Virus record (IMG/VR): IMGVR_UViG_3300033076_001145
Coordinates: 96,001 to 160,000 of that record
From: a virus
Taxonomy: Duplodnaviria > Caudoviricetes
Reading direction: 5' to 3' (one strand)
Length of the DNA stretch: 64,000 nucleotides
Below, one piece after another: positions 1 to 64,000 of the stretch. Position 1 is the stretch's first letter. The number at the start of each line of letters is the position of its first letter. The notes beneath the pieces are model-generated. The model did no database searches. It saw nothing but the letters and a program-made list of their open reading frames with translations, and was not told where the DNA came from. The translations under genes were made by a program, and so were the position numbers.

Positions 1-3
1 AAT

Positions 4-32
4 AAAAAACCCCTTTAAATAATAAAGGGGTT
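4..32. terminator. Intrinsic terminator hairpin (AAAAAACCCCTTTA-aataa-TAAAGGGGTT)
   Basis: Inverted repeat with A-tract just downstream of the minus-strand ORF 58..657. Confidence 0.75.
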
Positions 33-57
33 AATGTATTAGATTACTTATAATAAA

Positions 58-657
58 TTATTTTGAAGTCTGTTTTTGTCCTATTGCCGCAAGATTTTCT
101 TTGTCTGTTAATTTGTTGTAAATGTCAATCAAATTATAATTTTTTCCAGTCTTTTGATTTATATAATCTTGAACTGTTTTAACAGGAATTTTACTATCTC
201 TATTTTTTAACAAAGTCGCAAAAATAATCCTACCATCAAAATCACCTTTCACATTCATATAGGTCCCAATCATTGCATTATAAAATTTTGTTAACTCATC
301 TCCTGTCAATTCCTGAGGATTAGTAATTGGACTTTTTCCAAGTTCAGAAGATTTGGTGTTGTGGGACATGTCATACATACTAATTAATTGACTAGCACGA
401 CCATCTTTTAACATATTGCGATAATACTCAACAACCTGAGAATCTTCAGTTTCAGTAATTTCATTACCACTATCAATTGCGGTTTGATACATCTTTTTTG
501 ACTCTTCTTTTTTCAATACATTTGAGATAGACCATTTTGATTTATATTCTTTCACTTTATCCTCAGTCAAAGTCTCAGTAATCAATGGTCTAACATCACC
601 AATTGTTGATTCCATTAGATTAAAAAATCTTTTCTTATAATTTTCAATACTCTCCAT
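58..657 (-). CDS. Hypothetical phage protein with N-terminal 'KKRFFNLMES...VRPLITE' leader
   Basis: 199-aa ORF preceded by TATTTATA motif (663-670, minus strand). Confidence 0.7.
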   Translation of the reverse strand: MESIENYKKRFFNLMESTIGDVRPLITETLTEDKVKEYKSKWSISNVLKKEESKKMYQTAIDSGNEITETEDSQVVEYYRNMLKDGRASQLISMYDMSHNTKSSELGKSPITNPQELTGDELTKFYNAMIGTYMNVKGDFDGRIIFATLLKNRDSKIPVKTVQDYINQKTGKNYNLIDIYNKLTDKENLAAIGQKQTSK

Positions 658-681
658 AATACTATAAATATCTCAAAAAAT

Positions 682-1146
682 AAAAAAGGGGGTAGGGGGA
701 ATTGGAGGAACGACGGAAAAAAATTTTTTTATATTTATATATAACCAAGATGAAATATCAAATAGACATAGAAAGACTTAACAGTATTATTTTAGAATAC
801 ATCTCTGATGAATATGTTCCTGACTATGGATGGGGGAGCCCTTATAATTACAAAGAAGATATTAAAATATGGGGAGAGGTCGAGTTTTATGTTAATGACC
901 GTTCATCCTACTCTTACCATGAGTCATTTAAGGGGTATAATAATATTCTTATAATTGACCGGCAAATTGTCGATAGACTAACAAGAATGTTTGGCGATAT
1001 GTGGATTTCCGTATTTGCAAATTGGTTTTCTGGAAATACATCTTTACCAATTCAATCAGTAGGGACTTACGAACCATACCATGTAAAAATACTTGCCTAA
1101 AAAAAAAGGGGGTAGGGGGGATTGGCAACAACGGAAAAAAAATTTT
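682..1146 (+). repeat. Imperfect ~45-bp direct repeats (682-726, 1102-1146) flanking one ORF
   Basis: AAAAAAGGGGGTAGGGGG(A/G)ATTGG...ACGGAAAAAAATTTT seen twice. Confidence 0.75.
750..1100 (+). CDS. Hypothetical protein; similar to 53394..53786
   Basis: ATG at 750 after TATTTATA; 'MFGDMWISVFANWF' resembles 'TFGSLWHDPFRVWF'. Confidence 0.6.
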   Translation: MKYQIDIERLNSIILEYISDEYVPDYGWGSPYNYKEDIKIWGEVEFYVNDRSSYSYHESFKGYNNILIIDRQIVDRLTRMFGDMWISVFANWFSGNTSLPIQSVGTYEPYHVKILA

Positions 1147-1483
1147 ATTTAATTTTTTCCCCTCCATTTATAACATCAATAATTAATTGTCCTTTAAACT
1201 CATCTCTCCAATCATAATCCATGGGAATATAATCAGGGTGGCAGTGTTTATTAACAGGAACCCCAAGTTTATAAACAACCCAATTATGAATATCTTCGGT
1301 AATATCTTTTGCGGGGTATAATTTTGAAACAACTATCCAAAAGTCTCTATTGAAAAATGTATATCCACTATCTGCAACATTAACAATCCATTCTCTTGTT
1401 ACAGGATTAATAACCCAATACCATCCCCTATAATGATAAGTTGAAAAATCTTCCGTATATAAATCAATGAGTTTATTAATCAT
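1145..1483 (-). CDS. Array-less distant paralog of the family A small proteins
   Basis: WVINP..REW....DSG...F..NWVVYKLGVPV aligns by eye with WFIDR.NEYW..EFDKSG...DWVEEVLNYKV; TATCTTTG box upstream. Confidence 0.55.
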   Translation of the reverse strand: MINKLIDLYTEDFSTYHYRGWYWVINPVTREWIVNVADSGYTFFNRDFWIVVSKLYPAKDITEDIHNWVVYKLGVPVNKHCHPDYIPMDYDWRDEFKGQLIIDVINGGEKIK

Positions 1484-1908
1484 ATTACAAAGATAGTCAA
1501 TTTACCCAAAATTTTCCAAAAATTTTTTTTCTCATATTGGGGTCCCGTTGGAGAAGGGGGTCGTGTTTTCAAAAATCAATATTATAATCTATCTTCTTAT
1601 ATATTCTTCTATAGTTTTCCAAATCTTCTTTCATACACTCAACAAATAACTTGAAGTTAATCTTTTCCTCAAATTTAAATCTTTCATTCTCATCATCTCT
1701 CTTTAACTGATTATCAATTGATTCACTTATCTCCCTTAATATTTCCTTATATATTAATTCCCTATCAGTAACCCTTTTTAACTTATCCTTTAATTCAAGA
1801 ATTTCTCCTTCAAGTCTTTGGATTTCATCATCATGTTCCATAATACAAATATAAACAAAAAACCCCTTGAAATCCAAGGGGGTCTATCGTATCAAATTAT
1901 ATTATTTT

Positions 1909-2157
1909 TTAAATTAAACCTTCGTCATCTCCCCAAATAAACCCAGGTCCAACTTCACCTAAACAAATAACACTATCACCTTTTCTTTGTAATTTTATTT
2001 TACCTTCTTTAGTTTCAACAATTCTAATACCTCCATCAGTTTTGATATAATCATCAATAAATATAATTTGGCGTCCTTCATTAATTAATTGGTTTTCATT
2101 AATAACCCTTTTAACAATATTTGTTAATTCTGTTTCTGTTAATCTTATCTTTTTCAT
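1909..2157 (-). CDS. Small protein with 'KKIRLTETEL..IVKRVINE' leader
   Basis: Leader shared with 56100, 56395, 61167; TATTTATA upstream. Confidence 0.65.
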   Translation of the reverse strand: MKKIRLTETELTNIVKRVINENQLINEGRQIIFIDDYIKTDGGIRIVETKEGKIKLQRKGDSVICLGEVGPGFIWGDDEGLI

Positions 2158-3096
2158 ATTATATTATTTTACTATAAATACTAAAAAATTCCAAAAATTT
2201 TTATTTTAATTTACCCACCTTTTATAATTAAGGGGGTCCCATTTCCATAAATTTTTTTCCAGAATTTTTTAGACGGGATTATCCCCCCCTTTTGACTTAA
2301 AAACCCCCTATATAAGGGGGGATACGGAGGGAGGGAGGGGGTACCCCACACCTATGAGGGGGGTATAGGGGAGTATGACCCCCACTACCTACCCCCACCT
2401 ATAATGTTATACATATTGTTTCATTATACCTGACGATATGTTAAGTATAATTTCTAATACCTCATCTTTACTTCTGTGACCTATCACATCATCGTATGGG
2501 GAAAGTCTAACCCACTCTTTATCCCCATCACTCTTCCAACATGCCACCTCGAATGTATTAACTCCGTCACCATATAGAGATGGACCACCAACAATACTAA
2601 TGGTGAATCCGTTGTCAGTATAAACAATACACTGAACTCCGCCCATACCATTAGGATGGGGGACAAACTTTAGAGTATCAAATGTTGTAATCATACCACA
2701 AATATATAACAATTATTTTACCCCACCAAATAAATGTTTCCCTTATTAATGAGGGAAACAATTGTTGATAAGTTTATTTGGTTTGTATCATATTCTTTTA
2801 TATCTTTGTGTTGGTGCCTTATATTTTCCCCTTGTCTTGGGGGACAACTTTATATATAAAGGCAGGTTGGAGTATACTCGGTCCCGATGTTCTCGTTACA
2901 ATACCACAAAGGTATGGCGAACTTTTTTAATATCCTATTTTTTTGTTTCATATTTTTGCCATAACTTAGCCCCGTAACTTATAACGATAAGTGGATAAAG
3001 GGCTGGCATATATTACATTATGCTTGGAGCGTATACTCCAACCTGCTTTACTTTAAAAAAAATAAGATTTTTCTTGTGTGGGTGGAATAGTTTCAC

Positions 3097-3104
3097 TATA
3101 TTTG
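3097..3104 (+). promoter_or_regulatory. Bacteroidota sigma-70-type -7 box TAnnTTTG
   Basis: TATATTTG upstream of ORF 3133; the same box precedes many genes in the window. Confidence 0.6.
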
Positions 3105-3132
3105 TAGAACAATTAAAAACAACCCCAACCAT

Positions 3133-3555
3133 ATGAACAAAGTAAATACAAAAGTAACCAAGGAGATTAATAACATCTTAAAAGAGATGGGTGTGGATTT
3201 TACTTCAGGTGTATGTGAGGGAAACAAATATTCCTTACGCATTGTATCTCTTTGGGAAGAGGATTATTGGACCACCTATGGGGATAAGAAAAGATACTAC
3301 TTCAATATTGAGGTGTCATTATCAAAGGATGATAGATTTTCCCCAACCTCTCATAATGATATGTTAAAATATTCATGGAATAAAAGAAGTCGTTTGGTTA
3401 GACTTAACCGAATGAGAAAATACAGATATGAAACTGCCATTAATGACTTCTTCGAAAAAAACGAAGTTAAAGATTTATTAAAGTGTATTGGGTTTGAAGT
3501 TGCCAGATGGGACTTCATTAAACAAATCACATATAAGGAGGTTGAGAAATTATGA
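3133..3555 (+). CDS. Hypothetical protein
   Basis: 140-aa ORF downstream of promoter box. Confidence 0.6.
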   Translation: MNKVNTKVTKEINNILKEMGVDFTSGVCEGNKYSLRIVSLWEEDYWTTYGDKKRYYFNIEVSLSKDDRFSPTSHNDMLKYSWNKRSRLVRLNRMRKYRYETAINDFFEKNEVKDLLKCIGFEVARWDFIKQITYKEVEKL

Positions 3556-3944
3556 AACTAAAAGACAAATGTGAATTATACTCCACCTCTGAACTTCGTC
3601 TCCTTGGGATGTATGTTATTGATGTATGTGGGGAACTTATTGGTGGTGGGAATAAACCAACCCCTTCCTTTCACATAAGAAATAATCTAAGTAACCTTTA
3701 TGGTCAGTATTGTTTCTCCCACAAAATATATGTGAACCCATCACAGTGTCAGACCATTTCATATTTCATTGGGGTTATCATTCATGAATATACCCACCAC
3801 ATTCAGGAAGGTCTTTTGGAGAACTACCAAGACTCCGTTAAAGAACATGGGTATGAAAACTGTCCATATGAAATTGAAGCTGTTAGTAATGCCAAGAAGT
3901 ATAAGAAAGAGGTGTGGAAGAAAGTCAAACGATTAATGTCTTAA
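3552..3944 (+). CDS. Zincin-like metallopeptidase domain protein
   Basis: IHEYTH (HExxH) plus downstream PYEIEA. Confidence 0.6.
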   Translation: MKLKDKCELYSTSELRLLGMYVIDVCGELIGGGNKPTPSFHIRNNLSNLYGQYCFSHKIYVNPSQCQTISYFIGVIIHEYTHHIQEGLLENYQDSVKEHGYENCPYEIEAVSNAKKYKKEVWKKVKRLMS

Positions 3945-4961
3945 CATAATTCGACAAAACCTGAATTGGATTTTCCTCCCCGTTGAAAAGTTCCATATAC
4001 TCAGGAGTTAATTTATAACTTGTAAGTATATACTGAGTGTTTTGTAAGGGGGTCTTAACAATTCCATACTCCATTTTCCCCACCTTCTCACCACTAAAGT
4101 ATAATAAGACAACTTTAAAACCCTTTAAATCATCCACCATTATTTTGGTGTTCTGTAACACAACCTTGATTTGGGAGTTGTTAGAGGGGATTTTGTTCAT
4201 AACTTAATATGTTAAAAATGTTAATTTTCTTGATTTTGTCAAAATGTCAGGGGAGCGTCAGATGGGGGATAATCCCCTTGACCACTTTTAGTCATATTAA
4301 CTATAATAAATATACCCCATATTGTATAGTATTATGTATATTAATTATTACCACTTTTTCCCACTGGCACTATCGTAATGACCATATTTAGAAATGTTAA
4401 AAGTGAAAAAAGTGGTCCTGTAGATAGCGTCAGAAGGGTTTTTTTTACTATATATATTTTCCAGCTAAAAAAAGTTCTTATTAACAAATGAGCGTGGACA
4501 GACTTTAGTTGTTTTAATCTTCAACGGAAATATGTTGTTATAGTGTCCTTCAACGGGGTTTTTCATATTCCCCTTTCAAATATAGACACAATATATGGAC
4601 AATTATAATGGTGGGAGAAAGTGGGACATAACTTGTCATAAAAGGGATAAACCTGTAGGTTTTTGTTCCTTATAAGACGCATTGTCCCCTTCAGTATATC
4701 CACCACTATTATTATACCCTAACAGGTATATACTGTTGTCTTCTTATAGTTATTATACCCTTAAAGGGTTATAATTAATTAAGACATTACATTATACCTT
4801 TCACAGTAATATGTTATGTCCCTTAGTATTGTGTGTCTTTCGTTAGGGGGTTTTATATATAAGGGGAAATTAGGAAGTAAATAAACGAATGAACCCATTA
4901 AGTGTAATGACCCGTTAGGGGAATGGAACGACACGATAGTGGAATGGGGGAATGAGTTTGT

Positions 4962-5651
4962 TTAATTCGTAATTTCATTATAGAACTTACTTAACTTATC
5001 TATATTCATAGTGAATACTTGTCCTTCCTTTTGTGTTTGTGGTTTTACATGTGGGTTTCTCTTTAATGCATATTCATATAGTGTTTTACTATCAGTTCCC
5101 ACATTTATTATTCCTGTCTCCTCTGATAGAGTTAAGTCTTTAATCATCGGGGCAATTATATCCACATAGTCTTTTGAGACCTCTCTGTTATCATATGCAT
5201 ATTCATATGGGTATTCTGTTGACCCGAATGATGTTCGTATGATTAAAGAGTTCCTATAACCTCTTACAGAACATTCTCCACCTAACTTTGTCCATGCGTA
5301 GAAGTTAAACGGATAAATCGGGTCGTTTTCTTTATGGTTCCCACCTTTTGAATCATATACATAATCAGTGGAAATATATACTAACCTTATATTATTCTCT
5401 ATACAGTATTTCGTTACATTTGATACTCCTACTATATTTGTGTTAATTGCATCTATTGGATTATTATCTATATCCACCGAGTTTGTTTTTGCTGCCGCAA
5501 GTAATATAATATCAGGATTGATTATGTTTAACTTGGAGTATAATTCACTCTCCACAGTTATGTCTATCTCACTTCCCGCAAGAATAAAATCCGATATCTT
5601 TTTAAATTCAGAACCAAGTAACCCCGTTCCACCTAACATAAGAACTTTCAT
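4962..5651 (-). CDS. rmlD: dTDP-4-dehydrorhamnose reductase-like SDR
   Basis: GGTGLLG, YISTDYVY, YAWTK (YxxxK) motifs. Confidence 0.8.
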   Translation of the reverse strand: MKVLMLGGTGLLGSEFKKISDFILAGSEIDITVESELYSKLNIINPDIILLAAAKTNSVDIDNNPIDAINTNIVGVSNVTKYCIENNIRLVYISTDYVYDSKGGNHKENDPIYPFNFYAWTKLGGECSVRGYRNSLIIRTSFGSTEYPYEYAYDNREVSKDYVDIIAPMIKDLTLSEETGIINVGTDSKTLYEYALKRNPHVKPQTQKEGQVFTMNIDKLSKFYNEITN

Positions 5652-6033
5652 ACCCCAATCATAATAATATGTTCTTTAAATAACAAGTTAATTTCGTTAT
5701 ATTTATTATCATATATGGACCCGAGAGTTATTGCTGTTGTTAAACTAATTGAAACATTATACGAACCAAAAGGTATTGAGGCAAATGAAATTAATGATAA
5801 TGGATTTCCTCAGACATTGATTAATGTATATTTTGGGGAGATTGATGACTCATATATTACTAATCCTCAGCACCGTGATTCTAAGTATCTTAAAGAACGA
5901 AATTTTGAATTTGATATAAGAAGGAGTATTCTCGGATACTTAGGTGTTCAAACATCGGGCCTTGACCCTAAAACAGGGTTTTCCCCATATAAAGAAGAAG
6001 ACATAACCATTAATGTAGTATCTGAATTATAAT

Positions 6034-6363
6034 ATGAAATACATAATCAAAGAATCACAAATAAATAATGTTGTATTTTGGTATTTGGATAATCAGGATT
6101 TTATTAAGATTGAAAGGAGTCGTAATATTTATTTTGTTAATTCAGAAGGGGATGAATATGCTCAAATAAGACTTGATAAAGATGATGGCTGGTGTTTTAT
6201 TAATATTAATTTAATTAGAGAAATTTCTTCTTTCTTTTCTTTACAACCTTATGATTCTAAAGAAGTTATCGGCAGATGGGTTGATAATACCCTCCGAATG
6301 AAGGTCACAAACACCCAATATTCAAGAGGTAAAGGCCAGAAAAGGTTGATAATACCCAAATAA
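6034..6363 (+). CDS. Family B small protein (LDNQDF...YAQIR...WVxNTLxMKVTNT) with spacer-encoded tail
   Basis: Paralog of 6379, 56395, 58889, 59643, 62716, 63026. Confidence 0.8.
   Translation: MKYIIKESQINNVVFWYLDNQDFIKIERSRNIYFVNSEGDEYAQIRLDKDDGWCFININLIREISSFFSLQPYDSKEVIGRWVDNTLRMKVTNTQYSRGKGQKRLIIPK
6280..6363. CRISPR. CRISPR-like mini-array: 36-bp repeat 6280-6315, 29-bp spacer, truncated repeat from 6345
   Basis: GTTGATAATACCCTCCGAATGAAGGTCACAAACACC - spacer - GTTGATAATACCC. Confidence 0.7.
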
Positions 6364-6365
6364 CA

Positions 6366-6373
6366 TATTTATA
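6366..6373 (+). promoter_or_regulatory. Recurrent phage motif TATTTATA a few nt upstream of ATG (putative phage-specific/late promoter)
   Basis: Also at 6713-6720, 14324-14331, 24064-24071 (+) and 663-670, 59243-59250, 59554-59561, 63016-63023 (-). Confidence 0.6.
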
Positions 6374-6378
6374 ATAAT

Positions 6379-6696
6379 ATGAAATATCTAATTAAAGAGT
6401 CACAAATAAATAATGTTGTATTTTGGTATTTGGATAATCAGGATTTTATTCAGATTAATAAAGGTAATAAGATATATTTTGTTAATTCGGAGGGTGACGA
6501 ATATGCTCAAATTAGATATGATAAATCAGATGGCTGGTGTTTTATTAATATTAATTTAATTAATGAAATTTCTTCTTTCTTTTCTTTGCAACGCTCTGAT
6601 TCTGAAAAAATTATTGGTAAGTGGGTTGAGAATACCCTCCAAATGAAGGTCACAAACACCGCTTTGTTTGAAAAGTTGTATGATGATTTTGGTTGA
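6379..6696 (+). CDS. Family B small protein with spacer-encoded tail
   Basis: Tandem near-duplicate of 6034..6363. Confidence 0.8.
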   Translation: MKYLIKESQINNVVFWYLDNQDFIQINKGNKIYFVNSEGDEYAQIRYDKSDGWCFININLINEISSFFSLQRSDSEKIIGKWVENTLQMKVTNTALFEKLYDDFG

Positions 6697-6710
6697 GAAT
6701 ACCCAAATAA
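6625..6710. CRISPR. CRISPR-like mini-array: repeat 6625-6660, 31-bp spacer, truncated repeat from 6692
   Basis: GTTGAGAATACCCTCCAAATGAAGGTCACAAACACC is the exact reverse complement of the repeats at 59612 and 59679. Confidence 0.75.
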
Positions 6711-6725
6711 CATATTTATAATAAT

Positions 6726-7100
6726 ATGAAATACATAATCAAAGAATCACAAATTAATTTACTATCTGAGATTGAAAGAAATTGGATGGAAAAAGAATAT
6801 GAAGAAGGGTATAATGACATTAAAGAAATTTTGACATCATTTATTACAGGATTGTTTGATTCGTATGGTGAAATAGGTAATGAGATTGTTATTTATGATG
6901 AAGATAAGGAAGTAATATTTAGTTATATGAAACCAAGTGGTGAGTTATATTACGATTATAGTTTGAATGATTTATACAGTAAGTTATTTCCCCACCCGTT
7001 TTGGTCCGTCCATTCTAAATATGCAATGTCTGATGCGTTTGAACAATCATTCCCATATAAAGTCAATCGAGTAAAAGGTGCTCATATTGTATATCAATGA
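6726..7100 (+). CDS. Hypothetical protein with MKYIIKESQ leader
   Basis: Same upstream sequence and first 10 codons as 6034, different body. Confidence 0.7.
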   Translation: MKYIIKESQINLLSEIERNWMEKEYEEGYNDIKEILTSFITGLFDSYGEIGNEIVIYDEDKEVIFSYMKPSGELYYDYSLNDLYSKLFPHPFWSVHSKYAMSDAFEQSFPYKVNRVKGAHIVYQ

Positions 7101-7390
7101 ACGAAGAAATGAAAAATATGATATGGAGTTATTTGGATAGTCAGGACTTTCATACCATTGATTATAATGGTAATATCATATTCTTTGAATCGTATGAAAG
7201 TTATAATTCTCGTATTCAAAGTGTTTTAATTAGTATCCACCGCCAAAGTAATGAATGTTATGTTAAACCAAAACTACTTAAAGAAATTGAGTCTTATTTC
7301 AATATCGGATGGGATGAGTCATTACCCTATGTTGGAAGCTGGGTTGTAAATAAAGTCGGATTTAATATCAAAAAATTCTATTTTGATTAA
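7097..7390 (+). CDS. Family B paralog without array
   Basis: YLDSQDF...EIESYF...WVVNKVGFNI. Confidence 0.65.
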   Translation: MNEEMKNMIWSYLDSQDFHTIDYNGNIIFFESYESYNSRIQSVLISIHRQSNECYVKPKLLKEIESYFNIGWDESLPYVGSWVVNKVGFNIKKFYFD

Positions 7391-7396
7391 TAACTT

Positions 7397-8059
7397 CTAT
7401 CTTATGTCGTAGAAGTGTTTTACATTTCTTTTTGAATAACGGTCATTTAAAAAATCCCATAGTTGATTAAATCTGTTTTCATCATCACCACATTCTAATT
7501 CAAAGTTTTCACATACATCTTCTATTAAGTTTGATGTGACAAGATGATTAAATTTATATGGTGTCATTGCATTTAATTGTTTTTTCTTATCTGTGTATCT
7601 TTTTGAAGCCACCTTTAAAACATATTGATATATCTGTTCAAGAGTTTCCATATCTATCCTTCTTTTGAAGTAAATAGGTAGTTCTTTTTCTTCCCTCAAT
7701 ACTGATTCATTAATTACATTTCCCAAATTATCATATTTTAAAAGTTCAGTTTCTATAAAAACATCAGCATTTTTTTTCCTCACATCCCATTCAGTCATCC
7801 AAGTAGGACAAACAACAATATTTCCTGAAGTCCATTTATCAATATCTCTTGATATTTTTGTATCAAACCACGACTCAATGTTTGCCGCAGTATCATCAGA
7901 ATCAAAATAAATTTTAAGTAAAGGTTTATTATTATAAGTTGATTGTTCTATAAATGAAACCTCATCATATAAAACATGAATAATTTGCTTAACAAATTTT
8001 AATTTGTGTCCCTCGGATTCTTCCCTTAATATTCTTCTTATGTTTTCTTGTAGGTTCAT
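7397..8059 (-). CDS. MNLQE.IRRILREE-leader protein
   Basis: Leader shared with 8077, 8771, 9112, 11724, 12418; start inferred at MNLQEN. Confidence 0.65.
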   Translation of the reverse strand: MNLQENIRRILREESEGHKLKFVKQIIHVLYDEVSFIEQSTYNNKPLLKIYFDSDDTAANIESWFDTKISRDIDKWTSGNIVVCPTWMTEWDVRKKNADVFIETELLKYDNLGNVINESVLREEKELPIYFKRRIDMETLEQIYQYVLKVASKRYTDKKKQLNAMTPYKFNHLVTSNLIEDVCENFELECGDDENRFNQLWDFLNDRYSKRNVKHFYDIR

Positions 8060-8076
8060 ATTTCTTCTTCTTTGTA

Positions 8077-8769
8077 TTAACAATCTCCTATACTAACATC
8101 TATAGTATGTCCCCTCACTAAATTATTTCCTAATCTGTGTATAAGGGTGCTTATGTTATATATCGCTTGTCTTGTTTTTTGTTTGTTCACAAAACTATCA
8201 TCAGATAAATTAGGATAATATTTTGGTATTTCCACATATAGTTTTAACGAATGTAGAGTTGGTTTAATTTTAAAATCACATATATTTTCCATATCAGGAA
8301 CATCGAGTCTCATTATTGTATCAACAATGAAAATCATTTCCTTTTGTGTTCCAGTAAAACCAAGAACCTTATATAAATTTTCAACCCCTCCAAACATTTT
8401 TGCGGTTTGGTAAATACCCATATCAGAAACCAAATCTTTAATACTTTCTTGGTCTGAGGTCTCTTCCCTTAATATTGACTCATTTAACGGTTCCTCGTCC
8501 AATTTTGAATTTATGTATTTAATTAATGGCGCATCAAATTTATATACATCTTGGGACATGTTGTAATCTTTTAACAGTTCTTTGTTTGACGAAATAAGAT
8601 TTTGAATTGCGTCATAAAAGGCTTCACTTCTATTCTTTCCCCAACTTAAAGAAATTTTAACATCCCTAACCAACCGCTCAAGTTCATTAGCGGTCACCCT
8701 TCTTCTAATGTAATAAGGTAGTTCAGTTCCTTCCCTTAATATTCTTCTTATGGATTCTTGTAGGTTCAT
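8077..8769 (-). CDS. MNLQESIRRILREG-leader protein
   Basis: Leader plus internal repeat 'NESILREE'. Confidence 0.65.
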   Translation of the reverse strand: MNLQESIRRILREGTELPYYIRRRVTANELERLVRDVKISLSWGKNRSEAFYDAIQNLISSNKELLKDYNMSQDVYKFDAPLIKYINSKLDEEPLNESILREETSDQESIKDLVSDMGIYQTAKMFGGVENLYKVLGFTGTQKEMIFIVDTIMRLDVPDMENICDFKIKPTLHSLKLYVEIPKYYPNLSDDSFVNKQKTRQAIYNISTLIHRLGNNLVRGHTIDVSIGDC

Positions 8770-8770
8770 A

Positions 8771-9115
8771 TTATGTATTTGACACTAATTTTTTATATCT
8801 ACTTTTAATTCTATCTTTATAGTAATCTTTTAAACTTTCCATAACCTCACCATACCATTGTGAATCTTCTGGCATTGTACTATATAGTTCGTAATGAATC
8901 CCATCCATTAAAATTGAAATTGTTACATCTATAAACCTATTTAAACTCATAATACTCCCATCTTCTTTATTTGTATTGCGTAACATATTTGATGACATAT
9001 CTAAAGACTCGCTAAACTCCCTCTCTAAATCATTGTTAGGGACTCTACGTCTAATCATCAGGATAGGTTTGGACTCTTCCCTTAGTATTCTTCTTATGGA
9101 TTCTTGCAGGTTCAT
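8771..9115 (-). CDS. MNLQESIRRILREE-leader protein
   Basis: Leader; RRR motif shared with neighbours. Confidence 0.65.
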   Translation of the reverse strand: MNLQESIRRILREESKPILMIRRRVPNNDLEREFSESLDMSSNMLRNTNKEDGSIMSLNRFIDVTISILMDGIHYELYSTMPEDSQWYGEVMESLKDYYKDRIKSRYKKLVSNT

Positions 9116-9369
9116 TTCTTTTTCTTCTTAACACAATTAGGATATTTCTTACCAAACATTGTCTTCATTCCTTTTTGGGTATATCCCGCCCAACACTTTT
9201 CTTGGAGTTCAGATTTATGATTTTCATTTCCACATTTATGACATGTGTATGGGTCGTGTCCGCCTTCAGATAAATTCCAAGACCATCCACACTCCTGACA
9301 AACAATTTTTTTATTTTTGTTATGTAATTCTTCCAATATTATTCTTCTTATGGTCTGTTGTAAATTCAT
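9112..9369 (-). CDS. Small Cys-rich protein (CxxC..CxxC zinc ribbon plus KCWxGY...PNCV motif)
   Basis: CQEC/CHKC; start at MNLQQ after TATTTATA. Confidence 0.6.
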   Translation of the reverse strand: MNLQQTIRRIILEELHNKNKKIVCQECGWSWNLSEGGHDPYTCHKCGNENHKSELQEKCWAGYTQKGMKTMFGKKYPNCVKKKKK

Positions 9370-9430
9370 ATTATTATAAATATCAATTAAAATAAACTGA
9401 AAAAAGTTTTTCAATTTAAGTTTTCTTCCC

Positions 9431-9438
9431 TATATTTG
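9431..9438 (+). promoter_or_regulatory. Bacteroidota -7 promoter box driving the family A array genes
   Basis: TATATTTG 4 nt before ATG 9443. Confidence 0.6.
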
Positions 9439-9442
9439 CCTT

Positions 9443-10228
9443 ATGGACAAAGTATTAAAAGATTTCATATTCCAACAACTATATGAAGAATTGAGTAATG
9501 TGGAGATTATTCCATATAACTACTCCATTTGGTTTATTGACCGAAAAAACGAATATTGGTATTTTGAATTTGAAAAGGATGGAATGTTGTGGTGGAGATA
9601 TGGATTCTTTCTCAGTTTTTTTAAAGTGTTCTCCCTTAGTGATACCGATTTTGAACCCATTCTATCCGCTTGGGTGGAAGAGGTCTTAAATCATAAGGTA
9701 TCTACAACAGGTCGGGAGAAACCAAGGCAACTTTTTCTGGTGGAAGAGGTCCTAAATCATAAGGTATCTACAACCCAAACTTGTTCATATGGTTTGCCTG
9801 AGTGGGTGGAAGAGGTCTTAAATCATAAGGTATCTACAACCCACAATTGCCACGATATTCTACCAGCAGTGGTGGAAGAGGTCCTAAATCATAAGGTATC
9901 TGCAACTCGGCATTTTGACAACCGTTCTCATCCGTTGGTGGAAGAGGTCTTAAATCATAAGGTATCTACAACTTCTCTGAATTCAGGCCAAATGATTGGT
10001 ATGGTGGAAGAGGTATTAAATCATAAGGTATCTACAACCCAAGTCAGGGAGAACAAAGAATCGGTCATGGTGGAAGAGGTCCTAAATTATAAGGTATCAA
10101 CAACTGAGGACCGCATTTCTCAAAACCCAAGGAAGGTGGAAGAGGTCTTAAATCATAAGGTATCCTCAACCTACTTCGATTGGGATAAAAAGGTAATTTT
10201 GGTGGAAGAGGTATTAAAACAAAAATAA
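9443..10228 (+). CDS. Family A protein: ~80-aa domain followed by 22-aa units (VEEVLNHKVSTT + 10 variable aa) encoded by an in-frame CRISPR-like array
   Basis: ORF stays open through 8 repeat-spacer units. Confidence 0.8.
   Translation: MDKVLKDFIFQQLYEELSNVEIIPYNYSIWFIDRKNEYWYFEFEKDGMLWWRYGFFLSFFKVFSLSDTDFEPILSAWVEEVLNHKVSTTGREKPRQLFLVEEVLNHKVSTTQTCSYGLPEWVEEVLNHKVSTTHNCHDILPAVVEEVLNHKVSATRHFDNRSHPLVEEVLNHKVSTTSLNSGQMIGMVEEVLNHKVSTTQVRENKESVMVEEVLNYKVSTTEDRISQNPRKVEEVLNHKVSSTYFDWDKKVILVEEVLKQK
9673..10228. CRISPR. CRISPR-like array A1: 8 full 36-bp repeats plus truncated 9th; 8 unique 30-bp spacers
   Basis: GGTGGAAGAGGTCTTAAATCATAAGGTATCTACAAC at 9673, 9739, 9805, 9871, 9937, 10003, 10069, 10135; partial at 10201; exact 66-bp period. 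Confidence 0.85.
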
Positions 10229-10229
10229 A

Positions 10230-11081
10230 ATGGATAAAATATTAAAAGATTTTATATATCAACAACTATACGAAGAATTGAGTAATGTGGAGATAATTCC
10301 ACATAAGGATTCCATTTGGTTTATTGACCGAGAAAATGAGTATTGGTATTTTGAATTTGATAAGTCAGGAACATTATGGTGGAGATATCATTTCTTTACC
10401 TCGTTTTTTGAGATGTTCTCTATGAAACGCAATGAGTTTACACCCATTCTGTCCGATTGGGTGGAAGAGGTCCTAAATTATAAGGTATCTACAACGACCT
10501 TGATTAGCAAAGGATGCACGGACGAGGTGGAAGAGGTCCTAAATCATAAGGTAACTACAACAAATTTACATACGACACCTGTCCCTGGTAAGGTGGAAGA
10601 GGTCTTAAATCATAAGGTATCCACAACTTTGTCAGCCAATCTCTTGGCACCTTTAATGGTGGAAGAGGTCCTAAATCATAAGGTATCTACAACACGCTGT
10701 ACGGTAATTTATACAACTTCGCTGGTGGAAGAGGTCTTAAATCATAAGGTATCCACATCCAACGCCAAAGAAATTTTACAAAAGCAAACGGTGGAGGATG
10801 TCCTAAATCATAAGGTATCTACAACAATGGCCATCCAATCTTGCAAAGAGAATTGGGTGGAAGAGGTCTTAAATCATAAGGTAATAGAAACCCAAACAGG
10901 GAACGCACCTCCATTGTCATTTGTGAAGGATGTTTTAGATTATAAAGTAACCAAAACTAAAAGAGATTCATCAGTTGATTGGGTTAATGTGGAAGAGATA
11001 TTAACTCATAAGGTATCCTCAACACAAGGATGGGGAGTTGAGGATTGTCACTTGGTTGGGAAGATATTAAATCAAAAATAA
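10230..11081 (+). CDS. Family A protein with in-frame array
   Basis: Tandem paralog of 9443; open through 9 units. Confidence 0.8.
   Translation: MDKILKDFIYQQLYEELSNVEIIPHKDSIWFIDRENEYWYFEFDKSGTLWWRYHFFTSFFEMFSMKRNEFTPILSDWVEEVLNYKVSTTTLISKGCTDEVEEVLNHKVTTTNLHTTPVPGKVEEVLNHKVSTTLSANLLAPLMVEEVLNHKVSTTRCTVIYTTSLVEEVLNHKVSTSNAKEILQKQTVEDVLNHKVSTTMAIQSCKENWVEEVLNHKVIETQTGNAPPLSFVKDVLDYKVTKTKRDSSVDWVNVEEILTHKVSSTQGWGVEDCHLVGKILNQK
10460..11081. CRISPR. CRISPR-like array A2: 9 repeats plus truncated 10th; 9 unique 30-bp spacers; degenerate distal end
   Basis: Repeats at 10460, 10526, 10592, 10658, 10724, 10790, 10856, 10922 (degenerate), 10988; partial at 11054. Confidence 0.85.
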
Positions 11082-11082
11082 A

Positions 11083-11718
11083 ATGGATAAAATATTAAAA
11101 GATTTTATATATCAACAATTATACGAGGAGTTATCAAATGTGGAAATTATTCATCATGGTAAATCAATATGGTTTATTGATAGGGATAATAAATACTGGT
11201 ACTTTGAGCTTGACACATTTAGTAACACTTTATGGTGGAGGTATGATTTCTTTGTATCGTTTTTCAAGGTATTTTCAATGGATAATGAAAAATTCACTCC
11301 AATTATTGCAAATTGGGTTGCAAATATATTAAGTGGTGATTTTGAAGTGTCGAAAAAAGGTTCGGAATTAATTGATGAGGATGGTGTTATAAATAATATT
11401 CTAAATAATAATGGAGTTACTCTTATACCAGCAAATGATGGTATATTTAATAACAGTAGAGCGGAAATTGTAATCAAATCGGAACCTGCAAGTAGGGATT
11501 GGAAGATAGGTGAAGTATTAAAAACTATATCTAAAACCTCACCTCCTTGGGCCTCTCTTATGGTTAATCAAATATTAAAATCCTCATCATCAGTTACTGT
11601 AAATAAAGTATCCAGCTTAGGGAGTTTCCGACAACAATATCATGTGGATGAGGTATTAAAAACAAAATCGTTGTCATACTATCCTGATAGTGTAATAGAT
11701 TCGGTATTAAATAAATAA
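11083..11718 (+). CDS. Family A protein with eroded repeat tail
   Basis: Same N-domain; tail has relics IGEVLKT, MVNQILK, NKVSS, HVDEVLKTK, VIDSVLNK. Confidence 0.7.
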   Translation: MDKILKDFIYQQLYEELSNVEIIHHGKSIWFIDRDNKYWYFELDTFSNTLWWRYDFFVSFFKVFSMDNEKFTPIIANWVANILSGDFEVSKKGSELIDEDGVINNILNNNGVTLIPANDGIFNNSRAEIVIKSEPASRDWKIGEVLKTISKTSPPWASLMVNQILKSSSSVTVNKVSSLGSFRQQYHVDEVLKTKSLSYYPDSVIDSVLNK

Positions 11719-11723
11719 AGTAA

Positions 11724-12050
11724 TTAACGACATTCCCTCTGATAAGTATTCTTTAAGTGCTCGGTGAATTTTTTACTAGCATAATCCACCATTAACTTAT
11801 AAGACTCTCCCCACTCAACAGTATTTTCATCCATATCGGAGAAGAAGTCCCAATACATAGATGTTATGGCTTTTTCAATTACCGTTTCAACATATTGTTC
11901 CTTTGACAATCCACAAACATTATATTGAACTTTAACTTCTTTAATTGCAAAATCAATCTGCCAATCAATTGCGTGTAGTCTTCTTTTAACACTATTTGGG
12001 ACCTCTGTTGATTCTTTTAATACTCTCTTTATGGATTCTCTGAGTTTCAT
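11724..12050 (-). CDS. MKLRESIKRVLKES-leader protein
   Basis: Leader motif; TATTTATA upstream. Confidence 0.6.
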   Translation of the reverse strand: MKLRESIKRVLKESTEVPNSVKRRLHAIDWQIDFAIKEVKVQYNVCGLSKEQYVETVIEKAITSMYWDFFSDMDENTVEWGESYKLMVDYASKKFTEHLKNTYQRECR

Positions 12051-12082
12051 ATTATTATAAATATATTTATATTTATTAAATT

Positions 12083-12421
12083 ATGAAGGATGACAATCAA
12101 TTAGAGGAACTTGTATTTGCATATCTTAATGCTCAGGACTTTGAAATTATCCATAAAGAAGGTTATCATAAATACGCATACTTTGTTTATGACAAGGATG
12201 ACGCTCACGCTCAGATAATGTATCACAAAACCTTTGTTGTGATTTCTAAAGAGTTGTCGGATGAAATTAATTCTTATTTCAATGTTCCTTCAGGTGATAA
12301 CGCATCAGTTGAAATTAAAAATTGGATTGAGTCAAAGTTAAACACTAAAATTGATATTTGGGATGTTAAAATATATGGTGGAATGATGGGCGATGCCTGG
12401 TTATCTGTTAATGAGGATTAA
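12083..12421 (+). CDS. Family B paralog without recognisable array
   Basis: YLNAQDF...HAQIMY...EINSYF...WIESKL. Confidence 0.65.
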   Translation: MKDDNQLEELVFAYLNAQDFEIIHKEGYHKYAYFVYDKDDAHAQIMYHKTFVVISKELSDEINSYFNVPSGDNASVEIKNWIESKLNTKIDIWDVKIYGGMMGDAWLSVNED

Positions 12422-13135
12422 AATATCATATCTTCATCCATTTTATCCTGAATATCTTGTTGAGCAATAGGTAATAGTTCATTCATAATGATGTCATATA
12501 CACCTGGTAAATAAACTTCATCATACCAACTAAACAACTCTTCAACACTATCAAATCTTGTTTTGTCTTGTAACACTTTGAAATAGTCTCCTTCCCCAGC
12601 GATTTCAACAACTACCTGTTTACCAATTTTTCTACTTCTATCCTCCAAAGAAAACCAATCAATTTCAACAGGTGTATAATCAAGTCCATCCCAAAATGGT
12701 GTGGCCATTGCCGTAATAAGTTCAGTATAATTAGGGAGAAATTCTCCCGTTTTAATCTCACCATCCCAATAAAAAATACCATCCAAATTTGTTTGTATAT
12801 TAAATTCATTGTAGGTATCTTTCAATTTACCTTTTTCTAAATTTTCAATTAATAATTCGTTCGCAATTTTTGAATTGATTTCAATTTTTGAAAGTTTGAC
12901 TAATTGTGTCGTACTAACACCAAGGTATTTTTTTGCTTCATATATACCAACCTCGTCAATTAGTTCAAGAATAGAATTTTGAAATTTATCTTCAGAATCT
13001 TCTCTTAATATTTTTCTTATGTTATCCCTTAGATTCATATCATTATAAATACCACTTAAAATGAAAACCCCACTGAGTAGCGAATTCAATGGGGTTAATG
13101 TAGCCTAAACTACAGCGGTCCTAAGCCCACTTTCT

Positions 13136-13651
13136 TTAATCATAATCTTTTAAATTATACTTATCAATTATCTGTTGGAATATTTGATTTCTATATGTTT
13201 TTGCTAATGTTTCTCTTTTTGGTATAAAAGAATATCCAAATCCCGAACTTCCACTCATTCCTACGACTCTCCAAACAACTCTTCCGTCTACGTAATTAAC
13301 TTTTCGTAATCTAGCATCAAAAGAATATTGCATGTCATTTTTCCTACCAAATTTAAACTTACCTAATTTTTTTTCATCTTTACCAAAATCCTCCAAATTT
13401 AAGTGTTGGACAAGATTGTCATCAAAATACATATTAACCTCATTACCTTCTCTAATATAATAAGGTCCAACATTTTCATTTTTGTAAAATTCCTTTAGGT
13501 TTCCACCATAAACCATTTTTATGTAGTTTGAGACACTACCAAACATTCTTTCAATCTGATACCAACCTATTTCATTATAAAGACCTTTTAAGTCGTTATC
13601 TGACGGCTCTTCAGTTTCTTCTTTTAATATTTTCTTAATTAAATCTTTCAT
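13136..13651 (-). CDS. MKDLIKKILKEET-leader protein
   Basis: First 13 aa identical to 31277 ORF. Confidence 0.6.
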   Translation of the reverse strand: MKDLIKKILKEETEEPSDNDLKGLYNEIGWYQIERMFGSVSNYIKMVYGGNLKEFYKNENVGPYYIREGNEVNMYFDDNLVQHLNLEDFGKDEKKLGKFKFGRKNDMQYSFDARLRKVNYVDGRVVWRVVGMSGSSGFGYSFIPKRETLAKTYRNQIFQQIIDKYNLKDYD

Positions 13652-13996
13652 TAAAAAAATATAAAAATTTTATTTGGTAATATACTATGTTTCTTTTGAA
13701 AGTATTTTTTCAAATATACCTCGTTATCGTCGTTGGTCATTTTTCTTATTTGTCTCAAAAACTCGTATTCAACCCATGTATTGTAGTTTATTTCACTAAC
13801 TTCAAACACAGTATTACCATTACTATCCTGAAACTTAATTTTGTCAGGAAACAATACTTGTTTTAACTCACCGTATTCATCTTCAACAAACATGTCAATT
13901 AAATTGACCATAGCTTCTTCAATATGTTTCTCTTTTGACTCACTCATATCTAAATAAATATTACCTCAACCATTTGACACTACAATTAATATTTCA

Positions 13997-14004
13997 TATC
14001 TTTG
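13997..14004 (+). promoter_or_regulatory. Bacteroidota-type promoter (-7 TATCTTTG, upstream TTTG)
   Basis: TTTGAC at ~13973 and TATCTTTG upstream of the ORF ending at 14280. Confidence 0.6.
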
Positions 14005-14287
14005 AAAAAACAACTAATAATAAAAAATACTATGGGAAAAGGTTCAATTAAAGGTCGCTACGTATGTAAGGTAGGGTTTTATGATGTTTATGCTAAAGAC
14101 AATCTAAAGCCAGCAAAAGAGAGTAAAAATAAATGGGCAATCGGTGAGGTTATCTCAACTGATTACATCATCTATCACTCTAAGAAAATGGTAGAAAAAG
14201 GACTCCACACCAAAGAATTGGCAGTTAATAAAGCCAAAGAACTTTTGGGAGTCAAATACCGACAACAATACGGCCTGTGAGAATAAG

Positions 14288-14312
14288 AAACCCTTCGTAA
14301 TGAAGGGTTTTT
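14288..14312 (+). terminator. Intrinsic terminator
   Basis: AAACCCTTC-gtaat-GAAGGGTTTTT. Confidence 0.75.
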
Positions 14313-14334
14313 AATTTATTAAGTATTTATAATT

Positions 14335-15048
14335 ATGTCAAAATATACCCAAGAGGAAATGTCAGTAATATCATCAATGATGATTACATTATTAGATGAT
14401 TATGATTATCACGGTATAACAATTCGTTTTTCAGGTGATTATAGTAAAAAGAGGATTTATGGTGTTGATTATCAACTTCCTGTATTTAAAATTGACAATC
14501 CAAATGATTTACCGTATTCAATGCCGACTATTATATTGGAATGGGCAGATGAAGAATTAGGTAATATAGGAAAACTTATTAATATACCTGATTTAAGATG
14601 GGAAAGGGAATTTTTGAAATTCTTTAATAAAACTGATAGGGATTACTACATTCCACCCAAAATGAAACAAGGAATTAAAAAGTGCTTAAACACTCCTGAG
14701 GTTGATGTTAAATTTAGAAAAGGTAATACTATATACACTGTTACTGGGTCATTTTCTACAGATGCAGGTTTTGAGATGTATTGGGACAGCTCCGAGGATT
14801 TCAGAATTTTTGTTGATTTTAATATAAGTAAAGTATGGATAGAGGACCTAAATTATAAAGACAAATATGGATTTTTGGAACTTGGTCCATATATTATAGA
14901 TTTACTTTACGATTTTCACTATGACGATAGTAGTATTTTTGAAGGTTTAGTTTGGCATTGTTTTGAAGATTTAATGGGATACCGTAGTTTTATTGACAGG
15001 GATTGGCAATTTATTGCAGTAACTCCAAATTTTGGTTTTCAGAAATAA
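14335..15048 (+). CDS. Hypothetical protein; paralog of 23338..24054
   Basis: Shared 'I.NPNDL.YS' motif. Confidence 0.6.
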   Translation: MSKYTQEEMSVISSMMITLLDDYDYHGITIRFSGDYSKKRIYGVDYQLPVFKIDNPNDLPYSMPTIILEWADEELGNIGKLINIPDLRWEREFLKFFNKTDRDYYIPPKMKQGIKKCLNTPEVDVKFRKGNTIYTVTGSFSTDAGFEMYWDSSEDFRIFVDFNISKVWIEDLNYKDKYGFLELGPYIIDLLYDFHYDDSSIFEGLVWHCFEDLMGYRSFIDRDWQFIAVTPNFGFQK

Positions 15049-15404
15049 TAGTTAAAAATCTTACAATCAGGATTTAAGTCTTTTAAATCAGGAAACATTA
15101 TATCACCAATACTATCGTTATTAATATGTGAAATATGTAATTCTGTAAAGTATTTGGCATACTTCTCATAAGTTTTCTTTCCTCCAATACACCAATCAAC
15201 ATCCAATATTAACTCGTCTCTTTCATCGATAATCACTTCTCTATTCTTTAGTTTTGGTAAATTAATTGATGTATTATACCCAACAAGTAATCTTTTATTT
15301 AATGTCTGTTTAATAAAATGTGACATATCTTGTTGAGAGTTCCATAACAACTTGTTATCTAAACCAATGTAAGAGAGATTGTTTTTGGCGATTATCGCTT
15401 TCAT
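15039..15404 (-). CDS. folA: Dihydrofolate reductase (short)
   Basis: IG.DNKLLW...DM.HF...T, LPKLKNR, IGG..TY, GD..FP motifs. Confidence 0.8.
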   Translation of the reverse strand: MKAIIAKNNLSYIGLDNKLLWNSQQDMSHFIKQTLNKRLLVGYNTSINLPKLKNREVIIDERDELILDVDWCIGGKKTYEKYAKYFTELHISHINNDSIGDIMFPDLKDLNPDCKIFNYYF

Positions 15405-15433
15405 TTTTTTAATGTTAATTTATTATTAATTGG

Positions 15434-15835
15434 ATGATAGATGAAATTGTTAAACAGTCAATATTTAATTTATTATTTGATGACATGGATGGTGCTGAGG
15501 TCATTGACTTAGGTAAATCCATTTGGGTAATTAATAAAGAAACAAGGTATTGGTATTTCGAATATCAAACCGACACCAAAAATCTTTGGTGGAGATATGA
15601 CTTTTTCTTATCATATTTAACACCATTTGGTATGAATGAGGTTTGGTATCACATTATATTCTCCGAGTTCTTTAATTACTTCCTAAATCAAAAACAATTT
15701 AATTCGGCTGAGGTTAAAAAACTATGTGAAGGTGACTTTGTTTCGATATTGGAGATGGACCAAGTGTTATCTGATGATAGAGAACTACAAATCAAAATGA
15801 AACAAATTATAGATGAAAAAAGGTCAGATGTCTGA
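15434..15835 (+). CDS. Family A paralog without array
   Basis: GKSIWVI.KETRYWYFEY...LWWRYDFF matches 11083 ORF. Confidence 0.7.
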   Translation: MIDEIVKQSIFNLLFDDMDGAEVIDLGKSIWVINKETRYWYFEYQTDTKNLWWRYDFFLSYLTPFGMNEVWYHIIFSEFFNYFLNQKQFNSAEVKKLCEGDFVSILEMDQVLSDDRELQIKMKQIIDEKRSDV

Positions 15836-15839
15836 CCTT

Positions 15840-16844
15840 TTATATTGTATCCATACTCTCTGAGAATATAACTTCTCGAATCAATCCACAAGACTTTTTA
15901 ATTATGTTTTCAAAATAAATCTTAAAGAATTCTTTATCAACAAAAAGTCTTTCACTTCCATTATGTATTAATTTAAAAGTTCCAACTTGTTCTAAAACAT
16001 CCACTTTATTAACCACAAGATGTGTCACTCCATTAATATTACACGCTTTGATTAAATCATCTAAGTTCGTCCATCCAATTTGTCTTGGTCTTCCTGTTGT
16101 TGAGCCGTATTCATTTCCAACACCTCTAATCATTTCAAATATTTCATTTGGTTCCTCAAATTGTTTGGCCCCAACATATGTATTATAAGCTTTACAAATA
16201 CCATAAACCTTTCGTATCGATTGAGGTGGAACTCCATTCATAATCGCACTTCCAACCGTGCAGTGTGAGGATGTTACATAAGGATAATCACCCCAATCAA
16301 TATCGAGTTCAAACCCTTGTGCTCCTTCAAACAATATTTTGGTTTCTGTCTTATGTAACTCATCATAAATGTCAATCATAAATGACTCTAATATTTCAGC
16401 ATGTTCCGCTCTATTACCAACACGAGAATACTTGTCACTATAACATGGACCATTACCTGTTTTGGTTGTTCCAATCTTTGTGTCTGTTGAGTCTTTATCA
16501 ATATGTTCAGGAGTTATAATATGAACTCTCTTGTCTATAAACAAATTACCGATTACCTCGACACCCGAACTTTCGAGTTGTTGTATTTCTTGTAATAGTT
16601 TAATTGGATTGACCACACATCCAGGTCCAATGATTGATTTTACACCATTTACAATTCCTGATGGAATAAAATGTGTGACAATCTTCTTTCCGTTTTTATA
16701 GATGGTATGTCCAGCATTTCCTCCACCATTATATCTTACCACATGAGTATATTCATTTGGTATTTGACTCAATGTATTACATACTTTTCCTTTTCCAGTG
16801 TCGCCTGATTGCAAATCGACAATTACATCCGCATAATTAATCAT
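15840..16844 (-). CDS. purA: Adenylosuccinate synthetase (short form)
   Basis: GDTGKGK, RYNGGGNAGHT, IGTT..GNGP, FEGAQG, GDYPYVTSS, EYGSTTGRPR, KVDVL. Confidence 0.92.
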   Translation of the reverse strand: MINYADVIVDLQSGDTGKGKVCNTLSQIPNEYTHVVRYNGGGNAGHTIYKNGKKIVTHFIPSGIVNGVKSIIGPGCVVNPIKLLQEIQQLESSGVEVIGNLFIDKRVHIITPEHIDKDSTDTKIGTTKTGNGPCYSDKYSRVGNRAEHAEILESFMIDIYDELHKTETKILFEGAQGFELDIDWGDYPYVTSSHCTVGSAIMNGVPPQSIRKVYGICKAYNTYVGAKQFEEPNEIFEMIRGVGNEYGSTTGRPRQIGWTNLDDLIKACNINGVTHLVVNKVDVLEQVGTFKLIHNGSERLFVDKEFFKIYFENIIKKSCGLIREVIFSESMDTI

Positions 16845-17466
16845 TTTTTTCCCATATTGTAGATTTACCTAATTCTACGATTAGTCCATCCTCGTTTATT
16901 TTTATTTTATAATTTTCTAACAAATTCTTTAATGTTTTCATATGTTTCCCTTTGATTAACCAATCGGCAAACAAATAATCTTTATTCACTTTCTTTGAAC
17001 CTGTTACCGTCTCATAGACATATCTATTATCAGTCTCCCTACTCTCATATATCTCATCGTATTTCTTCGATGGTTCTGACCATATTGTCCATCCCTCTTT
17101 AACCATTTTATCACCGTAAATTTCAGTGAATAAATCAATCTTATCTCTAAGTTCTAAATAAGGATAATGTTTTTTCATATTTGGAGTAATAAATTCTTTT
17201 TAGGATTACTGTAATCAACAAAGACTTTCATCTCATGTAATGGTCTTGCGTTTAATGATTTTAATATCATTTTACACTCTTGGGTAAATTCTTCTAGTAT
17301 TTCATATCGATTGAAATATACCTCAAACGGAACTTCCTTCATTACATAATAGAGCATAAACTTCTCATCTTTCTCAACTATTGATACACAATCGACAGGT
17401 AATTTATATTCAGGTAAAAGTTCTTCTTTTACCATCTTTAGAAAATAAATGTCTATTTCATTTAGA

Positions 17467-17910
17467 TTATTCACTAACTTGTTTTTCGTCCATTGATAGG
17501 AGTCCTTTCCCGTATTTTTCTAATCTTTCGTAATACCTATCTTTCACATAGTCATGAATTGGAATTGCTCTTCCATCACTATCAATCCTAACAAATGTGA
17601 TATATGTTTGAGTAACCGCTTCTTGGTTTCCAGTATGGACATTATGTTTTCTAACTTCAACATAGAGTTTAATTGATGTTGTTCCAAACTTATCCACCCT
17701 ACCATAAATCTTTAATAGACTACCAACCTTAACAGGACTTTTAAATATTAACTCATCAATCTTAATTGTTACCATTCTTGTGGTGTCACAGATTTGAAAT
17801 GCGTATGATGCCCCAGCTTCGTCAATAAGTCCCATCATACTTCCTCCGAACATGTTCCCACCAATTCCGAGTTCGTTACCTTTACATATGTAAGTTGTGA
17901 TTAATTCCAT
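17467..17910 (-). CDS. Acyl-CoA thioesterase (hotdog fold, YciA-like)
   Basis: NMFGG...IDEA, VT..ID...F..PV.VG, GTTSI, TFV.ID..GR. Confidence 0.85.
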   Translation of the reverse strand: MELITTYICKGNELGIGGNMFGGSMMGLIDEAGASYAFQICDTTRMVTIKIDELIFKSPVKVGSLLKIYGRVDKFGTTSIKLYVEVRKHNVHTGNQEAVTQTYITFVRIDSDGRAIPIHDYVKDRYYERLEKYGKGLLSMDEKQVSE

Positions 17911-18614
17911 TTTTTTCTTTTTTTATCTAACCATTCTTGTTTTTTTATATCGGCAATTTCTTTACCATATTTTTCAACCCACACATCGTAAAAAGTTTTA
18001 CCATACATTGGGTTTTTGTCACCAGATATCAAATGACCTTTACCGTAAAAAGGATTTTTTTCACCGTTATAGTCTCTCCCCTCAAATGATTTTTTCAAAT
18101 TAGTTAAATGCTCTTTTGTAAATTCTTTACCCTTGTTAGATTCACTAATTTTTCTCTTAGTTTCATCATCTCTTTTTTTACCTTGTAACGGAGCAACTCC
18201 ACCATTTTTATAGTATTTTTTGAGCCCTTCACTTATCCCTTTTTTATTTTTATCAGTCAATGGGACCCCTTTAGTTTTACCTTTCTTACCAATACTAATA
18301 TTTTTTTTCCAATCAGATATTTCATCTTCACTCATATATTGTGTAATATCCCCACCAATACCACCTTCATGAACATTGTAAAAATCTTTTGACTGAACAG
18401 CATCATATTCCAAAATCCATTTCTTTTCAGATATTAATAATTCTTCTCTATTATTACAAATTTCCAAAATTTGTTTTGTAAAATTATTTTTACCGTATTT
18501 TTTTATAGCTCTTTTTATATGAACACCTGAACCAAAATAATTATCATCATTATTCATATCCAGACCAATATATTTTTTACCATTAACTAAATTTGTCGTT
18601 AAATAAATTACCAT
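17901..18614 (-). CDS. Free-standing GIY-YIG homing endonuclease with NUMOD3-type repeats
   Basis: VIY.TTNLVNGKKYIG, Y.GSG, FYN; ETKRKISES and GEKNPFYGK repeats. Confidence 0.88.
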   Translation of the reverse strand: MVIYLTTNLVNGKKYIGLDMNNDDNYFGSGVHIKRAIKKYGKNNFTKQILEICNNREELLISEKKWILEYDAVQSKDFYNVHEGGIGGDITQYMSEDEISDWKKNISIGKKGKTKGVPLTDKNKKGISEGLKKYYKNGGVAPLQGKKRDDETKRKISESNKGKEFTKEHLTNLKKSFEGRDYNGEKNPFYGKGHLISGDKNPMYGKTFYDVWVEKYGKEIADIKKQEWLDKKRKKWN

Positions 18615-18664
18615 AATATTGTTTATTTATAAATATACCACCAAACAAATTATAGTAAATATTT

Positions 18665-19699
18665 TTACACATTCACCATCTTAAAGTTCATATCAACAAG
18701 ATTAACAGTCTCTGAAATTGATTTCATAATCAAATATGGATTACCATTTGATGCTGGTCGTCTGTCTTCAACATAACCTTTCCAATTATTCTGTTCAGTT
18801 GTTTGTGGAACTCTGATTGATGCACCTCTGTCTGAAACTCCCCAACTAAATGTATCAATTGATTGTGTCTCGTGTTTCCCTGTAAGTCTCATCTTATTCT
18901 GTGACCCGTAGTTTTCAATATGTTTGTGATGGTTTTTCTTTAACGCCGAGAATAACATTTCAAAGTAATCTTTTCCACCAACTTCTCTCATATGTTTGGT
19001 TGAGAAGTTTGTATGTAATCCTGAACCATTCCAATCACCATCTAAAGGTTTTGGGTGGTATTCAACTCTTACATTATAAGTTTCGCAAAGTCTTTGTAAT
19101 AGAAAGCGAGACAAAATTAATTGGTCACATGCTTCATATGTTCCCTTACCCATTACTTGGTATTCCCACTGACCTAAAGCAACTTCAGCATTAATACCTG
19201 TTAAGTTAAGACCCGCAGCTAAACAAACATCCAAGTGGTGTTCAACAATATTTCTTCCTGACACATTCCCTTCACCAATACCACAATAGTATTCACCTTG
19301 TGGTTTCATCCAACCTTTTTTGTGACCAATAGGTAACTCACCTTCACAAATGAAATACTCCTGTTCAAATCCAACCCACATATTTGAATCATCTTTGAGT
19401 TGTGACCTGTGATTTGATGGATGAGGAGTTAGGTCAGGATTTAATACCTCACATAAAACAAGGTATGCAGATTTTCTTTGGGGGTCTTTAATCATCTTAA
19501 CAGGTTTCAACATACAGTCAGAATAATTTCCTTCCGCCTGTTTTGTTGATGAGCCGTCAAAACTCCAAATTGGCAAATCATCCAATGTTGGTTCTTGTTC
19601 AGATTGATAGATTTTTGTCTTACTTCTAATGTTTGGTTCAGGTGTATAACCATCTAACCAAATGTATTCTAATTTAGTTATCATATATTTGTTTTGCAA
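18665..19699 (-). CDS. glnII: Glutamine synthetase type II
   Basis: LEYIWLDG, WSFDGSST, GFEQEY, GINAEV..GQWEYQ, DWNGSGLHTNFST, RLTGKHET, EDRRPASN. Confidence 0.92.
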   Translation of the reverse strand: MQNKYMITKLEYIWLDGYTPEPNIRSKTKIYQSEQEPTLDDLPIWSFDGSSTKQAEGNYSDCMLKPVKMIKDPQRKSAYLVLCEVLNPDLTPHPSNHRSQLKDDSNMWVGFEQEYFICEGELPIGHKKGWMKPQGEYYCGIGEGNVSGRNIVEHHLDVCLAAGLNLTGINAEVALGQWEYQVMGKGTYEACDQLILSRFLLQRLCETYNVRVEYHPKPLDGDWNGSGLHTNFSTKHMREVGGKDYFEMLFSALKKNHHKHIENYGSQNKMRLTGKHETQSIDTFSWGVSDRGASIRVPQTTEQNNWKGYVEDRRPASNGNPYLIMKSISETVNLVDMNFKMVNV

Positions 19700-20179
19700 T
19701 TATCACAGTATTGTGCGGGAATAGTTATCTCTCGAACTAACGCTCTTCTTTCTTCATTATCCATTTTCCAATATTCTTTAATCGGAACTTCACATTTAGA
19801 ACAGACCAAGTCTTTACCCCCGTTTTTATTCTTTTTAAATTTGGCAATTTTTATTTGCTTAATTCCAAGTTGAATATACGCTCTTTGGAAAGCGTCAACC
19901 CTCTCCATCTTTTCTCTACTTTGGATGTCTCCAGCCAAATCAATTAACTGTGGTCCCATACCTTTTTCATGGGCGTCCCACATCAATTCTTCAATTAACT
20001 CTTCATTAGAATAACTCATCGGTAAAAAAATAAATCTATCTTGTTAGTTTGTCAATAAGTAATCTCAAAATCTAATTAGGTTATTTCTATGAATTTTAAT
20101 TTGGATTTCTCGATTAAATATTTGTATTTTTGTATTCAAATTAATTGTAAGATATATTTATAAAAAAAACTATTATAAA

Positions 20180-21748
20180 ATGAGATTTACTAATTTATTA
20201 AAGTCTTTGATTATCGAGTCCTCTCGTTTCAAAACATTGTTTGATGCAAATGTTGAGGCACCAGGTCAAAAAAATTACTATGAAATGATTGGTATGAAAA
20301 AAGGAGCGTCTCAGGAAGCACTTGATTCAAAAATAGAAGCAATCAAACAAAAATTGGAATCAAACCCTGACAAAGATTCTCCAAAATTTGCGGAGTTAAA
20401 AAAGGCTTTGGATACTTTGGGTAATGAACAAAAAAGAAAGAAATACGATTCAACATCAGGTAAGAAAATTCCTTTCGAAATTTTCAAAGCAATGATTTTT
20501 GCTGACCCTGATACTAAAGTTCCGCAAGGTTTTGACAAAGAAAATGCAACACCTGAAGATATGGAAAAAGTAAAGGTTGGAGCATACACACAATGGATGT
20601 TGAAGAACTATCAGGAACCTAAGTTAGATTTACCTGATTATGTTAAAGAAGACCCAAAACAATATCAAAACGCAATTAAAGAATTCCGTAGATTGTTTAT
20701 CGAGGATATCGAAAGATTGAAAATTGATTTGTTGAAATTCCATAGATTTAAATCTAAATTAGAACAAAAGGATATTAACAAATACACTCCTGAGAGTTTG
20801 TCAGTCGCTGTTGAGGATTTCCGTTTAACAAAGGATGCCAAAACAAGTAAGGAAGAAAAACTAACAAAGGAAAATCCTTATCAATTCCCAGGTTCAGTTA
20901 TCGATTATGTTGGCCCTAATTGGACTGTCGTTCGTATCGATAACCATAAAGAAGCTGAGGACTATTCTAAAGCAAAGGCTGCGGCTTGTTACTTCGGAGG
21001 TTATTACGATACATCAAACGAATATGATGAAACCAATTGGTGCACCTCTAAGGTTGATGGTAGTTACTACGACACATACATCAAATCAGGTTCTTTATAT
21101 GTAATTTTACCAAACAGCGCTACTGAATTCGGTAAAAAGACAGGATTACCAAAAGAAAGATATCAATTCCACTTCGACCCAAGACATCCACAGTATATGG
21201 ATAGAAGAGACAGACCTGTTAAATTATATGACATGTTAAAAGATGGTGGTAGATTAGCTGAATTAAGAGAATACTTTAAACCTGAAATCGCTAAAGGTGT
21301 TTCATCACCTACAGGTTCTAAAGTTCAAATCCAATTCCCACAAGGACCTGCTGGATTATACGCATCTTTATACGGAGCAGATGACTTGTTAAATCAATTA
21401 GACCCAAATACAACTAATTTAATCTTAGAAAACACTGATAAGAGTTCTCCAATTAAATTAACTATCCCTAAGAGTATTGGTAACTTACAGAAGTTAAAGT
21501 CTATTCTTTGGGACGGAGTTATCGGTGAGGTTCCTGAGGAAATCTGTAACTGTAAGTCTTTAAGTATTATGGCACTTCCAAACAATCCTGACATGAAACC
21601 ACTTCCTGAGTGTGTTGCAAACATGGAGAAATTAACTTTCATTAATTTGATTGGTTGTGGTGAAGAAAATGGTAAATATAAATTACCTAAAAGTCTCCAA
21701 GAGACCGCAGTCGAAAGACAAATGCCAGGTCTATGGTATGTAGGTTAA
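20180..21748 (+). CDS. Multidomain protein: J-domain-like N-terminus (NPD), central 'WCT' region, C-terminal leucine-rich repeats
   Basis: NYYEMIG.KKGAS...NPDK...F..LKKALDTL....KRKKYD; IPKSIGNLQKLKSI / VPEEICNCKSLSIM / LPECVANMEKLTFINL. Confidence 0.7.
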   Translation: MRFTNLLKSLIIESSRFKTLFDANVEAPGQKNYYEMIGMKKGASQEALDSKIEAIKQKLESNPDKDSPKFAELKKALDTLGNEQKRKKYDSTSGKKIPFEIFKAMIFADPDTKVPQGFDKENATPEDMEKVKVGAYTQWMLKNYQEPKLDLPDYVKEDPKQYQNAIKEFRRLFIEDIERLKIDLLKFHRFKSKLEQKDINKYTPESLSVAVEDFRLTKDAKTSKEEKLTKENPYQFPGSVIDYVGPNWTVVRIDNHKEAEDYSKAKAAACYFGGYYDTSNEYDETNWCTSKVDGSYYDTYIKSGSLYVILPNSATEFGKKTGLPKERYQFHFDPRHPQYMDRRDRPVKLYDMLKDGGRLAELREYFKPEIAKGVSSPTGSKVQIQFPQGPAGLYASLYGADDLLNQLDPNTTNLILENTDKSSPIKLTIPKSIGNLQKLKSILWDGVIGEVPEEICNCKSLSIMALPNNPDMKPLPECVANMEKLTFINLIGCGEENGKYKLPKSLQETAVERQMPGLWYVG

Positions 21749-21757
21749 AAGAATAAG

Positions 21758-21782
21758 AAAAGGGTCTGAAAAGACCCTTTTT
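21758..21782. terminator. Bidirectional terminator
   Basis: AAAAGGGTCT-gaaa-AGACCCTTTTT. Confidence 0.75.
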
Positions 21783-21932
21783 TATTTTCTATTATATTTG
21801 AAATACTCTTGTCTGTCCTTATGTATTATCACTGAAAAGAAAGTGACATAGGATAAAATAAAAATTGAACTTACCATACTAACATATAGTCATAAGTCCT
21901 TTAAAGTGTGTTAAGACAAAGTTATGAAATTA

Positions 21933-23336
21933 TTAAAAGTAGTCACCTATATTTTCATTGACGCACTTATTAACTTTACGGTAATCGGCATAGTCATCCA
22001 ATGAAACTCGTAATTCATCTACCATACCTTCTTTCATTGCTTGTATCATTAAGTTATAATAACTACCGAAATATTTTATGGTATCATCATCCCATGTGCT
22101 GTCTTTTTTCTCAATGACCCATTCTTTAACTAAATTATATATACACTTTGTTGCGGGATATCTTCTAGCATACATAGTTCTTGTTTCATGTTTGCCAATA
22201 CTAGTATATACATTTTTTTTGTAACTATATTCTTCAAAAGTTGTATTATCAATTATTTCACCAACTAGTTCTGACATTATACTATCATACCAATTGTCAA
22301 TCAATTCACTATCATAACAACCTGAATAAAGACTATATAAGTCGCGTGTCACATCGTCTAACTCTCTGTTAATAACATATTTCATGGTTTCATCATCTTC
22401 TAAAATACGAGTGATAATATTATCATCTAATGTAACATACCCTCTACCTTGCTCTAAACCAATTTTTTCTAATAACTTTGAATTTATGTCTAACGCTCCT
22501 TTTTGGGTAAGTTCCTCACGAATTTTATCGTCAACCAATTTTTGGTTTTCCATAGTTAATACTTTATACACATCGTTATATTCGTCATTGGTTTTATCCC
22601 AATAACCCATATCATAATTACCTTCAATAATTTCTTCAATCGTTTCTCGGCTAACATCATTTCTACTTTTGCTAAAAAATTTAGAAAGCTCTTCTCCACT
22701 TGTATCAAAATAATATTCATCACCAATTTTTGTAACATCAGATAAAGTATCAACTATTTTCCATATATAGGAAGGGTCATTTTGATAAAAGATATAATTT
22801 AAATGATTTTCATAGTCATCCCAAACAACATTTCTTGGGTCTATATAACTAATAAGTCCTTCTTCTTTAATTAATTCTAAAAAATTACTAATCCCCCCAA
22901 ATGCCCCATCAACTATTTCAGTATCACCATCTTCAAAATCCTGAATAAATTCAATTAATGTTTTTTGAATTTTTGTCATTTCTTTTTCTTCAGACTCTTT
23001 TAAATCGTCTTTTTTCAAAAAATCAACCGTGAATTTTTTATTTCCTTCATCTTTCAAAACATCACCTAATAGTTTGATTAAATGACCTTGGTTTTGTTTC
23101 AATTCTCTGTGATATCCTAAATCAATATTTTCCATAACTTCATAATCTACACATTCAGGATTAAATGGAACCGCATCCAATACTGGATGAGTTACATATA
23201 TCACCCCATTTCTAATTAATAATACTTTTGTTGGTAACCCAATAAGGTCTTTCAAATGTTTCCAACAAAAAAACTCAGGTTTATCTTCTTTAAATCCTTT
23301 GATGTAAATTACATCACCCATTTTGAAGTCTTCCAT
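21933..23336 (-). CDS. Large acidic hypothetical protein
   Basis: 467-aa ORF. Confidence 0.7.
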   Translation of the reverse strand: MEDFKMGDVIYIKGFKEDKPEFFCWKHLKDLIGLPTKVLLIRNGVIYVTHPVLDAVPFNPECVDYEVMENIDLGYHRELKQNQGHLIKLLGDVLKDEGNKKFTVDFLKKDDLKESEEKEMTKIQKTLIEFIQDFEDGDTEIVDGAFGGISNFLELIKEEGLISYIDPRNVVWDDYENHLNYIFYQNDPSYIWKIVDTLSDVTKIGDEYYFDTSGEELSKFFSKSRNDVSRETIEEIIEGNYDMGYWDKTNDEYNDVYKVLTMENQKLVDDKIREELTQKGALDINSKLLEKIGLEQGRGYVTLDDNIITRILEDDETMKYVINRELDDVTRDLYSLYSGCYDSELIDNWYDSIMSELVGEIIDNTTFEEYSYKKNVYTSIGKHETRTMYARRYPATKCIYNLVKEWVIEKKDSTWDDDTIKYFGSYYNLMIQAMKEGMVDELRVSLDDYADYRKVNKCVNENIGDYF

Positions 23337-23337
23337 A

Positions 23338-24054
23338 TTAATATACTCTATCTCCTTTAAACTTTATTCTAGGTCTAATTTCTACCCACATATATTCATT
23401 ATTACACAATGTCTTTAAATTCCACAAATATGTTGTTATGGGGTCAAAAGTTAATATTACTTTTTCACTAAAATAGTCATCATCTCTTGAATCAAAAATA
23501 ATATTAGAATACTGTTCAAACATTGTTGAGACATCTACATATTCTTTCATATCTAAGGAAATTTCTAACTCACTACAGTCAGCTTCAACAGTGACTTCAA
23601 CACCTTCACCATAACTATCAATTTCAATATCTTTAATATTAACATTACACTTACCTCTAATTGCAATATAGTTATCACTATCCGTAGCCTTTATTTCTTT
23701 TATATCGTTAGCAATTTTTAATAATTCAGTCTTGTCTTTTGGACTAATATATGCTTCATACTTTGAAATGTCAGTATAGTAATTCACCAATTTGGTCATG
23801 TAGAAATATGCTGAAGGTCCTCCTGGTTTTTCTTTTGGTAAAAATTTTGTAAATTCATCAATTAATTCGTCAAAATATCCAGTTACCGCAACTCTACTAT
23901 ATGACAAGTCGTTTGGGTTATTAATATAAACATTCAAACTACCATCAGGTGCCAATTCACACAAATATTCCATCCCTTCGATTTCAAATTTTGGAGATTC
24001 CAAATAAGTATTGTAGAAAATTTCTATGGCTTCTTTATATTTTCCCATTATCAA
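23338..24054 (-). CDS. Hypothetical protein; paralog of 14335
   Basis: INNPNDLSYS motif. Confidence 0.65.
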   Translation of the reverse strand: MIMGKYKEAIEIFYNTYLESPKFEIEGMEYLCELAPDGSLNVYINNPNDLSYSRVAVTGYFDELIDEFTKFLPKEKPGGPSAYFYMTKLVNYYTDISKYEAYISPKDKTELLKIANDIKEIKATDSDNYIAIRGKCNVNIKDIEIDSYGEGVEVTVEADCSELEISLDMKEYVDVSTMFEQYSNIIFDSRDDDYFSEKVILTFDPITTYLWNLKTLCNNEYMWVEIRPRIKFKGDRVY

Positions 24055-24075
24055 TAAATACTATATTTATAATAA

Positions 24076-25122
24076 ATGGAAACAGAATTATTAAATACCG
24101 TAGTTGCAGTTTGGTCGGCTCATTTTGAAAATGAATTACAAGTATATGAAACTAAATATTATGATTGGGATGATGGTTCTCATGATGTTAAAATAGAGTA
24201 TTATGTTGAAAAACCAAAATCAGTATCGTTATTAAAAACAGTTAAGTTTTATAAAGTCGAGTATGATTTAGTAGTTGTTGGTGTGTATATTGACGGTGAA
24301 ATCACTTATCACCAAGATGACCTCCCTGAATCTTTGTGGGAGGATTTCGAGGCCAGTGTTCATGAAGAATATAATAAAATATTACCTTCAGGTTCATTAG
24401 TATTTTACGGAAATCTTATTTTTGATTACTCAAGAGGAAATATCAATGAAAACGAAGAAAAATTGTCCCAAGATAAGTTACTCATTTACATGATGAAAAT
24501 GTTAAATCCTGATGAGGAACTTTACATAGATTTTTATTTAAGCCCTGATAAGAAAAAGATTTATGTTGTTGGTGATGAAGATGTGTTGAATAAAAAATAT
24601 AGGGGTGATAGTTGGCTTGCTCCGAATCTCCTTGAACTTGTTCATCAAGCAAAAAGCCATATTAATTATCAAAGTCCTGAAGGATTAACAAGTGTAGTTT
24701 TTGTCAAAAAGAAAAATGATAAAAAATCAAACCTACAAGAAAGTAAGTTATATAACAATGATTTGAATAAGTTTATTCCTAATGTTAATTACATTGTAAA
24801 TAGAATATTGTCTGAGGAATTTGATTGGTTCAAAGAATTAAACATAACTTCTATTGAAACTTGTCGTTCAATGACAATTGGTAACTGCGTTATACTATAC
24901 GGAACAATAACAGTTGATGGGGATTGGGGATTTGCTCAATGGAGAAAATATCATTATGAATATCCATTCCATGACGATGTTGAAATACGCGATATAATGG
25001 GAAGTAACTTATTTTCAGAAGTAAAGGATTTATTAATACTCGGTTTGCAAGGTATTATCGGAGCTTCAATTAAAACATTATCCACGGAACTTAAAGTTAA
25101 GTTAGATAGTTCAGAAGATTAA
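24076..25122 (+). CDS. Hypothetical modular protein
   Basis: 348-aa ORF after TATTTATA; internal INE and LQE motifs. Confidence 0.65.
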   Translation: METELLNTVVAVWSAHFENELQVYETKYYDWDDGSHDVKIEYYVEKPKSVSLLKTVKFYKVEYDLVVVGVYIDGEITYHQDDLPESLWEDFEASVHEEYNKILPSGSLVFYGNLIFDYSRGNINENEEKLSQDKLLIYMMKMLNPDEELYIDFYLSPDKKKIYVVGDEDVLNKKYRGDSWLAPNLLELVHQAKSHINYQSPEGLTSVVFVKKKNDKKSNLQESKLYNNDLNKFIPNVNYIVNRILSEEFDWFKELNITSIETCRSMTIGNCVILYGTITVDGDWGFAQWRKYHYEYPFHDDVEIRDIMGSNLFSEVKDLLILGLQGIIGASIKTLSTELKVKLDSSED

Positions 25123-28034
25123 TTTCCACATTCTTGTTTTTTAATTAATTTTATTGTATTTTTGTGTTGTGAAGTATATTCATGTCAATCAACACAAGAT
25201 TAGGTCTAATAAGAAAAATAACTCATTAGAGCCCGTTATTACCATCAAAGAGGGTAGAAAGAATACCTATTGCTCAGAAGTTGAAATCTTGGGTCCCAGT
25301 CGTGTTATATACGGTGGAAATGATAAGACACTCTTATCCTGTGGAGCAAGAGTAATAATTCAAACTGAATCTGAAATTAATATAATACGATGAATAGCAA
25401 AAATACCCAAACAGATTTGACAGGACTTACAATAATGATTATTGTTTTTACAATTGTATTTTTAACAACTTTATTTGCAGTTTAATATGGCATCACTTGA
25501 AACACAATATTGGAATTTCTTAGAGTCAAACCCTGGCTCAACTCTTACCTTTGAGGAATGGAAAACAAAGTTGGGTAATGAATTAAAAGAATCAATTGAT
25601 AAACTTCAGTAAGATAATTATTCCCCATATTGTCCTGTGTGTTCAGGTTGTGGTGAAGATGGTTGTTGTAAAGCGACTATGTGTCAGATGAGTCCTGATG
25701 GAAGTTACTGTGGGTCATACCTTAGAGATTTGAAGATTGGTTATATAATGGATGAGTGGGTGATGGGGAACTTATATGAACAATTCACAGATGAAATGAA
25801 AGATGCTTACGATAAACAATACGATAAAACACTTGATAAGTTATGTCAACAGAAATAGAAAAATTAGAAAATCAATTAGAGGACTTTGAAATGGTTCGTT
25901 ACAGAATGGACTCAGAAGGTTTCCACTATTGTTTCAAACATTATTCATCTTTTATAGATGTTGATGATGATGAATTCCACAGATTAAGAAAAATGTATTT
26001 GGATGCATCTGAAGATTTGGAACAATATGTTTTGAAAAAGATTGAGAGTTTAAATGACAGGATATTGGCAACGGATATTAATACGGAAGAAGAAATAAAA
26101 ACATCAACCTTTGACCTTTATCTAAAATATAAAGATGAGTTTGCAGGTTATGAAGATGTTCCAAGTTATGATTGGTTTCTACACGAATTAAGGTTTAACG
26201 ATAAATTTAGAGAAAAATATGGGAAAAATAATTCTTGAGTTTGACAGTTTTGAAGAAAAAACTGAAGCACAAAACGCATTAGATGGTGGTAGCTGGAAAG
26301 CTTTGGTTAATGAATTTGACCAAGAACTACGCTCGGTCACAAAATATGGTGCAAGTTTGCTTGACCCAAAAAATGAAGCATCAGAAATTGAAATTGATGT
26401 TTGTGATAAATTACGAGAAATACTTCGTGATAAGTTAAATGAGTGGAATTTGAATTTGGATTAATATGGAAAGAGAGCGAACTATTGACGAGGTTTATGA
26501 GAGATATGCGATAATTGCGGGAATGACTGGACAGGTGGAGAGTTTGACAAAAGAACAATTCATTAATAAAGTTAATACCGATGATGAGTTTGCAAGGAAG
26601 TGGGAAATAAAAAAATGAAATAATATGACAACAGTAAAAATTAAAAGTGGTGATTGGGAAGTCGAAGTTTCAACAAAATACGATTACAATTACGCTTATG
26701 ACATAGTTAATTTCTTAACCTCATCAATTGAATCGGCGGTTAAAAACTATGTTGAACCAAAATCAGCAATTAAACAATCTGACTTGGATATTAGAGACAA
26801 TCAGATTGAGTTACTGAAGGAAGATTTGGAGGTAGTTCATATGTATTTGGATGACCTGTTATTACCAAGAAAAGATGATAATGGTGAAACCTACTCAATC
26901 GTTGGGAGAATCAAACAATTTGAAAAGAATATGGTTGAACAAGTGTCAAACTTGGAATCAATGTATCTTGAAGAACAAGAGCAAATGTATTCTGAGAAGG
27001 AAGTTGAAAAAATACTTGAATCTCAAAGAGGGAATAGTTATGTTGCGGTATTGAATAAAACAAGGGACGAGGAACTTTCCGTTGTTGCGGGAAGTGCTCC
27101 TGAACCAGGACATTGGAGAAAAACCAAAATAGACCCTGAAAAGGTAATTAAAGTTGAGCCAAAATTACAAAAAGATTATACAATATGAATCAAATGAATA
27201 ATTTAGAAATAACACCAGTATCCGAAATGGAAGCTGACACCACAAGAGTATGTGAAATCAGATTTGATTGTTTGGTTACAATGCACGATGTGGGATTTAA
27301 GAAAATTAAGACATACCCATTTGGTTTTGAAATGGTAAAACAATCTAAAACACCTCAATGGTTTAGAGCAAACCATGTAATAACATTGGAAGGTGTTAAA
27401 CACGATGACCCATATGAACTTGGAATGAGAATTAAACAAATGTTCCATCAATTAGAATATACAATCAATAAGTATGAAAACGGAACAATATAAAAAATAT
27501 TTAGATTATGAAAGTTAAAATAGGGAACCAAATATATGATTCATCTAAAACGCCAGTACTATTAATATTGGATGACTTGGATAAAAAGAATATAACCGCA
27601 ATGCTCCCCACAGCTACCAAGTATTGTGCTTTCCCAGGTAAAGGATGGGATACTGAAGAAATTAGGGAGTTTATGAAGGTAAATGAATAAAAATATTTAG
27701 TCTATGAGTAACGAAAAATACAATCAGATTATTGATGATGTGTATAAAAATTATTTGAAAGTGGAAGGAAAAAAGTTCCACGAAAGAACCGAAGAACTTC
27801 GCAAATGGGCTACAGTAGAAGGTCCGTTTGGACCTGGTGGTCTTCTTAAAAAAGAAGAGTTCATCAACAAAATCAAAACAGATGATGAGTTTGCTAAGAA
27901 GTGGGGTTTGAAGATAGAGGAAAGAATAGTATTAGAACAAGTAGACCAAAACAACCCAATATTAAAAGGGAGTGCCGCATTATACTCGCGTAAACTAATC
28001 ACAATAACATATAACAACGAAACAATAGAAGTTT

Positions 28035-28235
28035 ATGAATAACCTAGATAAACAATACACAGACCTATCATTACCAGACCAACCTCTTTATGAATTGGAA
28101 AATTTAGAATATCTCTATACAATGTATAAACGAACTGTTGAAAAGGGTAAACCAAATCAAAGAATGGCTGAACAACTTAAAACATATATTGATATAATAC
28201 AAGTAAAAACTTTAATGAATGAACAATCTAGATAA
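28035..28235 (+). CDS. Small ORF sharing its first 11 codons with thyA
   Basis: MNNLDKQYTDL at both 28035 and 28219. Confidence 0.5.
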   Translation: MNNLDKQYTDLSLPDQPLYELENLEYLYTMYKRTVEKGKPNQRMAEQLKTYIDIIQVKTLMNEQSR

Positions 28236-29376
28236 ACAATACACAGACCTACTCCAAACAATTTTGGATTATGGTGTTGAAAAGAAAGACAGAACAGGAA
28301 CTGGTACCAAATCAATCTTTGGTTATACCATCCGTCATAATATGAAACACGGCTTTCCACTTCTTACAACAAAGAAGATGGCTTTTAAGACAATGGTAAC
28401 TGAATTACTATGGTTTTTAAGAGGTGATACCAACATCAAATACCTTGTTGATAATGATTGTCATATTTGGGATGGTGATGCGTATAAGAATTATGAACGG
28501 AGATGGGAAACCGAAGGTAAATTTCTATCACCACCTGTTAATAAATTTACAAAGGAGGAGTTCATTAACGAAATAAAAACAAACCCAATGGTTGCTAAAG
28601 AATTAGGGGAATTAGGACCTGTGTATGGTAAGCAATGGAGAAGTTGGGATACTTATGAATTTATTGATGATGAAGTCCATACAATTAAAATAGACCAAAT
28701 ACAAAACCTAATCAACGACCTTAAAACAAATCCTGATTCACGCCGACTAATGGTTTCGGCTTGGAATCCAGGTGAATTAGACCAAATGGTTCTTCCACCT
28801 TGTCATTATGGATTTCAAGTTTATACAAGAGAGTTGAGTCGAAAAGAAAGAGTTGATTTGTATATTAAAAAGTATGGAGATACTGGAATGGATTATGAAA
28901 AATATAAAGATACAATCCCAACCAGAGCAATCTCTCTAATGTGGAATCAACGAAGTGTAGATACACTATTGGGGCTTCCATTTAATATTGCATCTTACGG
29001 ATTACTATTAACAATGATTGCGGATGAAGTTAATATGGTTCCTGATGAATTGATTGGCAACTTGGGTGACACCCATCTTTACCTAAACCATATTGAACAA
29101 GCCAAAGAACAGATTGGTAGAGATTTGACTGATGAGGAAAGATATAACATTTGGTTTGATAACAATTATGAAACAGGAATGGAAAGATACTTTGACCCAA
29201 ACAAACTTCCAAACTTTGATGACCCATATTACGAACCAACCCCAAAGAGAACAAGAGAACCTTATCCACTACCAAAAGTATCAGTTAGAGATGGTATTCA
29301 TTGTTCATCGGTTAATGATGTTATCTTGGAGAACTACAAATCACACCCAGCAATTAAAGCACCTTTATCAAATTAA
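28219..29376 (+). CDS. thyA: Thymidylate synthase
   Basis: DRTGTGT, FPLLTTKK, ELLWFL.G, GPVYGKQWR, SRR..VSAWNP, LPPCH, QRSVD..LGLPFNIASY, GDTHLY.NH. Confidence 0.95.
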   Translation: MNNLDKQYTDLLQTILDYGVEKKDRTGTGTKSIFGYTIRHNMKHGFPLLTTKKMAFKTMVTELLWFLRGDTNIKYLVDNDCHIWDGDAYKNYERRWETEGKFLSPPVNKFTKEEFINEIKTNPMVAKELGELGPVYGKQWRSWDTYEFIDDEVHTIKIDQIQNLINDLKTNPDSRRLMVSAWNPGELDQMVLPPCHYGFQVYTRELSRKERVDLYIKKYGDTGMDYEKYKDTIPTRAISLMWNQRSVDTLLGLPFNIASYGLLLTMIADEVNMVPDELIGNLGDTHLYLNHIEQAKEQIGRDLTDEERYNIWFDNNYETGMERYFDPNKLPNFDDPYYEPTPKRTREPYPLPKVSVRDGIHCSSVNDVILENYKSHPAIKAPLSN

Positions 29377-30384
29377 CATATGTCAAAAGATATAAGAACC
29401 TGGGTTAAACAGGAAAAAAGAATTGTCCGACTTTTATATAGGAAAGGTTTTATCACCGACGCTCATTTCAAATGTAAAGATTTGTATTGGGCGGAGTATA
29501 GAACTGGTAAAAAACGAAGACAAAGAAAAGGAGAACCAAAGTATAAGTTTTCAATCTATTATCCCGAAGTTCATTATTGTTCTACGGATTATTGGGGTGA
29601 GAGTGATGAACATAGTATTGTCCAACATTTCTTGGATACATTTTATTGGACAAACATTGATGAAAGAAATTGGAATCCAAACAACGGAGAGTTTCCAAAA
29701 ACTTTATTCAAAAACTTTGACAGAAAGAAATTTATCAAGTATCTTTCTTCATTACCAACAAAGATTGGTGACAATAAAATAAACAAAGTATTAGCTAAAA
29801 GAATAATTTATTAAATGGAAAAATATTACGTAAATGTTAAAATTGAAGGTGGTAAGTCAGAAATAAATGAGATTTTATCGCTGTTTGCTAAAATCCAATA
29901 CTTAGGTAGTGTTGGTTCAACAGTTACCATACCAGTTGTTGTTGATGGTGATGGTTCAGGACAATTAAAATTCACAACAACAGATACTGAAAATAATTTA
30001 ATCAATGATTTTAAAATTGAATCATTTAAGAAAGAAGTTAATGACGGAGTTGAGAAAATAGAATCACACTGGATAGGGGAATAATATATGATACACTTTT
30101 TAAGAAACAAACAAAACAGAACCATCATTGAATGTGAGGTTTATAATGGTGATTTACATACCGCAACGAATATTGAGGAATATTCAAAAATGTTAATTGA
30201 TTTACACGACAAAGATTTACATTACCCTTTTATCCTGTCAATTTCAGATTTGGATGAGATTCGTGGATGGTGGTGGGAACAGGCTGAAGATAGTGGTGAA
30301 TACAAATCAATAGATGATTTTGTAAAAGAAAAATTTTTGGAAGTTGCAGAAAAACATAATCTTAATTATGTAACTGATTAAAAT

Positions 30385-30807
30385 ATGAAAACAAAAGTAT
30401 ATTCCGCCTTTCCTGGCGTTGGTAAAACAACCTATTTCAACACAACGGAAAAGAATGTGTTGGATAGTGATAGTTCAAAGTTTGACAAGAAAAACTTTCC
30501 GGCAAACTACATTGAACATATTGAAAAGAATATTGAAGACCCAAATGTGGATAAGATTTTAGTATCATCACATAAGGATGTTAGAGATGCTCTTGTTAAA
30601 AAAGGAATACCATTTGTTTTGGTATATCCAAACAAAGACATCAAAGATGAATATATCCAAAGATATAAAGACAGAGGTAATAACGATGCGTTTGTTGAGT
30701 TGTTGGATAAGAATTGGGATAATTGGATGGATGAGATGGATAACCAAAAAGGTTGTTATAGAGTTAAGTTAAATTCAGGTCAGTATCTTACTGATGTAAT
30801 TGATTAA
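30385..30807 (+). CDS. P-loop kinase-like protein
   Basis: SAFPGVGKT Walker A, DSDSS. Confidence 0.65.
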   Translation: MKTKVYSAFPGVGKTTYFNTTEKNVLDSDSSKFDKKNFPANYIEHIEKNIEDPNVDKILVSSHKDVRDALVKKGIPFVLVYPNKDIKDEYIQRYKDRGNNDAFVELLDKNWDNWMDEMDNQKGCYRVKLNSGQYLTDVID

Positions 30808-31276
30808 TGATGACAATAAAAAATAAATTTAATATAGGAGATGTGGTTTATATCAATTCAGATATTAATCAAACACCGCAGACCATAATTGCGATTACGG
30901 TTTATAGTGATGAGTATTATACCTATAAATTGAACTCAAAAGACGATTGCTCGGACTATCGTGATTATGAAATATCCTATGATAAAAATGTGTTGTTAAA
31001 AATTGAAAATTATTAAGTTATGATAAAATTTAGAATAGTTGAAGTTATTGAAAATTCAGGGAGTGATGACAGGAAAGGTTATTGGATTATTGAGCAAAAG
31101 AATTTGTTTAGCTGGAAAGAAATTGGTCAGGATGAAGGACCTAAATATAAAAGTATAATCCACAAATCTTATGAAGAGGCCGAACTTTACCTGTTAAACA
31201 ATTACACAGGACACGGAGTTTGTAGAAAGTATGGAAATGTTTATACTTATAACCCTTACACTTATTATATGTAATT

Positions 31277-31822
31277 ATGAAAGATTTAATAAAGAAAATT
31301 TTAAAAGAAGAAACCAAAGAAAAGTTTGACTATGGTTGCGTAATGTTATATTACGATTTCCCAAAGATGGGAGAAATACACGAGTTAATTGACGATAACG
31401 ATGTTTATTACGAGGAAGGTGATAGAAGTTTCGGATTGGAAGATGAACCTCATACAACACTCCTATTTGGATTACACGATGATGTAACAGATGATGATGT
31501 AAGAAATGTTTTGAATAGATTTACCTATGGTAATTGTAAATTACAAAACGCATCACTATTTCAAAACCCTGACTATGATGTATTAAAGTTTGATGTATCA
31601 GGAGACAACTTACATAAGACAAATGATTTGCTTCGTAAGTATCCACACACCAATAATTTCCCTGATTACCATCCTCATACAACAATTGGTTACCTTAAAC
31701 CAAATATGGGTAAGAAGTATGTTGAGAAGTTAAAAGGTTTGAGTTATAATCTAACACCACAATATGCGGTATATTCAAAACCAAATGGGGATAAGGTTAA
31801 AATGGAGATTAATGTCAAATAA
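31277..31822 (+). CDS. 2H phosphoesterase, T4 57B/Acb1 (anti-CBASS nuclease)-like
   Basis: Two HxT motifs (EPHTTL, YHPHTTIGY) about 75 aa apart. Confidence 0.7.
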   Translation: MKDLIKKILKEETKEKFDYGCVMLYYDFPKMGEIHELIDDNDVYYEEGDRSFGLEDEPHTTLLFGLHDDVTDDDVRNVLNRFTYGNCKLQNASLFQNPDYDVLKFDVSGDNLHKTNDLLRKYPHTNNFPDYHPHTTIGYLKPNMGKKYVEKLKGLSYNLTPQYAVYSKPNGDKVKMEINVK

Positions 31823-32220
31823 TGACAAAGAAAAAGTATCCTGATAATGTTGTATGGAGTGAGGAGAAGGGTTATTACGCCCATCTTCTCCCATATGCAA
31901 CAAATGTCGGAGCACCAGTAATCATCCCTGAGAATGTATCAACTTGGAAGAATGAGAAGATACTCAAAACCAATCATTACTTTCAAAAAAGATATGATGA
32001 AATAAAGGAAGAATATAAAAAGTTGGTGGATGAATTTGAGTGGAATAGAATGGTTTATTCTGCTAACTATAACTTTCAACCCGTAGTTGGTGAAAGATAT
32101 TACTTGTATCGTAGAAATAATGGAGAATATTTCTTATCATTAATAAAACCGACTGAGTGGAAACAAGAGTTTATAGGTGAGTTTGAGTTGGACTCTGATA
32201 ATAAGTGGAAGAAATGTTAG
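31822..32220 (+). CDS. DUF2452-like protein
   Basis: LPY.TNVGAP.I, YNFQPVVG..YYLY, FLSLI.P.EW. Confidence 0.6.
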   Translation: MTKKKYPDNVVWSEEKGYYAHLLPYATNVGAPVIIPENVSTWKNEKILKTNHYFQKRYDEIKEEYKKLVDEFEWNRMVYSANYNFQPVVGERYYLYRRNNGEYFLSLIKPTEWKQEFIGEFELDSDNKWKKC

Positions 32221-32985
32221 AGTTTAGAAAACCAATACCGGTAATTGTTGAAAACAATAAAGAAGGTTATGCAATTTATGTAAATAATTCTGGTACCTTT
32301 GAAAACGATGTTTGGTGTGTTGTATTATGTGATGGAGGTATTGTTAGACACTACCGTTCAGACCAAATAAGAATATACCATAACGCAACATTTGATATTG
32401 ATAAAAATAAATAATATGGAAGATAATAATTGGGAAGTTAAATGGGTAACAAGTGAGCTTGTTAAAAGTTTAGAGTACTGGAAAAAACAAAAAAATCAAA
32501 GTATGGAACTATATAAAGTATCCATTGCCGATAAAACAATTTCTATGGATGAAAGAATGACAATTGTTCCTATAGAAGTTAATGGGAAAAAACTACGAGT
32601 AATTGTATCTGAGGTGGATTAATCCACCTCATCATACATTTCTTCTATCATCACTTTAGACTTTCTATATTTGGTCTGAACTTTCTTTGGTTTTTCTGTA
32701 GATACCAATTCTTCATTTTTGGTAAATGAAAACCATAGTTTATATATGATAAGTTCAATACCAAAATTATAGGTAATACTTTTGGATTGTTTTCCTTTCT
32801 TGTTAGTCTTTAGGCTTCCACCTAAATGTTTAGATGTATATAAACCACAGTGTCTATATTGATGAGATGGTGATTCATCACCCATAACATTTCTAAAATA
32901 AAGTCCAAACTGTATACTTTCCCCTTTGTGTTCAAATATTTTCATGTAATGAAAATAATATAATTAGTTAATTTGTAAAGTGGTA

Positions 32986-33426
32986 TTATTTTGCAATTAA
33001 ATAAATTAACACACAGTTAGCAATCACAGAACCAATTCCAATTCCTCTCCACTTTTTCTTCCTATCAGTTTGTATTTCTAACTTTTCTTTTGTCTTAGCG
33101 TGTTCAATAAGTTCTTTATTATACTTCTCTTTCAATCTGTTTGCTTCAGATTCCATATCAGTAAATAACTTATTCATATCAGCATTAGCCTTCTGTTCGG
33201 CCTTTAACTGATTATCACAATTATCTTTATAGATATAAAGTTGTTCAATCTCTTTCTTTTGAGCTTTTTCAGTTTTGATAATAGTCAATAATAACAACTC
33301 TTGTTGTTTGTTGAAGAACACTCCTGTGTCACCTTCATATACTATTCTATGGGGCTTCAAAACTTGACCAAACGCTGTCGCGTTGAGCAAGATTAAGCTT
33401 ACCAAGATTACTAATTTCTTTAGCAT
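32986..33426 (-). CDS. Signal peptide, coiled-coil and C-terminal TM protein (possible spanin-like)
   Basis: N-terminal signal, heptads, hydrophobic C-terminus; overlaps 33347 ORF. Confidence 0.45.
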   Translation of the reverse strand: MLKKLVILVSLILLNATAFGQVLKPHRIVYEGDTGVFFNKQQELLLLTIIKTEKAQKKEIEQLYIYKDNCDNQLKAEQKANADMNKLFTDMESEANRLKEKYNKELIEHAKTKEKLEIQTDRKKKWRGIGIGSVIANCVLIYLIAK

Positions 33427-33673
33427 TTTCTTCTTTGATGTATTTGATTTTGGTGATTACCTCACCCTGTTTATTATCGTAAGCAATTCTAAGTTCTCCC
33501 ATTTGTTTGTTGAGACTATCAACTTGTGAGCGGAGTGCGTTGATTTTGGCACCGTCTTCAATGGTTACAGTAATGGGTTCCCTATTTAAAAGAACTCCAA
33601 CATAAATACCCATAACGATAACGACTAAACCTAATAGAATTTGTGACCAGTATTTTTTTAAGACATCATTCAT
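33347..33673 (-). CDS. N-terminal TM plus coiled-coil protein (possible spanin-like)
   Basis: Single TM followed by coiled coil. Confidence 0.45.
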   Translation of the reverse strand: MNDVLKKYWSQILLGLVVIVMGIYVGVLLNREPITVTIEDGAKINALRSQVDSLNKQMGELRIAYDNKQGEVITKIKYIKEENAKEISNLGKLNLAQRDSVWSSFEAP

Positions 33674-34095
33674 GTCTATAAATACTCTCTTACTTACTTA
33701 TTGAAACATAAGTATTTTTATACCATCCAAATACTTCATCCTTAAAATCATTCTCAGGTTTAAAGTCATTCATATTAATTGTTACATCCTCAAAATAAGA
33801 CTCATTTGGAAATCTCATTTTGACTTTGGTCATCTCAGTGGTATTAAAGTTTTTTTCCATAATTAAAAATGTAAAATAAAAAACCCAGTCTTTCAACTGG
33901 GTTTCTTTTTTTTATAAACTACTTAATCGTTTAACTTCTTCTTTAAGTTGATTCAAATAAGTATCATTACTGTCCTGTTGTCGTTCTATTAAAATTTGTA
34001 ACCTTTCTATCAACACCTCAATCTCTTCTTTGTTATTGAGGGTTTTGATTTTATTCAGTAAATTCTGAATATCATCATTACTATGTTCCATTTTA

Positions 34096-34630
34096 TTAAA
34101 CTTGTTCTTCGTTAGAACCTTCTGTGTAATCTGTTGGGTATGTTTCATCCATAGGTTCTTCATACACCTCAGCAGTGGGTTCTTCGTAAATAACAGGGGT
34201 TTCTTCAACGACAGGTTCAGTAACAACTTCTTCTTTTCTAATAATAACTATTGGTTCTTGTGGTGGTCTTGGAGTTGTTGGGTATTCTGATATGTTTGAT
34301 AAACTATTACCGTCTTCCTCATCAACTTTCTGAATTAACATCTTATCTCTATCTTCAGAGTTAAACCAATAATCAACAACTTTGTTTAGGTTACCAACGA
34401 AGGCACCAAACAAAATCAATAACATTTCTTTCCAGTTCTCAGCAATTTCAACTTGGAACATAACTGCCATGTTGATACCAAAGATGATAAAGAAAAACAA
34501 GAATAATATAATTCCTGTAATCTTCCATCTATTACCTTGCATTTGTTGTAACATGAAATAGAAACGATTTTTATCCTCAACCTTTACATAGGGAGTCTCC
34601 TGAAATAACATTTTTTTTAATCTACTCATT
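34096..34630 (-). CDS. Two-TM membrane protein with acidic/Pro-rich tail
   Basis: Two hydrophobic helices; last gene of the signalling cluster; start inferred at MSRLKK. Confidence 0.6.
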
Positions 34631-34633
34631 TTT

Positions 34634-35317
34634 TTATTTTTCTTCTTTATTAGGTGAGGTTCCATATTTCACACCGAGTATTGTCCCTACAATACTGAAA
34701 CTGTTTGTTAGTAAAATACCAAACATATTACTCCAAGTCGAACCAATGATATCAGTATCGACATTCAGAGCCATTGAATAAACATAAATTCCAGTAGTTA
34801 TAAATCCAACTCCGATGATTACATATAGAGCAACCCTCACTATATTGTTTATCAACTCAAACTGAGTTCTCTTTTGCATCATATCGAGATTGTTTTCAGC
34901 CTGGTCTTTTGCATTTTCAGCAATAAGTCTTGCTTGTTCCGATTGTTTCATCGCTTCAACAAGTTCGGCACCAATCTTTTCATTCTCCTGTTTCCATGCT
35001 AAAAGTTCAGAGTTTTGACTTTCAATTTGACTTTTTTGTTCCTCCATACTAGTTAAAGTATTTTGGAGTTCATCCATCATTCTTTGGTTTTCACCATTAA
35101 GTTTTGTGAGTTCAGCGTTTTGAGTCTGAACTTGTTTTGTCATTTCCAGTCTCTTTCTTCTTGCCGCAACATCTTTATCTGAACATTGTTTCAAATACGC
35201 AGCAAACTCCTCATCTCCATCAGGGTTGATGAGTTTGACTATATTACCTTCCAATCCAATGTTCTTTGTTTTTAGAAGTTCTATTAGTTCTTTCTTCGTA
35301 TTTTTATCAATAATCAT
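34634..35317 (-). CDS. Coiled-coil plus two-TM protein in the signalling cluster
   Basis: Long heptad region followed by two TMs. Confidence 0.65.
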   Translation of the reverse strand: MIIDKNTKKELIELLKTKNIGLEGNIVKLINPDGDEEFAAYLKQCSDKDVAARRKRLEMTKQVQTQNAELTKLNGENQRMMDELQNTLTSMEEQKSQIESQNSELLAWKQENEKIGAELVEAMKQSEQARLIAENAKDQAENNLDMMQKRTQFELINNIVRVALYVIIGVGFITTGIYVYSMALNVDTDIIGSTWSNMFGILLTNSFSIVGTILGVKYGTSPNKEEK

Positions 35318-35748
35318 TACTTATATACTTTGAACGATGCCGTTCTGTTTTTGTATCCGTCGTAGTCCTTCTTAAACTCCTCAAGTCTTGGTTCAATTTC
35401 ATCTGATTTAATTATCCAAAACTGAGCACCTGCCTGAACTGCCTTTGCCTGTTCCTCAGGTTCATTACTTGAAGATATGATTCCAATTACAACATGGTTT
35501 CCATACTCAAAGTTAATCTTTCTAATAAGTTCAATACCATCAAAGGATGAACCAATAATGTTTAAATCCACAAACACACACTCTGGTCTTCCATCAGGAT
35601 TTTTATGCCAATCCGCAAACATTTTAGCCGCCTCATCAGCCGAATTTAGTGATTTTAAAGATAATGTTATGTCCAATAAAGAACAAGAATCTTCAAAAAC
35701 TAAATGAAAAAGGTCTTCATCGTCAACCAACAAAATTGAATCAATCAT
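35317..35748 (-). CDS. Single-domain response regulator (receiver)
   Basis: ILLVDDE, VFVDLN (phospho-Asp), DGIELI, ISSS, GAQ.WI.K. Confidence 0.88.
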   Translation of the reverse strand: MIDSILLVDDEDLFHLVFEDSCSLLDITLSLKSLNSADEAAKMFADWHKNPDGRPECVFVDLNIIGSSFDGIELIRKINFEYGNHVVIGIISSSNEPEEQAKAVQAGAQFWIIKSDEIEPRLEEFKKDYDGYKNRTASFKVYK

Positions 35749-35759
35749 TTTTTTCTTTT

Positions 35760-37088
35760 TTATTTTATTTTAATTTTCATTTTGGTCCCGTTATCGGTTT
35801 TTTCACATGATAGTTTAAATCCGTGTTCCTCTAAAATTGCAACACATATATTTAAACCAAGACCCTTTTCATCACCCGTAACATCAGCTCTTTTAGCATA
35901 TTTTTTCAGGTGTTTATCAAAGTCTTTTTGTGAAAACCCAACTCCGTTGTCCTCTACTATTAAATAGTCATTTTCGTTATAAATCTTTACTTTTTTCTCA
36001 GAATTATTATTATAAGACAACCCGTTCTTAATTAAATTCTCAACCGCATTACAAAACAAAATCTCATTAACCTCCATCTGACCTAAGTCAGATATTTCAA
36101 CCTGAGAACTGTATGAGTTAGGTGAAATGTATTTCCAAATCAAATCTTTAACATCCACCATAGTTTTATTTAGAACAACATTCTGTTTAACAAGGTTGGT
36201 GAATTCATAAACACTTTTATATACTTTTTGTGTATGGTTAAGACCTTCCTTAATCATCTTTATTGAACCTTCGATTTTTAACTTTTGAATATCTTCAGGT
36301 GTTAATCTTTTCTCTAAGGATGTAATACCTCTTGGCATATAGGTGTTAATACCTGAGTGCATGTCATGTCTGATAATTCTCGCAGCATGTTCCAAGTAAC
36401 TATTCTTTTTGTTAATCTCATTAACTTGTTCCTCAATTTCAACATCCTGAACCTGAATTCTTTTTCTCTGTAATACAACCGCAACAATAAGACCAAGTAA
36501 TGCAATACCACTTAATGCAATATAAAGATACTTTTTAAGTTTATCTTGTTCTATCTTTAACACATCGTTTTCACCCAGTAAGTTTCCATTCTCATCTTTC
36601 AACTCACCCTCAGTTAAAGTTAAATTAATAATACTCTTCTCCTTTTCTAATACGGTTAATGTCCCTTGCTTTGATTTGATGATTTCTTGTTTTGCCCTTT
36701 GAGCAATTAATCGTTCAATCTCTTGTTTCAACTGAACAATCTTATTATCAATTTGGACCAAGACATTCTTTAAATCTTCTTTAGGTAATTCCTTGTATGA
36801 TTGGGGTAAGTCAGTCATGAATTTAACATCCTCCTCAAGTTGTTTAACATCTTCAGGTGATAGTTCTTCTTTTGGTTGTTCAAACACCTTTTCAGGTGGT
36901 GCCCAATTTGGTATTATTCTATCAATTACATCTGTAATTATGTTTGACTTTAAAAGACTATCTGTCTGTATTGTCTCTAAATTTTTTTCAGGATTAACCC
37001 AATTAGGTTTAATTGAGAAGTCTGTGGTATCTTGTGAATACATTTGGAAACTCAACAAAAGTATCGGTATAATCAAAACTTTTCTCAT
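35760..37088 (-). CDS. Membrane sensor histidine kinase
   Basis: Signal peptide, TM, H-box RHDMH, NLIKNG, DNGVG, GLGL. Confidence 0.88.
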   Translation of the reverse strand: MRKVLIIPILLLSFQMYSQDTTDFSIKPNWVNPEKNLETIQTDSLLKSNIITDVIDRIIPNWAPPEKVFEQPKEELSPEDVKQLEEDVKFMTDLPQSYKELPKEDLKNVLVQIDNKIVQLKQEIERLIAQRAKQEIIKSKQGTLTVLEKEKSIINLTLTEGELKDENGNLLGENDVLKIEQDKLKKYLYIALSGIALLGLIVAVVLQRKRIQVQDVEIEEQVNEINKKNSYLEHAARIIRHDMHSGINTYMPRGITSLEKRLTPEDIQKLKIEGSIKMIKEGLNHTQKVYKSVYEFTNLVKQNVVLNKTMVDVKDLIWKYISPNSYSSQVEISDLGQMEVNEILFCNAVENLIKNGLSYNNNSEKKVKIYNENDYLIVEDNGVGFSQKDFDKHLKKYAKRADVTGDEKGLGLNICVAILEEHGFKLSCEKTDNGTKMKIKIK

Positions 37089-37696
37089 TCTTTGTCCTCC
37101 TCTTTTTTCTCAATACTCACTCGACTCTTCCATTCTTTTTTATCTTTCATTTTAGAATCATTAAGTCTTTTAACTTTCATTTCATTTCTAAATTGCCAAA
37201 ACGCCTCTTCACTTAAACCATACTTAGATATAAATGCTTGGTATTTTCTATATTCTTTATCAGTCATTCTTACCATAGTGATACCAAAATCATTTGTGGT
37301 CATATAATAGTGTGATAAATCCATCACATATACTGTGCTATCATCAGGATATAATGTATAAAGAATTGACGGTCCTAAAGCCCATGTCCATATACTGTCA
37401 TATATATCCTCATTACATACCCATTTCTGTAAAAGAAGATTTGACAAACTATCAATATATGCATTTTGTTCAGCAAGAACTAATGTCATCTTATTAATTT
37501 GTTCCTCATATTCCTTAGTCTTTTTATTACTTTCTTTTATTGATTTTGATGTCCTATCTAACATCTCATTAATCTTTTCAGATTGCTCAATTGTAAGAAT
37601 AATTACTGAGTCCCCTTTGAATATTGTTTTAATTGGGTATTGACCATACCCAAAAAAAGACATCACTATAAAACAGATTAGTAGTAATTTTTTCAT
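37085..37696 (-). CDS. Secreted coiled-coil protein between the two kinases
   Basis: Sec signal (FGYG/Q), translationally coupled to both neighbours. Confidence 0.65.
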   Translation of the reverse strand: MKKLLLICFIVMSFFGYGQYPIKTIFKGDSVIILTIEQSEKINEMLDRTSKSIKESNKKTKEYEEQINKMTLVLAEQNAYIDSLSNLLLQKWVCNEDIYDSIWTWALGPSILYTLYPDDSTVYVMDLSHYYMTTNDFGITMVRMTDKEYRKYQAFISKYGLSEEAFWQFRNEMKVKRLNDSKMKDKKEWKSRVSIEKKEEDKE

Positions 37697-38913
37697 TTGT
37701 ATTTAATTTTCATTTTAGTTCCAATTTCATTTTTCTCACAGGTGATTTTGAATCCGTGTTCTTCTAATATTGCCACACAAATATTTAATCCTAATCCAGA
37801 ACCACTTTCTTTTTGCCCTTCTTTTCTAACATATGGTTTAGACAGATGGTCAAAATCTTCCTGAGTTATACCTCTACCGTTATCCTGTATGAAGATTGTG
37901 TCACCTTCTGAATATATCTTTACGAACTTTGTCGCCGAGTCATTATACTTTAAACCATTTCTAATTAGATTATCCACTGCGGTGCAGAATAATGGTTCAT
38001 TAACTTCAATTGTTGGGAGGTTATCTTCTAATACGACCTGGCTAACATATGCGGTAGATGATAAGTAATCCGAAAGGATTCCCTTAATACTACATTCTTC
38101 TTTATTTAAAACCACATCTTTCTTAACTAAATTAGTGAATTCATAAACACCTCTATAAACTTTCTGAGAATGTTTAAGACCTTCCTTAATCATTTTGAGT
38201 GGGGCTTCAATTTTAAGATTGACAATATCATCGTGAGTTAATCTTCTCTCTAATGAGTTAACTCCTCTTGGCATATAGGTATTAATACCTGAATGCATGT
38301 CGTGTCTTAATATCTTGGCAGCATGTTCCAAGTATGTATTCTTTCTTTCAAGTTCATTAGACTTTTCAATAATTTCAGTAATGTCTTGTCTAATTGATGA
38401 AAATCCTTCTAATTTACCATTAGCGTCAAATCTTGCCCTGATATAAGTATCAACATAATATAAACTACCGTCTTTAGCCTTATTACATACTACATCATTC
38501 CACACCTCACCTTTCAATACCGTAGAATACATTTTACCCCAATATCCATCGGGTTGTGTTCCAGAATTAACTATTGAGTGGTCTTTACCAATTACTTCTT
38601 CAAGTTTCCATCCTGAAACTTTTTCAAACTTTTCATTAACATATGTTATTCTACCTTTAGCATCGGTAATAGAAACAATCGCCGCTTTATCTATAAATTT
38701 ATCAGTTTCATCTAATTTTTTATCCTGAATTTTAGATTTTTCTTGTATTATTTTTGAAAGTATTGGGATGAGTAATAAAAGACAAACATACTCAGTTCCT
38801 CTGGTGATTTTTGTTGATTGAATAAATTCTAACAAAACTGATGTCTTAACAACAAAAAAGACAATCATTATGTTAATCGCAAAAAGTAAATAGATTTTTG
38901 TATTTTTTGTCAT
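37693..38913 (-). CDS. PAS/PAC sensor histidine kinase
   Basis: Two TMs, PAS (ITD.KG.ITYVN.KF..VSG..LEEVIGK), RHDMH, NLIRNG, DNGRG, GSGLGL. Confidence 0.9.
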   Translation of the reverse strand: MTKNTKIYLLFAINIMIVFFVVKTSVLLEFIQSTKITRGTEYVCLLLLIPILSKIIQEKSKIQDKKLDETDKFIDKAAIVSITDAKGRITYVNEKFEKVSGWKLEEVIGKDHSIVNSGTQPDGYWGKMYSTVLKGEVWNDVVCNKAKDGSLYYVDTYIRARFDANGKLEGFSSIRQDITEIIEKSNELERKNTYLEHAAKILRHDMHSGINTYMPRGVNSLERRLTHDDIVNLKIEAPLKMIKEGLKHSQKVYRGVYEFTNLVKKDVVLNKEECSIKGILSDYLSSTAYVSQVVLEDNLPTIEVNEPLFCTAVDNLIRNGLKYNDSATKFVKIYSEGDTIFIQDNGRGITQEDFDHLSKPYVRKEGQKESGSGLGLNICVAILEEHGFKITCEKNEIGTKMKIKYK

Positions 38914-39699
38914 ATTTCATAAATACCTGAAATAAACAAAAAACCCCCTTAACTTAGGGGGTTTAAAGACTATCAATCTTCAATTTTGGTAAGGACTTCT
39001 TGTAATGCGTCCACCATTCCTTGGAAGTATTGTTCTTCTTGTGTCCTTTCTTTGAGTTTTGAGTATATTCCAATTTGTTTTTCAACATACTCTTTCAATT
39101 CTTTCATGTTCATTTTTTTAACATTTGTTTATTCACAAAATACCCGATTAACATTCCAACCCAAATTCCTGTGAGAACACATCCTAAAGCCAAACTCATT
39201 CTTGCTCAATGATAATTGTTCCACTTACCTCAACCAACTTACCAGTTTCACGATTTGTGAAGTAGTAACCATCACTGTGTTCCTCACTGATAACTTTACC
39301 TGTTGAGTGGTAAGTAATTACGGTGTCAGGACCTAATACCTTTACGGTAAAGGTGTCTCCATATCCACCCATTTTACTCATTGTTGCGTCGGTGCATGAT
39401 ACCATACAAGCCATAAGTGTTAACGCTCCCATTAACATAAAGGCATACATTGTTGATTTTTTCATATTATTCTTCTTCAGGTTTATCGTTGTTTTTTGTC
39501 TTTTTATCTTCTTCCAACCAATTGTAAAAGTCTTCGGCGTTGTCATAAATTCCACCCTGAAATTTAATCTTTCGGGCTTCAATTGCCATAAGTAAGGCAA
39601 ACTGTCTGTTAGTTAATCCGTTCATAGTATATCTAATTTTAAGACAAATATATATTAAAAAAAATAAAAAATCCATATTTTTTATGAATAATACCATAA

Positions 39700-40530
39700 A
39701 TGTTGATATTTATAGTTATGGAGCAAAAATTAATATTTAATAAAGAATTTGTATATATGTTAGGTTTAATATGGGCTGACGGATATATTTCTAAAAAAAC
39801 AAACGCAATAACATTAGAAACTAACTTAATTGATAGTCAGGAATTTTTACCTGTGCTGAATGAGAATTATAAATTTAATTTTTATACTAGGGAGCGTAAA
39901 AATAGAAAACCTCAGGGTATTATTAATATTTCATCAAAAGAATTATCATCTATTATGAAATCAGCAGATTACCTCTCAAAATCTTACATGTCTCCCACGA
40001 AAATACTAAGCCAAATACCAACAGAATTAATCAATTTTTTCTATTTAGGGTATAGTGATGGCGATGGTTGTTTTTATAATAATAACAATTATAATACAAT
40101 ACAACACATATCAACAAGTACATATGAACAAGATTGGTCTTTTATGTCTAATATCTGTGATTCAATAGGTGTGAAATATATTATTAAGAAAACTATTAAT
40201 AAAAAAAATAATAATCAATATTCGCAATTTATAATATACCGACACGAATGTGTTATTAAATATGGTGACTTCTTATACAAAAACTCTCCGTTCGGATTGA
40301 AACGAAAAAAGGACAAGTTCTATAATATAAAAAATACTATAAATTCTCGTCCTAAATTCATTATTCAATGCTTTAAAGATTCAAAACTAATTAAAGAATT
40401 TGATTCTTTAAAGTCAGCGTCTTTATGGGTTAATAAATCCCGTAATGTATCAAGTGATATTAATGATTGTATTGTTGGGAGACAAAAAACTTCATTAGGG
40501 TTTGTATGGAAAAAAATACAAATTAACTAA
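39700..40530 (+). CDS. Free-standing double-motif LAGLIDADG endonuclease with C-terminal NUMOD1-like domain
   Basis: YMLGLIWADG and FYLGYSDGDG; EFDSLKSAS...GFVWK; opposite strand to neighbours; true start probably 39718. Confidence 0.85.
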   Translation: MLIFIVMEQKLIFNKEFVYMLGLIWADGYISKKTNAITLETNLIDSQEFLPVLNENYKFNFYTRERKNRKPQGIINISSKELSSIMKSADYLSKSYMSPTKILSQIPTELINFFYLGYSDGDGCFYNNNNYNTIQHISTSTYEQDWSFMSNICDSIGVKYIIKKTINKKNNNQYSQFIIYRHECVIKYGDFLYKNSPFGLKRKKDKFYNIKNTINSRPKFIIQCFKDSKLIKEFDSLKSASLWVNKSRNVSSDINDCIVGRQKTSLGFVWKKIQIN

Positions 40531-41209
40531 TATCAACTTCACGAGTTTCCAAATCTATTATAATATCAAAAGGTTTTTGGGTGTATCGGTATCTTTCATC
40601 TAATACTGATGAATTAAAAAAGTGAGTATTCCCTTTTTTAACATAACCTCTACCGGTGTGGATATGACCGCAGTTATGAATTAAAGGATTTAAAGTTTCA
40701 AATCTTTTTGCTAACAATTCACATCCCAAATTCACATCACGACGATTAACAACTGTATCCAAGATGCCCCAAGCCGGTCCGTGAGTTAATAAAATATCAG
40801 TATCATCAGGAATTGCATTCCACTTCTCTTCAAGTTCCTTTCCGTTTCTTGGTAAGTTGAAAGCCCAATTGAAGAACTCAGGTTGCCAAGGACTACCATA
40901 AATCTTTAACCCTTCAAACTCAACAAAGTCATCAATCAAACAACGAACACCTTTATCGTGGAACTCGTTAATCATTTTCCAAGCGTCCCAAGGTTTATTC
41001 TCAATCAATCGGTCATGGTTTCCAGGAATAAACACCTTCATCTTATATGGTAATTCACTGAACCATTGTAAAAACTCATATAAATCTTCAGGGTCGTAAC
41101 CTGAATTCATAATGTCACCACTATGTAAAATCAAGTCACCACCAACTATCCCAACATTCATATGTTTGGTATGTGTGTCTGATAGTAATGTTACTTTAAT
41201 CTTTTTCAT
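40523..41209 (-). CDS. Calcineurin-like metallophosphoesterase
   Basis: SDTH, HSGD, PGNHD, LLTHGP, GHIH; start MKKIKV after TATATTTG. Confidence 0.88.
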   Translation of the reverse strand: MKKIKVTLLSDTHTKHMNVGIVGGDLILHSGDIMNSGYDPEDLYEFLQWFSELPYKMKVFIPGNHDRLIENKPWDAWKMINEFHDKGVRCLIDDFVEFEGLKIYGSPWQPEFFNWAFNLPRNGKELEEKWNAIPDDTDILLTHGPAWGILDTVVNRRDVNLGCELLAKRFETLNPLIHNCGHIHTGRGYVKKGNTHFFNSSVLDERYRYTQKPFDIIIDLETREVDIS

Positions 41210-42411
41210 TTTACAAATATACAAATAATTTTCAATCCCACCAAGCCCGAAGGTCACTTCCGTCATATAATTTATCCCAATCTTCTTCAGAAGCTCTCAT
41301 AGCCTCATAGTCAGGACCTTTAATGATTGCACATATCTCTTCCCAATATTCTTTTTGAATTTCGTGAGAACGATTAAGAAGTTTTGAGTTGTTTTCTTTA
41401 TCTTCAGGAGTCTCGTTTTGTTTTAGGGTATACGCTTTATCATTACCCAAAACTTCTTCAAACTCAAATGGATAATAAACATACTTAAATCCCAATTCTT
41501 TTTCAGCCTCTTCTATGAACTCATCCTTAACACAAACATCAATCAAATAAGATAGTCGTCTCATCTTTGCAACTTTCTTCAAACGACTTTCATCAACCTC
41601 GTGTCCGTATTTTTCAATTCTCCAAGCCATGTCATCAACAGCAGTTTTTACCCAAGGTAAAACTGAACTGTCACCATTATACCAAGTATGGTTCCATAAG
41701 TTTTTACGGAAGAGCCAAAGATTACGAAAAAATCTTGGGATGTCATATCTGAACAAGTCCCAAAGTTTCCAATGCCATCTTTCTCGGTTAATCATTCTTT
41801 TGAAACTTTCAAAAAAAGTGTTTTTAAATTTTATTTCCATAGTTTAAATATATAACAAAATTATTCTTCATCCAAATCTTCTTCGGGATTAAATTGTTCA
41901 AAGTATGTGTTTTCATCCATAGATTCCCATCCTCCTTCACCTTCCATAGATGTAAAAGCAAGTGTAACAATACAACTTCTGAGTCCCTCTAACTCTCGTT
42001 GGATGGTGTCAACTTCCAAATCTATAATATCATCACCATCAATTCTTTTGTTCAATTTATAAACCAAAGAGTTATAGTTTCTCAATAACTGATTTCTCAG
42101 TCCGTTCATACTTACTTGCATATCTTACTTATTAATCTTATAAATTTCATAGTAAATTGTGTCACCAACTTGGTAGTGATGTAATGTTTTGAAAGTGTTG
42201 GTGTCGTCAATTGTTACATCATAATACAGATTCATTTCATCCTGAACACTACGAGAAATGTGTCTTTTAACATTTGTTACCAAATGTTTTTCCCTAGTGA
42301 CGTGTGTTACCTTTGTCCGACTATTTTCTTTTAAGAATAAACCGACAAAAACAAACAAAAACAATATTAACATAAACACAACTATAGGTGTTCCAAAATT
42401 CACATCTTTTT

Positions 42412-43473
42412 TCATAGTTTTTTATATTCAGGTTTTAAATAATTCCATATTACTTTGTCAGTGCTCTTTCCATCCCACATCAAAAAACATAATGATTTTA
42501 TCTTTGGGTTGGTTTCACATTCTTGTAAATGTAAGGCAAATTCTTTCTTGGTTGGCTCAGGGTCTCTGTCTCCATACTTACCATAACGGAAGTATGAATA
42601 TATCTTGTAAGCATAATCCCCATAACGATAGTGATTATATCTTAAATCCGCAACATACATCTTTATCTTTTGGTAAAATTCGTCAGGAACATCTTTCAAT
42701 AATTCCAATACATCCTTACCCTCACTCAACATTTCCCATATCGCAGTGGTAGATACATTGGTCATTATTTTATGAAGACGAAGATACTCCTCACCCTTAA
42801 CTTTCATTCGGTCTCCGTTAGAGAAACGAACAACAAATCCTTCTTCGTCATTACCTATCATACCTTTCAATTCGGTATAATCCCGTATTCCATCATATTT
42901 TTTGACAACTTTGAAACCAAGATTAGATATTAAATTTTTCAATCTAACATCATTTCCTTCACCATGCAAATCAACTTCGTATCCAGTTTTGGTCTCTATC
43001 ATTCCAAGTAATACCAAATCTTCAAATGGATATTTCACCACTATACGATTTTCATTGTATATTATCTCAAACAAGTAAGTGTAACCTTTGTGAAGTTTCT
43101 CGTAGTCATAGTTCTTCAACATTTCAAATCCCTTAACCGCTTGGTCAGAAGTGAAAGACCCACGAGTTGCCATTATCCATTCACCTTCGTAATTGAATAA
43201 TATTCCTAAAGACCCATCCATCTTATCATAGACATCAAAGTCAGGAGTTGCGGTATGTTTCCCTTCTTCCATATTGAAGAATTTACGAAATGGTCGGGCG
43301 GCGACTGACCCATTTGCGTCAGTAACCAACCCGCGAGTTTGTAGGGTTACATCATCAAAAAGTCCTTCATACTGAACGGTCTCGGTGTAGTTCCATATAG
43401 TCAAAGGAAGAGTCGGATGTATTTGTTTATACACCAACCCTTCCTCAAAATATTTGTTTAGTATTTCGTTCAT
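42412..43473 (-). CDS. T4 Rnl1-like RNA ligase
   Basis: RPFRKFFN, KMDGSLG (motif I), TRGSF, FEII, EGFVV, KVK. Confidence 0.88.
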   Translation of the reverse strand: MNEILNKYFEEGLVYKQIHPTLPLTIWNYTETVQYEGLFDDVTLQTRGLVTDANGSVAARPFRKFFNMEEGKHTATPDFDVYDKMDGSLGILFNYEGEWIMATRGSFTSDQAVKGFEMLKNYDYEKLHKGYTYLFEIIYNENRIVVKYPFEDLVLLGMIETKTGYEVDLHGEGNDVRLKNLISNLGFKVVKKYDGIRDYTELKGMIGNDEEGFVVRFSNGDRMKVKGEEYLRLHKIMTNVSTTAIWEMLSEGKDVLELLKDVPDEFYQKIKMYVADLRYNHYRYGDYAYKIYSYFRYGKYGDRDPEPTKKEFALHLQECETNPKIKSLCFLMWDGKSTDKVIWNYLKPEYKKL

Positions 43474-43782
43474 TTAACAAAGATACAAAAAAAGTTTGGA
43501 TAACCAAACTTTTATTTTACATTAATTGACACTGGGAATGATTCGCTTTTACCTTCCATAACATATATCGTATCACCTCCAATACGATATACATATAACC
43601 ATCCCGAGGAGACATTATATTTACCAATCACCACAATTTCTTTGTTAGGGTATGTCGATTCTTGCGGTGAAGCAACATTTTCATACCTATCATCTGCGGT
43701 ACGTTCATTAGAACAGGAGAATAAAAATGTGGCAATGATTACCAATAAGATAATTTTTTTCATTTGACAAAGATATAAAATA

Positions 43783-44169
43783 TTAACGATTTAGCAAATA
43801 ATAGTATGTTAAAAATAACTGACCGTAGTGTAACACTTGGTCAAACCCAACACTTACAAAGAAGTAATGGACTTTACCTGCGGACCACAACTTACTATTC
43901 AACCGACTGGTAAAGTAATCTGTGATGGTATGAACAACCAAAGTAATCATACCAAAATAAAGTGTTGTCCAAACAATCCATTCGGTAGTCGCACCTTCTT
44001 TCATCTTACCAAATACTAAACACATTGGTAATAACCAAACCAAAGAATAGTTTGACGTATGACTCAAGAGAGCAAAATTGTTTTTACTTTTGTTTTGGGC
44101 TTGCCAGTCAGTTTGTAATACAAAGTCGGCAATCCAATGAATAAAAATGATGATAAATGAAACTAACAT
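43783..44169 (-). CDS. DUF3307-like membrane protein
   Basis: HWIADFVLQT, H.ITD, DQVLH. Confidence 0.75.
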   Translation of the reverse strand: MLVSFIIIFIHWIADFVLQTDWQAQNKSKNNFALLSHTSNYSLVWLLPMCLVFGKMKEGATTEWIVWTTLYFGMITLVVHTITDYFTSRLNSKLWSAGKVHYFFVSVGFDQVLHYGQLFLTYYYLLNR

Positions 44170-44171
44170 AA

Positions 44172-44771
44172 TTAATCTAATGAATTTGGTAAGTATAATA
44201 AAGTTGGGTTTTTGCGCTGAATATCTATTTCAGGGAAATGTTTTGCAAATTCCATAACATCAAATCTATCAGTAATGAGATGATATCCGTTTTTGGTTGG
44301 GATGGTCGCATAAATCTTATTACCTTCGGGACGGCATCTATTAATAACTCTCATAACATTCAAACGGAAGTTATCATCTTTGTTATCAACATCAACAATC
44401 CATCTTTTTTCGTGAGTTTTAATTTGTCCTACAACTGAATCAAACAATCCTTTCTGAATGTGTTGTCCGTTTCTAATTCTTTCAGCTAAAGACATCATCA
44501 TTTCTAACGATACATCCTTATGATTTTGTTTTTGGACATGGATATACGCCCGAGCTTTAAACATCTCACAAAGTTGTTTAATCTCATCGTATCGTTTGTC
44601 CAAATACTCAACACTATCAACACAATAAGTTTTGATAGTTCTTACTGACTGGTGATTGTCTCTCTCACCTTCAGGTTGGTCTTTCTTTCTTTTGAAAACA
44701 TAGAGCATATAGAAGTCACCTTCATTCTCAAAGTTCAAAAGTTGTTTTATTTGTTCTAAATTGTCAATCAT
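44172..44771 (-). CDS. Conserved phage protein, possibly AEP (primase-polymerase)-like
   Basis: WIVDVD and TKNGYH resemble AEP motifs. Confidence 0.4.
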   Translation of the reverse strand: MIDNLEQIKQLLNFENEGDFYMLYVFKRKKDQPEGERDNHQSVRTIKTYCVDSVEYLDKRYDEIKQLCEMFKARAYIHVQKQNHKDVSLEMMMSLAERIRNGQHIQKGLFDSVVGQIKTHEKRWIVDVDNKDDNFRLNVMRVINRCRPEGNKIYATIPTKNGYHLITDRFDVMEFAKHFPEIDIQRKNPTLLYLPNSLD

Positions 44772-45343
44772 TTTAGTATAAGTCTTCTGAGAATAATCCT
44801 ATTAATGGGTTGTATAGTTTATCATATTCTACTTGTCCAGCATCAATTGCAATTCTCATTGCTTCAAATCTGTCGTAGAATTTATTAAGGTTAGATAAAA
44901 AACCTTGTTCATAATCACCAACAGCGTCAGGACCATTAATCACACTTCGTAATTGTCCGAGTGTTTTCATTATGTCAATACAATGTCCGTGACGATGACC
45001 ACAAACAACAATACCTTTATCAATATTCTTTGGTAGGAATGTTTGGGTCGGTAAGTCTTTATACCATATCGCCGAACAGGTGATGTATTCCTTAGTCATT
45101 TTTATTCCAAGGTTGGTTCTTATGCTTACGCTTACGAGTATAGTCCTTCTTACTCTTTTGGATGATTGGTCGAGTTGCCATCCATATCTCTTGCATTGTT
45201 ACTTCTATAGTTTTCATCGTAGTATTTTTTTATCTGTTAGTATTCCTTAATTGTCTTTGACAAAGATAAGGCAAAATCAACGGTTACACAAATTTTTATG
45301 TAAAAAATCCCCACAAATATTTGCAGGGATTTCATAATCTTTC

Positions 45344-45455
45344 GTCTGACTCTACGGTTGGTAGGGTTTAAGACCAACTTACCCACTTGGAACCACTTAT
45401 TTGTGTTTGGAGGATGGGACATATACATTCCCTGGCTCACTCATAAATCCAAGAC
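45344..45455 (-). ncRNA. Candidate structured small RNA
   Basis: Own TATTTAT motif (45463-45469) and terminator (45302-45332); pairing ends and internal hairpins. Confidence 0.45.
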
Positions 45456-45471
45456 TTTGATAATAAATATC

Positions 45472-45864
45472 TTAAAGTTTAACCTCAAACCTGTTTTTCA
45501 TGATTTGAACCTTATCCTCAGGAACCCCATGTAAGTTTTCTCCACCGTGTCTGTTTTCAACAATCACTGAAAATACAGTGTAACCATAGGTTTTGGCCAT
45601 ATCGTAATAAGGTTTCATTTCCCAATCTTGTGTGAATGTGTTTGACACAGCAACCTTTTCGTGTTGGTTAAACATTTCATCCTCAACCATTTCCTGACAC
45701 CAAGCGTGAGCATCTTTAATCTTTGACCCATCAAAGTTATATACACCTTGTTTATTAACAAAAAACATATCAGCTTCAAACACAGGACAACCAAGTGACT
45801 GAGCAAATGTGGTCTTACCACTTCCTGGTATTCCTCTAACTATATATAATACTTTATTCATCAT
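45472..45864 (-). CDS. P-loop polynucleotide-kinase-like protein (AAA_33)
   Basis: RGIPGSGKTT, EAD.FF, VSNTFT, HGVP. Confidence 0.8.
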   Translation of the reverse strand: MMNKVLYIVRGIPGSGKTTFAQSLGCPVFEADMFFVNKQGVYNFDGSKIKDAHAWCQEMVEDEMFNQHEKVAVSNTFTQDWEMKPYYDMAKTYGYTVFSVIVENRHGGENLHGVPEDKVQIMKNRFEVKL

Positions 45865-46482
45865 AATCTTCAGGCATTTCAGATATTACATTCTTCTTCC
45901 ACCACTTTGCAAATTTACTATCTTTAAACTTACCAGTCAAATATTCTCCAAGAATAATTAATCCAATAAGGAATATAACAATGACGATACTGATGAATAA
46001 AAAAGCCTTTAAAAAGAAAAACATATTATCGGTATTTGTTATAAAGGTTATTAATAATTTCAAGTTCCTCTTCAGTCATTGAATAATACTTTGATGATAA
46101 GGTATGGAGTTTTCCCATAAATTCTTCCTCCATTTTACTTAACTTATCGTCATAACCAGGAATAAGCGGGTGTTTGGATAAATGTCCGTCTTCAATCAAG
46201 GCATTAATCAGTTCTTTAATTTCTCTACCAGAACATTCTGATACAAATTCGTCAATATCAATATCCACATCAACATCAACATTATAAACTGTGAAATTTG
46301 GCATAGTTTTTATTTTTTATTAATTAAATAAGCAATTGCAGTTTTTGGTATATTAGGATAATTTTGGTTAATCCACTCATGAATATTGACAGGTCCAACT
46401 CCCATATCTAAAATATTAAAGTTCTTGTCGGTCCTTTGTATAAGTTCAATTCTTTGTTCAACAGTCAGATTAACCTCAATTA

Positions 46483-46938
46483 TCATACAGTATGTGGTAT
46501 TGTGTGTCTTACACAGGTTTGCGGTTTTCCTTCGTTCATCCAAAAGTTATTGATGTAACCCATAATGTTAGCAGACCCGATAGGATTAGCAGAGTGGGTT
46601 AATACGATTGGGAACATTACAGGTTCTTTCTTCCTATCAAAGTAACCCATTTCCAATCTTTCAGGATATTGGGAATAAAATTCATCCACCAAGAACTTAG
46701 CTGCGTCGTATCCAGTCTTCTCACTGATGTTGTTGTAGTCCAACTTGAAGTTAGGTGACACATTGGAGTGATACTCATTCATTGCGCTGTCACCCAAGTC
46801 GTGGTCCAAAGAAATGGTTCCAATATTTTTCAAACCTAATTTCTGAACCAAATTAACAAACTCGTGATAGTTTCTTACAACCATCCAGTCTTTGTCCTTT
46901 GGTGTGCGGACATCATCCAAATAAATTTTATGTATCAT
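46483..46938 (-). CDS. Cyclic-phosphate-processing receiver-like domain protein
   Basis: IYLDDVR, ISLDHDLG, TGYD, HSANP.G. Confidence 0.7.
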   Translation of the reverse strand: MIHKIYLDDVRTPKDKDWMVVRNYHEFVNLVQKLGLKNIGTISLDHDLGDSAMNEYHSNVSPNFKLDYNNISEKTGYDAAKFLVDEFYSQYPERLEMGYFDRKKEPVMFPIVLTHSANPIGSANIMGYINNFWMNEGKPQTCVRHTIPHTV

Positions 46939-48568
46939 TTTATTTATTTCTTAAATTATCAAAAGCTTCGTCCAACCTTACTTTACCAACATTCATCCCC
47001 CACATTTCAAACACAAAGAAGAATAACCACCAATCGTAATCAATCAGTTCAGTGATTTTCACACCACCAAAGACTGAATACAATAGAATAAACAAGAAGT
47101 ATAGTGGTATTAAAACATATACCACCACCCAAAACCAATTAAAGAATTTTTTCATATATTATATTTTTTACAAAGATAGATTTTTTTGATTGAACTTCCA
47201 AATTTTATTTCAATTTGATTTCAACATTTGTTTTAAAGTCAGGTTTGTTATTAATGTGATACATTATAGATGTGTCGACGGAAAATACTTTATTACTAAC
47301 ACTATCTTCCCACACAAAATAAACCTTAACCGAGTCTCCGATTGGTTGGTAGGCCACGGGGTGTGCCATTCTTGTTTCCTGTCTCTTTGGTTTTTTTGTA
47401 GTTGATGATACTGCAATCATAAACATTAAAAAACTGAAGAGTATTAAAAGGATAATTTCTCTGTATTTATTCTTTTCCATATCATTCATCTATACAAGAA
47501 TACATCCAAGCATAATCATTATATTCTATGGCAATAAACACTCCCTCAGTTCCTTTAATCGGACCCATATATAAATTACACTTAATTCCGTTATCATCAG
47601 ACATTCTATATTGGACCCCATCAACAGTCTCATTTAATTTTGCGATGACATGATAATGTTGTAATGTTTTACTATAAACAAAAACATCATTTTCTTTAAT
47701 CTCGATTAAGATGTTACACTCACTAGGAGAACCATTCCAAACAATTTCATTTGTTGTGAAATCTCTATGACCATATGTGAATAAAAGTGCTCGAGCATGA
47801 GCGGTCTGAGCAATTGTTGTTAAAGTTAAAAACAACAATGTAAAGAGGGTTATTAGTTTTTTCATTTGACAAATATACAAATTAATAATGTAAATCCAAA
47901 TAAAGATTGTTATCATCTTTATATTTTACACAACTCCAAGCAGGATGATATTGTTCTTTCAAATCGTCAGTTAATTCTTCAATGAATTTTGAAGGGTCTT
48001 CCATATCATACTTTGGGTGTTCTCCGTTTTTTCTTCGACGGATTTCTTCTTCCATTCGGATATTATTCTCCTTACTCATATGATAATGATACCCTTCTTT
48101 CAATACAACACCCCATCCGTTCTTCTCATAATACCTATCCTCAACTCTTTGGGTTAGGACAAGAGCATCGTCAGGTAGTTCGGGATGTTGTTCCAAAAAC
48201 TTTTTAAGTCGTCCCACAGTAAGATAATCCTTATATCTACTTAGGTCTTCAATTACATTTATTTTCTTATCAGTATCCATAGTCCAAAATCAAAACATAA
48301 AAAATTAATTCCGATATTATATCTAGTTCCGTAACTCTTGGTTAGGAATGGTGTCGGTATCAAAACAACTTGTTTAAAATCTTTATCCCAAGTTGTAAAA
48401 AAGAATGGTATTATTTTCATATTATTCCTAGTTTTTGTCTTAAATGTTTTGCCTTTTCTCTTAATGGTTGATACACATCATCATTACTTGCTTTATGTCC
48501 CTGAAATACTGCTCTGGTACATATAGTTTCAATCCTGATGATTTCACTTATCATTTCTTGGTCTGTCA

Positions 48569-49327
48569 TTACGATAGGTATTTTGATAAATTAATCGCAG
48601 CTTGTTTAGATTGTCTCCAACTTTTGATAACTTCTTTACCTCTTAGGTTAAACGGCATAACAGCTTTAATTCCGTCACCATAGATATATTTTTTATCAAA
48701 GTCGTCACCCATTTTGTATGACTTTTTATATTTTTTCCAATACTTGTCAAACTCTTTTTTATCGTAGTCCTCAACAACTGGATTATAATCTTCTTCAAAC
48801 AATCTATCACCAATCTTGAATGTTGCACCTCCACGATGAGTGTAGCCATAGTATCCAACAACATCATTATCCGGAACTAAATCAATTGAATGATATTTTA
48901 TACCATACCTTTTGAAGTAGTTATTTTCTTTTAGTTGGATTGCCGCTCCATGTGGGTAGTCCTCACATACAACAAGATTATTATTGTAATACCACCAAGC
49001 GGTTTTAATGTCCCCAATATAAAGTCCATCCTCTGTCAAAAAAGAGTTCTCCAAAGTATATTCACCCTCGTTACCAAATTTATGAGTTCCAATAACACCG
49101 CCTGTGTATTTTTCAATCAGTTCAATCTTCTTGGGGTCAATGTTACTTGGTCCTCCTTCCATTACCTGTCTTGGTATCATACGAGACACCAACTTGGTAA
49201 ATCCAAGATTGAGATGAACTTTATTTAATACGCCGCTTTGACTACCTGAATAGTACGGGTATTTCTCAAACTTGAGAATTAATTTACCAAGATATGGTGT
49301 TGTGTTTTTAATTAACTTTTCTATCAT
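48569..49327 (-). CDS. Conserved hypothetical phage protein
   Basis: GYTHRG...FKIGD motif. Confidence 0.6.
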   Translation of the reverse strand: MIEKLIKNTTPYLGKLILKFEKYPYYSGSQSGVLNKVHLNLGFTKLVSRMIPRQVMEGGPSNIDPKKIELIEKYTGGVIGTHKFGNEGEYTLENSFLTEDGLYIGDIKTAWWYYNNNLVVCEDYPHGAAIQLKENNYFKRYGIKYHSIDLVPDNDVVGYYGYTHRGGATFKIGDRLFEEDYNPVVEDYDKKEFDKYWKKYKKSYKMGDDFDKKYIYGDGIKAVMPFNLRGKEVIKSWRQSKQAAINLSKYLS

Positions 49328-49567
49328 TATCGTATGTTTCTTAAACTCATTATTTTTGTCTCCGAGAATGGGTAATACTCTGCCGAAATTATCTGACCAG
49401 TAGTATCAATCACTATAAAGTCATACCCTTGTTGTTGTATTAGCCCTGTCGCCGGCTCAATCTTACAATTAGGATAAACCGATTGTAGATGTGATTGTCG
49501 TTTAGTTTGGTCCGCACAACTCATAAGTCCTATTGAAAGTGCGAGTATTAATAGTTTGTTTTTCATA

Positions 49568-50266
49568 TTATTTATCAGAGTTTAATAATCTTTCAAGGTG
49601 GTGGTCGTCAGGCATATCTGACAACAGCTCACGATTTTTCATTAGTGGGACAATCTCCCTCAACAAATTATAAGGGCGAAATTCAGGATGTCCATCAAAT
49701 CCCACATCCATTTTCTTTCCATTACCAAACTTTCTTTCATTTGGTAAATGAACATGCCCGTGTAAGTGAATTACACCTTTATTCATACCATCCCAACTTT
49801 GGATTGGGTAGTGCATACATACGAACTCTTGTCTTTTGGTTTCACCTTTTTTGATTGGTTCCATCACCACAATCCGTAGGTATTCTGAAACAGAACTAAA
49901 GATTGATTGTATGTTCTCCCTGTTTCTCTCAATGTGGTGGTCGTGGTTACCCAAAACCAAATGGACATTCTTACACACAATTCTATCACGGAATTGTTTG
50001 ATGAACTCAAATCCACCAAATGACCAGTCACCAAGACAAATCAATACATCATCCTGTCCGACATTCCAATTAATCCCATCAAGAATTGCTTGGTTCATTC
50101 TTTCAAGTGTATCAAAGTCACGAGTTTGGTCAACAGGGACCTCACCATCAAGTGTTCTCCAGTTGGTAGTTCCACGACAAATGTTTTTGTGGTTGTAGTG
50201 CGGGTCAGAACATATCCAAATGTTTGGGAATACTCCTTTTATATCTTGTTCAATTTTTAATATCAT
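49568..50266 (-). CDS. Calcineurin-like metallophosphoesterase
   Basis: SDPHYNH, LGD, LGNHD, HYP, HGHVH, DVG.D. Confidence 0.88.
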   Translation of the reverse strand: MILKIEQDIKGVFPNIWICSDPHYNHKNICRGTTNWRTLDGEVPVDQTRDFDTLERMNQAILDGINWNVGQDDVLICLGDWSFGGFEFIKQFRDRIVCKNVHLVLGNHDHHIERNRENIQSIFSSVSEYLRIVVMEPIKKGETKRQEFVCMHYPIQSWDGMNKGVIHLHGHVHLPNERKFGNGKKMDVGFDGHPEFRPYNLLREIVPLMKNRELLSDMPDDHHLERLLNSDK

Positions 50267-50283
50267 AGTGCAAAGATAATGTA

Positions 50284-50676
50284 TTAAACCTCTTCTTCCT
50301 CAAAATATTTTATTAATTTACTTGCAGTCGCATAATTTGTTGCGATTGGTGTGTCATGAACATTACAAAGTCTAAGTAACATCTGAACATCAACCTCATG
50401 TGGGTGTGATGACAACGGGTCCATAAAGAATATTACACAATCAATTTCTTTGGTAACAATCTTTGACGCAATTTGAGCATCCCCACCCATTGGCCCTGAC
50501 AAAAATCTTTCAACATTAAGTCCAGCAAACTCAATATGTTTTCCTGTTGTTCCAGTTGCAAGAATGTGAGCGTTGTGTTTGAAGAAATCTAGTCGTTTCA
50601 TAATGAAGGCAACCATGTCAGCCTTCTTGTTGTCGTGAGCGATTACCGCAATATTTAATTTATTAATCTTTTTCAT
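50284..50676 (-). CDS. mgsA: Methylglyoxal synthase
   Basis: IAHD.KK, ATGTTG, SGPMGGDAQI, DPL..HPHEVDV..LLRLC.V...PIATN. Confidence 0.92.
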   Translation of the reverse strand: MKKINKLNIAVIAHDNKKADMVAFIMKRLDFFKHNAHILATGTTGKHIEFAGLNVERFLSGPMGGDAQIASKIVTKEIDCVIFFMDPLSSHPHEVDVQMLLRLCNVHDTPIATNYATASKLIKYFEEEEV

Positions 50677-50685
50677 AATATTAAA

Positions 50686-51134
50686 AAGTTACAAGGGTTC
50701 CAATTTATTTTATCCCTTTAACAGGTCTTTATTTTTTTTGATATCAAAATAGGTATCAATTAATTTATCAATTCGTTTGTCAGTATATGAGTTGGACTCC
50801 TTAATAGAGTCGGAAACTTTGGTGTCCATACCTCTCCATATATCTACCAATTGTCTTTCCAATCTGTCATTATATTCCCTAAAATCAGATTGAATGTTTT
50901 GTCTTTCACTATCAATACGACGAGTAGTATATTCAATTTCCTGAGAAATTGTCCTCAATAATCCTTGAATATCTTCTCTCAGATTTCCAATTTCTGTTTG
51001 TTGTTTGTTAATCTTAAACATACCCCAAGTAATTACCCCAATAAAAATTAGAGCAAAAACCGAGAGCATACCTAAAACAAAATAAGTTGTTTCCATAATA
51101 TTTTCTCCTTTATTTCAAAGAACCCTTGTAACTT
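50686..51134. repeat. Perfect 15-bp inverted repeats flanking ORF 50710..51096
   Basis: AAGTTACAAGGGTTC (50686-50700) / GAACCCTTGTAACTT (51120-51134). Confidence 0.8.
50710..51096 (-). CDS. N-terminal TM plus coiled-coil protein
   Basis: Hydrophobic N-terminus; SYTDKRIDKL tail. Confidence 0.65.
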   Translation of the reverse strand: METTYFVLGMLSVFALIFIGVITWGMFKINKQQTEIGNLREDIQGLLRTISQEIEYTTRRIDSERQNIQSDFREYNDRLERQLVDIWRGMDTKVSDSIKESNSYTDKRIDKLIDTYFDIKKNKDLLKG

Positions 51135-51403
51135 CTAAGAAAATATAATAAAGGAATTTTAACTAATCAACCAGATTAATATATCAATAATACTCATTAC
51201 GAAAAATGCAATCGTAAATTCACCAAAGAGACCAATCAGTTCAATTTCAAAATCAATATAATAAACTTTTTTCTTATAATAATTCCAAAACCTAACAAAG
51301 AAAGTCACAAATAGACACTGAAGGATAAAGTTCGTCATTTTACAAATATAAACAAAAAACCCCACCTAATAAAGATGGGGTTTTCAACAATTATGTTTTA
51401 GTA

Positions 51404-53275
51404 TTATTTAACTTCCTCAAAATCTACATCATTCACCTCAGCGTCCTGACCATTCATATTCTCAGTCATTTCTTGTACTTGTGAGTAAATCTTTTCAGAT
51501 ACCTTTTGGAAAGATGTATTAACTTTCTCCATACCTTCTTTGATTTTCTCAATGTCCTTTGATGAATGAGCTGACTTTAGTTCGTCAATTGCCGATGTCA
51601 ATTCAGTCTTTTCTTCTTCTGACAACTTATCTTCCAAATCTTTCATTGTCTTTTCAGTTTGGAAAATTAATCCGTCAGCTTGGTTGATTACCTCAGCATC
51701 TTCTTTGGCTTTCTTGTCAGCATCTGCGTTCATTTCAGCTTCTTGTTTCATTCTTTCAATTTCGTCTTTTGAAAGTCCTGATGACGCTTCAATGCGAATG
51801 TTTTGTTGTTTGTTGGTTCCCTTATCAATTGCCGATACATTAATAATACCATTAGCATCAATGTCAAACACAACTTCAATTTGTGGAACACCTCTCATTG
51901 CCGGTGGAAGACCATCCAAGTGGAAACGACCAATGGTTCGGTTGTCTCTAGCCATTGCTCTTTCTCCCTGTAACACATGGATTTCAACTGATGGTTGGTT
52001 ATCAACTGCGGTTGAGAATACTTGTGATTTCTTGGTTGGGATTGTCGTGTTTGATTCAATCAACTTTGTGAATACTCCACCCATTGTTTCAATACCAAGT
52101 GATAGTGGTGTAACATCTAACAACAATACATCCTTAACATCACCGGCCAATACTCCGCCTTGGATTGCCGCTCCAAGAGCAACTACCTCATCAGGATTAA
52201 CACCCTTTGATGGTTCCTTACCAAAGAATTTCTTAACCGCTTCTTGGATTGCTGGAATACGAGTTGAACCTCCAACCAAAATGATTTCGTCAATTTCTCC
52301 AACTGTAAGGTTTGCGTTTGCCATAGCTTTCTTACAAGGTTCAATTGTTCTTTGAACCAAACTATCAACAAGTTGTTCAAACTTTGCCTTTGTCAATGTT
52401 CTAACCAAGTGTTTTGGAACACCATCAACTGGCATAATGTATGGTAAGTTGATTTCAGTTGAAGGTGAAGATGACAATTCAATCTTTGCCTTCTCAGCCC
52501 CTTCACGAAGTCTTTGTAACGCCATTGGGTCTTTGGTTAAATCCAATCCATTCTCGTCTTGGAATTCTTTTACTAACCAATCAACAATTGCTTGGTCAAA
52601 GTCATCACCACCCAAGTGAGTGTCTCCGTCTGTTGCCAGTACCTCAAACACACCGTCACCAAGTTCCAATACAGATACATCGTGAGTTCCACCACCACAG
52701 TCAAATACCACAACTTTTAAATCTTTTGATTGTTTGTCTAAACCATATGATAGACATGCTGCGGTTGGTTCGTTGATAAGTCTCAATACTTTAAGACCTG
52801 CAATTTCAGCAGCTTCCTTTGTTGCTTGTCTTTGTGAGTCATTGAAGTATGCTGGAACTGTAATAACAGCTTCAGTAACTTCACTTCCCAAATAATCTTC
52901 AGCCGTTTGTTTCATCTTTTGTAAAACCATTGCTGAGATTTCTTGTGGAGAATATTTTCTTCCCTCAATATCTACTCTTGGTGTATCTCCCTCACCTTTA
53001 ACTACCTTATATGGAACACGCTTAACTTCACCTTTACTTTCGGTGAAACTTGTTCCCATAAATCGTTTGATTGAATAAATTGTTTTATCTGGGTTTGTAA
53101 CCGCTTGTCTTTTCGCTGGGTCACCAACCTTTCTCTCACCATCTTTAACGAAACCCACAATTGAAGGTGTGGTTCTTTTACCTTCACTGTTTGTAATTAC
53201 GATAGGCTCTGAGCCTTCCATGATTGCGACACACGAATTTGTTGTGCCTAAATCCACGCCAATTATTTTTCCCAT
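51404..53275 (-). CDS. dnaK: Chaperone DnaK (Hsp70)
   Basis: [62 protein letters not shown]. Confidence 0.97.
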
Positions 53276-53365
53276 AGTTTAACTTAATTTTGTTTAATTA
53301 TATAAAATTTATTTTATGGAGTCAAATCCGAAACCCCATTATTAAACAATGTGCCAATACAAAAA

Positions 53366-53386
53366 AACTGACATTCTGTCAGTTTA
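53366..53386. terminator. AAACTGACA-ttc-TGTCAGTTT palindrome upstream of dnaK (terminator and/or operator)
   Basis: Perfect inverted repeat with minus-strand T-tract, followed by TGGCAC. Confidence 0.55.
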
Positions 53387-53782
53387 TTAGAAATTAAAAA
53401 TCAAAACTTTTTATATCAATGTCAGATAATTCAGGGAAATTGTGTTCAAACCACACTCTAAATGGGTCATGCCAAAGTGACCCAAAAGTACTAGTTAGTT
53501 CTCTACTATATGGTTTATAAAGAGAAATAAGTGGTGAGTTTTCAATTAAATCAACACCTTTATCCCAATAATTGGGTAAATAAATCCTAAAAATTAAACT
53601 ATAATTACCATCATAAACACTTATCGCCGTAGTTTTGTTAGTTCTCTTGTCTCCATGGTATAAATCCCCATCTTCATCAGGGTCACTATATTCAACCCTT
53701 GTTTCTTCAGGCATTAAATCTTCAATATAATCATAGATTAGATTAAACATTCTTGCTTCTTGGGAACTGTTTATTTTAATCT

Positions 53783-54883
53783 TCATATTAAACCATATAA
53801 TTTTGCAAGTTTAACATAATATTCTTTGGCTCTTTTTTTAAATACTCTCTCCCAATGTTCAAAGAATAATACCGGATTATCCAGTATTTTTTCACTAAGC
53901 CCTCTATATGGATTTACTGTTAAACCATTTTTAATCATAAAGTCCCTTATTTTATCAGTCCATATATTCCAATCAGATATAGTGTCTCTACTATACTCCC
54001 ATGACTGAGGAAGTCTGAAAATGTCATCAAGTCCCTTAATTTCTCTATAACTATTAATAATTTTTTCAGCCGAGAAATTTCTTAATCTTTTAATATCTTC
54101 CCAAGCATCAGTCTTTTTTAGAGCTTCAATAAACTCCTGATTTGTTTTTGGGGATTTGGATTTTATAACTCTTAGAGCTTGTGGTATTCTAGCTTGGTGT
54201 TCAAATCTTAATGAAAGATACAAAACATGTAGAAATTCATTGAACTCTTTACTAAAGTCTTCCCTTAAATGACTCGCCATAGTATTGGTAACATTTTCCT
54301 TACCAAATCCAATTTCACCAGATTTAATGTATTTTGCATAGAGTTGAAAGTCGTGGAACACCTCATGAGCAATTGTCGCTTCAACTTTAACTTTTAAATT
54401 ATCAGTTCTGACAAAATCACTCTCACCCGTAATAATACCAAACTCGAACTTACCAATATCAAAAACATTTCCCAATGTCTCCAAATTTCTTACCTCAAAC
54501 TTACCAAGGTCAAAACTATGAGCCCCATTTACTATTGGCATATTTTTAGAGACATGTTGAGCGGCTTCATCATCTACAACATCAACCGTAATTAAAACTT
54601 CGTTTTTATACATAGGAAATTTCTTCCACTCTTCCATATTGAACTTTGGGTGGTTTTTAACAAACTCCCATGATTCATCTTTTGAAACTAATGTTTCATA
54701 TTTTTTAATTAGGGTTGGTCCATAATCGGTGATACTCCCCGGCACTTCTTTATAAGAATTTGAAAGACGAAGAGCCTGAGCTTCTTGCATCACCATATCG
54801 GTGAAAATATCTGTAATCATCTCAATTTGAGATGGGACACCTAACGCCTCATTTAGTAGAACCTGAATCCTTTGGTCTATCAT
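53783..54883 (-). CDS. HExxH-motif protein (putative metallopeptidase-like)
   Basis: IAHEVFH and downstream E..A; LNE leader. Confidence 0.55.
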   Translation of the reverse strand: MIDQRIQVLLNEALGVPSQIEMITDIFTDMVMQEAQALRLSNSYKEVPGSITDYGPTLIKKYETLVSKDESWEFVKNHPKFNMEEWKKFPMYKNEVLITVDVVDDEAAQHVSKNMPIVNGAHSFDLGKFEVRNLETLGNVFDIGKFEFGIITGESDFVRTDNLKVKVEATIAHEVFHDFQLYAKYIKSGEIGFGKENVTNTMASHLREDFSKEFNEFLHVLYLSLRFEHQARIPQALRVIKSKSPKTNQEFIEALKKTDAWEDIKRLRNFSAEKIINSYREIKGLDDIFRLPQSWEYSRDTISDWNIWTDKIRDFMIKNGLTVNPYRGLSEKILDNPVLFFEHWERVFKKRAKEYYVKLAKLYGLI

Positions 54884-55062
54884 TATTTTTTGTTACCTTA
54901 ATAAGATTATCAGTCATCCACTTCTGAGGGATGTCAGTCTTAGTTAATAATTCCATTAACTGTTTTTTGGTTAAATTTTCAAGTGGGGTTTTCATACCGC
55001 TAATATAGAAATAAATATTAACAAAAACAAAAAACCCCTCCATAAAAGAAGGGGTTTAGTTG

Positions 55063-55345
55063 TAGCTGAGGCGGGGGTCGAACCCGCACGGGCGTTATGC
55101 CCACAAGATTTTCTTACCACTATAGTTTTCACTACCCTTTCGGTTTGTAGTCTGGACTATACCTTAACCATATCATTTCTGATTTAGGTTCTCCGTGTCT
55201 AGTCTCTACACCTTCCCTTTCGGGCTTGGCTCGGGGTTCCCAGATTAAAGGGTTCACCGAATTTACGGAGTTCTACTTAAAGAGTTTCCTCTTTAGCACT
55301 CAAATAGTTAAAGTCTTGCATGTATACCTATTTCATCACTCAGCC
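55063..55345 (-). tRNA. trnL: tRNA-Leu(UAA) interrupted by a group I intron
   Basis: Exons 55345-55311 and 55112-55063; acceptor GGCTGAG/CTCAGCT, anticodon arm CAAGA-CTT^AAAA-TCTTG, long variable arm, GGTTCGA T-loop. Confidence 0.9.
55113..55310 (-). ncRNA. ORF-less group I intron (198 nt) in the tRNA-Leu anticodon
   Basis: Follows U, ends in G; P AAATTCGGTGAA, Q AACCCCGAGCCAAG, R GTAGAGACTAGACACGG, S AAGGTATAGTCC. Confidence 0.88.
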
Positions 55346-55365
55346 ATTAAATAAAGAACATTTTG

Positions 55366-55439
55366 TGCGCCCTGCAGGACTCGAACCTGCGACCTCCTCT
55401 TTATGAGAGAGTTTTTCTAACCAACTGAAATAAGAGCGC
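55366..55439 (-). tRNA. tRNA with CAT anticodon (Ile2-like or elongator Met)
   Basis: GCGCTCT/AGGGCGC acceptor, CTCATAA loop, GCAGG-TTCGAGT-CCTGC T-arm. Confidence 0.85.
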
Positions 55440-55994
55440 TTAATTCAACCATTTTCTAACAGTATTGTCAGTAACTCCGAACTTTCGTGCGACTGAACTA
55501 TAACCTTCGTTAGCCACCATTTCAAATATAACTGATTTTTCCGGTCTGTCAACCTTTCTTCTTGATTTGTGAGCACATTCTTTACATTTATTCCCCCACT
55601 TACTTATCTCACATCCACAATCAGAGCAGTTATATTTTTTTGGTTCAGCTAAAGTAATCCATTTATCACTCTTTTCCAAATCATATTTTTCAATTTTTTT
55701 ACTAACATTTTCAATCATTAAGTCAGGAGAATGAACTTCTCTGTGACAATTTGCACACAAAACCATACATTTTTCAAATTCAGACATAATCCACTCCATA
55801 TTTGAATTAGATAGTGTTCTTGAATCTAATTGACTTTCTTTTGTATCTTTATCAATGTGGTGGAATTCTAAAGCCGCTAAATTTTTATTATATCCACAAA
55901 TTTCACATCCACCTCCTTTTAAATTAATTAAATGAGTTTTTCTCTTCAAAGACCTCATTACCTGATATTCATAAGTGTTCCCTTGTTTTCTCAT
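55440..55994 (-). CDS. HNH endonuclease with zinc-ribbon and HTH C-terminus
   Basis: CEICGY...LEFHH...LCANCHREVH; CSDC...CKEC; YSSVARKFGVTDNTVRKW. Confidence 0.85.
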   Translation of the reverse strand: MRKQGNTYEYQVMRSLKRKTHLINLKGGGCEICGYNKNLAALEFHHIDKDTKESQLDSRTLSNSNMEWIMSEFEKCMVLCANCHREVHSPDLMIENVSKKIEKYDLEKSDKWITLAEPKKYNCSDCGCEISKWGNKCKECAHKSRRKVDRPEKSVIFEMVANEGYSSVARKFGVTDNTVRKWLN

Positions 55995-56394
55995 AACCTA
56001 ACCTTTAACTATAAATATATGAATATGTTCATAAATCTATATAATCAAATAAAAAACCCCTCATTTTTGGTGAGGGGTTCATATTATTTTTAATACCTAT
56101 CAAATATATGTATCCTCAATCCCCTCAATAAATCGTAACAATCGTTGTCTTTCACCTTCAGTTAATTCCCCATCACTTTCGATTTCTTCTCTTAACATTT
56201 CCAAACTCTGTAATGAACTTTGAATACATCCTGCCAATTCGTCATCAACATTTTGAATGTATTTACCATACATTTCATAGTTAGACTTTTCCCCTTCAGA
56301 GATTACTTTATTCACAATCTTTATTAATTCAGTTTCAGTAAGTTTTATTGTTTTACTCATAATAAAATAAATATCATGTAAAATAAAAAAACCC

Positions 56395-56802
56395 TCACTT
56401 GGATGGTAGTCTCAACCTTCCTTCAAAAGGGTTAATGTAAAATTTGATATTTGTAACTTTCTTTTTGAGGGTGTGCTCAACCCATTTACCAATAAATTCT
56501 TTAGAGTCATTGTGTCCCATAGAATAGAAAGAAGAAATTTCTTTGATTAAACCATCACCGATAAAACACGAACCGTCGTCTTTATCATATCTAATTTGAG
56601 CATATTTGTCACTTTTTGAATTGACAAAATAAATTCTATTTTTTTCTTTAATCTGAATGAAGTCCTGATTGTTTAAGTATTCAAATACTGAATTATCTAA
56701 TTCTGACTCTGACTGAGGAATTGTGTCTCCACCACCTTTTTTAATAATTCTTTTTACTAGACTTAGTAAATCTGATTCTGTCAATCTAATTACCTTTTTC
56801 AT
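56395..56802 (-). CDS. Family B protein with MKKVIRLTESDL leader and spacer-encoded tail
   Basis: YLNNQDF...YAQIRYDKDDG...WVEHTLKKKVTNI-KFYINPFEG-RLRLPSK. Confidence 0.75.
   Translation of the reverse strand: MKKVIRLTESDLLSLVKRIIKKGGGDTIPQSESELDNSVFEYLNNQDFIQIKEKNRIYFVNSKSDKYAQIRYDKDDGSCFIGDGLIKEISSFYSMGHNDSKEFIGKWVEHTLKKKVTNIKFYINPFEGRLRLPSK
56399..56481. CRISPR. Degenerate mini-array: partial repeat ending 56416, 29-bp spacer, repeat 56446-56481
   Basis: GGATGGTAGTCTCAAC ... GATATTTGTAACTTTCTTTTTGAGGGTGTGCTCAAC. Confidence 0.55.
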
Positions 56803-56859
56803 GTTATTATAAATACAGATAAAAACAAAAAACCCCTCAACAAGGAGGGGTTTAAGTTA

Positions 56860-57873
56860 TTATTTTACAATCTTCGTGGTATATAATTTACCTGAGTCAT
56901 CATTAATTAGAATGACATAGGTTCCCTGACTTAGATTTTCGGAATTAATTGTCATCATGTTTGTTGTGTATTTGTTTTGATAAACACATCGTCCATCAAC
57001 TGACATAATCTTAATGTTTCCGTTATTAGATGGTGTAACCACATTAATATTATCCATCACAGGATTTGGACATACCTTAACATTATTGGTCATTGTTTCT
57101 TCAACACCAACAGTATAACTATCAACAACACTCAATGTCCATTCAGTCATAATACCACCAGGATACCAACCTGTTGAGTCAATGGTGAATGTTAAACAAG
57201 TATCAGCAAAACATCCATCAAATGAATAAGCCCATACACAGATTTGATATGTTCCAACACCTCCATAAGTTGTTGTTGGGAATGCAACATTTGCTGAGTC
57301 ACCATTACCAAAATTCCAAGTATATCCAATGCAGTTTGAAGATTGGTTAATCAAAAAGATTACATTATCTTCGATTACAACTGAATCAGAAGAAACAAAA
57401 GACATATCCAAGTATGGGGTCGTTTCAAGTTGTCCGTCACAGTTATTATCAATACCATCACACATTTCCCATGCTCCGGGATATGTATTTGGGTTAAAAG
57501 CATCACAATCATATTCATCATTCCAACCATCATTATCACTATCAATACCAGTAACCAAATCAATTGAGTATTCATTAACTGCTCCGAAGATAACAATACC
57601 ACCATCGCATTGGGTCATCCCAACACAATTGGTCGCACATAGATTAACATAAACACTATTACCAACCACAGGAACCGATGTTGTGTAAACACCTGATGGG
57701 TCGGAAGTAAAAACCAATTCACCTGTTGTTTGGTTTAAGGAGTCAATATACATACCTGTAACGGTATATGGACAATTTGTATCACCAATAACGGTCAAGT
57801 TAATTGGGAATTGAGAAAACACATTAAGTGTTAGGATGCTCATAAGAGCGAAAAGAAAAGTTTTTAGTTTCAT
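56860..57873 (-). CDS. Secreted protein with MopE-like metal-binding motif, PKD domain and T9SS type A C-terminal sorting domain
   Basis: Signal peptide; D.DNDG..DCD...YPGA.E.CDGIDNNCDG; YTWNFGNG; V.PNPV.D.I.V...DGR.V...L..GTY.I...KIVK. Confidence 0.8.
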   Translation of the reverse strand: MKLKTFLFALMSILTLNVFSQFPINLTVIGDTNCPYTVTGMYIDSLNQTTGELVFTSDPSGVYTTSVPVVGNSVYVNLCATNCVGMTQCDGGIVIFGAVNEYSIDLVTGIDSDNDGWNDEYDCDAFNPNTYPGAWEMCDGIDNNCDGQLETTPYLDMSFVSSDSVVIEDNVIFLINQSSNCIGYTWNFGNGDSANVAFPTTTYGGVGTYQICVWAYSFDGCFADTCLTFTIDSTGWYPGGIMTEWTLSVVDSYTVGVEETMTNNVKVCPNPVMDNINVVTPSNNGNIKIMSVDGRCVYQNKYTTNMMTINSENLSQGTYVILINDDSGKLYTTKIVK

Positions 57874-57981
57874 AATTTGTTTTTTTAAAGTTTAGACAAA
57901 GGTAATACAAATTAAGTTGATTGTAAAATAAAAACCCCCACATTTTCTGTGAGGGTTTAAGTGAAACCTTGTTATTATTTT

Positions 57982-58776
57982 TTAGAATTTTGTTCCGCAG
58001 TGTGGACAGAATTTATGATTATCTTTCTTTCTCTTACTTCCACAATTTGTGCAATAAAGAACATTCACCTCTTTTGCTTCAACTGGCTTTTCTGACATTG
58101 GCATTAGTCTCCAAGTTGAATATGACGATGGGAAAGAATTAAAATCCATATTCACTGATGTAAATTCCTGATTTGAACTTCCACCTTTTTCAACACGACC
58201 TGTTTCTTTAAACCTGTCAGTTGATAATGACTTCTTTAGATTTTGAGAAGTGTTATAATCAACATTATTATTTAAGTTATAGGATGTGTTGGTGAAATAA
58301 CTATTATTTCCCGATGTTAAGTTTGTTGTGGTGTTATAGAGTTTAATATTACCACCAGTAGTATTGTAACCACCATAATATCCATAATCACCGTGTTCAT
58401 TTGTAAAAGTTATACTTCCACCATAAGGATTTTCTTCATAGAACTCAACCTCAACAACTCCGTTGTTTTTGATTGCCTCTTGAACCTCTTTGGATTTGGC
58501 ATTGACCTCATAGGTTTCAAACTTGAACTTTCTTGCTTCGTCCAAATACCTTTCAAGAAAAACCCTTTGACCTGGTCTTAATACAACTCCACCACCACCG
58601 ATGTAGTTTCCGTTAATTTTAAGTTTTGCTAAAACTGAATTTTGTTGGGGGTTGAAGATTTCAACTTCAAATTCATCCCCATCTTTTAGATAAACGACAC
58701 TTCCATTTTGTTTTAGTCGTTGTTTCCCTACTGTAATGAAAGCAGTAGGATTCTTTTTAAATGATTTGTAATACAT
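57982..58776 (-). CDS. Conserved hypothetical protein with C-terminal zinc ribbon
   Basis: VLRPGQRVFLERY...KF.FETY; CTNCG...FCPHCG. Confidence 0.7.
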   Translation of the reverse strand: MYYKSFKKNPTAFITVGKQRLKQNGSVVYLKDGDEFEVEIFNPQQNSVLAKLKINGNYIGGGGVVLRPGQRVFLERYLDEARKFKFETYEVNAKSKEVQEAIKNNGVVEVEFYEENPYGGSITFTNEHGDYGYYGGYNTTGGNIKLYNTTTNLTSGNNSYFTNTSYNLNNNVDYNTSQNLKKSLSTDRFKETGRVEKGGSSNQEFTSVNMDFNSFPSSYSTWRLMPMSEKPVEAKEVNVLYCTNCGSKRKKDNHKFCPHCGTKF

Positions 58777-58888
58777 TTTTTTACCTTATTTTATTGTTTA
58801 TGTTTATTGAACCCCACTTCGTTGGTATTTCTCCAACTCAACTGTCTCAAAGGACAGGTGGACCTCAGCAACAAGGTTTCATTAATAA

Positions 58889-59239
58889 TTATAAGGTAAT
58901 TTGTTTTTGTGTAAAGATTAATTGGGGGGTATTCTCAACCATCAGCTCCTTTGTTGGAAATGATATCGGGGTATTTGTAACCTTCATTTGGGTGGTATTC
59001 TCAACCCATCGTCCAATAACTTTTTCAGAATCAGAGCGTTGTAAAGAAAAGTAGGAATAAATTTCGTTAGTTAAATTAAAATCAATAAAACACCAACCAT
59101 CATCTTTATCAAATCTTATTCGAGCGTATTTATCATTCTCTGAATTTACAAAACAAATTTTATCATTACCCATATCAATCTGAATGAAGTCCTGACTATC
59201 CAAATAAGAAAATATTACTCTTTCTAAATGTTTGTCCAT
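58889..59239 (-). CDS. Family B protein with 30-bp in-frame spacer
   Basis: WVENTTQMKVTNT-PISFPTKELM-VENTP. Confidence 0.75.
   Translation of the reverse strand: MDKHLERVIFSYLDSQDFIQIDMGNDKICFVNSENDKYARIRFDKDDGWCFIDFNLTNEIYSYFSLQRSDSEKVIGRWVENTTQMKVTNTPISFPTKELMVENTPQLIFTQKQITL
58921..59005. CRISPR. Mini-array: partial repeat ending 58939, 30-bp spacer, repeat 58970-59005
   Basis: GGGGGTATTCTCAAC ... GGTATTTGTAACCTTCATTTGGGTGGTATTCTCAAC. Confidence 0.7.
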
Positions 59240-59253
59240 GATTATAAATATGA

Positions 59254-59550
59254 TTAATAACCAACAATTGGACTAGCAACCTCCACATTAATAGATTCAA
59301 TTCCGAGTTTATCTTCAATCCATTTATTGATTACACTAATGGAATCCCCATAATCTAAAGAAAAGAATTTGCTGACTTCTTCGGCCAAATCATAGTGTAT
59401 TGTGCACCATCGGTCTTTTGGGAGGTATTTAATCTGAGCAAATTCATCATCTTCTGAATTAACAAAATATATCCTATACTTCATTTTAATTACAACAAAG
59501 TCCTGTCCATCCAAATAAGAAAATATTACTCGTTCTAAATGTTTGTCCAT
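59254..59550 (-). CDS. Family B paralog without recognisable array
   Basis: MDKHLERVIFSYLDGQDF...WIEDKL. Confidence 0.7.
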   Translation of the reverse strand: MDKHLERVIFSYLDGQDFVVIKMKYRIYFVNSEDDEFAQIKYLPKDRWCTIHYDLAEEVSKFFSLDYGDSISVINKWIEDKLGIESINVEVASPIVGY

Positions 59551-59570
59551 GATTATAAATACATTAGTTA

Positions 59571-59714
59571 GGTATTCTCAACAGAGCAGTGGAAACGTTT
59601 TCAGAACTATAGGTGTTTGTGACCTTCATTTGGAGGGTATTCTCAACAAGAGATGAATAGCGAATACCTTCCCGCTTGGGTGTTTGTGACCTTCATTTGG
59701 AGGGTATTCTCAAC
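59571..59714. CRISPR. Mini-array: two identical 36-bp repeats (59612-59647, 59679-59714), partial repeat ending 59582, spacers of 29 and 31 bp
   Basis: GGTGTTTGTGACCTTCATTTGGAGGGTATTCTCAAC x2. Confidence 0.85.
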
Positions 59715-59951
59715 CCATTTACCAATAACTTGTTCAGAATCAGAGCTTTGCAAAGAAAAGAAAGAAGAAATTTCTTTAACTAAATTAGTATGAATAAAAC
59801 ACCATCCATCATCTTCGTCATATCTAATTTGAGCGTATTCGTCACCTTCTGAACTAACAAAAAAAATTTTATCATTACCCATATCAATCTGAATGAAGTC
59901 TTGGCTATCCAAATAAGAAAATATTACTCGTTCTAAATCTTTGTCCATCAT
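59643..59951 (-). CDS. Family B protein with spacer-encoded tail
   Basis: WVENTLQMKVTNT-QAGRYSLFISC*; stop lies within the next repeat. Confidence 0.8.
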   Translation of the reverse strand: MMDKDLERVIFSYLDSQDFIQIDMGNDKIFFVSSEGDEYAQIRYDEDDGWCFIHTNLVKEISSFFSLQSSDSEQVIGKWVENTLQMKVTNTQAGRYSLFISC

Positions 59952-60466
59952 AACTTAATCCCAGTATTATATATGGTTTCCCAATTATTTTTCTCACAAT
60001 AATCCAAAAAGTCCTTTGGTGAATATCTATATGACTCCTCAATCCCATATACCCATGAAACAAACTCAGAGCAATACATCTTATCCTGTTCATGGTTCAA
60101 TGGTTTTTTATTCCACTTACCAGTTAATAATTCAATCGGTTGTTTGATAATTAATCCCTCAAAGTCATAAGCCGTTAATCCAACTTTGCTCATGGCTTTA
60201 ACCGCAATTTTCTTTTCAGCAATTACCTTTGGTCTTCTTTGGATGATGAAGTTATATTGGTATTCTTTAAGCCAGTTTTCAAATGGTTTAACATTAACTC
60301 CATTATCCTGAGCATCAATGATATATGGTTCACCCCATATCCAAATGAAAAGAGCTGTGTGATTTATTTCAGACTTTGTTGCCCATCTTATGGCTCTACT
60401 CAACCAACTTTTTCCACGACAATGTAACACATCACCGGTTTTTAATTCATCTATATTCAAACTCAT
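59948..60466 (-). CDS. Permuted papain-like NlpC/P60 (YaeF/YiiX-like) amidase
   Basis: LKTGDVL, NHTAL, G..YDF, MYCSEFV. Confidence 0.8.
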   Translation of the reverse strand: MSLNIDELKTGDVLHCRGKSWLSRAIRWATKSEINHTALFIWIWGEPYIIDAQDNGVNVKPFENWLKEYQYNFIIQRRPKVIAEKKIAVKAMSKVGLTAYDFEGLIIKQPIELLTGKWNKKPLNHEQDKMYCSEFVSWVYGIEESYRYSPKDFLDYCEKNNWETIYNTGIKL

Positions 60467-60548
60467 AATGATAAATATTGGAATATATAATAAAAAAGTC
60501 TTTCCATTTATTCAAACATAATATATTTATTTATTAAACAATTAAATT

Positions 60549-61160
60549 TTGGAAATTTCATCAGAAGTTATAGTTGCGTTTATTACAGGTGTAGTTGGGC
60601 CAACATCTATCATGTTTTTAAAACATTACCTAACCGCAAAGAAAAAGAAACCAGATTTGGTTCATGAGACCTTAAAGGTTAGCGAACTTGTCAATTCAAA
60701 GATTGAACACATTAAAGAAGAATTCAATGCCGATAGAGTATGGATAACTCAATTCCATAATGGTGGGAACTTCTATCCAACAGGAAAATCAATGGCAAAG
60801 TTCAGTATCATTTATGAAACAGTTCATCCCGGTGTTAATTCAATTCAATCAAACTTCCATAACATTCCAGTTAATTTGTTTTCAAAGTCAATCAATGAAT
60901 TATTACAAAATGATATAATTGAAATCCCTGATTTTAAAGATGAAAAAATTTCCACATTTGGTTTAAAATATGTCGCAGAAGAGAACGGATGTAAGTCAGG
61001 TTACCTTTTCGCAATTAAAACAATTGATGGAAGATTTATTGGAACCTTAGGTTTGGACTATACAAAGAGAAAGACAAACTTAGATATGGAATCAATTAAT
61101 CATTTACAAGTCCACGCATCTTCTTTGGGTGGAGTTTTAATGACTCACTTAAATCAATAA
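60549..61160 (+). CDS. N-terminal TM plus GAF-like domain protein (possible holin)
   Basis: Single TM; ADRVWI.QFHNG...IGTLGLDY. Confidence 0.55.
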   Translation: MEISSEVIVAFITGVVGPTSIMFLKHYLTAKKKKPDLVHETLKVSELVNSKIEHIKEEFNADRVWITQFHNGGNFYPTGKSMAKFSIIYETVHPGVNSIQSNFHNIPVNLFSKSINELLQNDIIEIPDFKDEKISTFGLKYVAEENGCKSGYLFAIKTIDGRFIGTLGLDYTKRKTNLDMESINHLQVHASSLGGVLMTHLNQ

Positions 61161-61166
61161 GATTAA

Positions 61167-61520
61167 TTAGAAACTCTTTTTCCACTTTAATAAGTAGAGA
61201 CCTCTTTCTTTGTTGAGAGGTTCAAAACTTATTCTAAAGTTGTCGTTTAACTGAGCATAAACAGGATAAATTGGAAATTTCCATCCTTCGGTTTCTATAT
61301 GGAATCCCGCCATTCCAACAGGACTATTTTTAATTTTATCTATAAAACTTTTTGGAGTCTCCTCTTTACCGAAATTAACTTTAAGTTGGGTTTTAAAATC
61401 GTCAGGGATTTGAATAGTTGAAATTTTATTAATAGGTCCCTTATCAGTTATTTGTTCTTCAATAACTCGTTTAACAATCTTAACCAAATCTGATTCTGTC
61501 AATTTAATAACCTTTTTCAT
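61167..61520 (-). CDS. MKKVIKLTESDL-leader protein
   Basis: Shared leader; start inferred. Confidence 0.6.
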   Translation of the reverse strand: MKKVIKLTESDLVKIVKRVIEEQITDKGPINKISTIQIPDDFKTQLKVNFGKEETPKSFIDKIKNSPVGMAGFHIETEGWKFPIYPVYAQLNDNFRISFEPLNKERGLYLLKWKKSF

Positions 61521-61589
61521 ATTAAATAAATATATCAATGTTTTTCTTTTTTATTCCATAAATTTTATATCTTAGCCAAAATTATAACA

Positions 61590-62255
61590 ATGGAACTAAA
61601 CTATCCCAACTTAACGGAAGACCAAAAATCAAAGATTGACAAGTTCGTTTCTGACTTGGAAAAGAAATGTGCTGAAAACAATGTTGAGTTGTTTCTTCCC
61701 AACACACCTGGCGTTCAATACCCAGGTTTGGACACCCAAACCAATGGTTATTTTGATTCAAGAAAACCACTTCTTGCTTGTGCAACAGGTAAGGAACTTG
61801 ATAAGTGGTTGTTAATCTTAATTCACGAGTCATCACATATGGACCAGTTTTTAGAAAAGGTTTCAGTATTTGATGAGTCAATTGGATTAGATGAAACATT
61901 TCAATGGATTGGTGGTCTTGAAACTCCTGACTTTGACAAGATTGATAGAGAAATCACATCAGGTATTGCCGTTGAGGTTGATTGTGAGAAAAGAACCGTT
62001 GAGAAGATTAAAGAATACGGATTGGAGTTTGTGGTTGGGATTGATGAATACATTCAAAAATCAAACGCATATGCTCTCTTTTACCTATGGATGAGAAAGA
62101 ACAGAAGTTGGTATAAGATTGGATTTGAGCCATACAATGTTAAATCCATTTATTCCAAGATGCCAAAAACATTTGATGTTGATTATTCAACATTGACAGA
62201 AGATATGACTGAAGCATTTGACGAGTTGTTAGTAATGTCGGATGGGGTTAAATAA
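61590..62255 (+). CDS. HExxH metallopeptidase-like protein
   Basis: LIHESSHMDQ and downstream E.DCE. Confidence 0.6.
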   Translation: MELNYPNLTEDQKSKIDKFVSDLEKKCAENNVELFLPNTPGVQYPGLDTQTNGYFDSRKPLLACATGKELDKWLLILIHESSHMDQFLEKVSVFDESIGLDETFQWIGGLETPDFDKIDREITSGIAVEVDCEKRTVEKIKEYGLEFVVGIDEYIQKSNAYALFYLWMRKNRSWYKIGFEPYNVKSIYSKMPKTFDVDYSTLTEDMTEAFDELLVMSDGVK

Positions 62256-62302
62256 AAAACCCCATCCTTTAGGGATAGGGTAAATCTCTTTTTTAGATTT
62301 GA

Positions 62303-62656
62303 TTACTTGGTGTAAGTTCTTAGACAATGTGCCGCCCAAGCCGCCGCTCCAAGAAAGATTGGCATCAATAGACCTGCTCCACCGAACATTGCAATATGAA
62401 CCGCAACCGCTCCTGACATTACAGATGAAAGAACCAACGCTCCATAAACAGATGTTCTTGGGATACAAAGGGCAATTACACCAGCAACTTCCATAACTCC
62501 AACAAGTGCCATGTAAGGTAACATGTTCATTGCAGTAAAGTTAGTGGTCATAGCCTCGCTTCCCATAATCTTTGACAATCCGCCCATTCCGAGCATAAAG
62601 GTTACGATTACTGTAAGCAACCAACCTAAGTTTTTAAGTGTTAAATAATTTTTCAT
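62303..62656 (-). CDS. DoxX-family membrane protein
   Basis: Four TMs, G..K, G..E..G, P.T...GA, GA.A.H. Confidence 0.8.
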   Translation of the reverse strand: MKNYLTLKNLGWLLTVIVTFMLGMGGLSKIMGSEAMTTNFTAMNMLPYMALVGVMEVAGVIALCIPRTSVYGALVLSSVMSGAVAVHIAMFGGAGLLMPIFLGAAAWAAHCLRTYTK

Positions 62657-62700
62657 ATTCCAAGTATAGGATATGAACTTTACAATGTCAATTGATTTTT

Positions 62701-62787
62701 ATTTGGAGGGTATTATCAACGGATTGAAAAATTGCCTTTGCTCAATGCCATGGTGTTTGTGACCTTCATTTGTAAGGTATTCTCAAC
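62701..62787. CRISPR. Mini-array: partial repeat 62701-62720, 31-bp spacer, repeat 62752-62787
   Basis: ATTTGGAGGGTATTATCAAC ... GGTGTTTGTGACCTTCATTTGTAAGGTATTCTCAAC. Confidence 0.75.
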
Positions 62788-63012
62788 CCACCTACTGATA
62801 ACTTGTTCAGAATCAGAGCGTTGCAAAGAAAAGTAATAAGAAATTTCTTTAATTAAATCCAAACCAATATAACACAAACCATCATCATATCTAATTTGAG
62901 CAAATTCATCATTCTCTGAATAGGCAAAATAGATACTATCATATTTTTTAATCTGAATAAAGTCCTGACTATCCAAATAAGAAAATAATACTCTTTCAAA
63001 ATCTTTGTACAT
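62716..63012 (-). CDS. Family B protein with spacer-encoded tail
   Basis: WVENTLQMKVTNT-MALSKGNFSIR*. Confidence 0.8.
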   Translation of the reverse strand: MYKDFERVLFSYLDSQDFIQIKKYDSIYFAYSENDEFAQIRYDDGLCYIGLDLIKEISYYFSLQRSDSEQVISRWVENTLQMKVTNTMALSKGNFSIR

Positions 63013-63025
63013 GATTATAAATATA

Positions 63026-63109
63026 TTAGTTGGGTATTCTCAACCACTTGTCAATATTCATATACGCATCGGTGGTTTTTGTAACTTTCATTTTTAAGGT
63101 ATTCTCAAC
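63026..63109. CRISPR. Mini-array: partial repeat ending 63044, 29-bp spacer, repeat 63074-63109
   Basis: GGGTATTCTCAAC ... GGTTTTTGTAACTTTCATTTTTAAGGTATTCTCAAC. Confidence 0.65.
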
Positions 63110-63355
63110 CCACCTACTGATGACTCTTTGGGATTCGTCTCGTCCTAAATTAAAGAAAGAAGAAATTTCTCTATTTAAATCGATATTAATAAAACAAACA
63201 CCTCTATCTTCATCATATCTAATTTGAGCAAGGTCGTCACTTTCTGAATTAATAAAGAATAAACTTGTGTCATTACCTGTAATAATAAAATCCTGATTGT
63301 CAAGATACTTAAATATTACTTTATCAAATTGTGATTCGGTTATAAGGTATTTCAT
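63026..63355 (-). CDS. Family B protein (MKYLITESQ leader) with spacer-encoded tail
   Basis: WVENTLKMKVTKT-TDAYMNIDK-WLRIPN*. Confidence 0.8.
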   Translation of the reverse strand: MKYLITESQFDKVIFKYLDNQDFIITGNDTSLFFINSESDDLAQIRYDEDRGVCFINIDLNREISSFFNLGRDESQRVISRWVENTLKMKVTKTTDAYMNIDKWLRIPN

Positions 63356-63367
63356 ATAAGATAAATA

Positions 63368-63685
63368 TTAATAAGGAACCATTAATATGGGTACCTCATT
63401 TCTTAAATAACTTTGAACAACCATTACATCACTTATTTTAAATTTGTGTTTAATCCACAAACCTATAATTTTTTGAGAATCTTCTTTAGATATAGAAAAG
63501 AAAGAAGAGACTTCCTTACACAAATTATCAGACATCCCAACCCAAGGGATATCATAATCAAATCTAATTTGAGCATATTCATCACCTTCTGAATTAACGA
63601 AGTATATTTCCTCCTCCCCATCAATCTGAATGAAGTCCTGACTATCTAAATAAGAAAATATTACTCTTTCTAAATCTTTGTCCAT
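63368..63685 (-). CDS. Family B paralog with eroded repeat region
   Basis: Family body; ends ILMVPY, comparable to LRIPN. Confidence 0.7.
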   Translation of the reverse strand: MDKDLERVIFSYLDSQDFIQIDGEEEIYFVNSEGDEYAQIRFDYDIPWVGMSDNLCKEVSSFFSISKEDSQKIIGLWIKHKFKISDVMVVQSYLRNEVPILMVPY

Positions 63686-64000
63686 GAAATTTAATGGGTA
63701 TTATCCTTTAACATCCTCTTCTTCATCATCATATTCCTCAAAGTCGTAATCACTGTATTCGTCATCATCATATTCATCTTCATCATATTCATCCCCCTCT
63801 GAATCTACTTCAACTCCTTTGGTAACATATCCGATTTTTTGGAATGGTTCTCTATCTTCATGTCTTGCTTTATAAAACCAATCATTCAACATAGATAATA
63901 GATTATCCTTACCAATTAACTTTTGTAATTTACTACTGACAAGGATGGTTTTACCCAATATTAGTTTTCTAGATGAATTAACACTATACCATTCATATAA

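Follow-up and report, generated by a model that had tools for sequence, protein, structure and literature searches.

Host-derived spacers in CRISPR-like arrays inside the genes of a giant lake phage, and their possible role in protein diversification

Genes that end in repeat-spacer units

The window, by which we mean the whole stretch of 64,000 nucleotides analysed here, comes from a giant lake phage and holds seven genes of one family (B) whose 3' ends carry a 36-nt repeat followed by a spacer of 29-31 nt and a truncated repeat. A preliminary description of the sequence had reported this layout, and it was found at all of the genes named there; the single repeat quoted, however, is a consensus from which copies depart by 0-8 mismatches. 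One unit per gene, as also described, applies to six genes but not to gene 59643, where both the full repeat and the spacer occur twice. Full B repeats lie at 6280, 6625, 56446, 58970, 59679, 62752 and 63074 and differ from the quoted repeat, in that order, at 2, 0, 8, 4, 0, 2 and 6 positions; their first spacers measure, in the same order, 29, 31, 29, 30, 31, 31 and 29 nt, and the truncated repeat that follows the spacer comprises the first 12-25 nt of the repeat.

Two of these genes lie on the forward strand, both with an N-terminal tag. The first (6034..6363) contains a repeat at 6280-6315, a 29-nt spacer at 6316-6344 and a truncated repeat from 6345, ends in a frameshifted tail of 15 aa, and shares its repeat-spacer unit with the related locus L001; the second (6379..6704, stop at 6696) contains a repeat at 6625-6660, a 31-nt spacer at 6661-6691 and a truncated repeat at 6692-6704. 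On the reverse strand, a tagged gene (56392..56802) carries a degenerate repeat at 56446-56481, a 29-nt spacer at 56417-56445 and a partial repeat from 56416, and gene 58889..59239 carries a repeat at 58970-59005, a 30-nt spacer that is read in frame (58940-58969) and a partial repeat from 58939. Gene 59643 (59571..59951, reverse strand, named for its stop at 59643) has its two repeats at 59679-59714 and 59612-59647, a 31-nt spacer at 59648-59678, a 29-nt spacer at 59583-59611 that is now untranslated, and a truncated repeat at 59571-59582. Both of its full repeats are letter-identical to the copy at 6625-6660, about 53 kb away, just as had been noticed earlier. The remaining two, also reverse, are gene 62716 (62702..63012, stop at 62716), with a repeat at 62752-62787, a 31-nt spacer at 62721-62751 and a partial repeat at 62702-62720, and the tagged gene 63026..63355, with a repeat at 63074-63109, a 29-nt spacer at 63045-63073, of which drifted copies occur in L010, L032 and L094, and a truncated repeat at 63032-63044.

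A second family (A) is represented by two genes homologous to B that carry in-frame arrays of 8-9 spacers. A gene 1 (9443..10228, forward), with a host-type promoter element upstream, encodes the domain followed by eight full repeats from 9673 at a spacing of 66 nt, eight in-frame 30-nt spacers and a truncated last repeat from 10201. A gene 2 (10230..11081, forward) has the domain, nine repeats from 10460, nine in-frame 30-nt spacers and a degenerate last repeat, its repeats being more decayed toward the 3' end. Paralogs without arrays are clear at 7097..7390 (forward, HMM E 4e-33), 12083..12421 (forward, E 1e-30), 59254..59550 and 63368..63685 (both reverse, HMM) for B, and for A at 15434..15835 (forward, a member of the A alignment with clear identity) and 11083..11718 (forward, with a long tail and no recognisable repeat); all six differ from either repeat by 15 or more mismatches. 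The gene at 1145..1483 (reverse), which the preliminary description had placed beside five of these, is at best a possible distant paralog (HHalign probability 4-9%, E 0.004-0.011) that both HMMs missed.

HHalign shows the A and B domains to be homologous (96.7%, E 4e-10), and a quick tree, used for this split only, puts them on separate branches (support 99). The repeats of the two families run in opposite directions and their register is shifted by one base; the earlier idea of two lineages of one gene-plus-integration-site module is thus supported. The A family is large (1159 A-type proteins found), and its repeat is conserved at many wobble positions. In these genes the repeat DNA encodes the last helix and strand of a domain of ~90 aa, a helix-strand whose like is also encoded by the array-less paralogs. 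As in a CRISPR array, repeats of constant length alternate with unique spacers of near-constant length, and the repeat forms a central hairpin like that of type VI-B repeats; the growing end adjoins the Trp codon of the domain, that is, coding sequence, without a non-coding AT-rich leader. Among homologs, a second repeat starts 64-68 nt on in 28/28 B genes with an intact repeat and in 0/72 without one.

Searches of Pfam, PHROGs and Rfam returned nothing above cut-off, and INPHARED has no homolog of the domain. The predicted structure of the B protein of gene 6379 (pLDDT 92) places three spacer-coded residues in the last strand. Foldseek, which the preliminary description had proposed, was run on this model and gave no informative PDB match (best E 0.26); VIA reached at best Z 4.6, with none at or above 5, and matches in BFVD and Atlas were to uncharacterised phage proteins only; together these results are no proof of a new fold. 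For A, the predicted structure can be trusted in the domain alone (pLDDT <50 in repeats 2-3), and Atlas feature matches for A, at most 0.80, were not relied on. An N-terminal tag ending in Glu is present in 86/146 B relatives and 0/120 A relatives, and the phage record G000 has PHROG matches to a major head protein, a head maturation protease and a portal, as in a T4-like head. After the truncated B repeats stands the motif TATTTAT, the reverse complement of a T4 late promoter. An antisense crRNA driven from this motif was considered and ruled out, because TATTTAT precedes 55/270 gene starts, mostly by 11-13 nt, in the sense direction, and most of these genes have no array.

Host origin of the spacers and polarised growth of the arrays

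For five spacers of the window, and for about a dozen from relatives, there are matches of up to 30/30 positions in ordinary chromosomal genes of Flavobacteriales; almost all of these belong to one genus of 27 genomes. The matches cover exactly one spacer (30/30, 29/30, 29/29) and fall on either strand and in any frame of unrelated housekeeping genes. Within the window, spacer 6316-6344 of gene 6034 matches a host-genus gene that reads as GlmS-like from its sequence (25/29); spacers 9973-10002 (28/30) and 10105-10134 (29/30) of A gene 1 match host genes in antisense; spacer 10760-10789 of A gene 2 matches a MutS-like gene in frame (26/30) in eight host-genus genomes; and the second spacer of gene 59643 (59583-59611) has an exact match, antisense to a gene, in two such genomes. 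GC content agrees with this origin (spacers 42%, host DNA 41%, phage 32%). The spacers are thus copied from foreign DNA, as those of CRISPR arrays are, the source here being the host chromosome, and no phage-derived spacer was found in G000, the phage loci and INPHARED, or, for one spacer, in IMG/VR. The 13 A protospacers divide into 7 sense and 6 antisense; the 12 nt that flank 13 protospacers on each side contain no conserved base, so that no PAM is seen in this small sample taken from relatives of the host. Mimicry of host proteins was discarded as a rule, just 3/13 A spacers being in the host's frame.

These matches point to a small-genome genus of the same order as Flavobacterium as the host. 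The family of Brumimicrobium, also considered, was rejected because across 301 genomes from it no spacer match was better than 3-4 mismatches. Homologs without a second repeat at fixed spacing and tails alignable by descent were among the observations that the preliminary description had set against its own reading; since homologs keep the spacing and tails trace to host DNA, the reading withstands both.

Comparison among lake-phage relatives shows that the arrays of both families grow in a CRISPR-like way where they join the domain. Distal spacers of A arrays are common to relatives while domain-proximal ones differ. In B, the L094 ortholog of gene 62716 has one extra spacer between the domain and the spacer of 62716, and L096 and L098 have the distal spacer alone in common. 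Addition is therefore polarised, with decayed repeats at the other end, and arrays turn over while domains stay nearly identical. In B, growth occurs at the repeat end that is leader-distal in the host array and in A.

A translation filter and a candidate integrase

The spacers bear the mark of the phage reading frame. In-frame stops occur in 0/68 A spacers, as against 19-41/68 in each of the five other frames; given that 64% of random host 30-mers pass the same test, the filter has P ~1e-13. First B spacers of frame-shifting length (28, 29, 31 or 32 nt) likewise have an in-frame stop in 0/31 cases (P 4e-6), and later B spacers, now untranslated, in 1/19 (P 0.005), which is expected if each once adjoined the domain. 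Arrays obtained via long proteins (L219-L226) were excluded from these counts, which support the earlier suggestion that each copy receives a different C-terminal peptide. Drift of common A spacers comprises 14 synonymous against 10 nonsynonymous changes (crude ratio 0.22), and a substitution-matched null that allows for transition bias gives 10 versus 5.8 expected (P 0.03, ratio ~0.4); these comparisons argue modestly for purifying selection on spacers, transitions allowed for. Spacer peptides are close to random in composition, with mild loss of L, I and C and mild gain of G, H, D and Y, and this is compatible with tolerance as well as benefit.

Searches of five phage records, of which three are complete, detected neither cas1 nor cas4 nor a reverse transcriptase; RVT_1 had no match in the five, and host Cas1, Cas2 and Cas9 as queries found nothing in G000, which is ~71% complete. 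The phage proteome is mostly unannotated. Cas1 was sought with TIGR03639 and TIGR00287, since PF01867 missed Cas1 in five Bacteroidota genomes. A type II-C locus with cas9, cas1 and cas2, whose array has spacers of 29-30 nt, is present in one host-genus genome (G378). The repeat of this array, 47 nt long, starts like the B repeat (8/9 nt) and has the same final 7 nt; TTG-GGTG occurs both at its leader junction and in family A. Among the 27 host-genus genomes, mostly incomplete, cas1 was found in 1 and no 36-nt array with the phage repeat ends was found; elsewhere in the host family, 35-36-nt repeats stand beside II-C cas1. In Flavobacterium columnare, II-C Cas1-Cas2 fills a Cas1-less 36-nt array in trans, with II-C acquisition using a PAM, and how an integrase with 47-nt repeats of its own fills 36-nt arrays is posed there as an open question (PMC8092290).

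Proposed mechanism, alternatives and comparison with known systems

We consider it fairly probable that fragments of the host chromosome, inserted by a borrowed host integrase, likely II-C Cas1-Cas2, diversify the phage proteins, and somewhat less firmly, still with the balance in favour, that a host CRISPR adaptation integrase has become a generator of protein diversity, selected as protein and taken up on two occasions, with the repeat in opposite orientations. The DNA that encodes the final helix and strand of the domain would double as a CRISPR repeat. During infection of Flavobacteriales, the integrase, most likely host type II-C Cas1-Cas2, would insert 29-31-nt host fragments at the domain-repeat junction, duplicating the repeat and rewriting the protein each time. 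In family A just stop-free 30-mers would survive, yielding a chain of 12 fixed and 10 variable residues. The survivors in family B would mostly be 29- or 31-mers, giving a single new C-terminal tail that stops because the following repeat is read out of frame, with older spacers pushed beyond the gene and then lost. Deletion and recombination between repeats may reshuffle the cassettes. Selection would act on the protein: a stable scaffold would display a library of near-random peptides, which probably bind or jam host proteins in counter-defence or takeover and may thereby bring a benefit beyond tolerance; A would act early in the cytoplasm, and tagged B may be partly packaged in the capsid.

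That the units instead serve as guide RNAs, mini-arrays that would direct a Cas13b or Cas9 of the host to cleave or silence its genes, with the frame only protecting the transcript, seems unlikely to us. The repeats do resemble the cas13b-linked VI-B repeats of L069 and L073 (26/36 for B, 23/36 for A, the first 19 nt being set by the search pattern), the L073 gene being Cas13b, and share their central hairpin; huge phages, moreover, have cas-less arrays with host-matching spacers (PMC7162821). Yet the A protospacers, with no strand bias and no PAM seen (n=13), do not show the mRNA complementarity of VI-B, the targets are unrelated housekeeping genes, and B repeats are antisense to the transcript for use by Cas13b. 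Spacer drift is commoner at sites that are synonymous in the phage frame, and a 30-nt tail could be transcribed without an open frame. No effector came to light, cas13b being found in 0/151 host-family genomes, a search with no positive control, and G000 (71% complete) having no ORF above 932 aa. The preliminary description's other option, a small protein paired with its own guide RNA, accordingly gains no support at the level of sequence.

Slightly less likely still is a decoy, in which many sites soak up host Cas1-Cas2 so that fewer anti-phage spacers are gained and the frame is kept for survival of the underlying gene. It would suit the nine sites per genome, kept in many phages, the near-random peptides and the mimicry of the host repeat ends, but it does not require location inside a gene, A holds all distal spacers in frame though a B-like short tail would spare the domain, and no captured spacer is phage-derived. 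We give the same small chance to an unrecognised phage enzyme as integrase, with the same protein-diversifying outcome: cas1 is seldom present among the host-genus genomes sampled, the repeat length, B orientation and apparent lack of a PAM misfit the sole host system seen, and an incomplete, largely unannotated proteome leaves room for it, whereas the 36/30 geometry and repeat ends common to host II-C and VI-B arrays, and the blank searches for Cas1, Cas4 and RT in complete relatives and with host queries in G000, argue for the host's enzyme. A neutral accident, in which coding sequence resembles a repeat and occasional off-target insertions persist if harmless, is very improbable; the similar helix-strand of array-less paralogs and the near-random peptides would fit it, but not the wobble conservation of the A repeat, two lineages in opposite orientations, the abundance of A-type proteins or the turnover of arrays on nearly identical domains.

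To our knowledge, all described uses of CRISPR spacers run through RNA guides, and a literature search, with most subscription papers beyond its reach, found no translated CRISPR array. Spacer capture read as protein would join DGRs and shufflons as a further, new class of diversity generator and offer a dated, traceable case of coding sequence arising from out-of-frame DNA; it would be a naturally occurring peptide-display library and, at the same time, a way for de novo coding sequence to form. The sites are relevant, too, to how II-C Cas1-Cas2 fills 36-nt arrays, as natural substrates for rules of repeat length and polarity; the spacers name the host of an uncultured jumbo-phage group; and integration, if rebuilt, would be an in vivo, in-frame writer of peptide libraries.

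In DGRs, a hypervariable C-terminal peptide sits on a constant scaffold, also in phage genes. The phage units share this variable tail on a constant phage scaffold but have no reverse transcriptase, template repeat or adenine-specific change, and take up whole foreign cassettes. TIGR-Tas arrays consist of 36-nt units with two short spacers, whereas the phage unit measures 65-67 nt and has one spacer of 29-31 nt. The cas9, cas1 and cas2 that mark a type II-C array were not found in the phage records, in contrast to G378. T4 internal proteins such as IPI (PMC3012670, PMC9958956) invite comparison through T4-type head genes, a maturation protease and a set of varied small proteins with a common N-terminal tag that ends in Glu, though no sequence or fold match exists, IPI diversity does not arise by spacer capture, and packaging of phage B is putative. 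Viral mini-arrays, Racrs and crlRNAs (PMC11656645; PMC10651486; bioRxiv 10.1101/2024.10.29.618823) also have one or two spacers and rely on host Cas; they, however, have repeats identical to those of the host, are aimed at related viruses or at cas promoters, or contain no spacer, and act as RNA. In the phage, by contrast, the match to the 47-nt host repeat is confined to the repeat ends, every spacer that could be traced is of bacterial origin, and these come from inside housekeeping genes rather than from cas or toxin promoters or beside a solitary repeat. The cas-less arrays of huge phages (Al-Shayeb et al., 2020, PMC7162821) likewise belong to jumbo phages, are short, lack acquisition genes and include some host-matching spacers, but they are described as non-coding guides, and in the portions consulted no translation filter is reported. 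Among the closest are the type VI-B arrays of Flavobacterium columnare (Hoikkala et al., 2021, PMC8092290), which likewise combine a 36-nt repeat and ~30-nt spacers with polarised growth, lack a cas1 of their own, have a similar repeat core and can capture host self-DNA. The phage units have the 36-nt hairpin repeat, the 30-nt spacers and the similarity to cas13b-linked repeats of this type, a likeness partly set by the search pattern; they differ in that neither a Cas13b nor a PAM was seen, in the inverted B unit, and in being phage-borne, intragenic and translated, with a leader that is itself coding sequence.

Repeat-spacer genes in the window and in related phages

The virus record (G000) is linear, 208.6 kb long, about 71% complete and 32% GC, with the window as its bases 96001-160000, and it carries head genes of the T4 type (portal, maturation protease and major head protein). 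All seven repeat-spacer units of family B, whose small domain genes end in a 36-nt repeat, a spacer of 29-31 nt and a truncated repeat, are present as the preliminary description had them, and the repeat copy at 6625 is indeed identical to those at 59679 and 59612. No other copies are identical, so that the single common repeat once proposed holds for these three but not for the others, which differ at 2-8 positions; likewise, gene 59643 does carry a unit, but with two repeats and two spacers in place of the single-unit layout. The full B repeat keeps a codon register after an invariant Trp and codes for the last helix-strand of the domain. In family A, the genes starting at 9443 and 10230 hold eight and nine spacers, respectively, each exactly 30 nt, with 36-nt repeats at 66-nt spacing, and both arrays are read in frame as units of 12 fixed and 10 variable residues. 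The suggestion of two lineages was supported: the domains of the two families are homologous (HHalign 96.7%) and fall on two tree branches. Counted from the Trp codon, the A repeat begins one base before the B repeat, and a near-palindromic repeat is used by the two families in opposite orientations, because the reverse complement of the A repeat has both ends of the B repeat (GTTG and CACC). The array-less paralogs already reported are clear, except that at 1145; a further one of B type lies outside the window (G000:184568-184897; HMM E 4e-14).

Among the B genes, 59948-60466 and 55440-55994 encode a permuted papain-like C92 amidase and an HNH-like protein. The gene at 56860-57873 combines a type IX secretion sorting domain (Bacteroidota) with a MopE-type metal-binding motif and PKD, and its paralog starts near G000:161880. 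A histidine-kinase-like gene (HATPase_c; 35760-38913) has a paralog with a common 277-nt repeat about 1.9 kb off.

The relatives covered were 68 loci from IMG/VR, 324 representatives of B clusters and 1159 A proteins. As anticipated, a second repeat starts 64-68 nt downstream in all 28 B genes with an intact repeat and in none of the 72 without one; in A proteins, 295 of 347 distances between repeats are 22 residues, and most of the remainder are multiples of 22. Orthologous A arrays have their distal spacers in common and in the same order, differ in the domain-proximal ones, show internal deletions, and carry decaying repeats at the distal end. For B, the ortholog of gene 62716 in the related phage locus L094 agrees with it in repeat variant and in terminal repeat, but an extra spacer separates the domain from the spacer seen in the window (either a gain in L094 or a loss in the window); L096 and L098 have just the distal spacer in common. 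The arrays of both families thus grow as CRISPR arrays do. Some cassettes recur at other positions or in other paralogs, and therefore recombination also shuffles them. Divergent A lineages (L058, L059, L063 and the protein P0158) have other repeat peptides and decaying arrays of up to 403 aa, in which the repeat drifts and the 22-residue period is retained.

Host DNA as spacer source and the translation filter

Arrays aside, spacers found no match in the phage genome or in loci of related phages, nor among INPHARED phages, and the one spacer searched against IMG/VR found none there. When the arrays of a relative were compared with 301 Flavobacteriales genomes, matches of up to 30/30 were obtained, each covering exactly one spacer, in a handful of genomes all belonging to one genus (27 genomes, 1.6-2.8 Mb). 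Window spacers behave similarly: 59583-59611 is exact in two genomes, 9973-10002 matches at 28/30, 10760-10789 at 26/30 in eight genomes, 6316-6344 at 25/29, and 10105-10134 at 29/30 in a relative outside the host genus. Spacer GC is 42%, and that of sampled host-genus DNA 41%. The spacers thus derive from host DNA. Their source loci are ordinary genes, which, from reading their sequences, we take to encode SecA, MutS, Leu/Glu dehydrogenase, isoprenyl transferase, GlmS, a fucosidase, a peptidase and a transporter. Of 13 A protospacers, seven are sense and six antisense, three share the reading frame of the host gene, and no motif was seen flanking them. The host-only origin of all traced spacers would fit degradation of the host chromosome by a T4-like phage.

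None of 68 distinct A spacers, gathered by their DNA repeat, contains an in-frame stop, as against 19-41 of 68 in the other five frames; random host 30-mers are 64% stop-free (P ~1e-13). First B spacers are skewed to lengths of 29 and 31 nt; those that shift the frame have stops in 0/31 (P 4e-6), and those that keep it have a stop at codons 5-10 in 7/12. B therefore finishes in a single tail that tends not to be read on into the next repeat. Spacers further along in B, which today lie past a stop codon, contain one in just 1/19 (P 0.005), which fits each having formerly been first. Drift in shared A spacers favors synonymous sites, amounting to 14 synonymous and 10 nonsynonymous changes in one set, and to 10 synonymous changes against 5.8 expected in another (substitution-matched null, P 0.03). 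Peptide composition resembles that of random host DNA, with L, I and C mildly depleted. The stop and drift counts indicate that spacers are selected as protein, through a translation filter. Exceptions to the single-tail rule are the B genes L094:3517 and L097:116, whose stop-free 30- or 33-nt spacers allow A-style read-through into the second repeat.

The confident B model (pLDDT 92) opens with a helix and four strands, followed by two helices and by a last strand (residues 93-97, three of them spacer-coded). It had no good match among solved structures, its near matches being uncharacterised proteins from uncultured phages; in the A model, repeats after the first are unresolved.

Candidate integrase, expression signals and possible packaging

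Searches of five phage records, of which three are complete, turned up no Cas1, Cas4 or reverse transcriptase, and no Cas2 was detected in G000; G556, one of the complete records, has a B array of four spacers. A type II-C locus with a 47-nt repeat and 29-30-nt spacers occurs in one genome of the host genus; this repeat agrees with the B repeat at 8/9 nt of its start and at all of its last 7 nt, and its leader junction reads TTG then GGTG, as in family A, where the Trp codon partly dictates these bases. Elsewhere in the host family, repeats of 35-36 nt lie next to II-C cas1, and the phage repeat core resembles type VI-B repeats. In F. columnare, a 36-nt VI-B array is filled in trans by II-C Cas1-Cas2, and how species with longer II-C repeats fill such arrays was left open by the authors (PMC8092290). 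Host Cas1-Cas2 is therefore the likeliest candidate integrase, though this reading does not account for the difference in repeat length, the inversion of the B site, the lack of a discernible PAM or the scarcity of cas1 among sampled genomes.

Elsewhere, VI-B arrays of Bergeyella and Riemerella (L072, L074, L075) include extra units about 118 nt apart in which the repeat stops after its first 19 nt, so that they are truncated in the manner of the phage B units. A Sphingobacterium locus (L070:6649-6729) has a two-copy VI-B-like repeat with no cas13b-sized ORF in the 8 kb covered, and an 8.5-kb IMG/VR contig (L213) bears an array of 30 units whose 47-nt repeats end in CACC, as does the repeat of the host genus.

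A Bacteroidota-type promoter element lies upstream of gene 9443, and a TATTTAT motif, common to about one-fifth of phage genes, precedes most B genes, some of them beside structural genes. An N-terminal tag ending in Glu occurs in 86/146 B relatives and in no A relative. T4 internal proteins, which include diverse counter-defence proteins, are packaged by means of an N-terminal tag, which the prohead protease trims (PMC3012670, PMC9958956). We infer that A is early and cytoplasmic, and B late and partly packaged. Many unrelated small genes (6726-7100, 7397-9414, 11724-12050, 12418-13089, 56100-56360, 61167-61538) also have Glu-ending tags and an upstream TATTTAT, possibly a large set of capsid-targeted proteins.

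Comparison with known systems

The host origin of the spacers, the polarity of the arrays and the filter on translation are shown here, whereas the integrase and any role of the peptides are putative. Huge phages are known to carry Cas-less arrays, with spacers that match the host (PMC7162821). Translated arrays go unmentioned in a review from 2024 on CRISPR in mobile elements (PMC11656645), and our literature search for a gene-embedded, translated repeat-spacer layout found no report. On the features tested, the phage system belongs to none of VI-B, II-C, viral mini-arrays, Racrs, DGRs or TIGR. Its units share the build and mode of growth of a CRISPR array and work like a diversity-generating element. 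The system is genuine, occurs widely among one group of jumbo phages from lakes, and stands far apart from those described.

Follow-up and report, generated by a model that had tools for sequence, protein, structure and literature searches.

Two tandem phage genes end in regular arrays of repeats and spacers that are read through in frame, which raises the question of what writes such arrays and what they encode. CRISPR adaptation is known for storing guides; at this locus, a reaction with the same geometry seems to be writing protein. The window, i.e., the whole 64,000-nucleotide stretch that was analyzed, comprises bases 96,001-160,000 of a 208.6-kb virus record (32% GC, estimated to be 71% complete). 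Among its ORFs are genes that we take to encode a T4-like capsid, portal and terminase. A CHU_C protein and the element TAnnTTTG, located 2-8 nt before a start codon 63 times, are Bacteroidota-type features. The virus resembles the jumbo phages of lakes, whose predicted hosts are Bacteroidetes (PMC9723584), and is treated here as a freshwater jumbo phage of Bacteroidota. No bS21 gene was found in the window's own, incomplete record.

Architecture of the genes and arrays

Gene 1 (9443-10228, plus strand; 261 aa) and gene 2 (10230-11081, plus strand; 283 aa) encode paralogous N-terminal head domains, each followed by an array. The 77-residue domain of gene 1 (9443-9673) and its counterpart in gene 2 (10230-10460) share 83% DNA identity over 191 nt. 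Array 1 (9673-10228) contains eight repeats and eight 30-nt spacers; its full 36-nt repeats lie at 9673+66k with 0-3 mismatches each, and it ends in a partial terminal repeat from 10201 and a stop codon at 10226-10228. Array 2 (10460-11081) contains nine repeats, at 10460 to 10988, and nine 30-nt spacers, followed by a partial terminal repeat from 11054 and a stop; its repeats carry 1-11 mismatches, the worst near the far end, and four of its spacers are shared with alleles in the related loci L043 and L077. A preliminary description of this DNA had noted a 66-bp recurrence in 8 + 9 units with 17 unrelated 30-bp spacers. The recurrence is borne out and all 17 spacers fall into different clusters, but the repeat copies are not all identical. 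Their ends, likened there to the GTTG..CAAC type, are GGTG...CAAC. The spacers are indeed richer in GC than the genome, with a wider spread than the 43-47% (against roughly 30%) first given for three of them: they measure 30-50%, with a mean of about 42%, against 32%.

The first repeat begins at the last base of the Trp77 codon, so that each 22-codon unit (36-nt repeat plus 30-nt spacer) encodes 12 near-constant and 10 variable residues. The first repeat is thus the end of the protein domain, and the gene body occupies the position where a CRISPR leader would be, just as had been proposed. Immediately downstream, gene 3 (11083-11718, plus strand) encodes the same N-terminal domain and a tail of irregular, degenerate repeat-like motifs, which to judge by its sequence is probably an old, decayed array; the gene is nearly unchanged in allele P0179.

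TAnnTTTG is the Bacteroidota promoter consensus. One such -7 element (9431-9438, plus strand) lies four bases before the gene 1 start codon, and of 62 distinct regions upstream of homologues, 36 contain the motif; in tandems it is found mostly on the first gene, among those listed. From this predicted promoter, the gene 1 transcript would probably be early and nearly leaderless. Genes 1 and 2 and their array-bearing relatives are called family A here. A poly-T run (two Phe codons) precedes the first repeat by about 55 nt in family A (window 9617-9623); the Flavobacterium covae VI-B leader also has a poly-T run (L094 4686-4691), which may be a coincidence.

Polarized growth of the arrays

The family A comparison set comprises 93 distinct array stretches with 310 spacers, drawn from viral and metagenome contigs. 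Repeat mismatches climb outward from the gene body: rank 0 has 2.8, and ranks 8-9 have about 10. Spacers at the first position are unique in 46% of cases, those at the last position in 16%, and spacer order is fixed: among 188 recurring pairs, none is reversed. In young arrays, the array's own first-repeat variant, which is array-specific, is copied exactly. Spacers have also moved between paralogues (spacer 3 of gene 1 is found in the gene-2-like array of L077), and deletions occur. The comparison of relatives for spacer gain beside the gene body, suggested earlier, shows that the first spacers are the least shared and that the far end decays.

The locus has regular repeats, unrelated spacers of near-constant length, polarized gain, trailer decay and, at the protein level, spacers from outside DNA, all of which characterize CRISPR arrays. 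It departs from them in that a CRISPR array and its leader are noncoding, whereas here the leader position and the array form a single ORF.

Two irregularities were seen. One inherited unit, the fifth or nearby, is 72 nt long owing to six extra bases in the repeat, with the frame kept (L003, L005, L009, L055). In L129, a gene 1.4 kb upstream of the homologue used as query contains a further 66-nt array (3565-3812), which has a repeat variant of its own.

Selection on reading frame and peptides

The arrays are under selection on the reading frame and on the encoded peptides, as judged from sequence comparisons. In family A, 302 of 310 spacers are 30 nt long, and five of the others are 33 or 36 nt. 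The earlier description had found all 17 spacers in frame and free of stops and had estimated how rarely this would happen by chance; its count is correct and the argument is far stronger in the larger set, in which in-frame stops are missing from all 241 spacer clusters (shuffles give 113 ± 7.5), while the other five frames have 64-125. Stand-alone and last-in-tandem arrays are likewise stop-free. Counted as distinct changes and not as phylogenetically independent events, 46 of 89 changes among inherited spacer variants are synonymous, against 23 ± 3.6 expected under the same mutation spectrum; scored in other frames, the synonymous counts are 19/94 and 14/88. Repeat changes counted in the same way are synonymous in 314 of 759 cases, against 228 ± 12 expected. 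Old spacers persist across many phages. Neither spacers that align to one another or are fixed across strains with no outside protospacers, nor frequent stops or frameshifts in related arrays, either of which had been named beforehand as contrary evidence, were seen.

No shared motif was found among the spacer peptides. Position 3 is A in 45% of family A spacers, versus about 30% elsewhere; this reflects a preferred polar residue at the first position or else a motif used in acquisition.

Origin of the spacers

Spacers have 41.7% GC, versus 33.6% for stop-free phage 30-mers. At the DNA level, no protospacer was found in 50,697 phage records, in exact IMG/VR scans with the two newest spacers, in 401 Flavobacteriales genomes (searched with a partly AT-rich query), in three whole families (157, 68 and 55 genomes) or in 151 genomes of a fourth. 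No source or template for the mutually unrelated spacers was found in the phage's own genome, in all array loci or in five related phage records. An 86% match in surA was dropped since it requires a 2-nt gap.

The protein-level search ran against about 2.4 Mb of sequence from Bacteroidota, most of it belonging to a single Flavobacteriales genome. Here, 13 of 292 spacers match Bacteroidota proteins (at least 8/9 or 8/10 residues), against 0-5 in eight codon shuffles; a BLOSUM score of at least 64 is reached by 13 spacers and by none of 150 shuffles. A few of the 13 matches may nonetheless be due to chance. Only about 4% of spacers can thus be placed. The matched spacers fall in conserved motifs, and their mismatches are mostly at third codon positions. 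The motifs are presumably those of RsmH, SecA, GuaA, AlsT, PaaC, GlmS, RuvB, RibBA and YifB. The spacer at 6316-6344, which belongs to a related gene family (family B, below), agrees with bacterial glmS in 9/9 residues and 25/29 nt, all four differences being synonymous. Only two spacers of arrays 1 and 2 were matched, both in gene 1. Read in the antisense frame, spacer 4 (9907-9936, plus strand) is similar to a motif in a secreted repeat protein from Bacteroidota (7/9 residues, score 65), a moderate match given that 0/150 shuffles reached 64; the in-frame peptide of spacer 8 (10171-10200, plus strand) resembles a 155-aa Flavobacteriales ORF (7/9 residues, score 63), a borderline match since 2% of shuffles reach 60. 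About seven placed family A spacers are in sense orientation and four to six in antisense, in several frames. No clear acquisition motif (PAM) was found in the flanks of orthologues.

The protein-level matches point to a Bacteroidota chromosome as the spacer source, presumably that of the phage's host. The suspicion that the spacers are foreign thus holds for bacterial chromosomes, at the protein level; for phages and plasmids, no match was found.

A second family and the shared domain

Seven window genes (family B) encode a domain homologous to that of family A (HH probability 96%). Its last helix and strand are encoded by a different 36-nt repeat, with an end pattern reversed relative to family A, followed mostly by one spacer and a half repeat. 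Two genes are on the plus strand: 6034-6363 (repeat 6280-6315, 29-nt spacer 6316-6344, half repeat) and 6379-6696 (repeat 6625-6660, 31-nt spacer). The other five are on the minus strand, between 56395 and 63355 (56395-56802, 58889-59239, 59643-59951, 62716-63012 and 63026-63355); that at 59643-59951 has two identical repeats and two spacers. As in natural arrays, first spacers vary in length, with 21, 9 and 10 of 29, 30 and 31 nt. After a 29-nt insert, the following repeat reads LRIP and then a stop; after 31 nt, the stop is immediate. Stops are depleted in first spacers of 29 or 31 nt (2/31, versus 13.9 expected) and are present in 6/9 of those of 30 nt, which suggests that the newest family B insert replaces the C-terminal peptide instead of adding to it. 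A model in which the spacer forms a loop closed by an LRIP strand is unsupported by the structure prediction (tail pLDDT 57).

In the structure model, the family A domain consists of a helix, four strands and two helices (pLDDT 84-92 over residues 1-80), and the tail of the gene 1 protein is of low confidence (pLDDT under 50 from residue 89); the structure prediction called for earlier thus gives a confident head and no confident fold for the repeat region. The family numbers 1159 proteins at 90% clustering and 534 clusters at 50%; in protein searches, the 22-residue unit is kept and the repeat peptide differs by lineage. Neither head nor tail has a named family in Pfam or PHROG. In structure searches, neither domain clearly matched a known fold (best Z 5.1 and 4.6), which does not by itself prove the fold new; the other matches are only to uncharacterized phage proteins. 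Repeat-less paralogues of the domain (window 15434-15835, 7097-7390, 12083-12421, 59254-59550 and 63368-63685) carry the helix-strand element, which therefore exists without an array.

The repeat and the inserting enzyme

Likeness to a Bacteroidota VI-B-type repeat, suggested from the outset, is confirmed: the family A repeat is 36 nt long and is identical at 25/36 positions to that of F. columnare/F. covae (found with a search pattern that was itself built partly on that repeat), with the same leader-to-array orientation. First repeats of different lineages are identical to the host-type Flavobacterium repeat at 19-25 of 36 positions. The Flavobacterium array lies after cas13b, and in F. columnare it is filled in trans by a type II-C Cas1-Cas2 (PMC8092290). 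Similarly to the phage arrays, it has about 30-nt spacers, grows from one side and lacks its own cas1 and cas2. The phage arrays differ from it in being phage-borne, with a protein-coding leader position, spacers filtered for frame and stops, spacer matches in both orientations and a repeat hairpin that is predicted to be weak. Flavobacterium arrays mix spacers of 29, 30 and 31 nt, 9/22 of which would carry a stop, and their repeat folds at -10.9 kcal/mol, versus a mean of -4.2 (range 0 to -7.8) for phage first repeats. No cas13b was found beside the phage arrays, where the neighboring ORFs encode small paralogues; a genome-wide search, run with no positive control, was also empty. The array fails two tests that define type VI-B, an adjacent cas13b and spacers complementary to target mRNA. 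Frameshifts or stops, possibly sequencing errors, seem to interrupt both cas13b and cas1 in the F. covae assembly used here (L094 931-4609; G002 C1 1385201-1386021).

The search for cas1, cas2 and reverse transcriptase genes, also called for earlier, was carried to related phages and found nothing: eight phage records, including two complete ones, were negative for cas1 (the positive control worked), three for cas2, and five, of which two are complete, for both cas4 and a reverse transcriptase, the window's own record being 71% complete. Nor does a candidate integrase adjoin the fetched arrays. Host Cas1-Cas2 acting in trans is the simplest reading and probably the right one; the drift of the repeat and the reversed ends of family B leave room for a phage integrase.

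A proposed model of spacer capture into protein genes

We favor, with moderate confidence, the reading that the locus is a protein-diversifying cassette built on CRISPR-type spacer capture, most likely with host Cas1-Cas2 in trans. A VI-B-like 36-nt sequence would encode the final helix and strand of a small phage domain. During infection, an integrase, most likely the host type II-C Cas1-Cas2, would act at the first repeat, inserting 29-31-nt pieces of the host chromosome and duplicating the repeat. Family A would keep only 30-nt stop-free inserts, so that each event adds 12 constant and 10 new residues beside the domain. In family B, a 29-nt insert would put the new repeat copy into another frame, which runs into a stop codon, and the C-terminal peptide would be replaced as a result. 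Recombination between repeats would delete units and transfer them among paralogues. The resulting protein, expressed early, would combine a folded head with a hypervariable tail and would probably bind or decoy a changing host partner.

The comparisons establish the geometry, the polarity, the selection on frame and amino acids and the bacterial-chromosome origin of some spacers. Acquisition into an ORF, as first proposed, is supported by the polarized gain, the exact duplication of the first repeat, the 29-31-nt inserts, the VI-B-like repeat, the inserts from bacterial genes and the selection on frame and peptides. Against this model stand the failure of the searches to find a DNA-level protospacer, a host genome or a PAM, first repeats more variable than a Cas1-Cas2 target might tolerate, the reversed ends of family B and a tail that is modeled with low confidence. 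In general terms, we lean slightly towards the view that phages have placed a CRISPR-type integration site in protein genes. Spacer capture would then sample the host chromosome as a natural random-peptide library from which selection keeps 10-residue cassettes that are useful for binding host factors or acting as decoys for them. Such cassettes would accumulate in family A and be exchanged in family B, and the system would be a new diversity-generating class.

Alternative explanations

The same protein-diversifying array could be written by a phage-encoded integrase unrelated to Cas1. Such an enzyme would suit a repeat that drifts freely between lineages over a constant 36+30 ruler, two repeat families with reversed ends in one genome, and phages most of whose proteins belong to no known family; a single bacterial spacer match is reported for similar lake phages (PMC9723584). 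It is nonetheless rather unlikely, given that repeat length, insert spread, polarity and the 25/36 identity fit a system filled by host Cas1-Cas2 (PMC8092290), and that the fetched arrays have no candidate enzyme beside them. Alternatively, the repeats may be decoy sites that absorb host Cas1-Cas2, with inserts tolerated only where they leave the gene readable and the operon translated, and their peptides nearly neutral. Spacer peptides that share no motif and are modeled with low confidence would be expected of such sites, as would the frameshifts and occasional stops in family B, and in tandem genes separated by one-base gaps a stop could be polar. Yet stand-alone and last-in-tandem arrays are free of stops too, retained spacers show a twofold synonymous excess in the ORF frame only, and old spacers are retained in many phages; we consider decoy sites unlikely.

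The preliminary description had offered a guide array that is kept translated as its own alternative. In this case, the transcript would be a pre-crRNA for host Cas13b, supplying guides against host mRNA or decoy crRNA, and translation would protect it from termination or decay. The 36+30 geometry fits, the phage mRNA strand corresponds to the VI-B crRNA strand (PMC8092290), some spacers match host genes, and phage arrays with host-matching spacers are known (PMC7162821). Given the strand correspondence, however, only spacers antisense to host mRNA could serve as Cas13b guides. In F. columnare, every natural VI-B spacer matched the mRNA strand (PMC8092290), whereas the placed phage spacers lie in both orientations, and a frame-mixture model, itself biased towards the in-frame class, rejects an antisense-only origin (sense share 0.67, 0.56-0.75, versus 0.07). 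Together with the weak folding of the first repeats and changes that track codons and not pairing, the two orientations favor peptides over guides, so that a guide array, weakened in this way, is distinctly improbable. An ordinary tandem protein repeat with diverged linkers can draw on the fact that the repeat encodes a true structural element, present in repeat-less paralogues. It is refuted, beyond any serious doubt: the spacers form 241 clusters that bear no relation to one another, the polarity is strict, the boundaries fall within codons, and the inserts have matches in unrelated bacterial genes, on either strand and in more than one frame.

Relation to known systems

The capture cassette that we favor grows like a CRISPR array and yields a product like that of a diversity-generating element. 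The compact CRISPR arrays of huge phages are likewise short, with a host-like repeat, no acquisition genes and, in some, host-matching spacers (PMC7162821). These are treated as sources of guide RNA (PMC7162821); by contrast, the array described here is an ORF under amino-acid selection, and several paralogous genes per genome carry one. Diversity-generating retroelements similarly place a hypervariable C-terminal region on a constant scaffold in phages (PMC8144416). The array fails the tests of that class: no reverse transcriptase was found in five phage records, two of which are complete, and template and variable repeats that differ at adenines are missing, there being neither a template repeat nor adenine-specific change. 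Its variation consists in the insertion of whole foreign segments. A precedent for uptake of host-derived spacers during phage infection is Cas4-linked uptake with a Campylobacter phage, where host-chromosome spacers are reported to be gained in infected II-C cells (PMC4534711, citing PMC4283603). Those spacers enter a noncoding host array (PMC4534711); here, the recipient is a phage gene and no cas4 was found. No description of translated repeat-spacer arrays under amino-acid selection was found in the full-text papers searched, a set with few subscription journals.

It thus seems that a phage protein gains new 10-residue peptides through DNA capture. If so, directed protein hypervariability can arise by a route other than retroelements and recombination cassettes, one that turns noncoding frames and antisense strands into new peptides in a single step. 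The large family is a dated record of inserts. It offers a means of identifying which bacteria uncultured lake phages infect, and of testing directly what Cas1-Cas2 requires of leader and repeat when both must encode protein.

Other features of the window

Host-like genes are present, encoding T9SS-type cargo proteins, a DoxX family protein (gene at 42% GC) and an acyl-CoA thioesterase-like protein (window 56860-57873, 62303-62656 and 17467-17910; also related locus L158 495-2090). The database relatives looked up for the DoxX, thioesterase and T9SS-type genes are from phages or distant bacteria, the closest being in other phages. Many unrelated ORFs (window 7397-9414, 11724-13651, 56100-56802 and 61167-61538) share a short N-terminal leader ending in I/L-x-E, which is like a capsid-targeting and prohead-cleavage signal.

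Follow-up and report, generated by a model that had tools for sequence, protein, structure and literature searches.

In an uncultured jumbo phage from a lake, two adjacent genes carry CRISPR-like arrays at their 3′ ends, and the inserts of these arrays are conserved as protein. The genes lie on the forward strand of the window, by which we mean the whole 64,000-nucleotide stretch of phage DNA analysed here, and are followed by a third gene with the same N-terminal domain (Table 1); the stop codon of gene 1 and the ATG of gene 2 are 1 nt apart. Judged from its sequence, the element TATATTTG is likely to be a Bacteroidota-type −7 promoter of this three-gene unit; the motif TANNTTTG stands upstream of 26 of 269 ORFs, where 8 are expected, and ends exactly 4 nt before the ATG in 11. 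A scan for sigma-70 promoters and terminators was uninformative and was dropped.

In both arrays the period is constant at 66 nt (36 + 30), and the protein product has a 22-residue period made up of 12 constant and 10 hypervariable residues. Gene 1 has 121 homologues, all unnamed, whose lengths differ in steps of 22 aa. Genes 1–3 have no significant match in Pfam or PHROGs, and positions 9000–12000 have none in Rfam at E values up to 10. An AlphaFold2 model of the N-domain (pLDDT 79) predicts a helix, four strands, and two helices, the first repeat accounting for the C-terminal half of the final helix; comparison of this domain with PDB folds produced no meaningful match (Foldseek E at least 0.68, best VIA-align Z 5.1), and a single-sequence fold of the full-length protein is uninformative (pLDDT 36). 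The ten neighbouring ORFs match RmlD-like proteins, DHFR, or adenylosuccinate synthetase, or nothing at all.

Table 1. Positions of the genes, repeats and arrays in the window.
Feature	Position	Strand	Description
Putative promoter element TATATTTG	9431..9438	+	ends 4 nt before gene 1 ATG
Gene 1, 261 aa	9443..10228	+	N-domain, 8 units of 22 aa, truncated unit
Gene 1, N-domain coding part	9443..9672	+	stands where a CRISPR array has its leader
Array 1	9673..10200	+	8 x (36-nt repeat + 30-nt unique spacer)
Array 1, full 36-nt repeats	starts 9673, 9739, 9805, 9871, 9937, 10003, 10069, 10135	+	
Array 1, truncated terminal repeat	10201..10228	+	first 18 nt retained; includes stop codon
Gene 2, 283 aa	10230..11081	+	paralogous N-domain + 9 units
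Array 2	10460..11053	+	seven well-kept units (repeats 10460 to 10856), decayed units at 10922 and 10988
Array 2, truncated terminal repeat	11054..11081	+	includes stop codon
Gene 3	11083..11718	+	same N-domain; irregular relics xVxxVLKxK only, without a regular array
Two family-B genes	6034..6705	+	each ends in a 36-nt repeat (6280-6315; 6625-6660), one spacer (29 / 31 nt) and a truncated repeat
Family-B gene	59571..59951	-	two repeats identical at 36/36 (59679-59714, 59612-59647), truncated third (59571-59582); spacers 31 nt and 29 nt
Family-B gene	58889..59239	-	30-nt spacer; second, decayed repeat read in frame
Two family-B genes	62716..63355	-	single spacers, 31 nt and 29 nt

The repeat as a DNA unit and the growth of the arrays

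An earlier note on this DNA had observed that the first base of the repeat is the third position of a codon and is a G whatever that codon is (TGG, CTG, GTG, TTG, ATG, AAG, GAG, and ACG in the window), with the exception of two decayed distal copies. This is correct, a T being present in those two copies only, and it extends to related phages, with a G in 120 of 122 distinct contexts from 42 arrays and in 351 of 377 contexts from 117 arrays. Codon bias fails as a source of the invariant G; when Trp and Met codons are left aside it is present in 86 of 88 contexts, and 16.7 are expected from the codon usage of the phage (P ~1e-47). The other boundary is also where the note had placed it, after the AC of a threonine codon whose third base is free to vary (T 39, A 31, G 25, C 25). 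Within the repeat the rare codons GTG and AAG are retained, and third positions are 87–90% identical between paralogues, compared with only 39–55% in the N-domain. The out-of-phase G and the conservation of synonymous sites bear out the proposal that the duplicated unit is a 36-bp DNA element and not a peptide.

The note had also described changes within the repeats as mostly synonymous. Relative to the consensus, the repeats in the window have 16 synonymous changes and 13 that are not, with 22% expected to be synonymous (p 1e-4), and the larger sample has 196 and 178 respectively; the excess of silent changes is thus real and “mostly” is a slight overstatement. A proposed GTCTTA/TAAGGT hairpin is not supported, as 51 of 89 distinct repeats break its pair 13–25 without compensation and shuffled sequences fold no worse. 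An alternation of TTA and CTA between neighbouring repeats is confined to the window, neighbours elsewhere being more alike than permuted ones, and was rejected.

The anatomy of the arrays was compared in 117 arrays from related phages, containing 255 distinct spacers and 515 intervals. All 515 periods are multiples of 3 and 496 are 66 nt; a rare 42-nt variant of the repeat carries a 6-nt insertion. Adjacent spacers share 8.3 of 30 positions, compared with 7.95 for random pairs, and those between identical repeats (36/36) share 7.9; spacers are thus at random-pair identity even there, which speaks for insertion of the units and against their duplication. Spacers found in a single array make up a declining share by quintile from the 5′ to the 3′ end (.43,.29,.28,.14,.08; p 6e-9), and the first spacers differ in 13 of 18, 16 of 20, and 8 of 10 arrays, the last spacers in 5 of 18, 5 of 20, and 5 of 10. 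New spacers therefore enter at the gene-body (5′) end. Repeats R1 and R2 are the same in 31 of 103 arrays, repeat mismatches climb from 1.8 to 6.2 toward the 3′ end, and the terminal repeat keeps only ~19 nt, the end of the Flavobacterium covae type VI-B CRISPR array being likewise truncated. Among related phages the arrays follow a single master order, of which each represents a collinear subset; internal gains and losses are numerous, and a given spacer can stand beside different neighbours.

Many features by which CRISPR arrays are generally recognised are present here, including near-identical repeats within the 23–55 bp range, unique spacers of constant length, polarised gain, and a degenerate terminal repeat. 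A non-coding AT-rich leader is not, since a conserved folded domain is encoded in the 230 nt upstream, which do not evidently resemble the leader of F. columnare or F. covae; nor is the array itself non-coding. We note also that the variation among repeats is much above that of a working CRISPR array, which counts against a reading in terms of CRISPR adaptation.

Further copies of this organisation are found in a sister family of genes in the window, family B, the 36-nt repeat of which differs from that of genes 1 and 2 (family A). Family-B spacers are unrelated to one another and are 29, 30, or 31 nt long whatever the reading frame. Because a stop codon stands at the start of the second repeat in the gene at 59571..59951, that repeat is untranslated. 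These observations bear on a conventional explanation, in which an ordinary coding tandem repeat arose by duplication of 66 bp, followed by divergence of the linkers and concerted evolution of the constant part. The restriction of every length to multiples of 3, the synonymous excess, and the placing of the repeat peptide in a helix of the domain all agree with it; however, the units are not homologous over their whole length, the linkers being no more alike than random pairs even between identical repeats, and the out-of-phase G, the retained rare codons, the polarity of the arrays, and the untranslated yet identical repeat in family B all argue against it. We regard this explanation as very improbable.

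Selection on the inserts as protein

The inserts are read as protein and are conserved as such. None of the 255 distinct spacers contains an in-frame stop codon, whereas 79 and 125 do in the other two frames. Orthologous spacers have a pN/pS of 0.23, compared with 0.22 for the N-domain, and their composition by codon position is protein-like in a manner that random DNA filtered for stops does not reproduce. Changes between orthologous spacers fall at codon positions 1, 2, and 3 in numbers of 14, 21, and 50, and the constraint is therefore at the level of the protein and not of a guide RNA. Purifying selection acts on the spacer peptides and on the folded domain with equal strength. The suggestion in the earlier note that integration at the level of DNA is combined with selection at the level of protein is supported by the 36-bp unit, the polarity, the stop-free spacers, and the pN/pS ratio.

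Likeness to type VI-B arrays and the search for sources

The family-A repeat matches the type VI-B repeat of F. columnare (printed in Table 4 of PMC5395568) at 25 of 36 ungapped positions, the last 12 being identical (shuffle P 5e-7), and the family-B repeat matches it at 22 of 36. The F. columnare repeat adjoins cas13b (NF038190, E 7e-235), and the arrays of F. columnare and F. covae have a repeat spacing of 65, 66, or 67 nt. The phage arrays resemble VI-B arrays both in sequence and in format, with 36 nt of repeat to some 30 nt of spacer. They do not have the stable internal stem-loop, with a minimum free energy of −4.2 kcal/mol (z −0.2) for the phage repeat and −10.9 (z −3.0) for a repeat of the F. 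columnare type. The phage repeat has the termini GGTG...CAAC, compared with 5′-GTTG and CAAC-3′ in VI-B; pair 2–35 forms in 7 of 89 distinct repeats, and pairs 1–36 and 3–34 in 87. The family-B repeat starts with GTTG and ends with CACC. A survey of 185,579 species genomes finds arrays whose repeats have this end only in F. columnare and F. covae, which may not be the hosts of the phage.

Two observations qualify this likeness. The family-A and family-B repeats align to the F. columnare repeat in registers 1 nt apart relative to their common codon frame, and at least part of one likeness must therefore reflect convergence or chance. Paralogues that have no array also end in the peptide motif WVExxLxxKV, which means that the repeat could have come from the gene and not from an array of the host.

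A role at the level of RNA, in concert with a host Cas13b, would make the transcripts either guides against competitors or a repeat-mimicking decoy, the open frame being incidental (for example, if translation protected the transcript). The arrays do lie on the sense strand with the repeat in the transcribed orientation, their 36 + 30 format and repeat ends match VI-B arrays, and phage mimics of repeats are known for other CRISPR types; none is reported for type VI, in a search in which ORFs were masked (PMC10651486). Nonetheless, the internal stem of VI-B is lost with no covariation, orthologous spacers change predominantly at third codon positions, no spacer has an in-frame stop, and no targets were found in the sequences searched, and we consider such a role improbable.

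Neither cas genes nor sources of the inserts were identified in the sequences searched. Cas1 (PF01867) is absent from six phage records of 133–241 kb, each 37–82% complete, such that the whole virus may differ, and Cas13b (NF038190) is absent from five records, all incomplete; the largest ORF in the phage's own record is 804 aa. No second copies of spacers or donor cassettes are present in that 208-kb record, and no protospacers were found in it or in the further loci examined. No protospacers were found in GenBank phages, in searches of which one covered the arrays only partly, and the cyanophage matches that were returned fall in the C-terminal CWxGYTQKG motif of a neighbouring gene; an exact search of IMG/VR with three spacers also gave none. 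Samples of candidate host groups (121 Flavobacterium, 400 Flavobacteriales, and 400 Flavobacteriaceae genomes) yielded only AT-rich junction noise, with the top 2–3 first-look candidates per genome scored and the sensitivity accordingly uncertain. The flanking motif of the F. columnare II-C system is NNNNNTAAA. The phage DnaK is closest to that of huge uncultured phages, and this affinity together with the TANNTTTG elements suggests a Bacteroidota host.

These searches bear on a further explanation, that of a hypervariable cassette protein without an integrase, in which the 36-bp constant DNA provides homology for recombination that shuffles, deletes, and imports 66-bp cassettes by exchange between paralogues and with co-infecting phages, a situation likened to multi-core peptide precursors. 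It would accommodate the collinear subsets, the internal gains and losses, and the reappearance of a spacer beside different neighbours, and is in keeping with purifying selection on the spacer peptides, a repeat peptide native to the gene family, and the failure to find protospacers or cas genes. However, it leaves unexplained the source of unrelated 30-nt inserts, the clustering of singletons toward the 5′ end, the graded age of the repeats, the frame-ignoring 29–31-nt inserts of family B, and the VI-B likeness; donor cassettes are not seen elsewhere in the genome, and no protease or peptide-modifying enzyme is encoded near the arrays (among the ten neighbouring ORFs, many of which belong to no known family). 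We think this explanation unlikely.

Proposed origin and comparison with known systems

The reading we favor, with a probability of roughly 0.6, is that the arrays were built by a reaction of the CRISPR-adaptation type at a VI-B-like repeat and that the inserts were then filtered as protein. Staggered cleavage at either end of a 36-bp repeat related to that of Flavobacterium Cas13b systems would let a ~30-bp piece be inserted and the repeat be duplicated, one unit per event, at the side of the gene body, where a CRISPR leader would stand. As no Cas1 was found in the searched phage records, the integrase would most likely be the Cas1-Cas2 of the host; the VI-B arrays of F. columnare and F. covae are filled in trans by the Cas1-Cas2 of the type II-C system (Hoikkala et al. 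2021, PMC8092290). The same 36 bp also code for the last part of the C-terminal helix in a small phage protein (VEEVLNHKVSTT), and in family A only inserts that are exactly 30 bp, stop-free, and non-hydrophobic would therefore survive, the fixed 10-residue inserts then being kept by purifying selection.

A more specific proposal, to which we would give slightly less than even odds, is that CRISPR integration machinery (probably host Cas1-Cas2) writes 10-residue modules into phage proteins, with the repeat as a landing pad and useful peptides selected, and/or that the repeat acts as a decoy for host adaptation complexes. The integrase, its derivation from the host, and the source of the inserts are all matters of inference, as is the role of the protein, which we suggest to be host interaction or counter-defence by a variable product of an accessory gene island.

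The known role of CRISPR arrays is that of a non-coding memory, and the combination of an array built in the manner of CRISPR with inserts kept readable and conserved as protein was not found in the literature searched. If this reading is correct, the enzymes of CRISPR adaptation would have another evolutionary product besides memory, namely the diversification of proteins in the same elements that they are supposed to record, and phages would possess a type of hypervariable protein not seen before, the diversity of which is generated by CRISPR adaptation. It makes testable both the action of type II-C Cas1-Cas2 on phage DNA and the nature of the binding partners of the peptide modules, and it raises the question of whether pipelines systematically miss such loci by masking ORFs or discarding “translated CRISPRs” (PMC10651486, PMC10392669).

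The closest comparison is with the VI-B arrays of F. columnare and F. covae, which share with the phage arrays a 36-nt repeat and ~30-nt spacers, growth at the upstream end in the transcribed orientation, and a terminal repeat whose 3′ half is truncated; these arrays and family B have spacers of 29–31 nt in common, whereas family A has 30-nt spacers only. The phage arrays differ in lying inside protein-coding genes in a translated frame, with a coding domain in place of the AT-rich leader, in having lost the internal stem, and in the drift of their repeats along the array, and neither cas genes in the phage records nor protospacers were found. Viral Cas-less arrays, mini-arrays, and solitary repeat units have been described as RNA anti-CRISPRs (Camara-Wilpert et al. 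2023, PMC10651486). Like the phage arrays, these have CRISPR-type repeats without cas genes that resemble the repeats of the likely host lineage; however, they are non-coding small RNAs in which the structure of the repeat is preserved, whereas the repeats here lie in a selected ORF, have degraded structurally, and alternate with conserved peptide-coding spacers.

Off-target (“neo-CRISPR”) integration by Cas1-Cas2 at repeat-like sites has reportedly been seen by Nivala et al. 2018, as rare laboratory events in the host chromosome. Such ectopic integration would duplicate a repeat-like site outside a canonical array and so start an array, although the arrays described here are conserved, multi-unit, selected as protein, and in phage genomes. 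Diversity-generating retroelements and multi-core peptide precursors place hypervariable coding parts beside constant sequence, the precursors having hypervariable cores flanked by constant recognition sequences, and the phage arrays share with them sharp boundaries between nucleotide-constant and hypervariable parts and variants selected as protein. They differ from the peptide precursors in that no maturation enzymes were recognised among the ten neighbouring ORFs and from the retroelements in having no template repeat, there being no second spacer copy in the 208-kb record; and they differ from both in that variation comes not by point mutagenesis but by the addition, at one end, of whole unrelated inserts of fixed length.

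Gene organisation and source phage

The source is a jumbo phage, its record comprising 208,634 bp (window, bases 96001-160000; GC 32%) at a CheckV completeness of 71%, and the region of the three family-A genes considered here has no matching family in Pfam, PHROG or Rfam. Genes 1 and 2 are built of units in which a 36-nt repeat, in codon frame G GTG GAA GAG GTC TTA AAT CAT AAG GTA TCT ACA AC, is joined to a unique 30-nt spacer; both arrays close with a truncated repeat containing the stop codon, and the next ATG lies 1 nt downstream. Metagenomic data contain 121 unnamed homologues of the protein family, which differ in length by steps of 22 residues. For residues 1-99, AlphaFold2 predicts one helix, four strands and a further two helices (pLDDT 79), and the first repeat codes for the C-terminal half of the final helix; fold matches in the ESM Atlas are solely viral hypothetical proteins of ~100 residues (TM 0.70-0.72), and a PDB fold search with the N-domain gave no convincing match. 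Because WVExxLxxKV is also C-terminal in paralogues that lack arrays, the repeat may have originated from the gene's own 3' end.

Features of the window (positions without prefix) and of related fetched loci (L-numbers)
Feature	Position	Strand	Remarks
Gene 1	9443-10228		tandem paralogue; ~77-residue domain and 8 units of 66 nt
Gene 2	10230-11081		tandem paralogue; ~77-residue domain and 9 units of 66 nt
Gene 3	11083-11718		tandem paralogue; irregular peptide relics of the repeat only
TANNTTTG element before gene 1	9431-9438	+	sequence match; 4-nt distance to ATG
Family-B genes, at least 7 in window	6034-6696; 58889-63355	+; -	related small-protein family
Family-B stop examples	6316-6363; 63026-63100 (-); L088, L009, L012
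42-nt repeat variant	L012:2103-2144; also L013, L014, L018, L019, L022, L024, L026		conserved in several phages
MNLQE-type family members	7397-9414, 11724-12050, 12418-13089, 13136-13651; L023:3207-4381	- (window)
RmlD-like reductase	4962-5651	-
Short DHFR-like gene	15039-15404	-
Adenylosuccinate synthetase	15840-16844	-
DnaK	51404-53275	-	closest, at 66%, to DnaK of huge uncultured phages

Auxiliary metabolic and chaperone genes of the RmlD-like, DHFR-like, adenylosuccinate synthetase and DnaK types are typical of very large phages. Two lines, a promoter element and the kinship of DnaK, suggest that the host belongs to the Bacteroidota. TANNTTTG, established as the -7 promoter element of Bacteroidota, precedes 26 of the 269 ORFs, against 8 expected, and because it ends exactly 4 nt 5' of the ATG in 11 of them, including gene 1, its spacing suggests that Bacteroidota-type promoters here give rise to leaderless or near-leaderless mRNAs. 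We also note that one related record with a short family-A array (IMGVR_UViG_3300032050_015761) is classed as a provirus by IMG/VR; its flanks could name the host, if that class is right. Members of a second multi-copy family have the N-terminal segment MNLQE(S/H)IRR(I/V)LREE in common and then continue into unrelated bodies; in some of them the C-terminus is CWxGYTQKGMKTMFGK(K/R)YPNCVKK, a motif that at the DNA level is ~80% identical to Synechococcus and Prochlorococcus phage 'hypothetical proteins'.

The repeat as a unit of DNA

Related arrays were collected with a degenerate peptide-level pattern in IMG/VR (19 loci) and with a DNA pattern in metagenomes (109 stretches, 80 of them fetched), giving a combined set of 117 distinct arrays and 632 units. 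The first base of the repeat is a third codon position, and an earlier note had described it as G whatever the amino acid; in the window it is indeed G after TG, CT, GT, TT, AT, AA, GA and AC, and T only in the decayed copies at 10922 and 10988, the exceptions already recognised there. The same base is G in 120 of 122 distinct contexts in the first array set and in 351 of 377 in the full set. Codon bias does not explain this, as without Trp and Met there are 86 G in 88 contexts against 16.7 predicted from phage codon usage; lysine at this codon, for example, is AAG 23 times and never AAA, whereas AAA makes up 79% of lysine codons phage-wide. The base following the closing AC varies freely (T 39, A 31, G 25, C 25), as had been proposed.

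Changes within the repeat had been called mostly synonymous. The synonymous excess is real, with 16 synonymous and 13 other differences from the consensus in the window (22% synonymous expected; p = 1e-4), and it holds in the larger sample, where well-kept copies of the full set have 196 synonymous and 178 non-synonymous differences, but 'mostly' overstates it. Positions 4, 7, 25, 28 and 34 hardly vary, despite the rarity of GTG and AAG among the codons of this phage, and between paralogous arrays the third positions of the repeat are 87-90% identical, as compared with 39-55% for those of the N-domain. With its synonymous sites constrained in this way, the repeat unit is a DNA element.

In both window arrays (9673-10900), adjacent repeats switch their leucine codon back and forth from TTA to CTA (array 1, T C T C T. 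C T; array 2, C C T C T C T); we reject this as a general feature, neighbours in related arrays being more alike than permuted ones. A 42-nt variant of the repeat, VEDVLSHNVKVSTT, carries an in-frame 6-nt insertion and has normal 30-nt spacers on either side.

Insertion of spacers and selection on the peptide

Adjacent spacers share 8.3 of 30 positions, as compared with 7.95 for random pairs, and spacers between repeats identical at 36/36 positions share 7.9 (n = 71). Because even these are alike only at the random level, duplication with divergence cannot give this pattern, and the units would have arisen by insertion. Within ortholog groups defined by the N-domain, every array represents a collinear subset of one master order; the arrays have 3' spacers in common and differ mostly at the 5' side, beside the gene body. 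In the three largest groups, first spacers are distinct in 13/18, 16/20 and 8/10 arrays and last spacers in 5/18, 5/20 and 5/10; the share of spacers confined to a single array falls by quintile from 5' to 3' (.43,.29,.28,.14,.08; Mann-Whitney p = 6e-9). The first two repeats do not differ from each other in 31 of 103 arrays, and toward the 3' end mismatches climb from 1.8 to 6.2 between neighbouring repeats and from 1.25 to 4.6 against the array's own consensus (rho 0.56, p = 2e-39). The terminal repeat retains its first ~19 nt, and an F. covae type VI-B array likewise ends in a truncated terminal repeat. CRISPR arrays have been described as gaining units at the leader end and losing internal ones at random (PMC11472070); in its sequence layout, the anatomy of the phage arrays is that of a CRISPR array.

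The inserts are also constrained by the reading frame. All 515 intervals of family A are multiples of 3, namely 66 (496), 138 (12, the class of the 42-nt repeat with its 6-nt in-frame insertion), 132 (4), and 75, 105 and 135 nt (once each), and there is no in-frame stop among 255 distinct internal spacers, against 79 and 125 in the two alternative frames. Base usage of the spacers at the codon positions resembles that of protein-coding DNA (G1 0.28, T2 0.245), which random 30-mers filtered for an open frame do not reproduce; third positions fit filtered random DNA (p = 0.099) and not phage coding third positions (p = 1e-16). When the same spacer is compared across phages, 48 columns are synonymous and 37 non-synonymous (pN/pS 0.23, p = 3e-11; 0.22 in the adjoining N-domain), with 14, 21 and 50 changes at codon positions 1, 2 and 3. 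By this ratio and the preponderance of third-position changes, the inserts are conserved as peptides, beyond merely keeping an open frame.

The sister genes of family B end in a different 36-nt repeat, encoding VENTLQMKVTNT, and are arranged as repeat, one or two spacers, a repeat truncated after 12-20 nt, and the promoter of the next gene. Their spacers, in the window and on other contigs, are mutually unrelated and measure 29 nt (8 distinct), 30 nt (3), 31 nt (5) and once 18 nt; inserts of 29-31 nt that ignore the triplet rule argue for the ruler of an integrase rather than coding evolution. In the gene at 59643-59951 (-) a stop codon stands at the start of the second repeat, which is still 36/36 identical to the first. 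A 29-nt spacer shifts translation of the terminal repeat into another frame, where the C-terminus is always L(R/K)IP(N/K/S)-stop, after a 30-nt spacer it is VENT-stop, and after a 31-nt spacer the TGA within GTTGA ends translation at once; the terminal repeat thus gives a stop in all three frames.

The central proposal of the earlier note, integration at the DNA level combined with selection at the protein level, is accordingly supported by several independent lines. The most likely mechanism, to which we assign a probability of roughly 0.6, is that a host enzyme would carry out integration of the CRISPR-adaptation type into a repeat with a second role as coding sequence; the main rival is that cassettes are shuffled by recombination. 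The hypervariable product is taken to be a putative variable host-interaction or counter-defence protein. In the literature searched we came across no account of CRISPR-type arrays that are translated and selected; one published pipeline masks ORFs (PMC10651486) and another discards 'translated CRISPRs' (PMC10392669), so both would have removed such arrays.

Comparison with type VI-B CRISPR loci

The family-A repeat matches the CRISPR-2 repeat of F. columnare (PMC5395568, Table 4) at 25 of 36 positions without gaps, the last 12 being identical; shuffled phage repeats reach this with P = 5e-7. The family-B repeat matches it at 22/36 (P = 2.5e-6). Because the two align to the host repeat in registers 1 nt apart relative to their common codon frame, part of one of these likenesses must, on the alignments, be convergence or chance.

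When 185,579 species genomes were scanned for the end of the host repeat, a 29-31 nt gap and the start of the repeat, F. columnare and F. covae alone had true arrays, and none of these bacterial genomes had a phage-type array. Spacing in the host arrays is 65, 66 or 67 nt. The F. columnare array comes directly after an ORF of 1226 residues, identified as Cas13b (NF038190, E = 7e-235); the locus is without adaptation genes, and II-C Cas1-Cas2 fill it in trans (PMC8092290). In F. covae AL-02-36 the 15 kb flanking the VI-B-type array on each side contain no ORF longer than 700 aa, in contrast to F. columnare ATCC 23463 with cas13b directly before it; at its end the F. covae array has a ~70 nt interruption between two partial repeats.

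Neither Cas1 nor Cas13b was found in the source record or in those of related phages, the longest of them 241 kb and all of them incomplete. No protospacers were found in the phage's own genome and the fetched loci, in GenBank phages, or, for the 17 spacers of the window, in 921 sampled Flavobacterium, Flavobacteriales and Flavobacteriaceae genomes, a scan that scored the top 2-3 first-look candidates per genome and is of uncertain sensitivity; an exact IMG/VR search with three spacers gave none either.

A GTCTTA-AATCA-TAAGGT hairpin proposed for the phage repeat is not upheld: of 89 distinct repeats, 51 cannot form pair 13-25 and 11 cannot form pair 14-24, without any compensating substitution, and the phage repeat folds at -4.2 kcal/mol (z -0.2) versus -10.9 (z -3.0) for the host repeat. 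This loss speaks against Cas13b recognising the phage RNA: the internal stem of type VI-B is present in the host repeat and is not kept in that of the phage, and the two repeats have mainly both ends in common.

Follow-up and report, generated by a model that had tools for sequence, protein, structure and literature searches.

Why does a small gene of a phage end in a repeat-spacer array of the CRISPR type, and in which order did the two spacers arrive? The question is raised by positions 59571-59714 of the window, by which we mean the whole 64,000-nt stretch of DNA that was analyzed (bases 96001-160000 of a 208,634-nt IMG/VR record). The record comes from an uncultured jumbo phage from a lake, is 71% complete and has a GC content of 32%. 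The first-pass annotation had described two identical 36-nt repeats with spacers of 31 and 29 nt and had taken the 31-nt spacer to be a recent acquisition that displaced an older, stop-free tail. The repeats and spacers were confirmed to the base at the 3' end of a minus-strand gene, and the features of the locus are as follows.

59948..60466, minus strand: Peptidase_C92 gene, 172 aa, upstream of the array-bearing gene (PF05708, E value of 1e-11); a synteny marker of the locus
59643..59951, minus strand: gene for the small protein of family B, 102 aa, from the ORF list; 1032 relatives at E<=1e-20
59714->59679, minus strand: repeat R1, 36 nt, translated in frame; the sole repeat that belongs to the folded protein
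59678->59648, minus strand: spacer S1, 31 nt, gene-proximal
59647->59612, minus strand: repeat R2, 36 nt, identical to R1 at 36/36 positions, now out of frame; provides TGA 59645-59643
59611->59583, minus strand: spacer S2, 29 nt, distal, untranslated at present
59582->59571, minus strand: truncated terminal repeat, the repeat's first 12 nt
59564..59582, minus strand: truncated repeat plus conserved junction, reading L-R-I-P-N-stop in the S2 register
59254..59550, minus strand: next tandem paralogue, 98 aa, no recognizable array

R1 is read in frame as 12 residues (V-E-N-T...T-N-T) which form residues 80-91 of the 102-aa protein encoded by ORF 59951..59643. Residues 92-101 are contributed by S1, and the last residue and the stop span the S1/R2 boundary. 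Since S1 is 31 nt long (3n+1), the frame slips by one and the protein terminates at a TGA made up of the third to fifth bases of R2, as had been proposed for the 31-nt spacer. The distal spacer had been said to encode the canonical tail of the family, and this too was borne out: read in the register of R2, S2 is stop-free and continues through the truncated repeat as L-R-I-P-N to the TAA at 59566-59564, and a similar L-R-I-P-N-type ending was found in genes 63355..63026, 6034..6363 and 56802..56395. On the 3' side of the truncated repeat come TAACTAA and, at 59550, the start codon (ATG) of the next paralogue, and the junction at 59564..59582 recurs after most family-B genes (44 related phage loci). 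All family-B repeats of the 208,634-nt record lie inside the window. S1 and S2 are unrelated to each other, in keeping with the generic description of CRISPR arrays as repeats of 23-50 nt with unique spacers of similar length. No cas genes and no leader were found beside the array in a Cas1 search and among ORFs of up to 807 aa; what lies upstream of the array is the gene body.

Only one of the three frames of the family-B repeat is open, and the effect of the repeat on the protein is set by the length of the spacer before it. After a 3n+1 spacer the repeat gives an immediate TGA, after a 3n+2 spacer it reads L-R-I-P-S-K-stop (L-R-I-P-N-stop where a stub follows), and a 3n spacer lets translation continue through the next unit. 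The protein is therefore terminated whatever the length of the spacer.

Both spacers are captured chromosomal DNA of one bacterial family and come from two source lineages. In 596 Gb of prokaryote genomes, the 27-nt core of S1 had a single exact match (chance expectation of ~3e-4 by our own estimate), which was in the Flavobacteriales metagenome-assembled genome (MAG) G001 on contig CALJKR010000035.1. The match covers 31/31 nt of the spacer, or 32 with one base shared with the repeat end (G001:C35:7306-7337), and is placed between recO-like and OmpA-like genes, where it spans positions -5 to +26 of a 106-aa ORF. The surroundings are those of an ordinary chromosome, with rlmN-, holB-, recO- and ompA-like ORFs (named by reading their translations). 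S2 was matched at 29/29 positions, or 30/30 with the boundary base, in two other genomes (G074:C1:328023-328052 and G120:C34:2076-2105) and at 97% and 93% identity in G144 and G055, respectively. Its source lies within an alpha-L-fucosidase gene (PF01120 ORF), and the segment of that gene containing it is 88-89% identical among these four genomes. S2 was absent from G001, where the alpha-L-fucosidase segment was only 72% identical over ~100 nt and in a different place, and the S1 region of G001 had no homologous region in G074, G120, G144 or G055. Because each source region lacks a close counterpart in the lineage that supplied the other spacer, S1 and S2 represent two separate captures, from two bacteria of one family.

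The other arrays of the phage gave similar matches. The 31-nt spacer of gene 63012..62716 matched G001 at 31/31 positions, two plus-strand family-B spacers matched a glmS-like gene (identified by motif; 97%) and a 952-aa ORF (30/31), and several spacers of family A, the second repeat family of the phage, matched host DNA at up to 30/30 positions. The GC content of the spacers (41%) was close to that of the host (42%) and unlike the 32% of the phage, and no second copy of any spacer was found in the 208-kb phage record. For one spacer, a host residue Q is retained in the tail of a relative and is replaced by K in the copy of window gene 6379..6696 (proteins P0058 and P0061). This difference coincides with the one position at which the window spacer departs from the host gene, indicating that spacers mutate after capture.

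These host matches refute one alternative, namely that a coding segment was simply duplicated in tandem and then diverged without any foreign DNA being captured. Such an origin would suit a repeat that encodes a conserved part of the fold and that diverged paralogues retain at the protein level only. It is at odds, however, with repeats that are identical while the spacers between them have nothing in common, and with spacers that are both exact copies of bacterial chromosomes and have a host-like GC content.

The peptides encoded by the spacers bear little relation to host proteins. Antisense orientation to host ORFs was seen in each of the first three family-B spacers, but among 11 spacers the orientation relative to host genes was antisense in 7, sense in 3 and ambiguous in 1, which is not significant, and the idea of a strand bias was dropped. 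Mimicry of host peptides was also rejected, as in-frame sense copies made up just 2 of the 11 spacers, about the level expected by chance. The spacer peptides are mostly out-of-frame or antisense readings of host genes and are effectively random sequences rather than host mimics.

The translated spacers avoid stops. Among 26 distinct proximal family-B spacers from the window and 44 related phage loci, 25 were stop-free in the translated frame (P = 6e-4 against a null of 0.683 obtained from random host 27-mers), whereas the other two frames of the same spacers were stop-free in 15 and 16 cases. The lengths of these spacers were 29 nt (11 spacers), 31 nt (10), 30 nt (4) and 26 nt (1), the last of which retains the 29-nt frame, and old 29-nt spacers common to diverged phages drift like codons. 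The eight family-B spacers in the window (29, 31, 29, 31, 31, 29, 30 and 29 nt) reproduced the set of lengths given by the first-pass annotation. Its statement that family-A spacers are always 30 nt was correct for all 17 in the window, but in three related phage genomes there were 25 of 30 nt and one of 27 nt, a single exception among 43 family-A spacers over four phage genomes (a single-protein search for family A had returned three distant loci only, and related phage genomes were taken instead). All 43 were nevertheless 3n in length and none contained an in-frame stop. The family-A repeat (window 9739-9774) is open in one frame and by eye reaches TAA within 5-8 codons in the other two, so that the long repeat protein would be cut short by a spacer of 29 or 31 nt; no such spacer was found among the 43. 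With family A strictly 3n and stop-free and family B mixing 29, 30 and 31 nt, spacer length depends on family and frame, as had been suggested.

Relatives of the 102-aa protein were sought among 5.8 billion proteins, and the best 120 of the 1032 found were inspected. About 15 of these 120 had a tail of fewer than 10 residues, and stop avoidance is therefore not absolute. The view that family B swaps a single C-terminal peptide proved too narrow, because arrays of 3-4 units occur among family-B relatives and 32 of the best 120 read in frame into a second repeat. Among DNA arrays, the proximal spacer was 31 nt long in 5 of the 6 whose second repeat is full and in 5 of 23 with a stub (Fisher P ~0.01, calculated by hand). 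As the protein database contains many two-unit proteins of the 30-nt type, sampling may account for this excess of proximal 31-nt spacers in arrays of several units.

Taken with the anatomy of the locus, the host matches make it probable that 59571-59714 is a two-unit CRISPR-type array in the 3' end of a phage gene, filled from host DNA by capture. The exact copies of host chromosome upheld the capture part of the acquisition claim; the claim that S1 is the newer spacer is an inference from the arrangement of the array and from its relatives. In a one-unit array the coding repeat alone is full length. No matter which of its ends is attacked first, an integration that duplicates it would place the new spacer on the gene side and move the older one away from the gene. 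At this locus the terminal copy is a 12-nt stub, whereas R2 is a complete and identical copy of R1, suggesting that S2 came first and S1 later. As S1 and S2 are both exact copies, sequence decay says nothing on their relative age.

The one-spacer allele of the locus predicted by this order was sought in IMG/VR, in JGI metagenome contigs and among the best 120 of the 1032 relatives, and was not found. Exact searches of IMG/VR with S1 and S2 gave no match, as did searches of the JGI contigs with the repeat/S2 junction and the S2 core. The best 120 relatives contained no S2-like tail (top similarity of 4/10 residues), and the nearest of the 1032 homologous proteins was just 81-84% identical.

A comparable pair was found at two other loci. 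L096 consists of a gene, a repeat, a 29-nt spacer and a stub, and L095 of a gene, a repeat, a 30-nt spacer, a repeat, the same 29-nt spacer as in L096 and a stub. The two differ by exactly 66 nt, that is, by one repeat plus the 30-nt spacer, on the gene side. All three repeat copies carry the same rare variant, and the shared distal spacer matched G001 at 29/29 positions. L095 and L096 thus form a clean one-unit/two-unit pair that differs by one spacer and one duplicated repeat, which we read as growth rather than loss. For the locus at 59571-59714 itself, P0002 and P0008 are syntenic orthologues preceded by the same Peptidase_C92 gene and a 203-aa gene, and their tails have two other 31-type endings that differ from the S1 tail. 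The L095/L096 pair and these three syntenic orthologues with three different proximal spacers back the order S2 then S1. Further support comes from a four-unit relative, L038, where identity to the repeat drops away from the gene (34, 35, 33, 30 and 23 of 36), a decay with distance that favors the same order.

Two observations on turnover were made elsewhere in the family. Gene 63012..62716 and L095 are syntenic orthologues which have in common a degenerate terminal repeat and a downstream membrane-protein gene, and their spacer sets differ, the former (window 62685-62787) having one 31-nt spacer and the latter the 30-nt and 29-nt spacers described above. In the protein groups P0006/P0030 and P0016/P0033/P0035/P0037, the tails agree in their first residues and diverge afterwards, as would happen if single-base indels within a spacer turned a 30-type ending into a 29-type ending.

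Alternatively, two one-unit arrays, carried by paralogues or by co-infecting phages, might have undergone homologous recombination through their repeats to give the two-unit array, in which case S1 would not necessarily be the newer spacer. The material for such an exchange is present, since the window has at least nine paralogues with near-identical repeats, and the family is mosaic: P0002 and P0024 have the C-terminal half and tail in common while their N-terminal halves differ, and the repeat and 29-nt unit common to L095 and L096 stand before different downstream sequences. Recombination can therefore move units too. We nevertheless regard it as unlikely to have built this array. Terminal repeats retain 12-20 nt only, yet R2 is full length and the same as R1; both full repeats of L095 carry the same rare variant, which fits duplication and not a crossover of a truncated with a full repeat; and S1 was found nowhere else in this phage or in IMG/VR.

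No Cas1 was detected in the record, in which no ORF exceeds 807 aa, or in five related phage records, including three complete ones (294-322 kb). Cas1 was present in 14 of 151 genomes of the host family, including G001 and G055. In G001 it lies between a Cas9 with RuvC_III and HNH domains and a Cas2-sized ORF, and G055 has a cas9-cas1-cas2 locus of the same size (L097) together with an intact array of 11 repeats. In G074 and G120, the exact sources of S2, Cas1 was not seen in what are incomplete assemblies. The host type II-C repeat is 47 nt long, with spacers of 30 or 29 nt, and its two ends are those of the phage repeat: 8/9 of the first 9 bases and 7/7 of the last 7 bases of the family-B repeat agree with it, including the unusual ACACC end, and none of 500 shuffles aligned as well. 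The family-A repeat aligns to the host repeat in the opposite orientation. The type II-C repeat of G055 (L097:3903-4718) ends in ACACC, as does family B, and that of G001 (L083:23-69) in ACAAC, as does family A.

As the phage has no Cas1 and the repeat ends of the host-family type II-C system are those of the phage repeat, the likely writer is the host type II-C Cas1-Cas2 complex, acting in trans on phage DNA. Precedent exists in type II-C/VI-B pairs, where the type II-C Cas1-Cas2 fills 36-nt VI-B arrays in trans, many spacers being self-derived, and where tolerance of the integrase for the difference in repeat length was inferred (Hoikkala et al. 2021, PMC8092290). In those genomes the 47-nt type II-C repeat occurs alongside VI-B, and the published pairs have repeat-end motifs in common (PMC8092290). 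Two points stand against a type II-C writer. With a repeat of 47 nt in the host and 36 nt in the phage, an integrase of the ruler type would have to tolerate the difference. In addition, capture assisted by Cas9 is expected to leave a PAM, and no common motif was seen by eye within 12 nt on either side of the 11 protospacers, a small sample. The 10 spacers of the type II-C array in G055 included none that matched the phage.

An integrase encoded by the phage itself and not recognizable as Cas1 could also write spacers, and with a record that is just 71% complete and with most genes of these phages lacking a known family, there is room for one. We consider this quite improbable, given that the three complete relatives have the same arrays and no Cas1 and that the two ends of the phage repeat copy those of the host type II-C repeat.

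The resemblance to known arrays raises the different possibility that the array acts as RNA, as a guide or decoy for a host Cas13b or Cas9, and that its translation is incidental. The closest counterparts are the Cas1-less type VI-B (Cas13b) arrays of Flavobacterium columnare, which likewise have a 36-nt repeat, spacers of ~30 nt and no adjoining adaptation genes, and in which spacers derived from the host itself are frequent (Hoikkala et al. 2021, PMC8092290). The family-B repeat is identical to the F. columnare VI-B repeat (PMC5395568, Table 4) at 22/36 positions, counted by eye, with ends of GTTG and ACACC in the former and GTTG and ACAAC in type VI-B arrays, and the last 12 nt of the family-A repeat are, also by eye, those of the VI-B repeat. 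S1 is complementary to the sequence around the start codon of a host ORF. None of the spacers came from the phage itself, and selection against self-targeting would give the same result.

Several findings nevertheless speak against a function as RNA, which we judge improbable. The repeat RNA folded no better than shuffled sequences (z of 0.6 and -0.1; the MFE of -2.5 kcal/mol corresponded to z = 0.63, with 149/200 shuffles folding at least equally well), with no significant sign of the conserved internal stem of VI-B repeats. A strand bias is also lacking among the spacers, and one-unit arrays end in a stub of 12-20 nt, from which an RNA of a spacer plus a full repeat cannot come. The avoidance of stops in the translated frame but not in the other two and the conserved frame-keeping lengths are likewise at odds with incidental translation. 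A pattern search of 151 host-family MAGs, in which arrays assemble poorly, gave no 36-nt array with GTTG and ACAAC ends, and no PAM was seen. With no fold, no strand bias, stub-ended one-unit arrays and no canonical host arrays, a guide or decoy role is not supported. A search for a host effector with the Cas13a (NF038188) and Cas13d (NF038189) profiles gave no match from either.

The phage array also differs from each known system in other respects. Unlike the VI-B arrays of F. columnare, it is phage-borne, lies within an ORF and is translated, its traced spacers are all from the host and none from phage, and it belongs to a phage without a cas13b-sized gene. The host type II-C arrays (G055 L097 and G001 L083) share its repeat ends and have spacers of 30 and 29 nt, with Cas1-Cas2 present there, but they have a 47-nt repeat, are non-coding, have a leader next to cas2 and run to 11 units. 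The host type II-C repeats are recognized by a length of 47 nt, pairing with a tracrRNA and a position beside cas9-cas1-cas2; the phage repeat is 36 nt long and has only the ends in common with them.

Compact, cas-less CRISPR arrays in huge phages were reportedly described by Al-Shayeb et al. in 2020. Viral repeat mimics are known as Racrs (PMC10651486) and as viral crRNA-like arrays (bioRxiv 10.1101/2024.10.29.618823). All of these are phage-borne units that resemble host repeats and lack adaptation genes, and some of their spacers are host-directed. They are, however, non-coding RNAs that load host Cas proteins. The units described here are protein codons which are filtered for open reading and have neither RNA structure nor strand bias.

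Two further comparisons concern the writing reaction. Nivala et al. are said to have reported in 2018 off-target ("neo-CRISPR") spacer integration by Cas1-Cas2, which resembles the present case in its use of a repeat-like site outside a canonical array and in the duplication of the target. Neo-CRISPR integration is rare and laboratory-induced, whereas the integration considered here is recurrent, conserved over hundreds of phage genes and shaped by reading-frame selection. Phage diversity-generating retroelements likewise rely on a dedicated DNA-writing reaction to vary the C-terminal part of a phage protein; in contrast to them, the 208-kb record contains no template repeat, and host-chromosome sequence is inserted rather than substituted. 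No description of CRISPR-type arrays read as protein was found in the literature that was searched.

Capture from the host is our preferred explanation of the locus, and it would proceed as follows. During infection, Cas1-Cas2, most likely that of the host type II-C system in trans, would insert a 29- to 31-nt fragment of host chromosome at the lone full-length repeat, which also encodes the last helix and strand of the protein and would be duplicated upon integration. The locus would first have consisted of the gene with a repeat, S2 and the truncated repeat, the 29-nt S2 having come from a bacterium like G074 or G120 and having set the truncated repeat to read L-R-I-P-N-stop, the usual ending of the family. 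The 31-nt S1, from a bacterium like G001, would then have been placed between two copies of the repeat. From that point, the TGA in the second repeat (bases 3-5) would stop translation, leaving a protein that ends 11 residues past the coding repeat, and the old tail would fall silent. Each spacer would supply a new random peptide of ~10 residues, whatever use the phage may make of it.

Our bolder suggestion, to which we give rather less than even weight, is that repeat-like codons are kept at the gene ends of a large family as landing pads for the host CRISPR integrase, with captures writing new random peptides of ~10 residues, or silencing old ones, on a conserved small protein and the repeat serving as a frame filter. 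If so, a virus would be using CRISPR adaptation to diversify its proteins, at the expense of its host. CRISPR adaptation is known as the way in which cells store non-coding memories of invaders. The same reaction appears here to act on the virus's own genes, with host DNA as the raw material and a product that is read as protein. The locus at 59571-59714 provides a two-step example, since captures from two lineages stand side by side and the second would have switched off the tail written by the first. Should the host type II-C integrase be the writer, the arrays would record the hosts infected by the phage lineage and would offer a natural example of cross-talk between an integrase and a shorter repeat; the question would then be whether phages exploit this integrase for protein diversity or merely tolerate it. 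What is new here is the two-lineage history of the locus, the one-unit/two-unit pair, the syntenic turnover and the agreement of the phage repeat with the host type II-C repeat at both ends.

The protein that carries the array has no family in Pfam or PHROG. An AlphaFold2 model (pLDDT of 91.5) places the residues encoded by the repeat at the end of the last helix and in the strand that follows it. Structural neighbors were sought with Foldseek against the PDB (best E value of 0.2) and with VIA-align (best Z of 4.7), and neither result was meaningful.

Some other features of the window were observed. A second multigene family of small and medium proteins, with an N terminus of the M-N-L-Q-E-S-I-R-R-I-L-R-E type, occupies window 7397-9414 and 11724-13651 and is interleaved with array-bearing genes. 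Gene 56860..57873, which encodes a secreted protein, contains a 743-nt stretch (window 57098-57843) with 93% identity to G043:C52:9225-9967 of a host-family MAG, reflecting either a recent gene exchange between phage and host or a phage contig binned into the MAG. Finally, a tRNA gene at 55366-55439 on the minus strand (Rfam, 63.6 bits) directly adjoins a 184-aa ORF at 55440-55994, also on the minus strand, which has many Cys/His motifs and resembles an HNH endonuclease.
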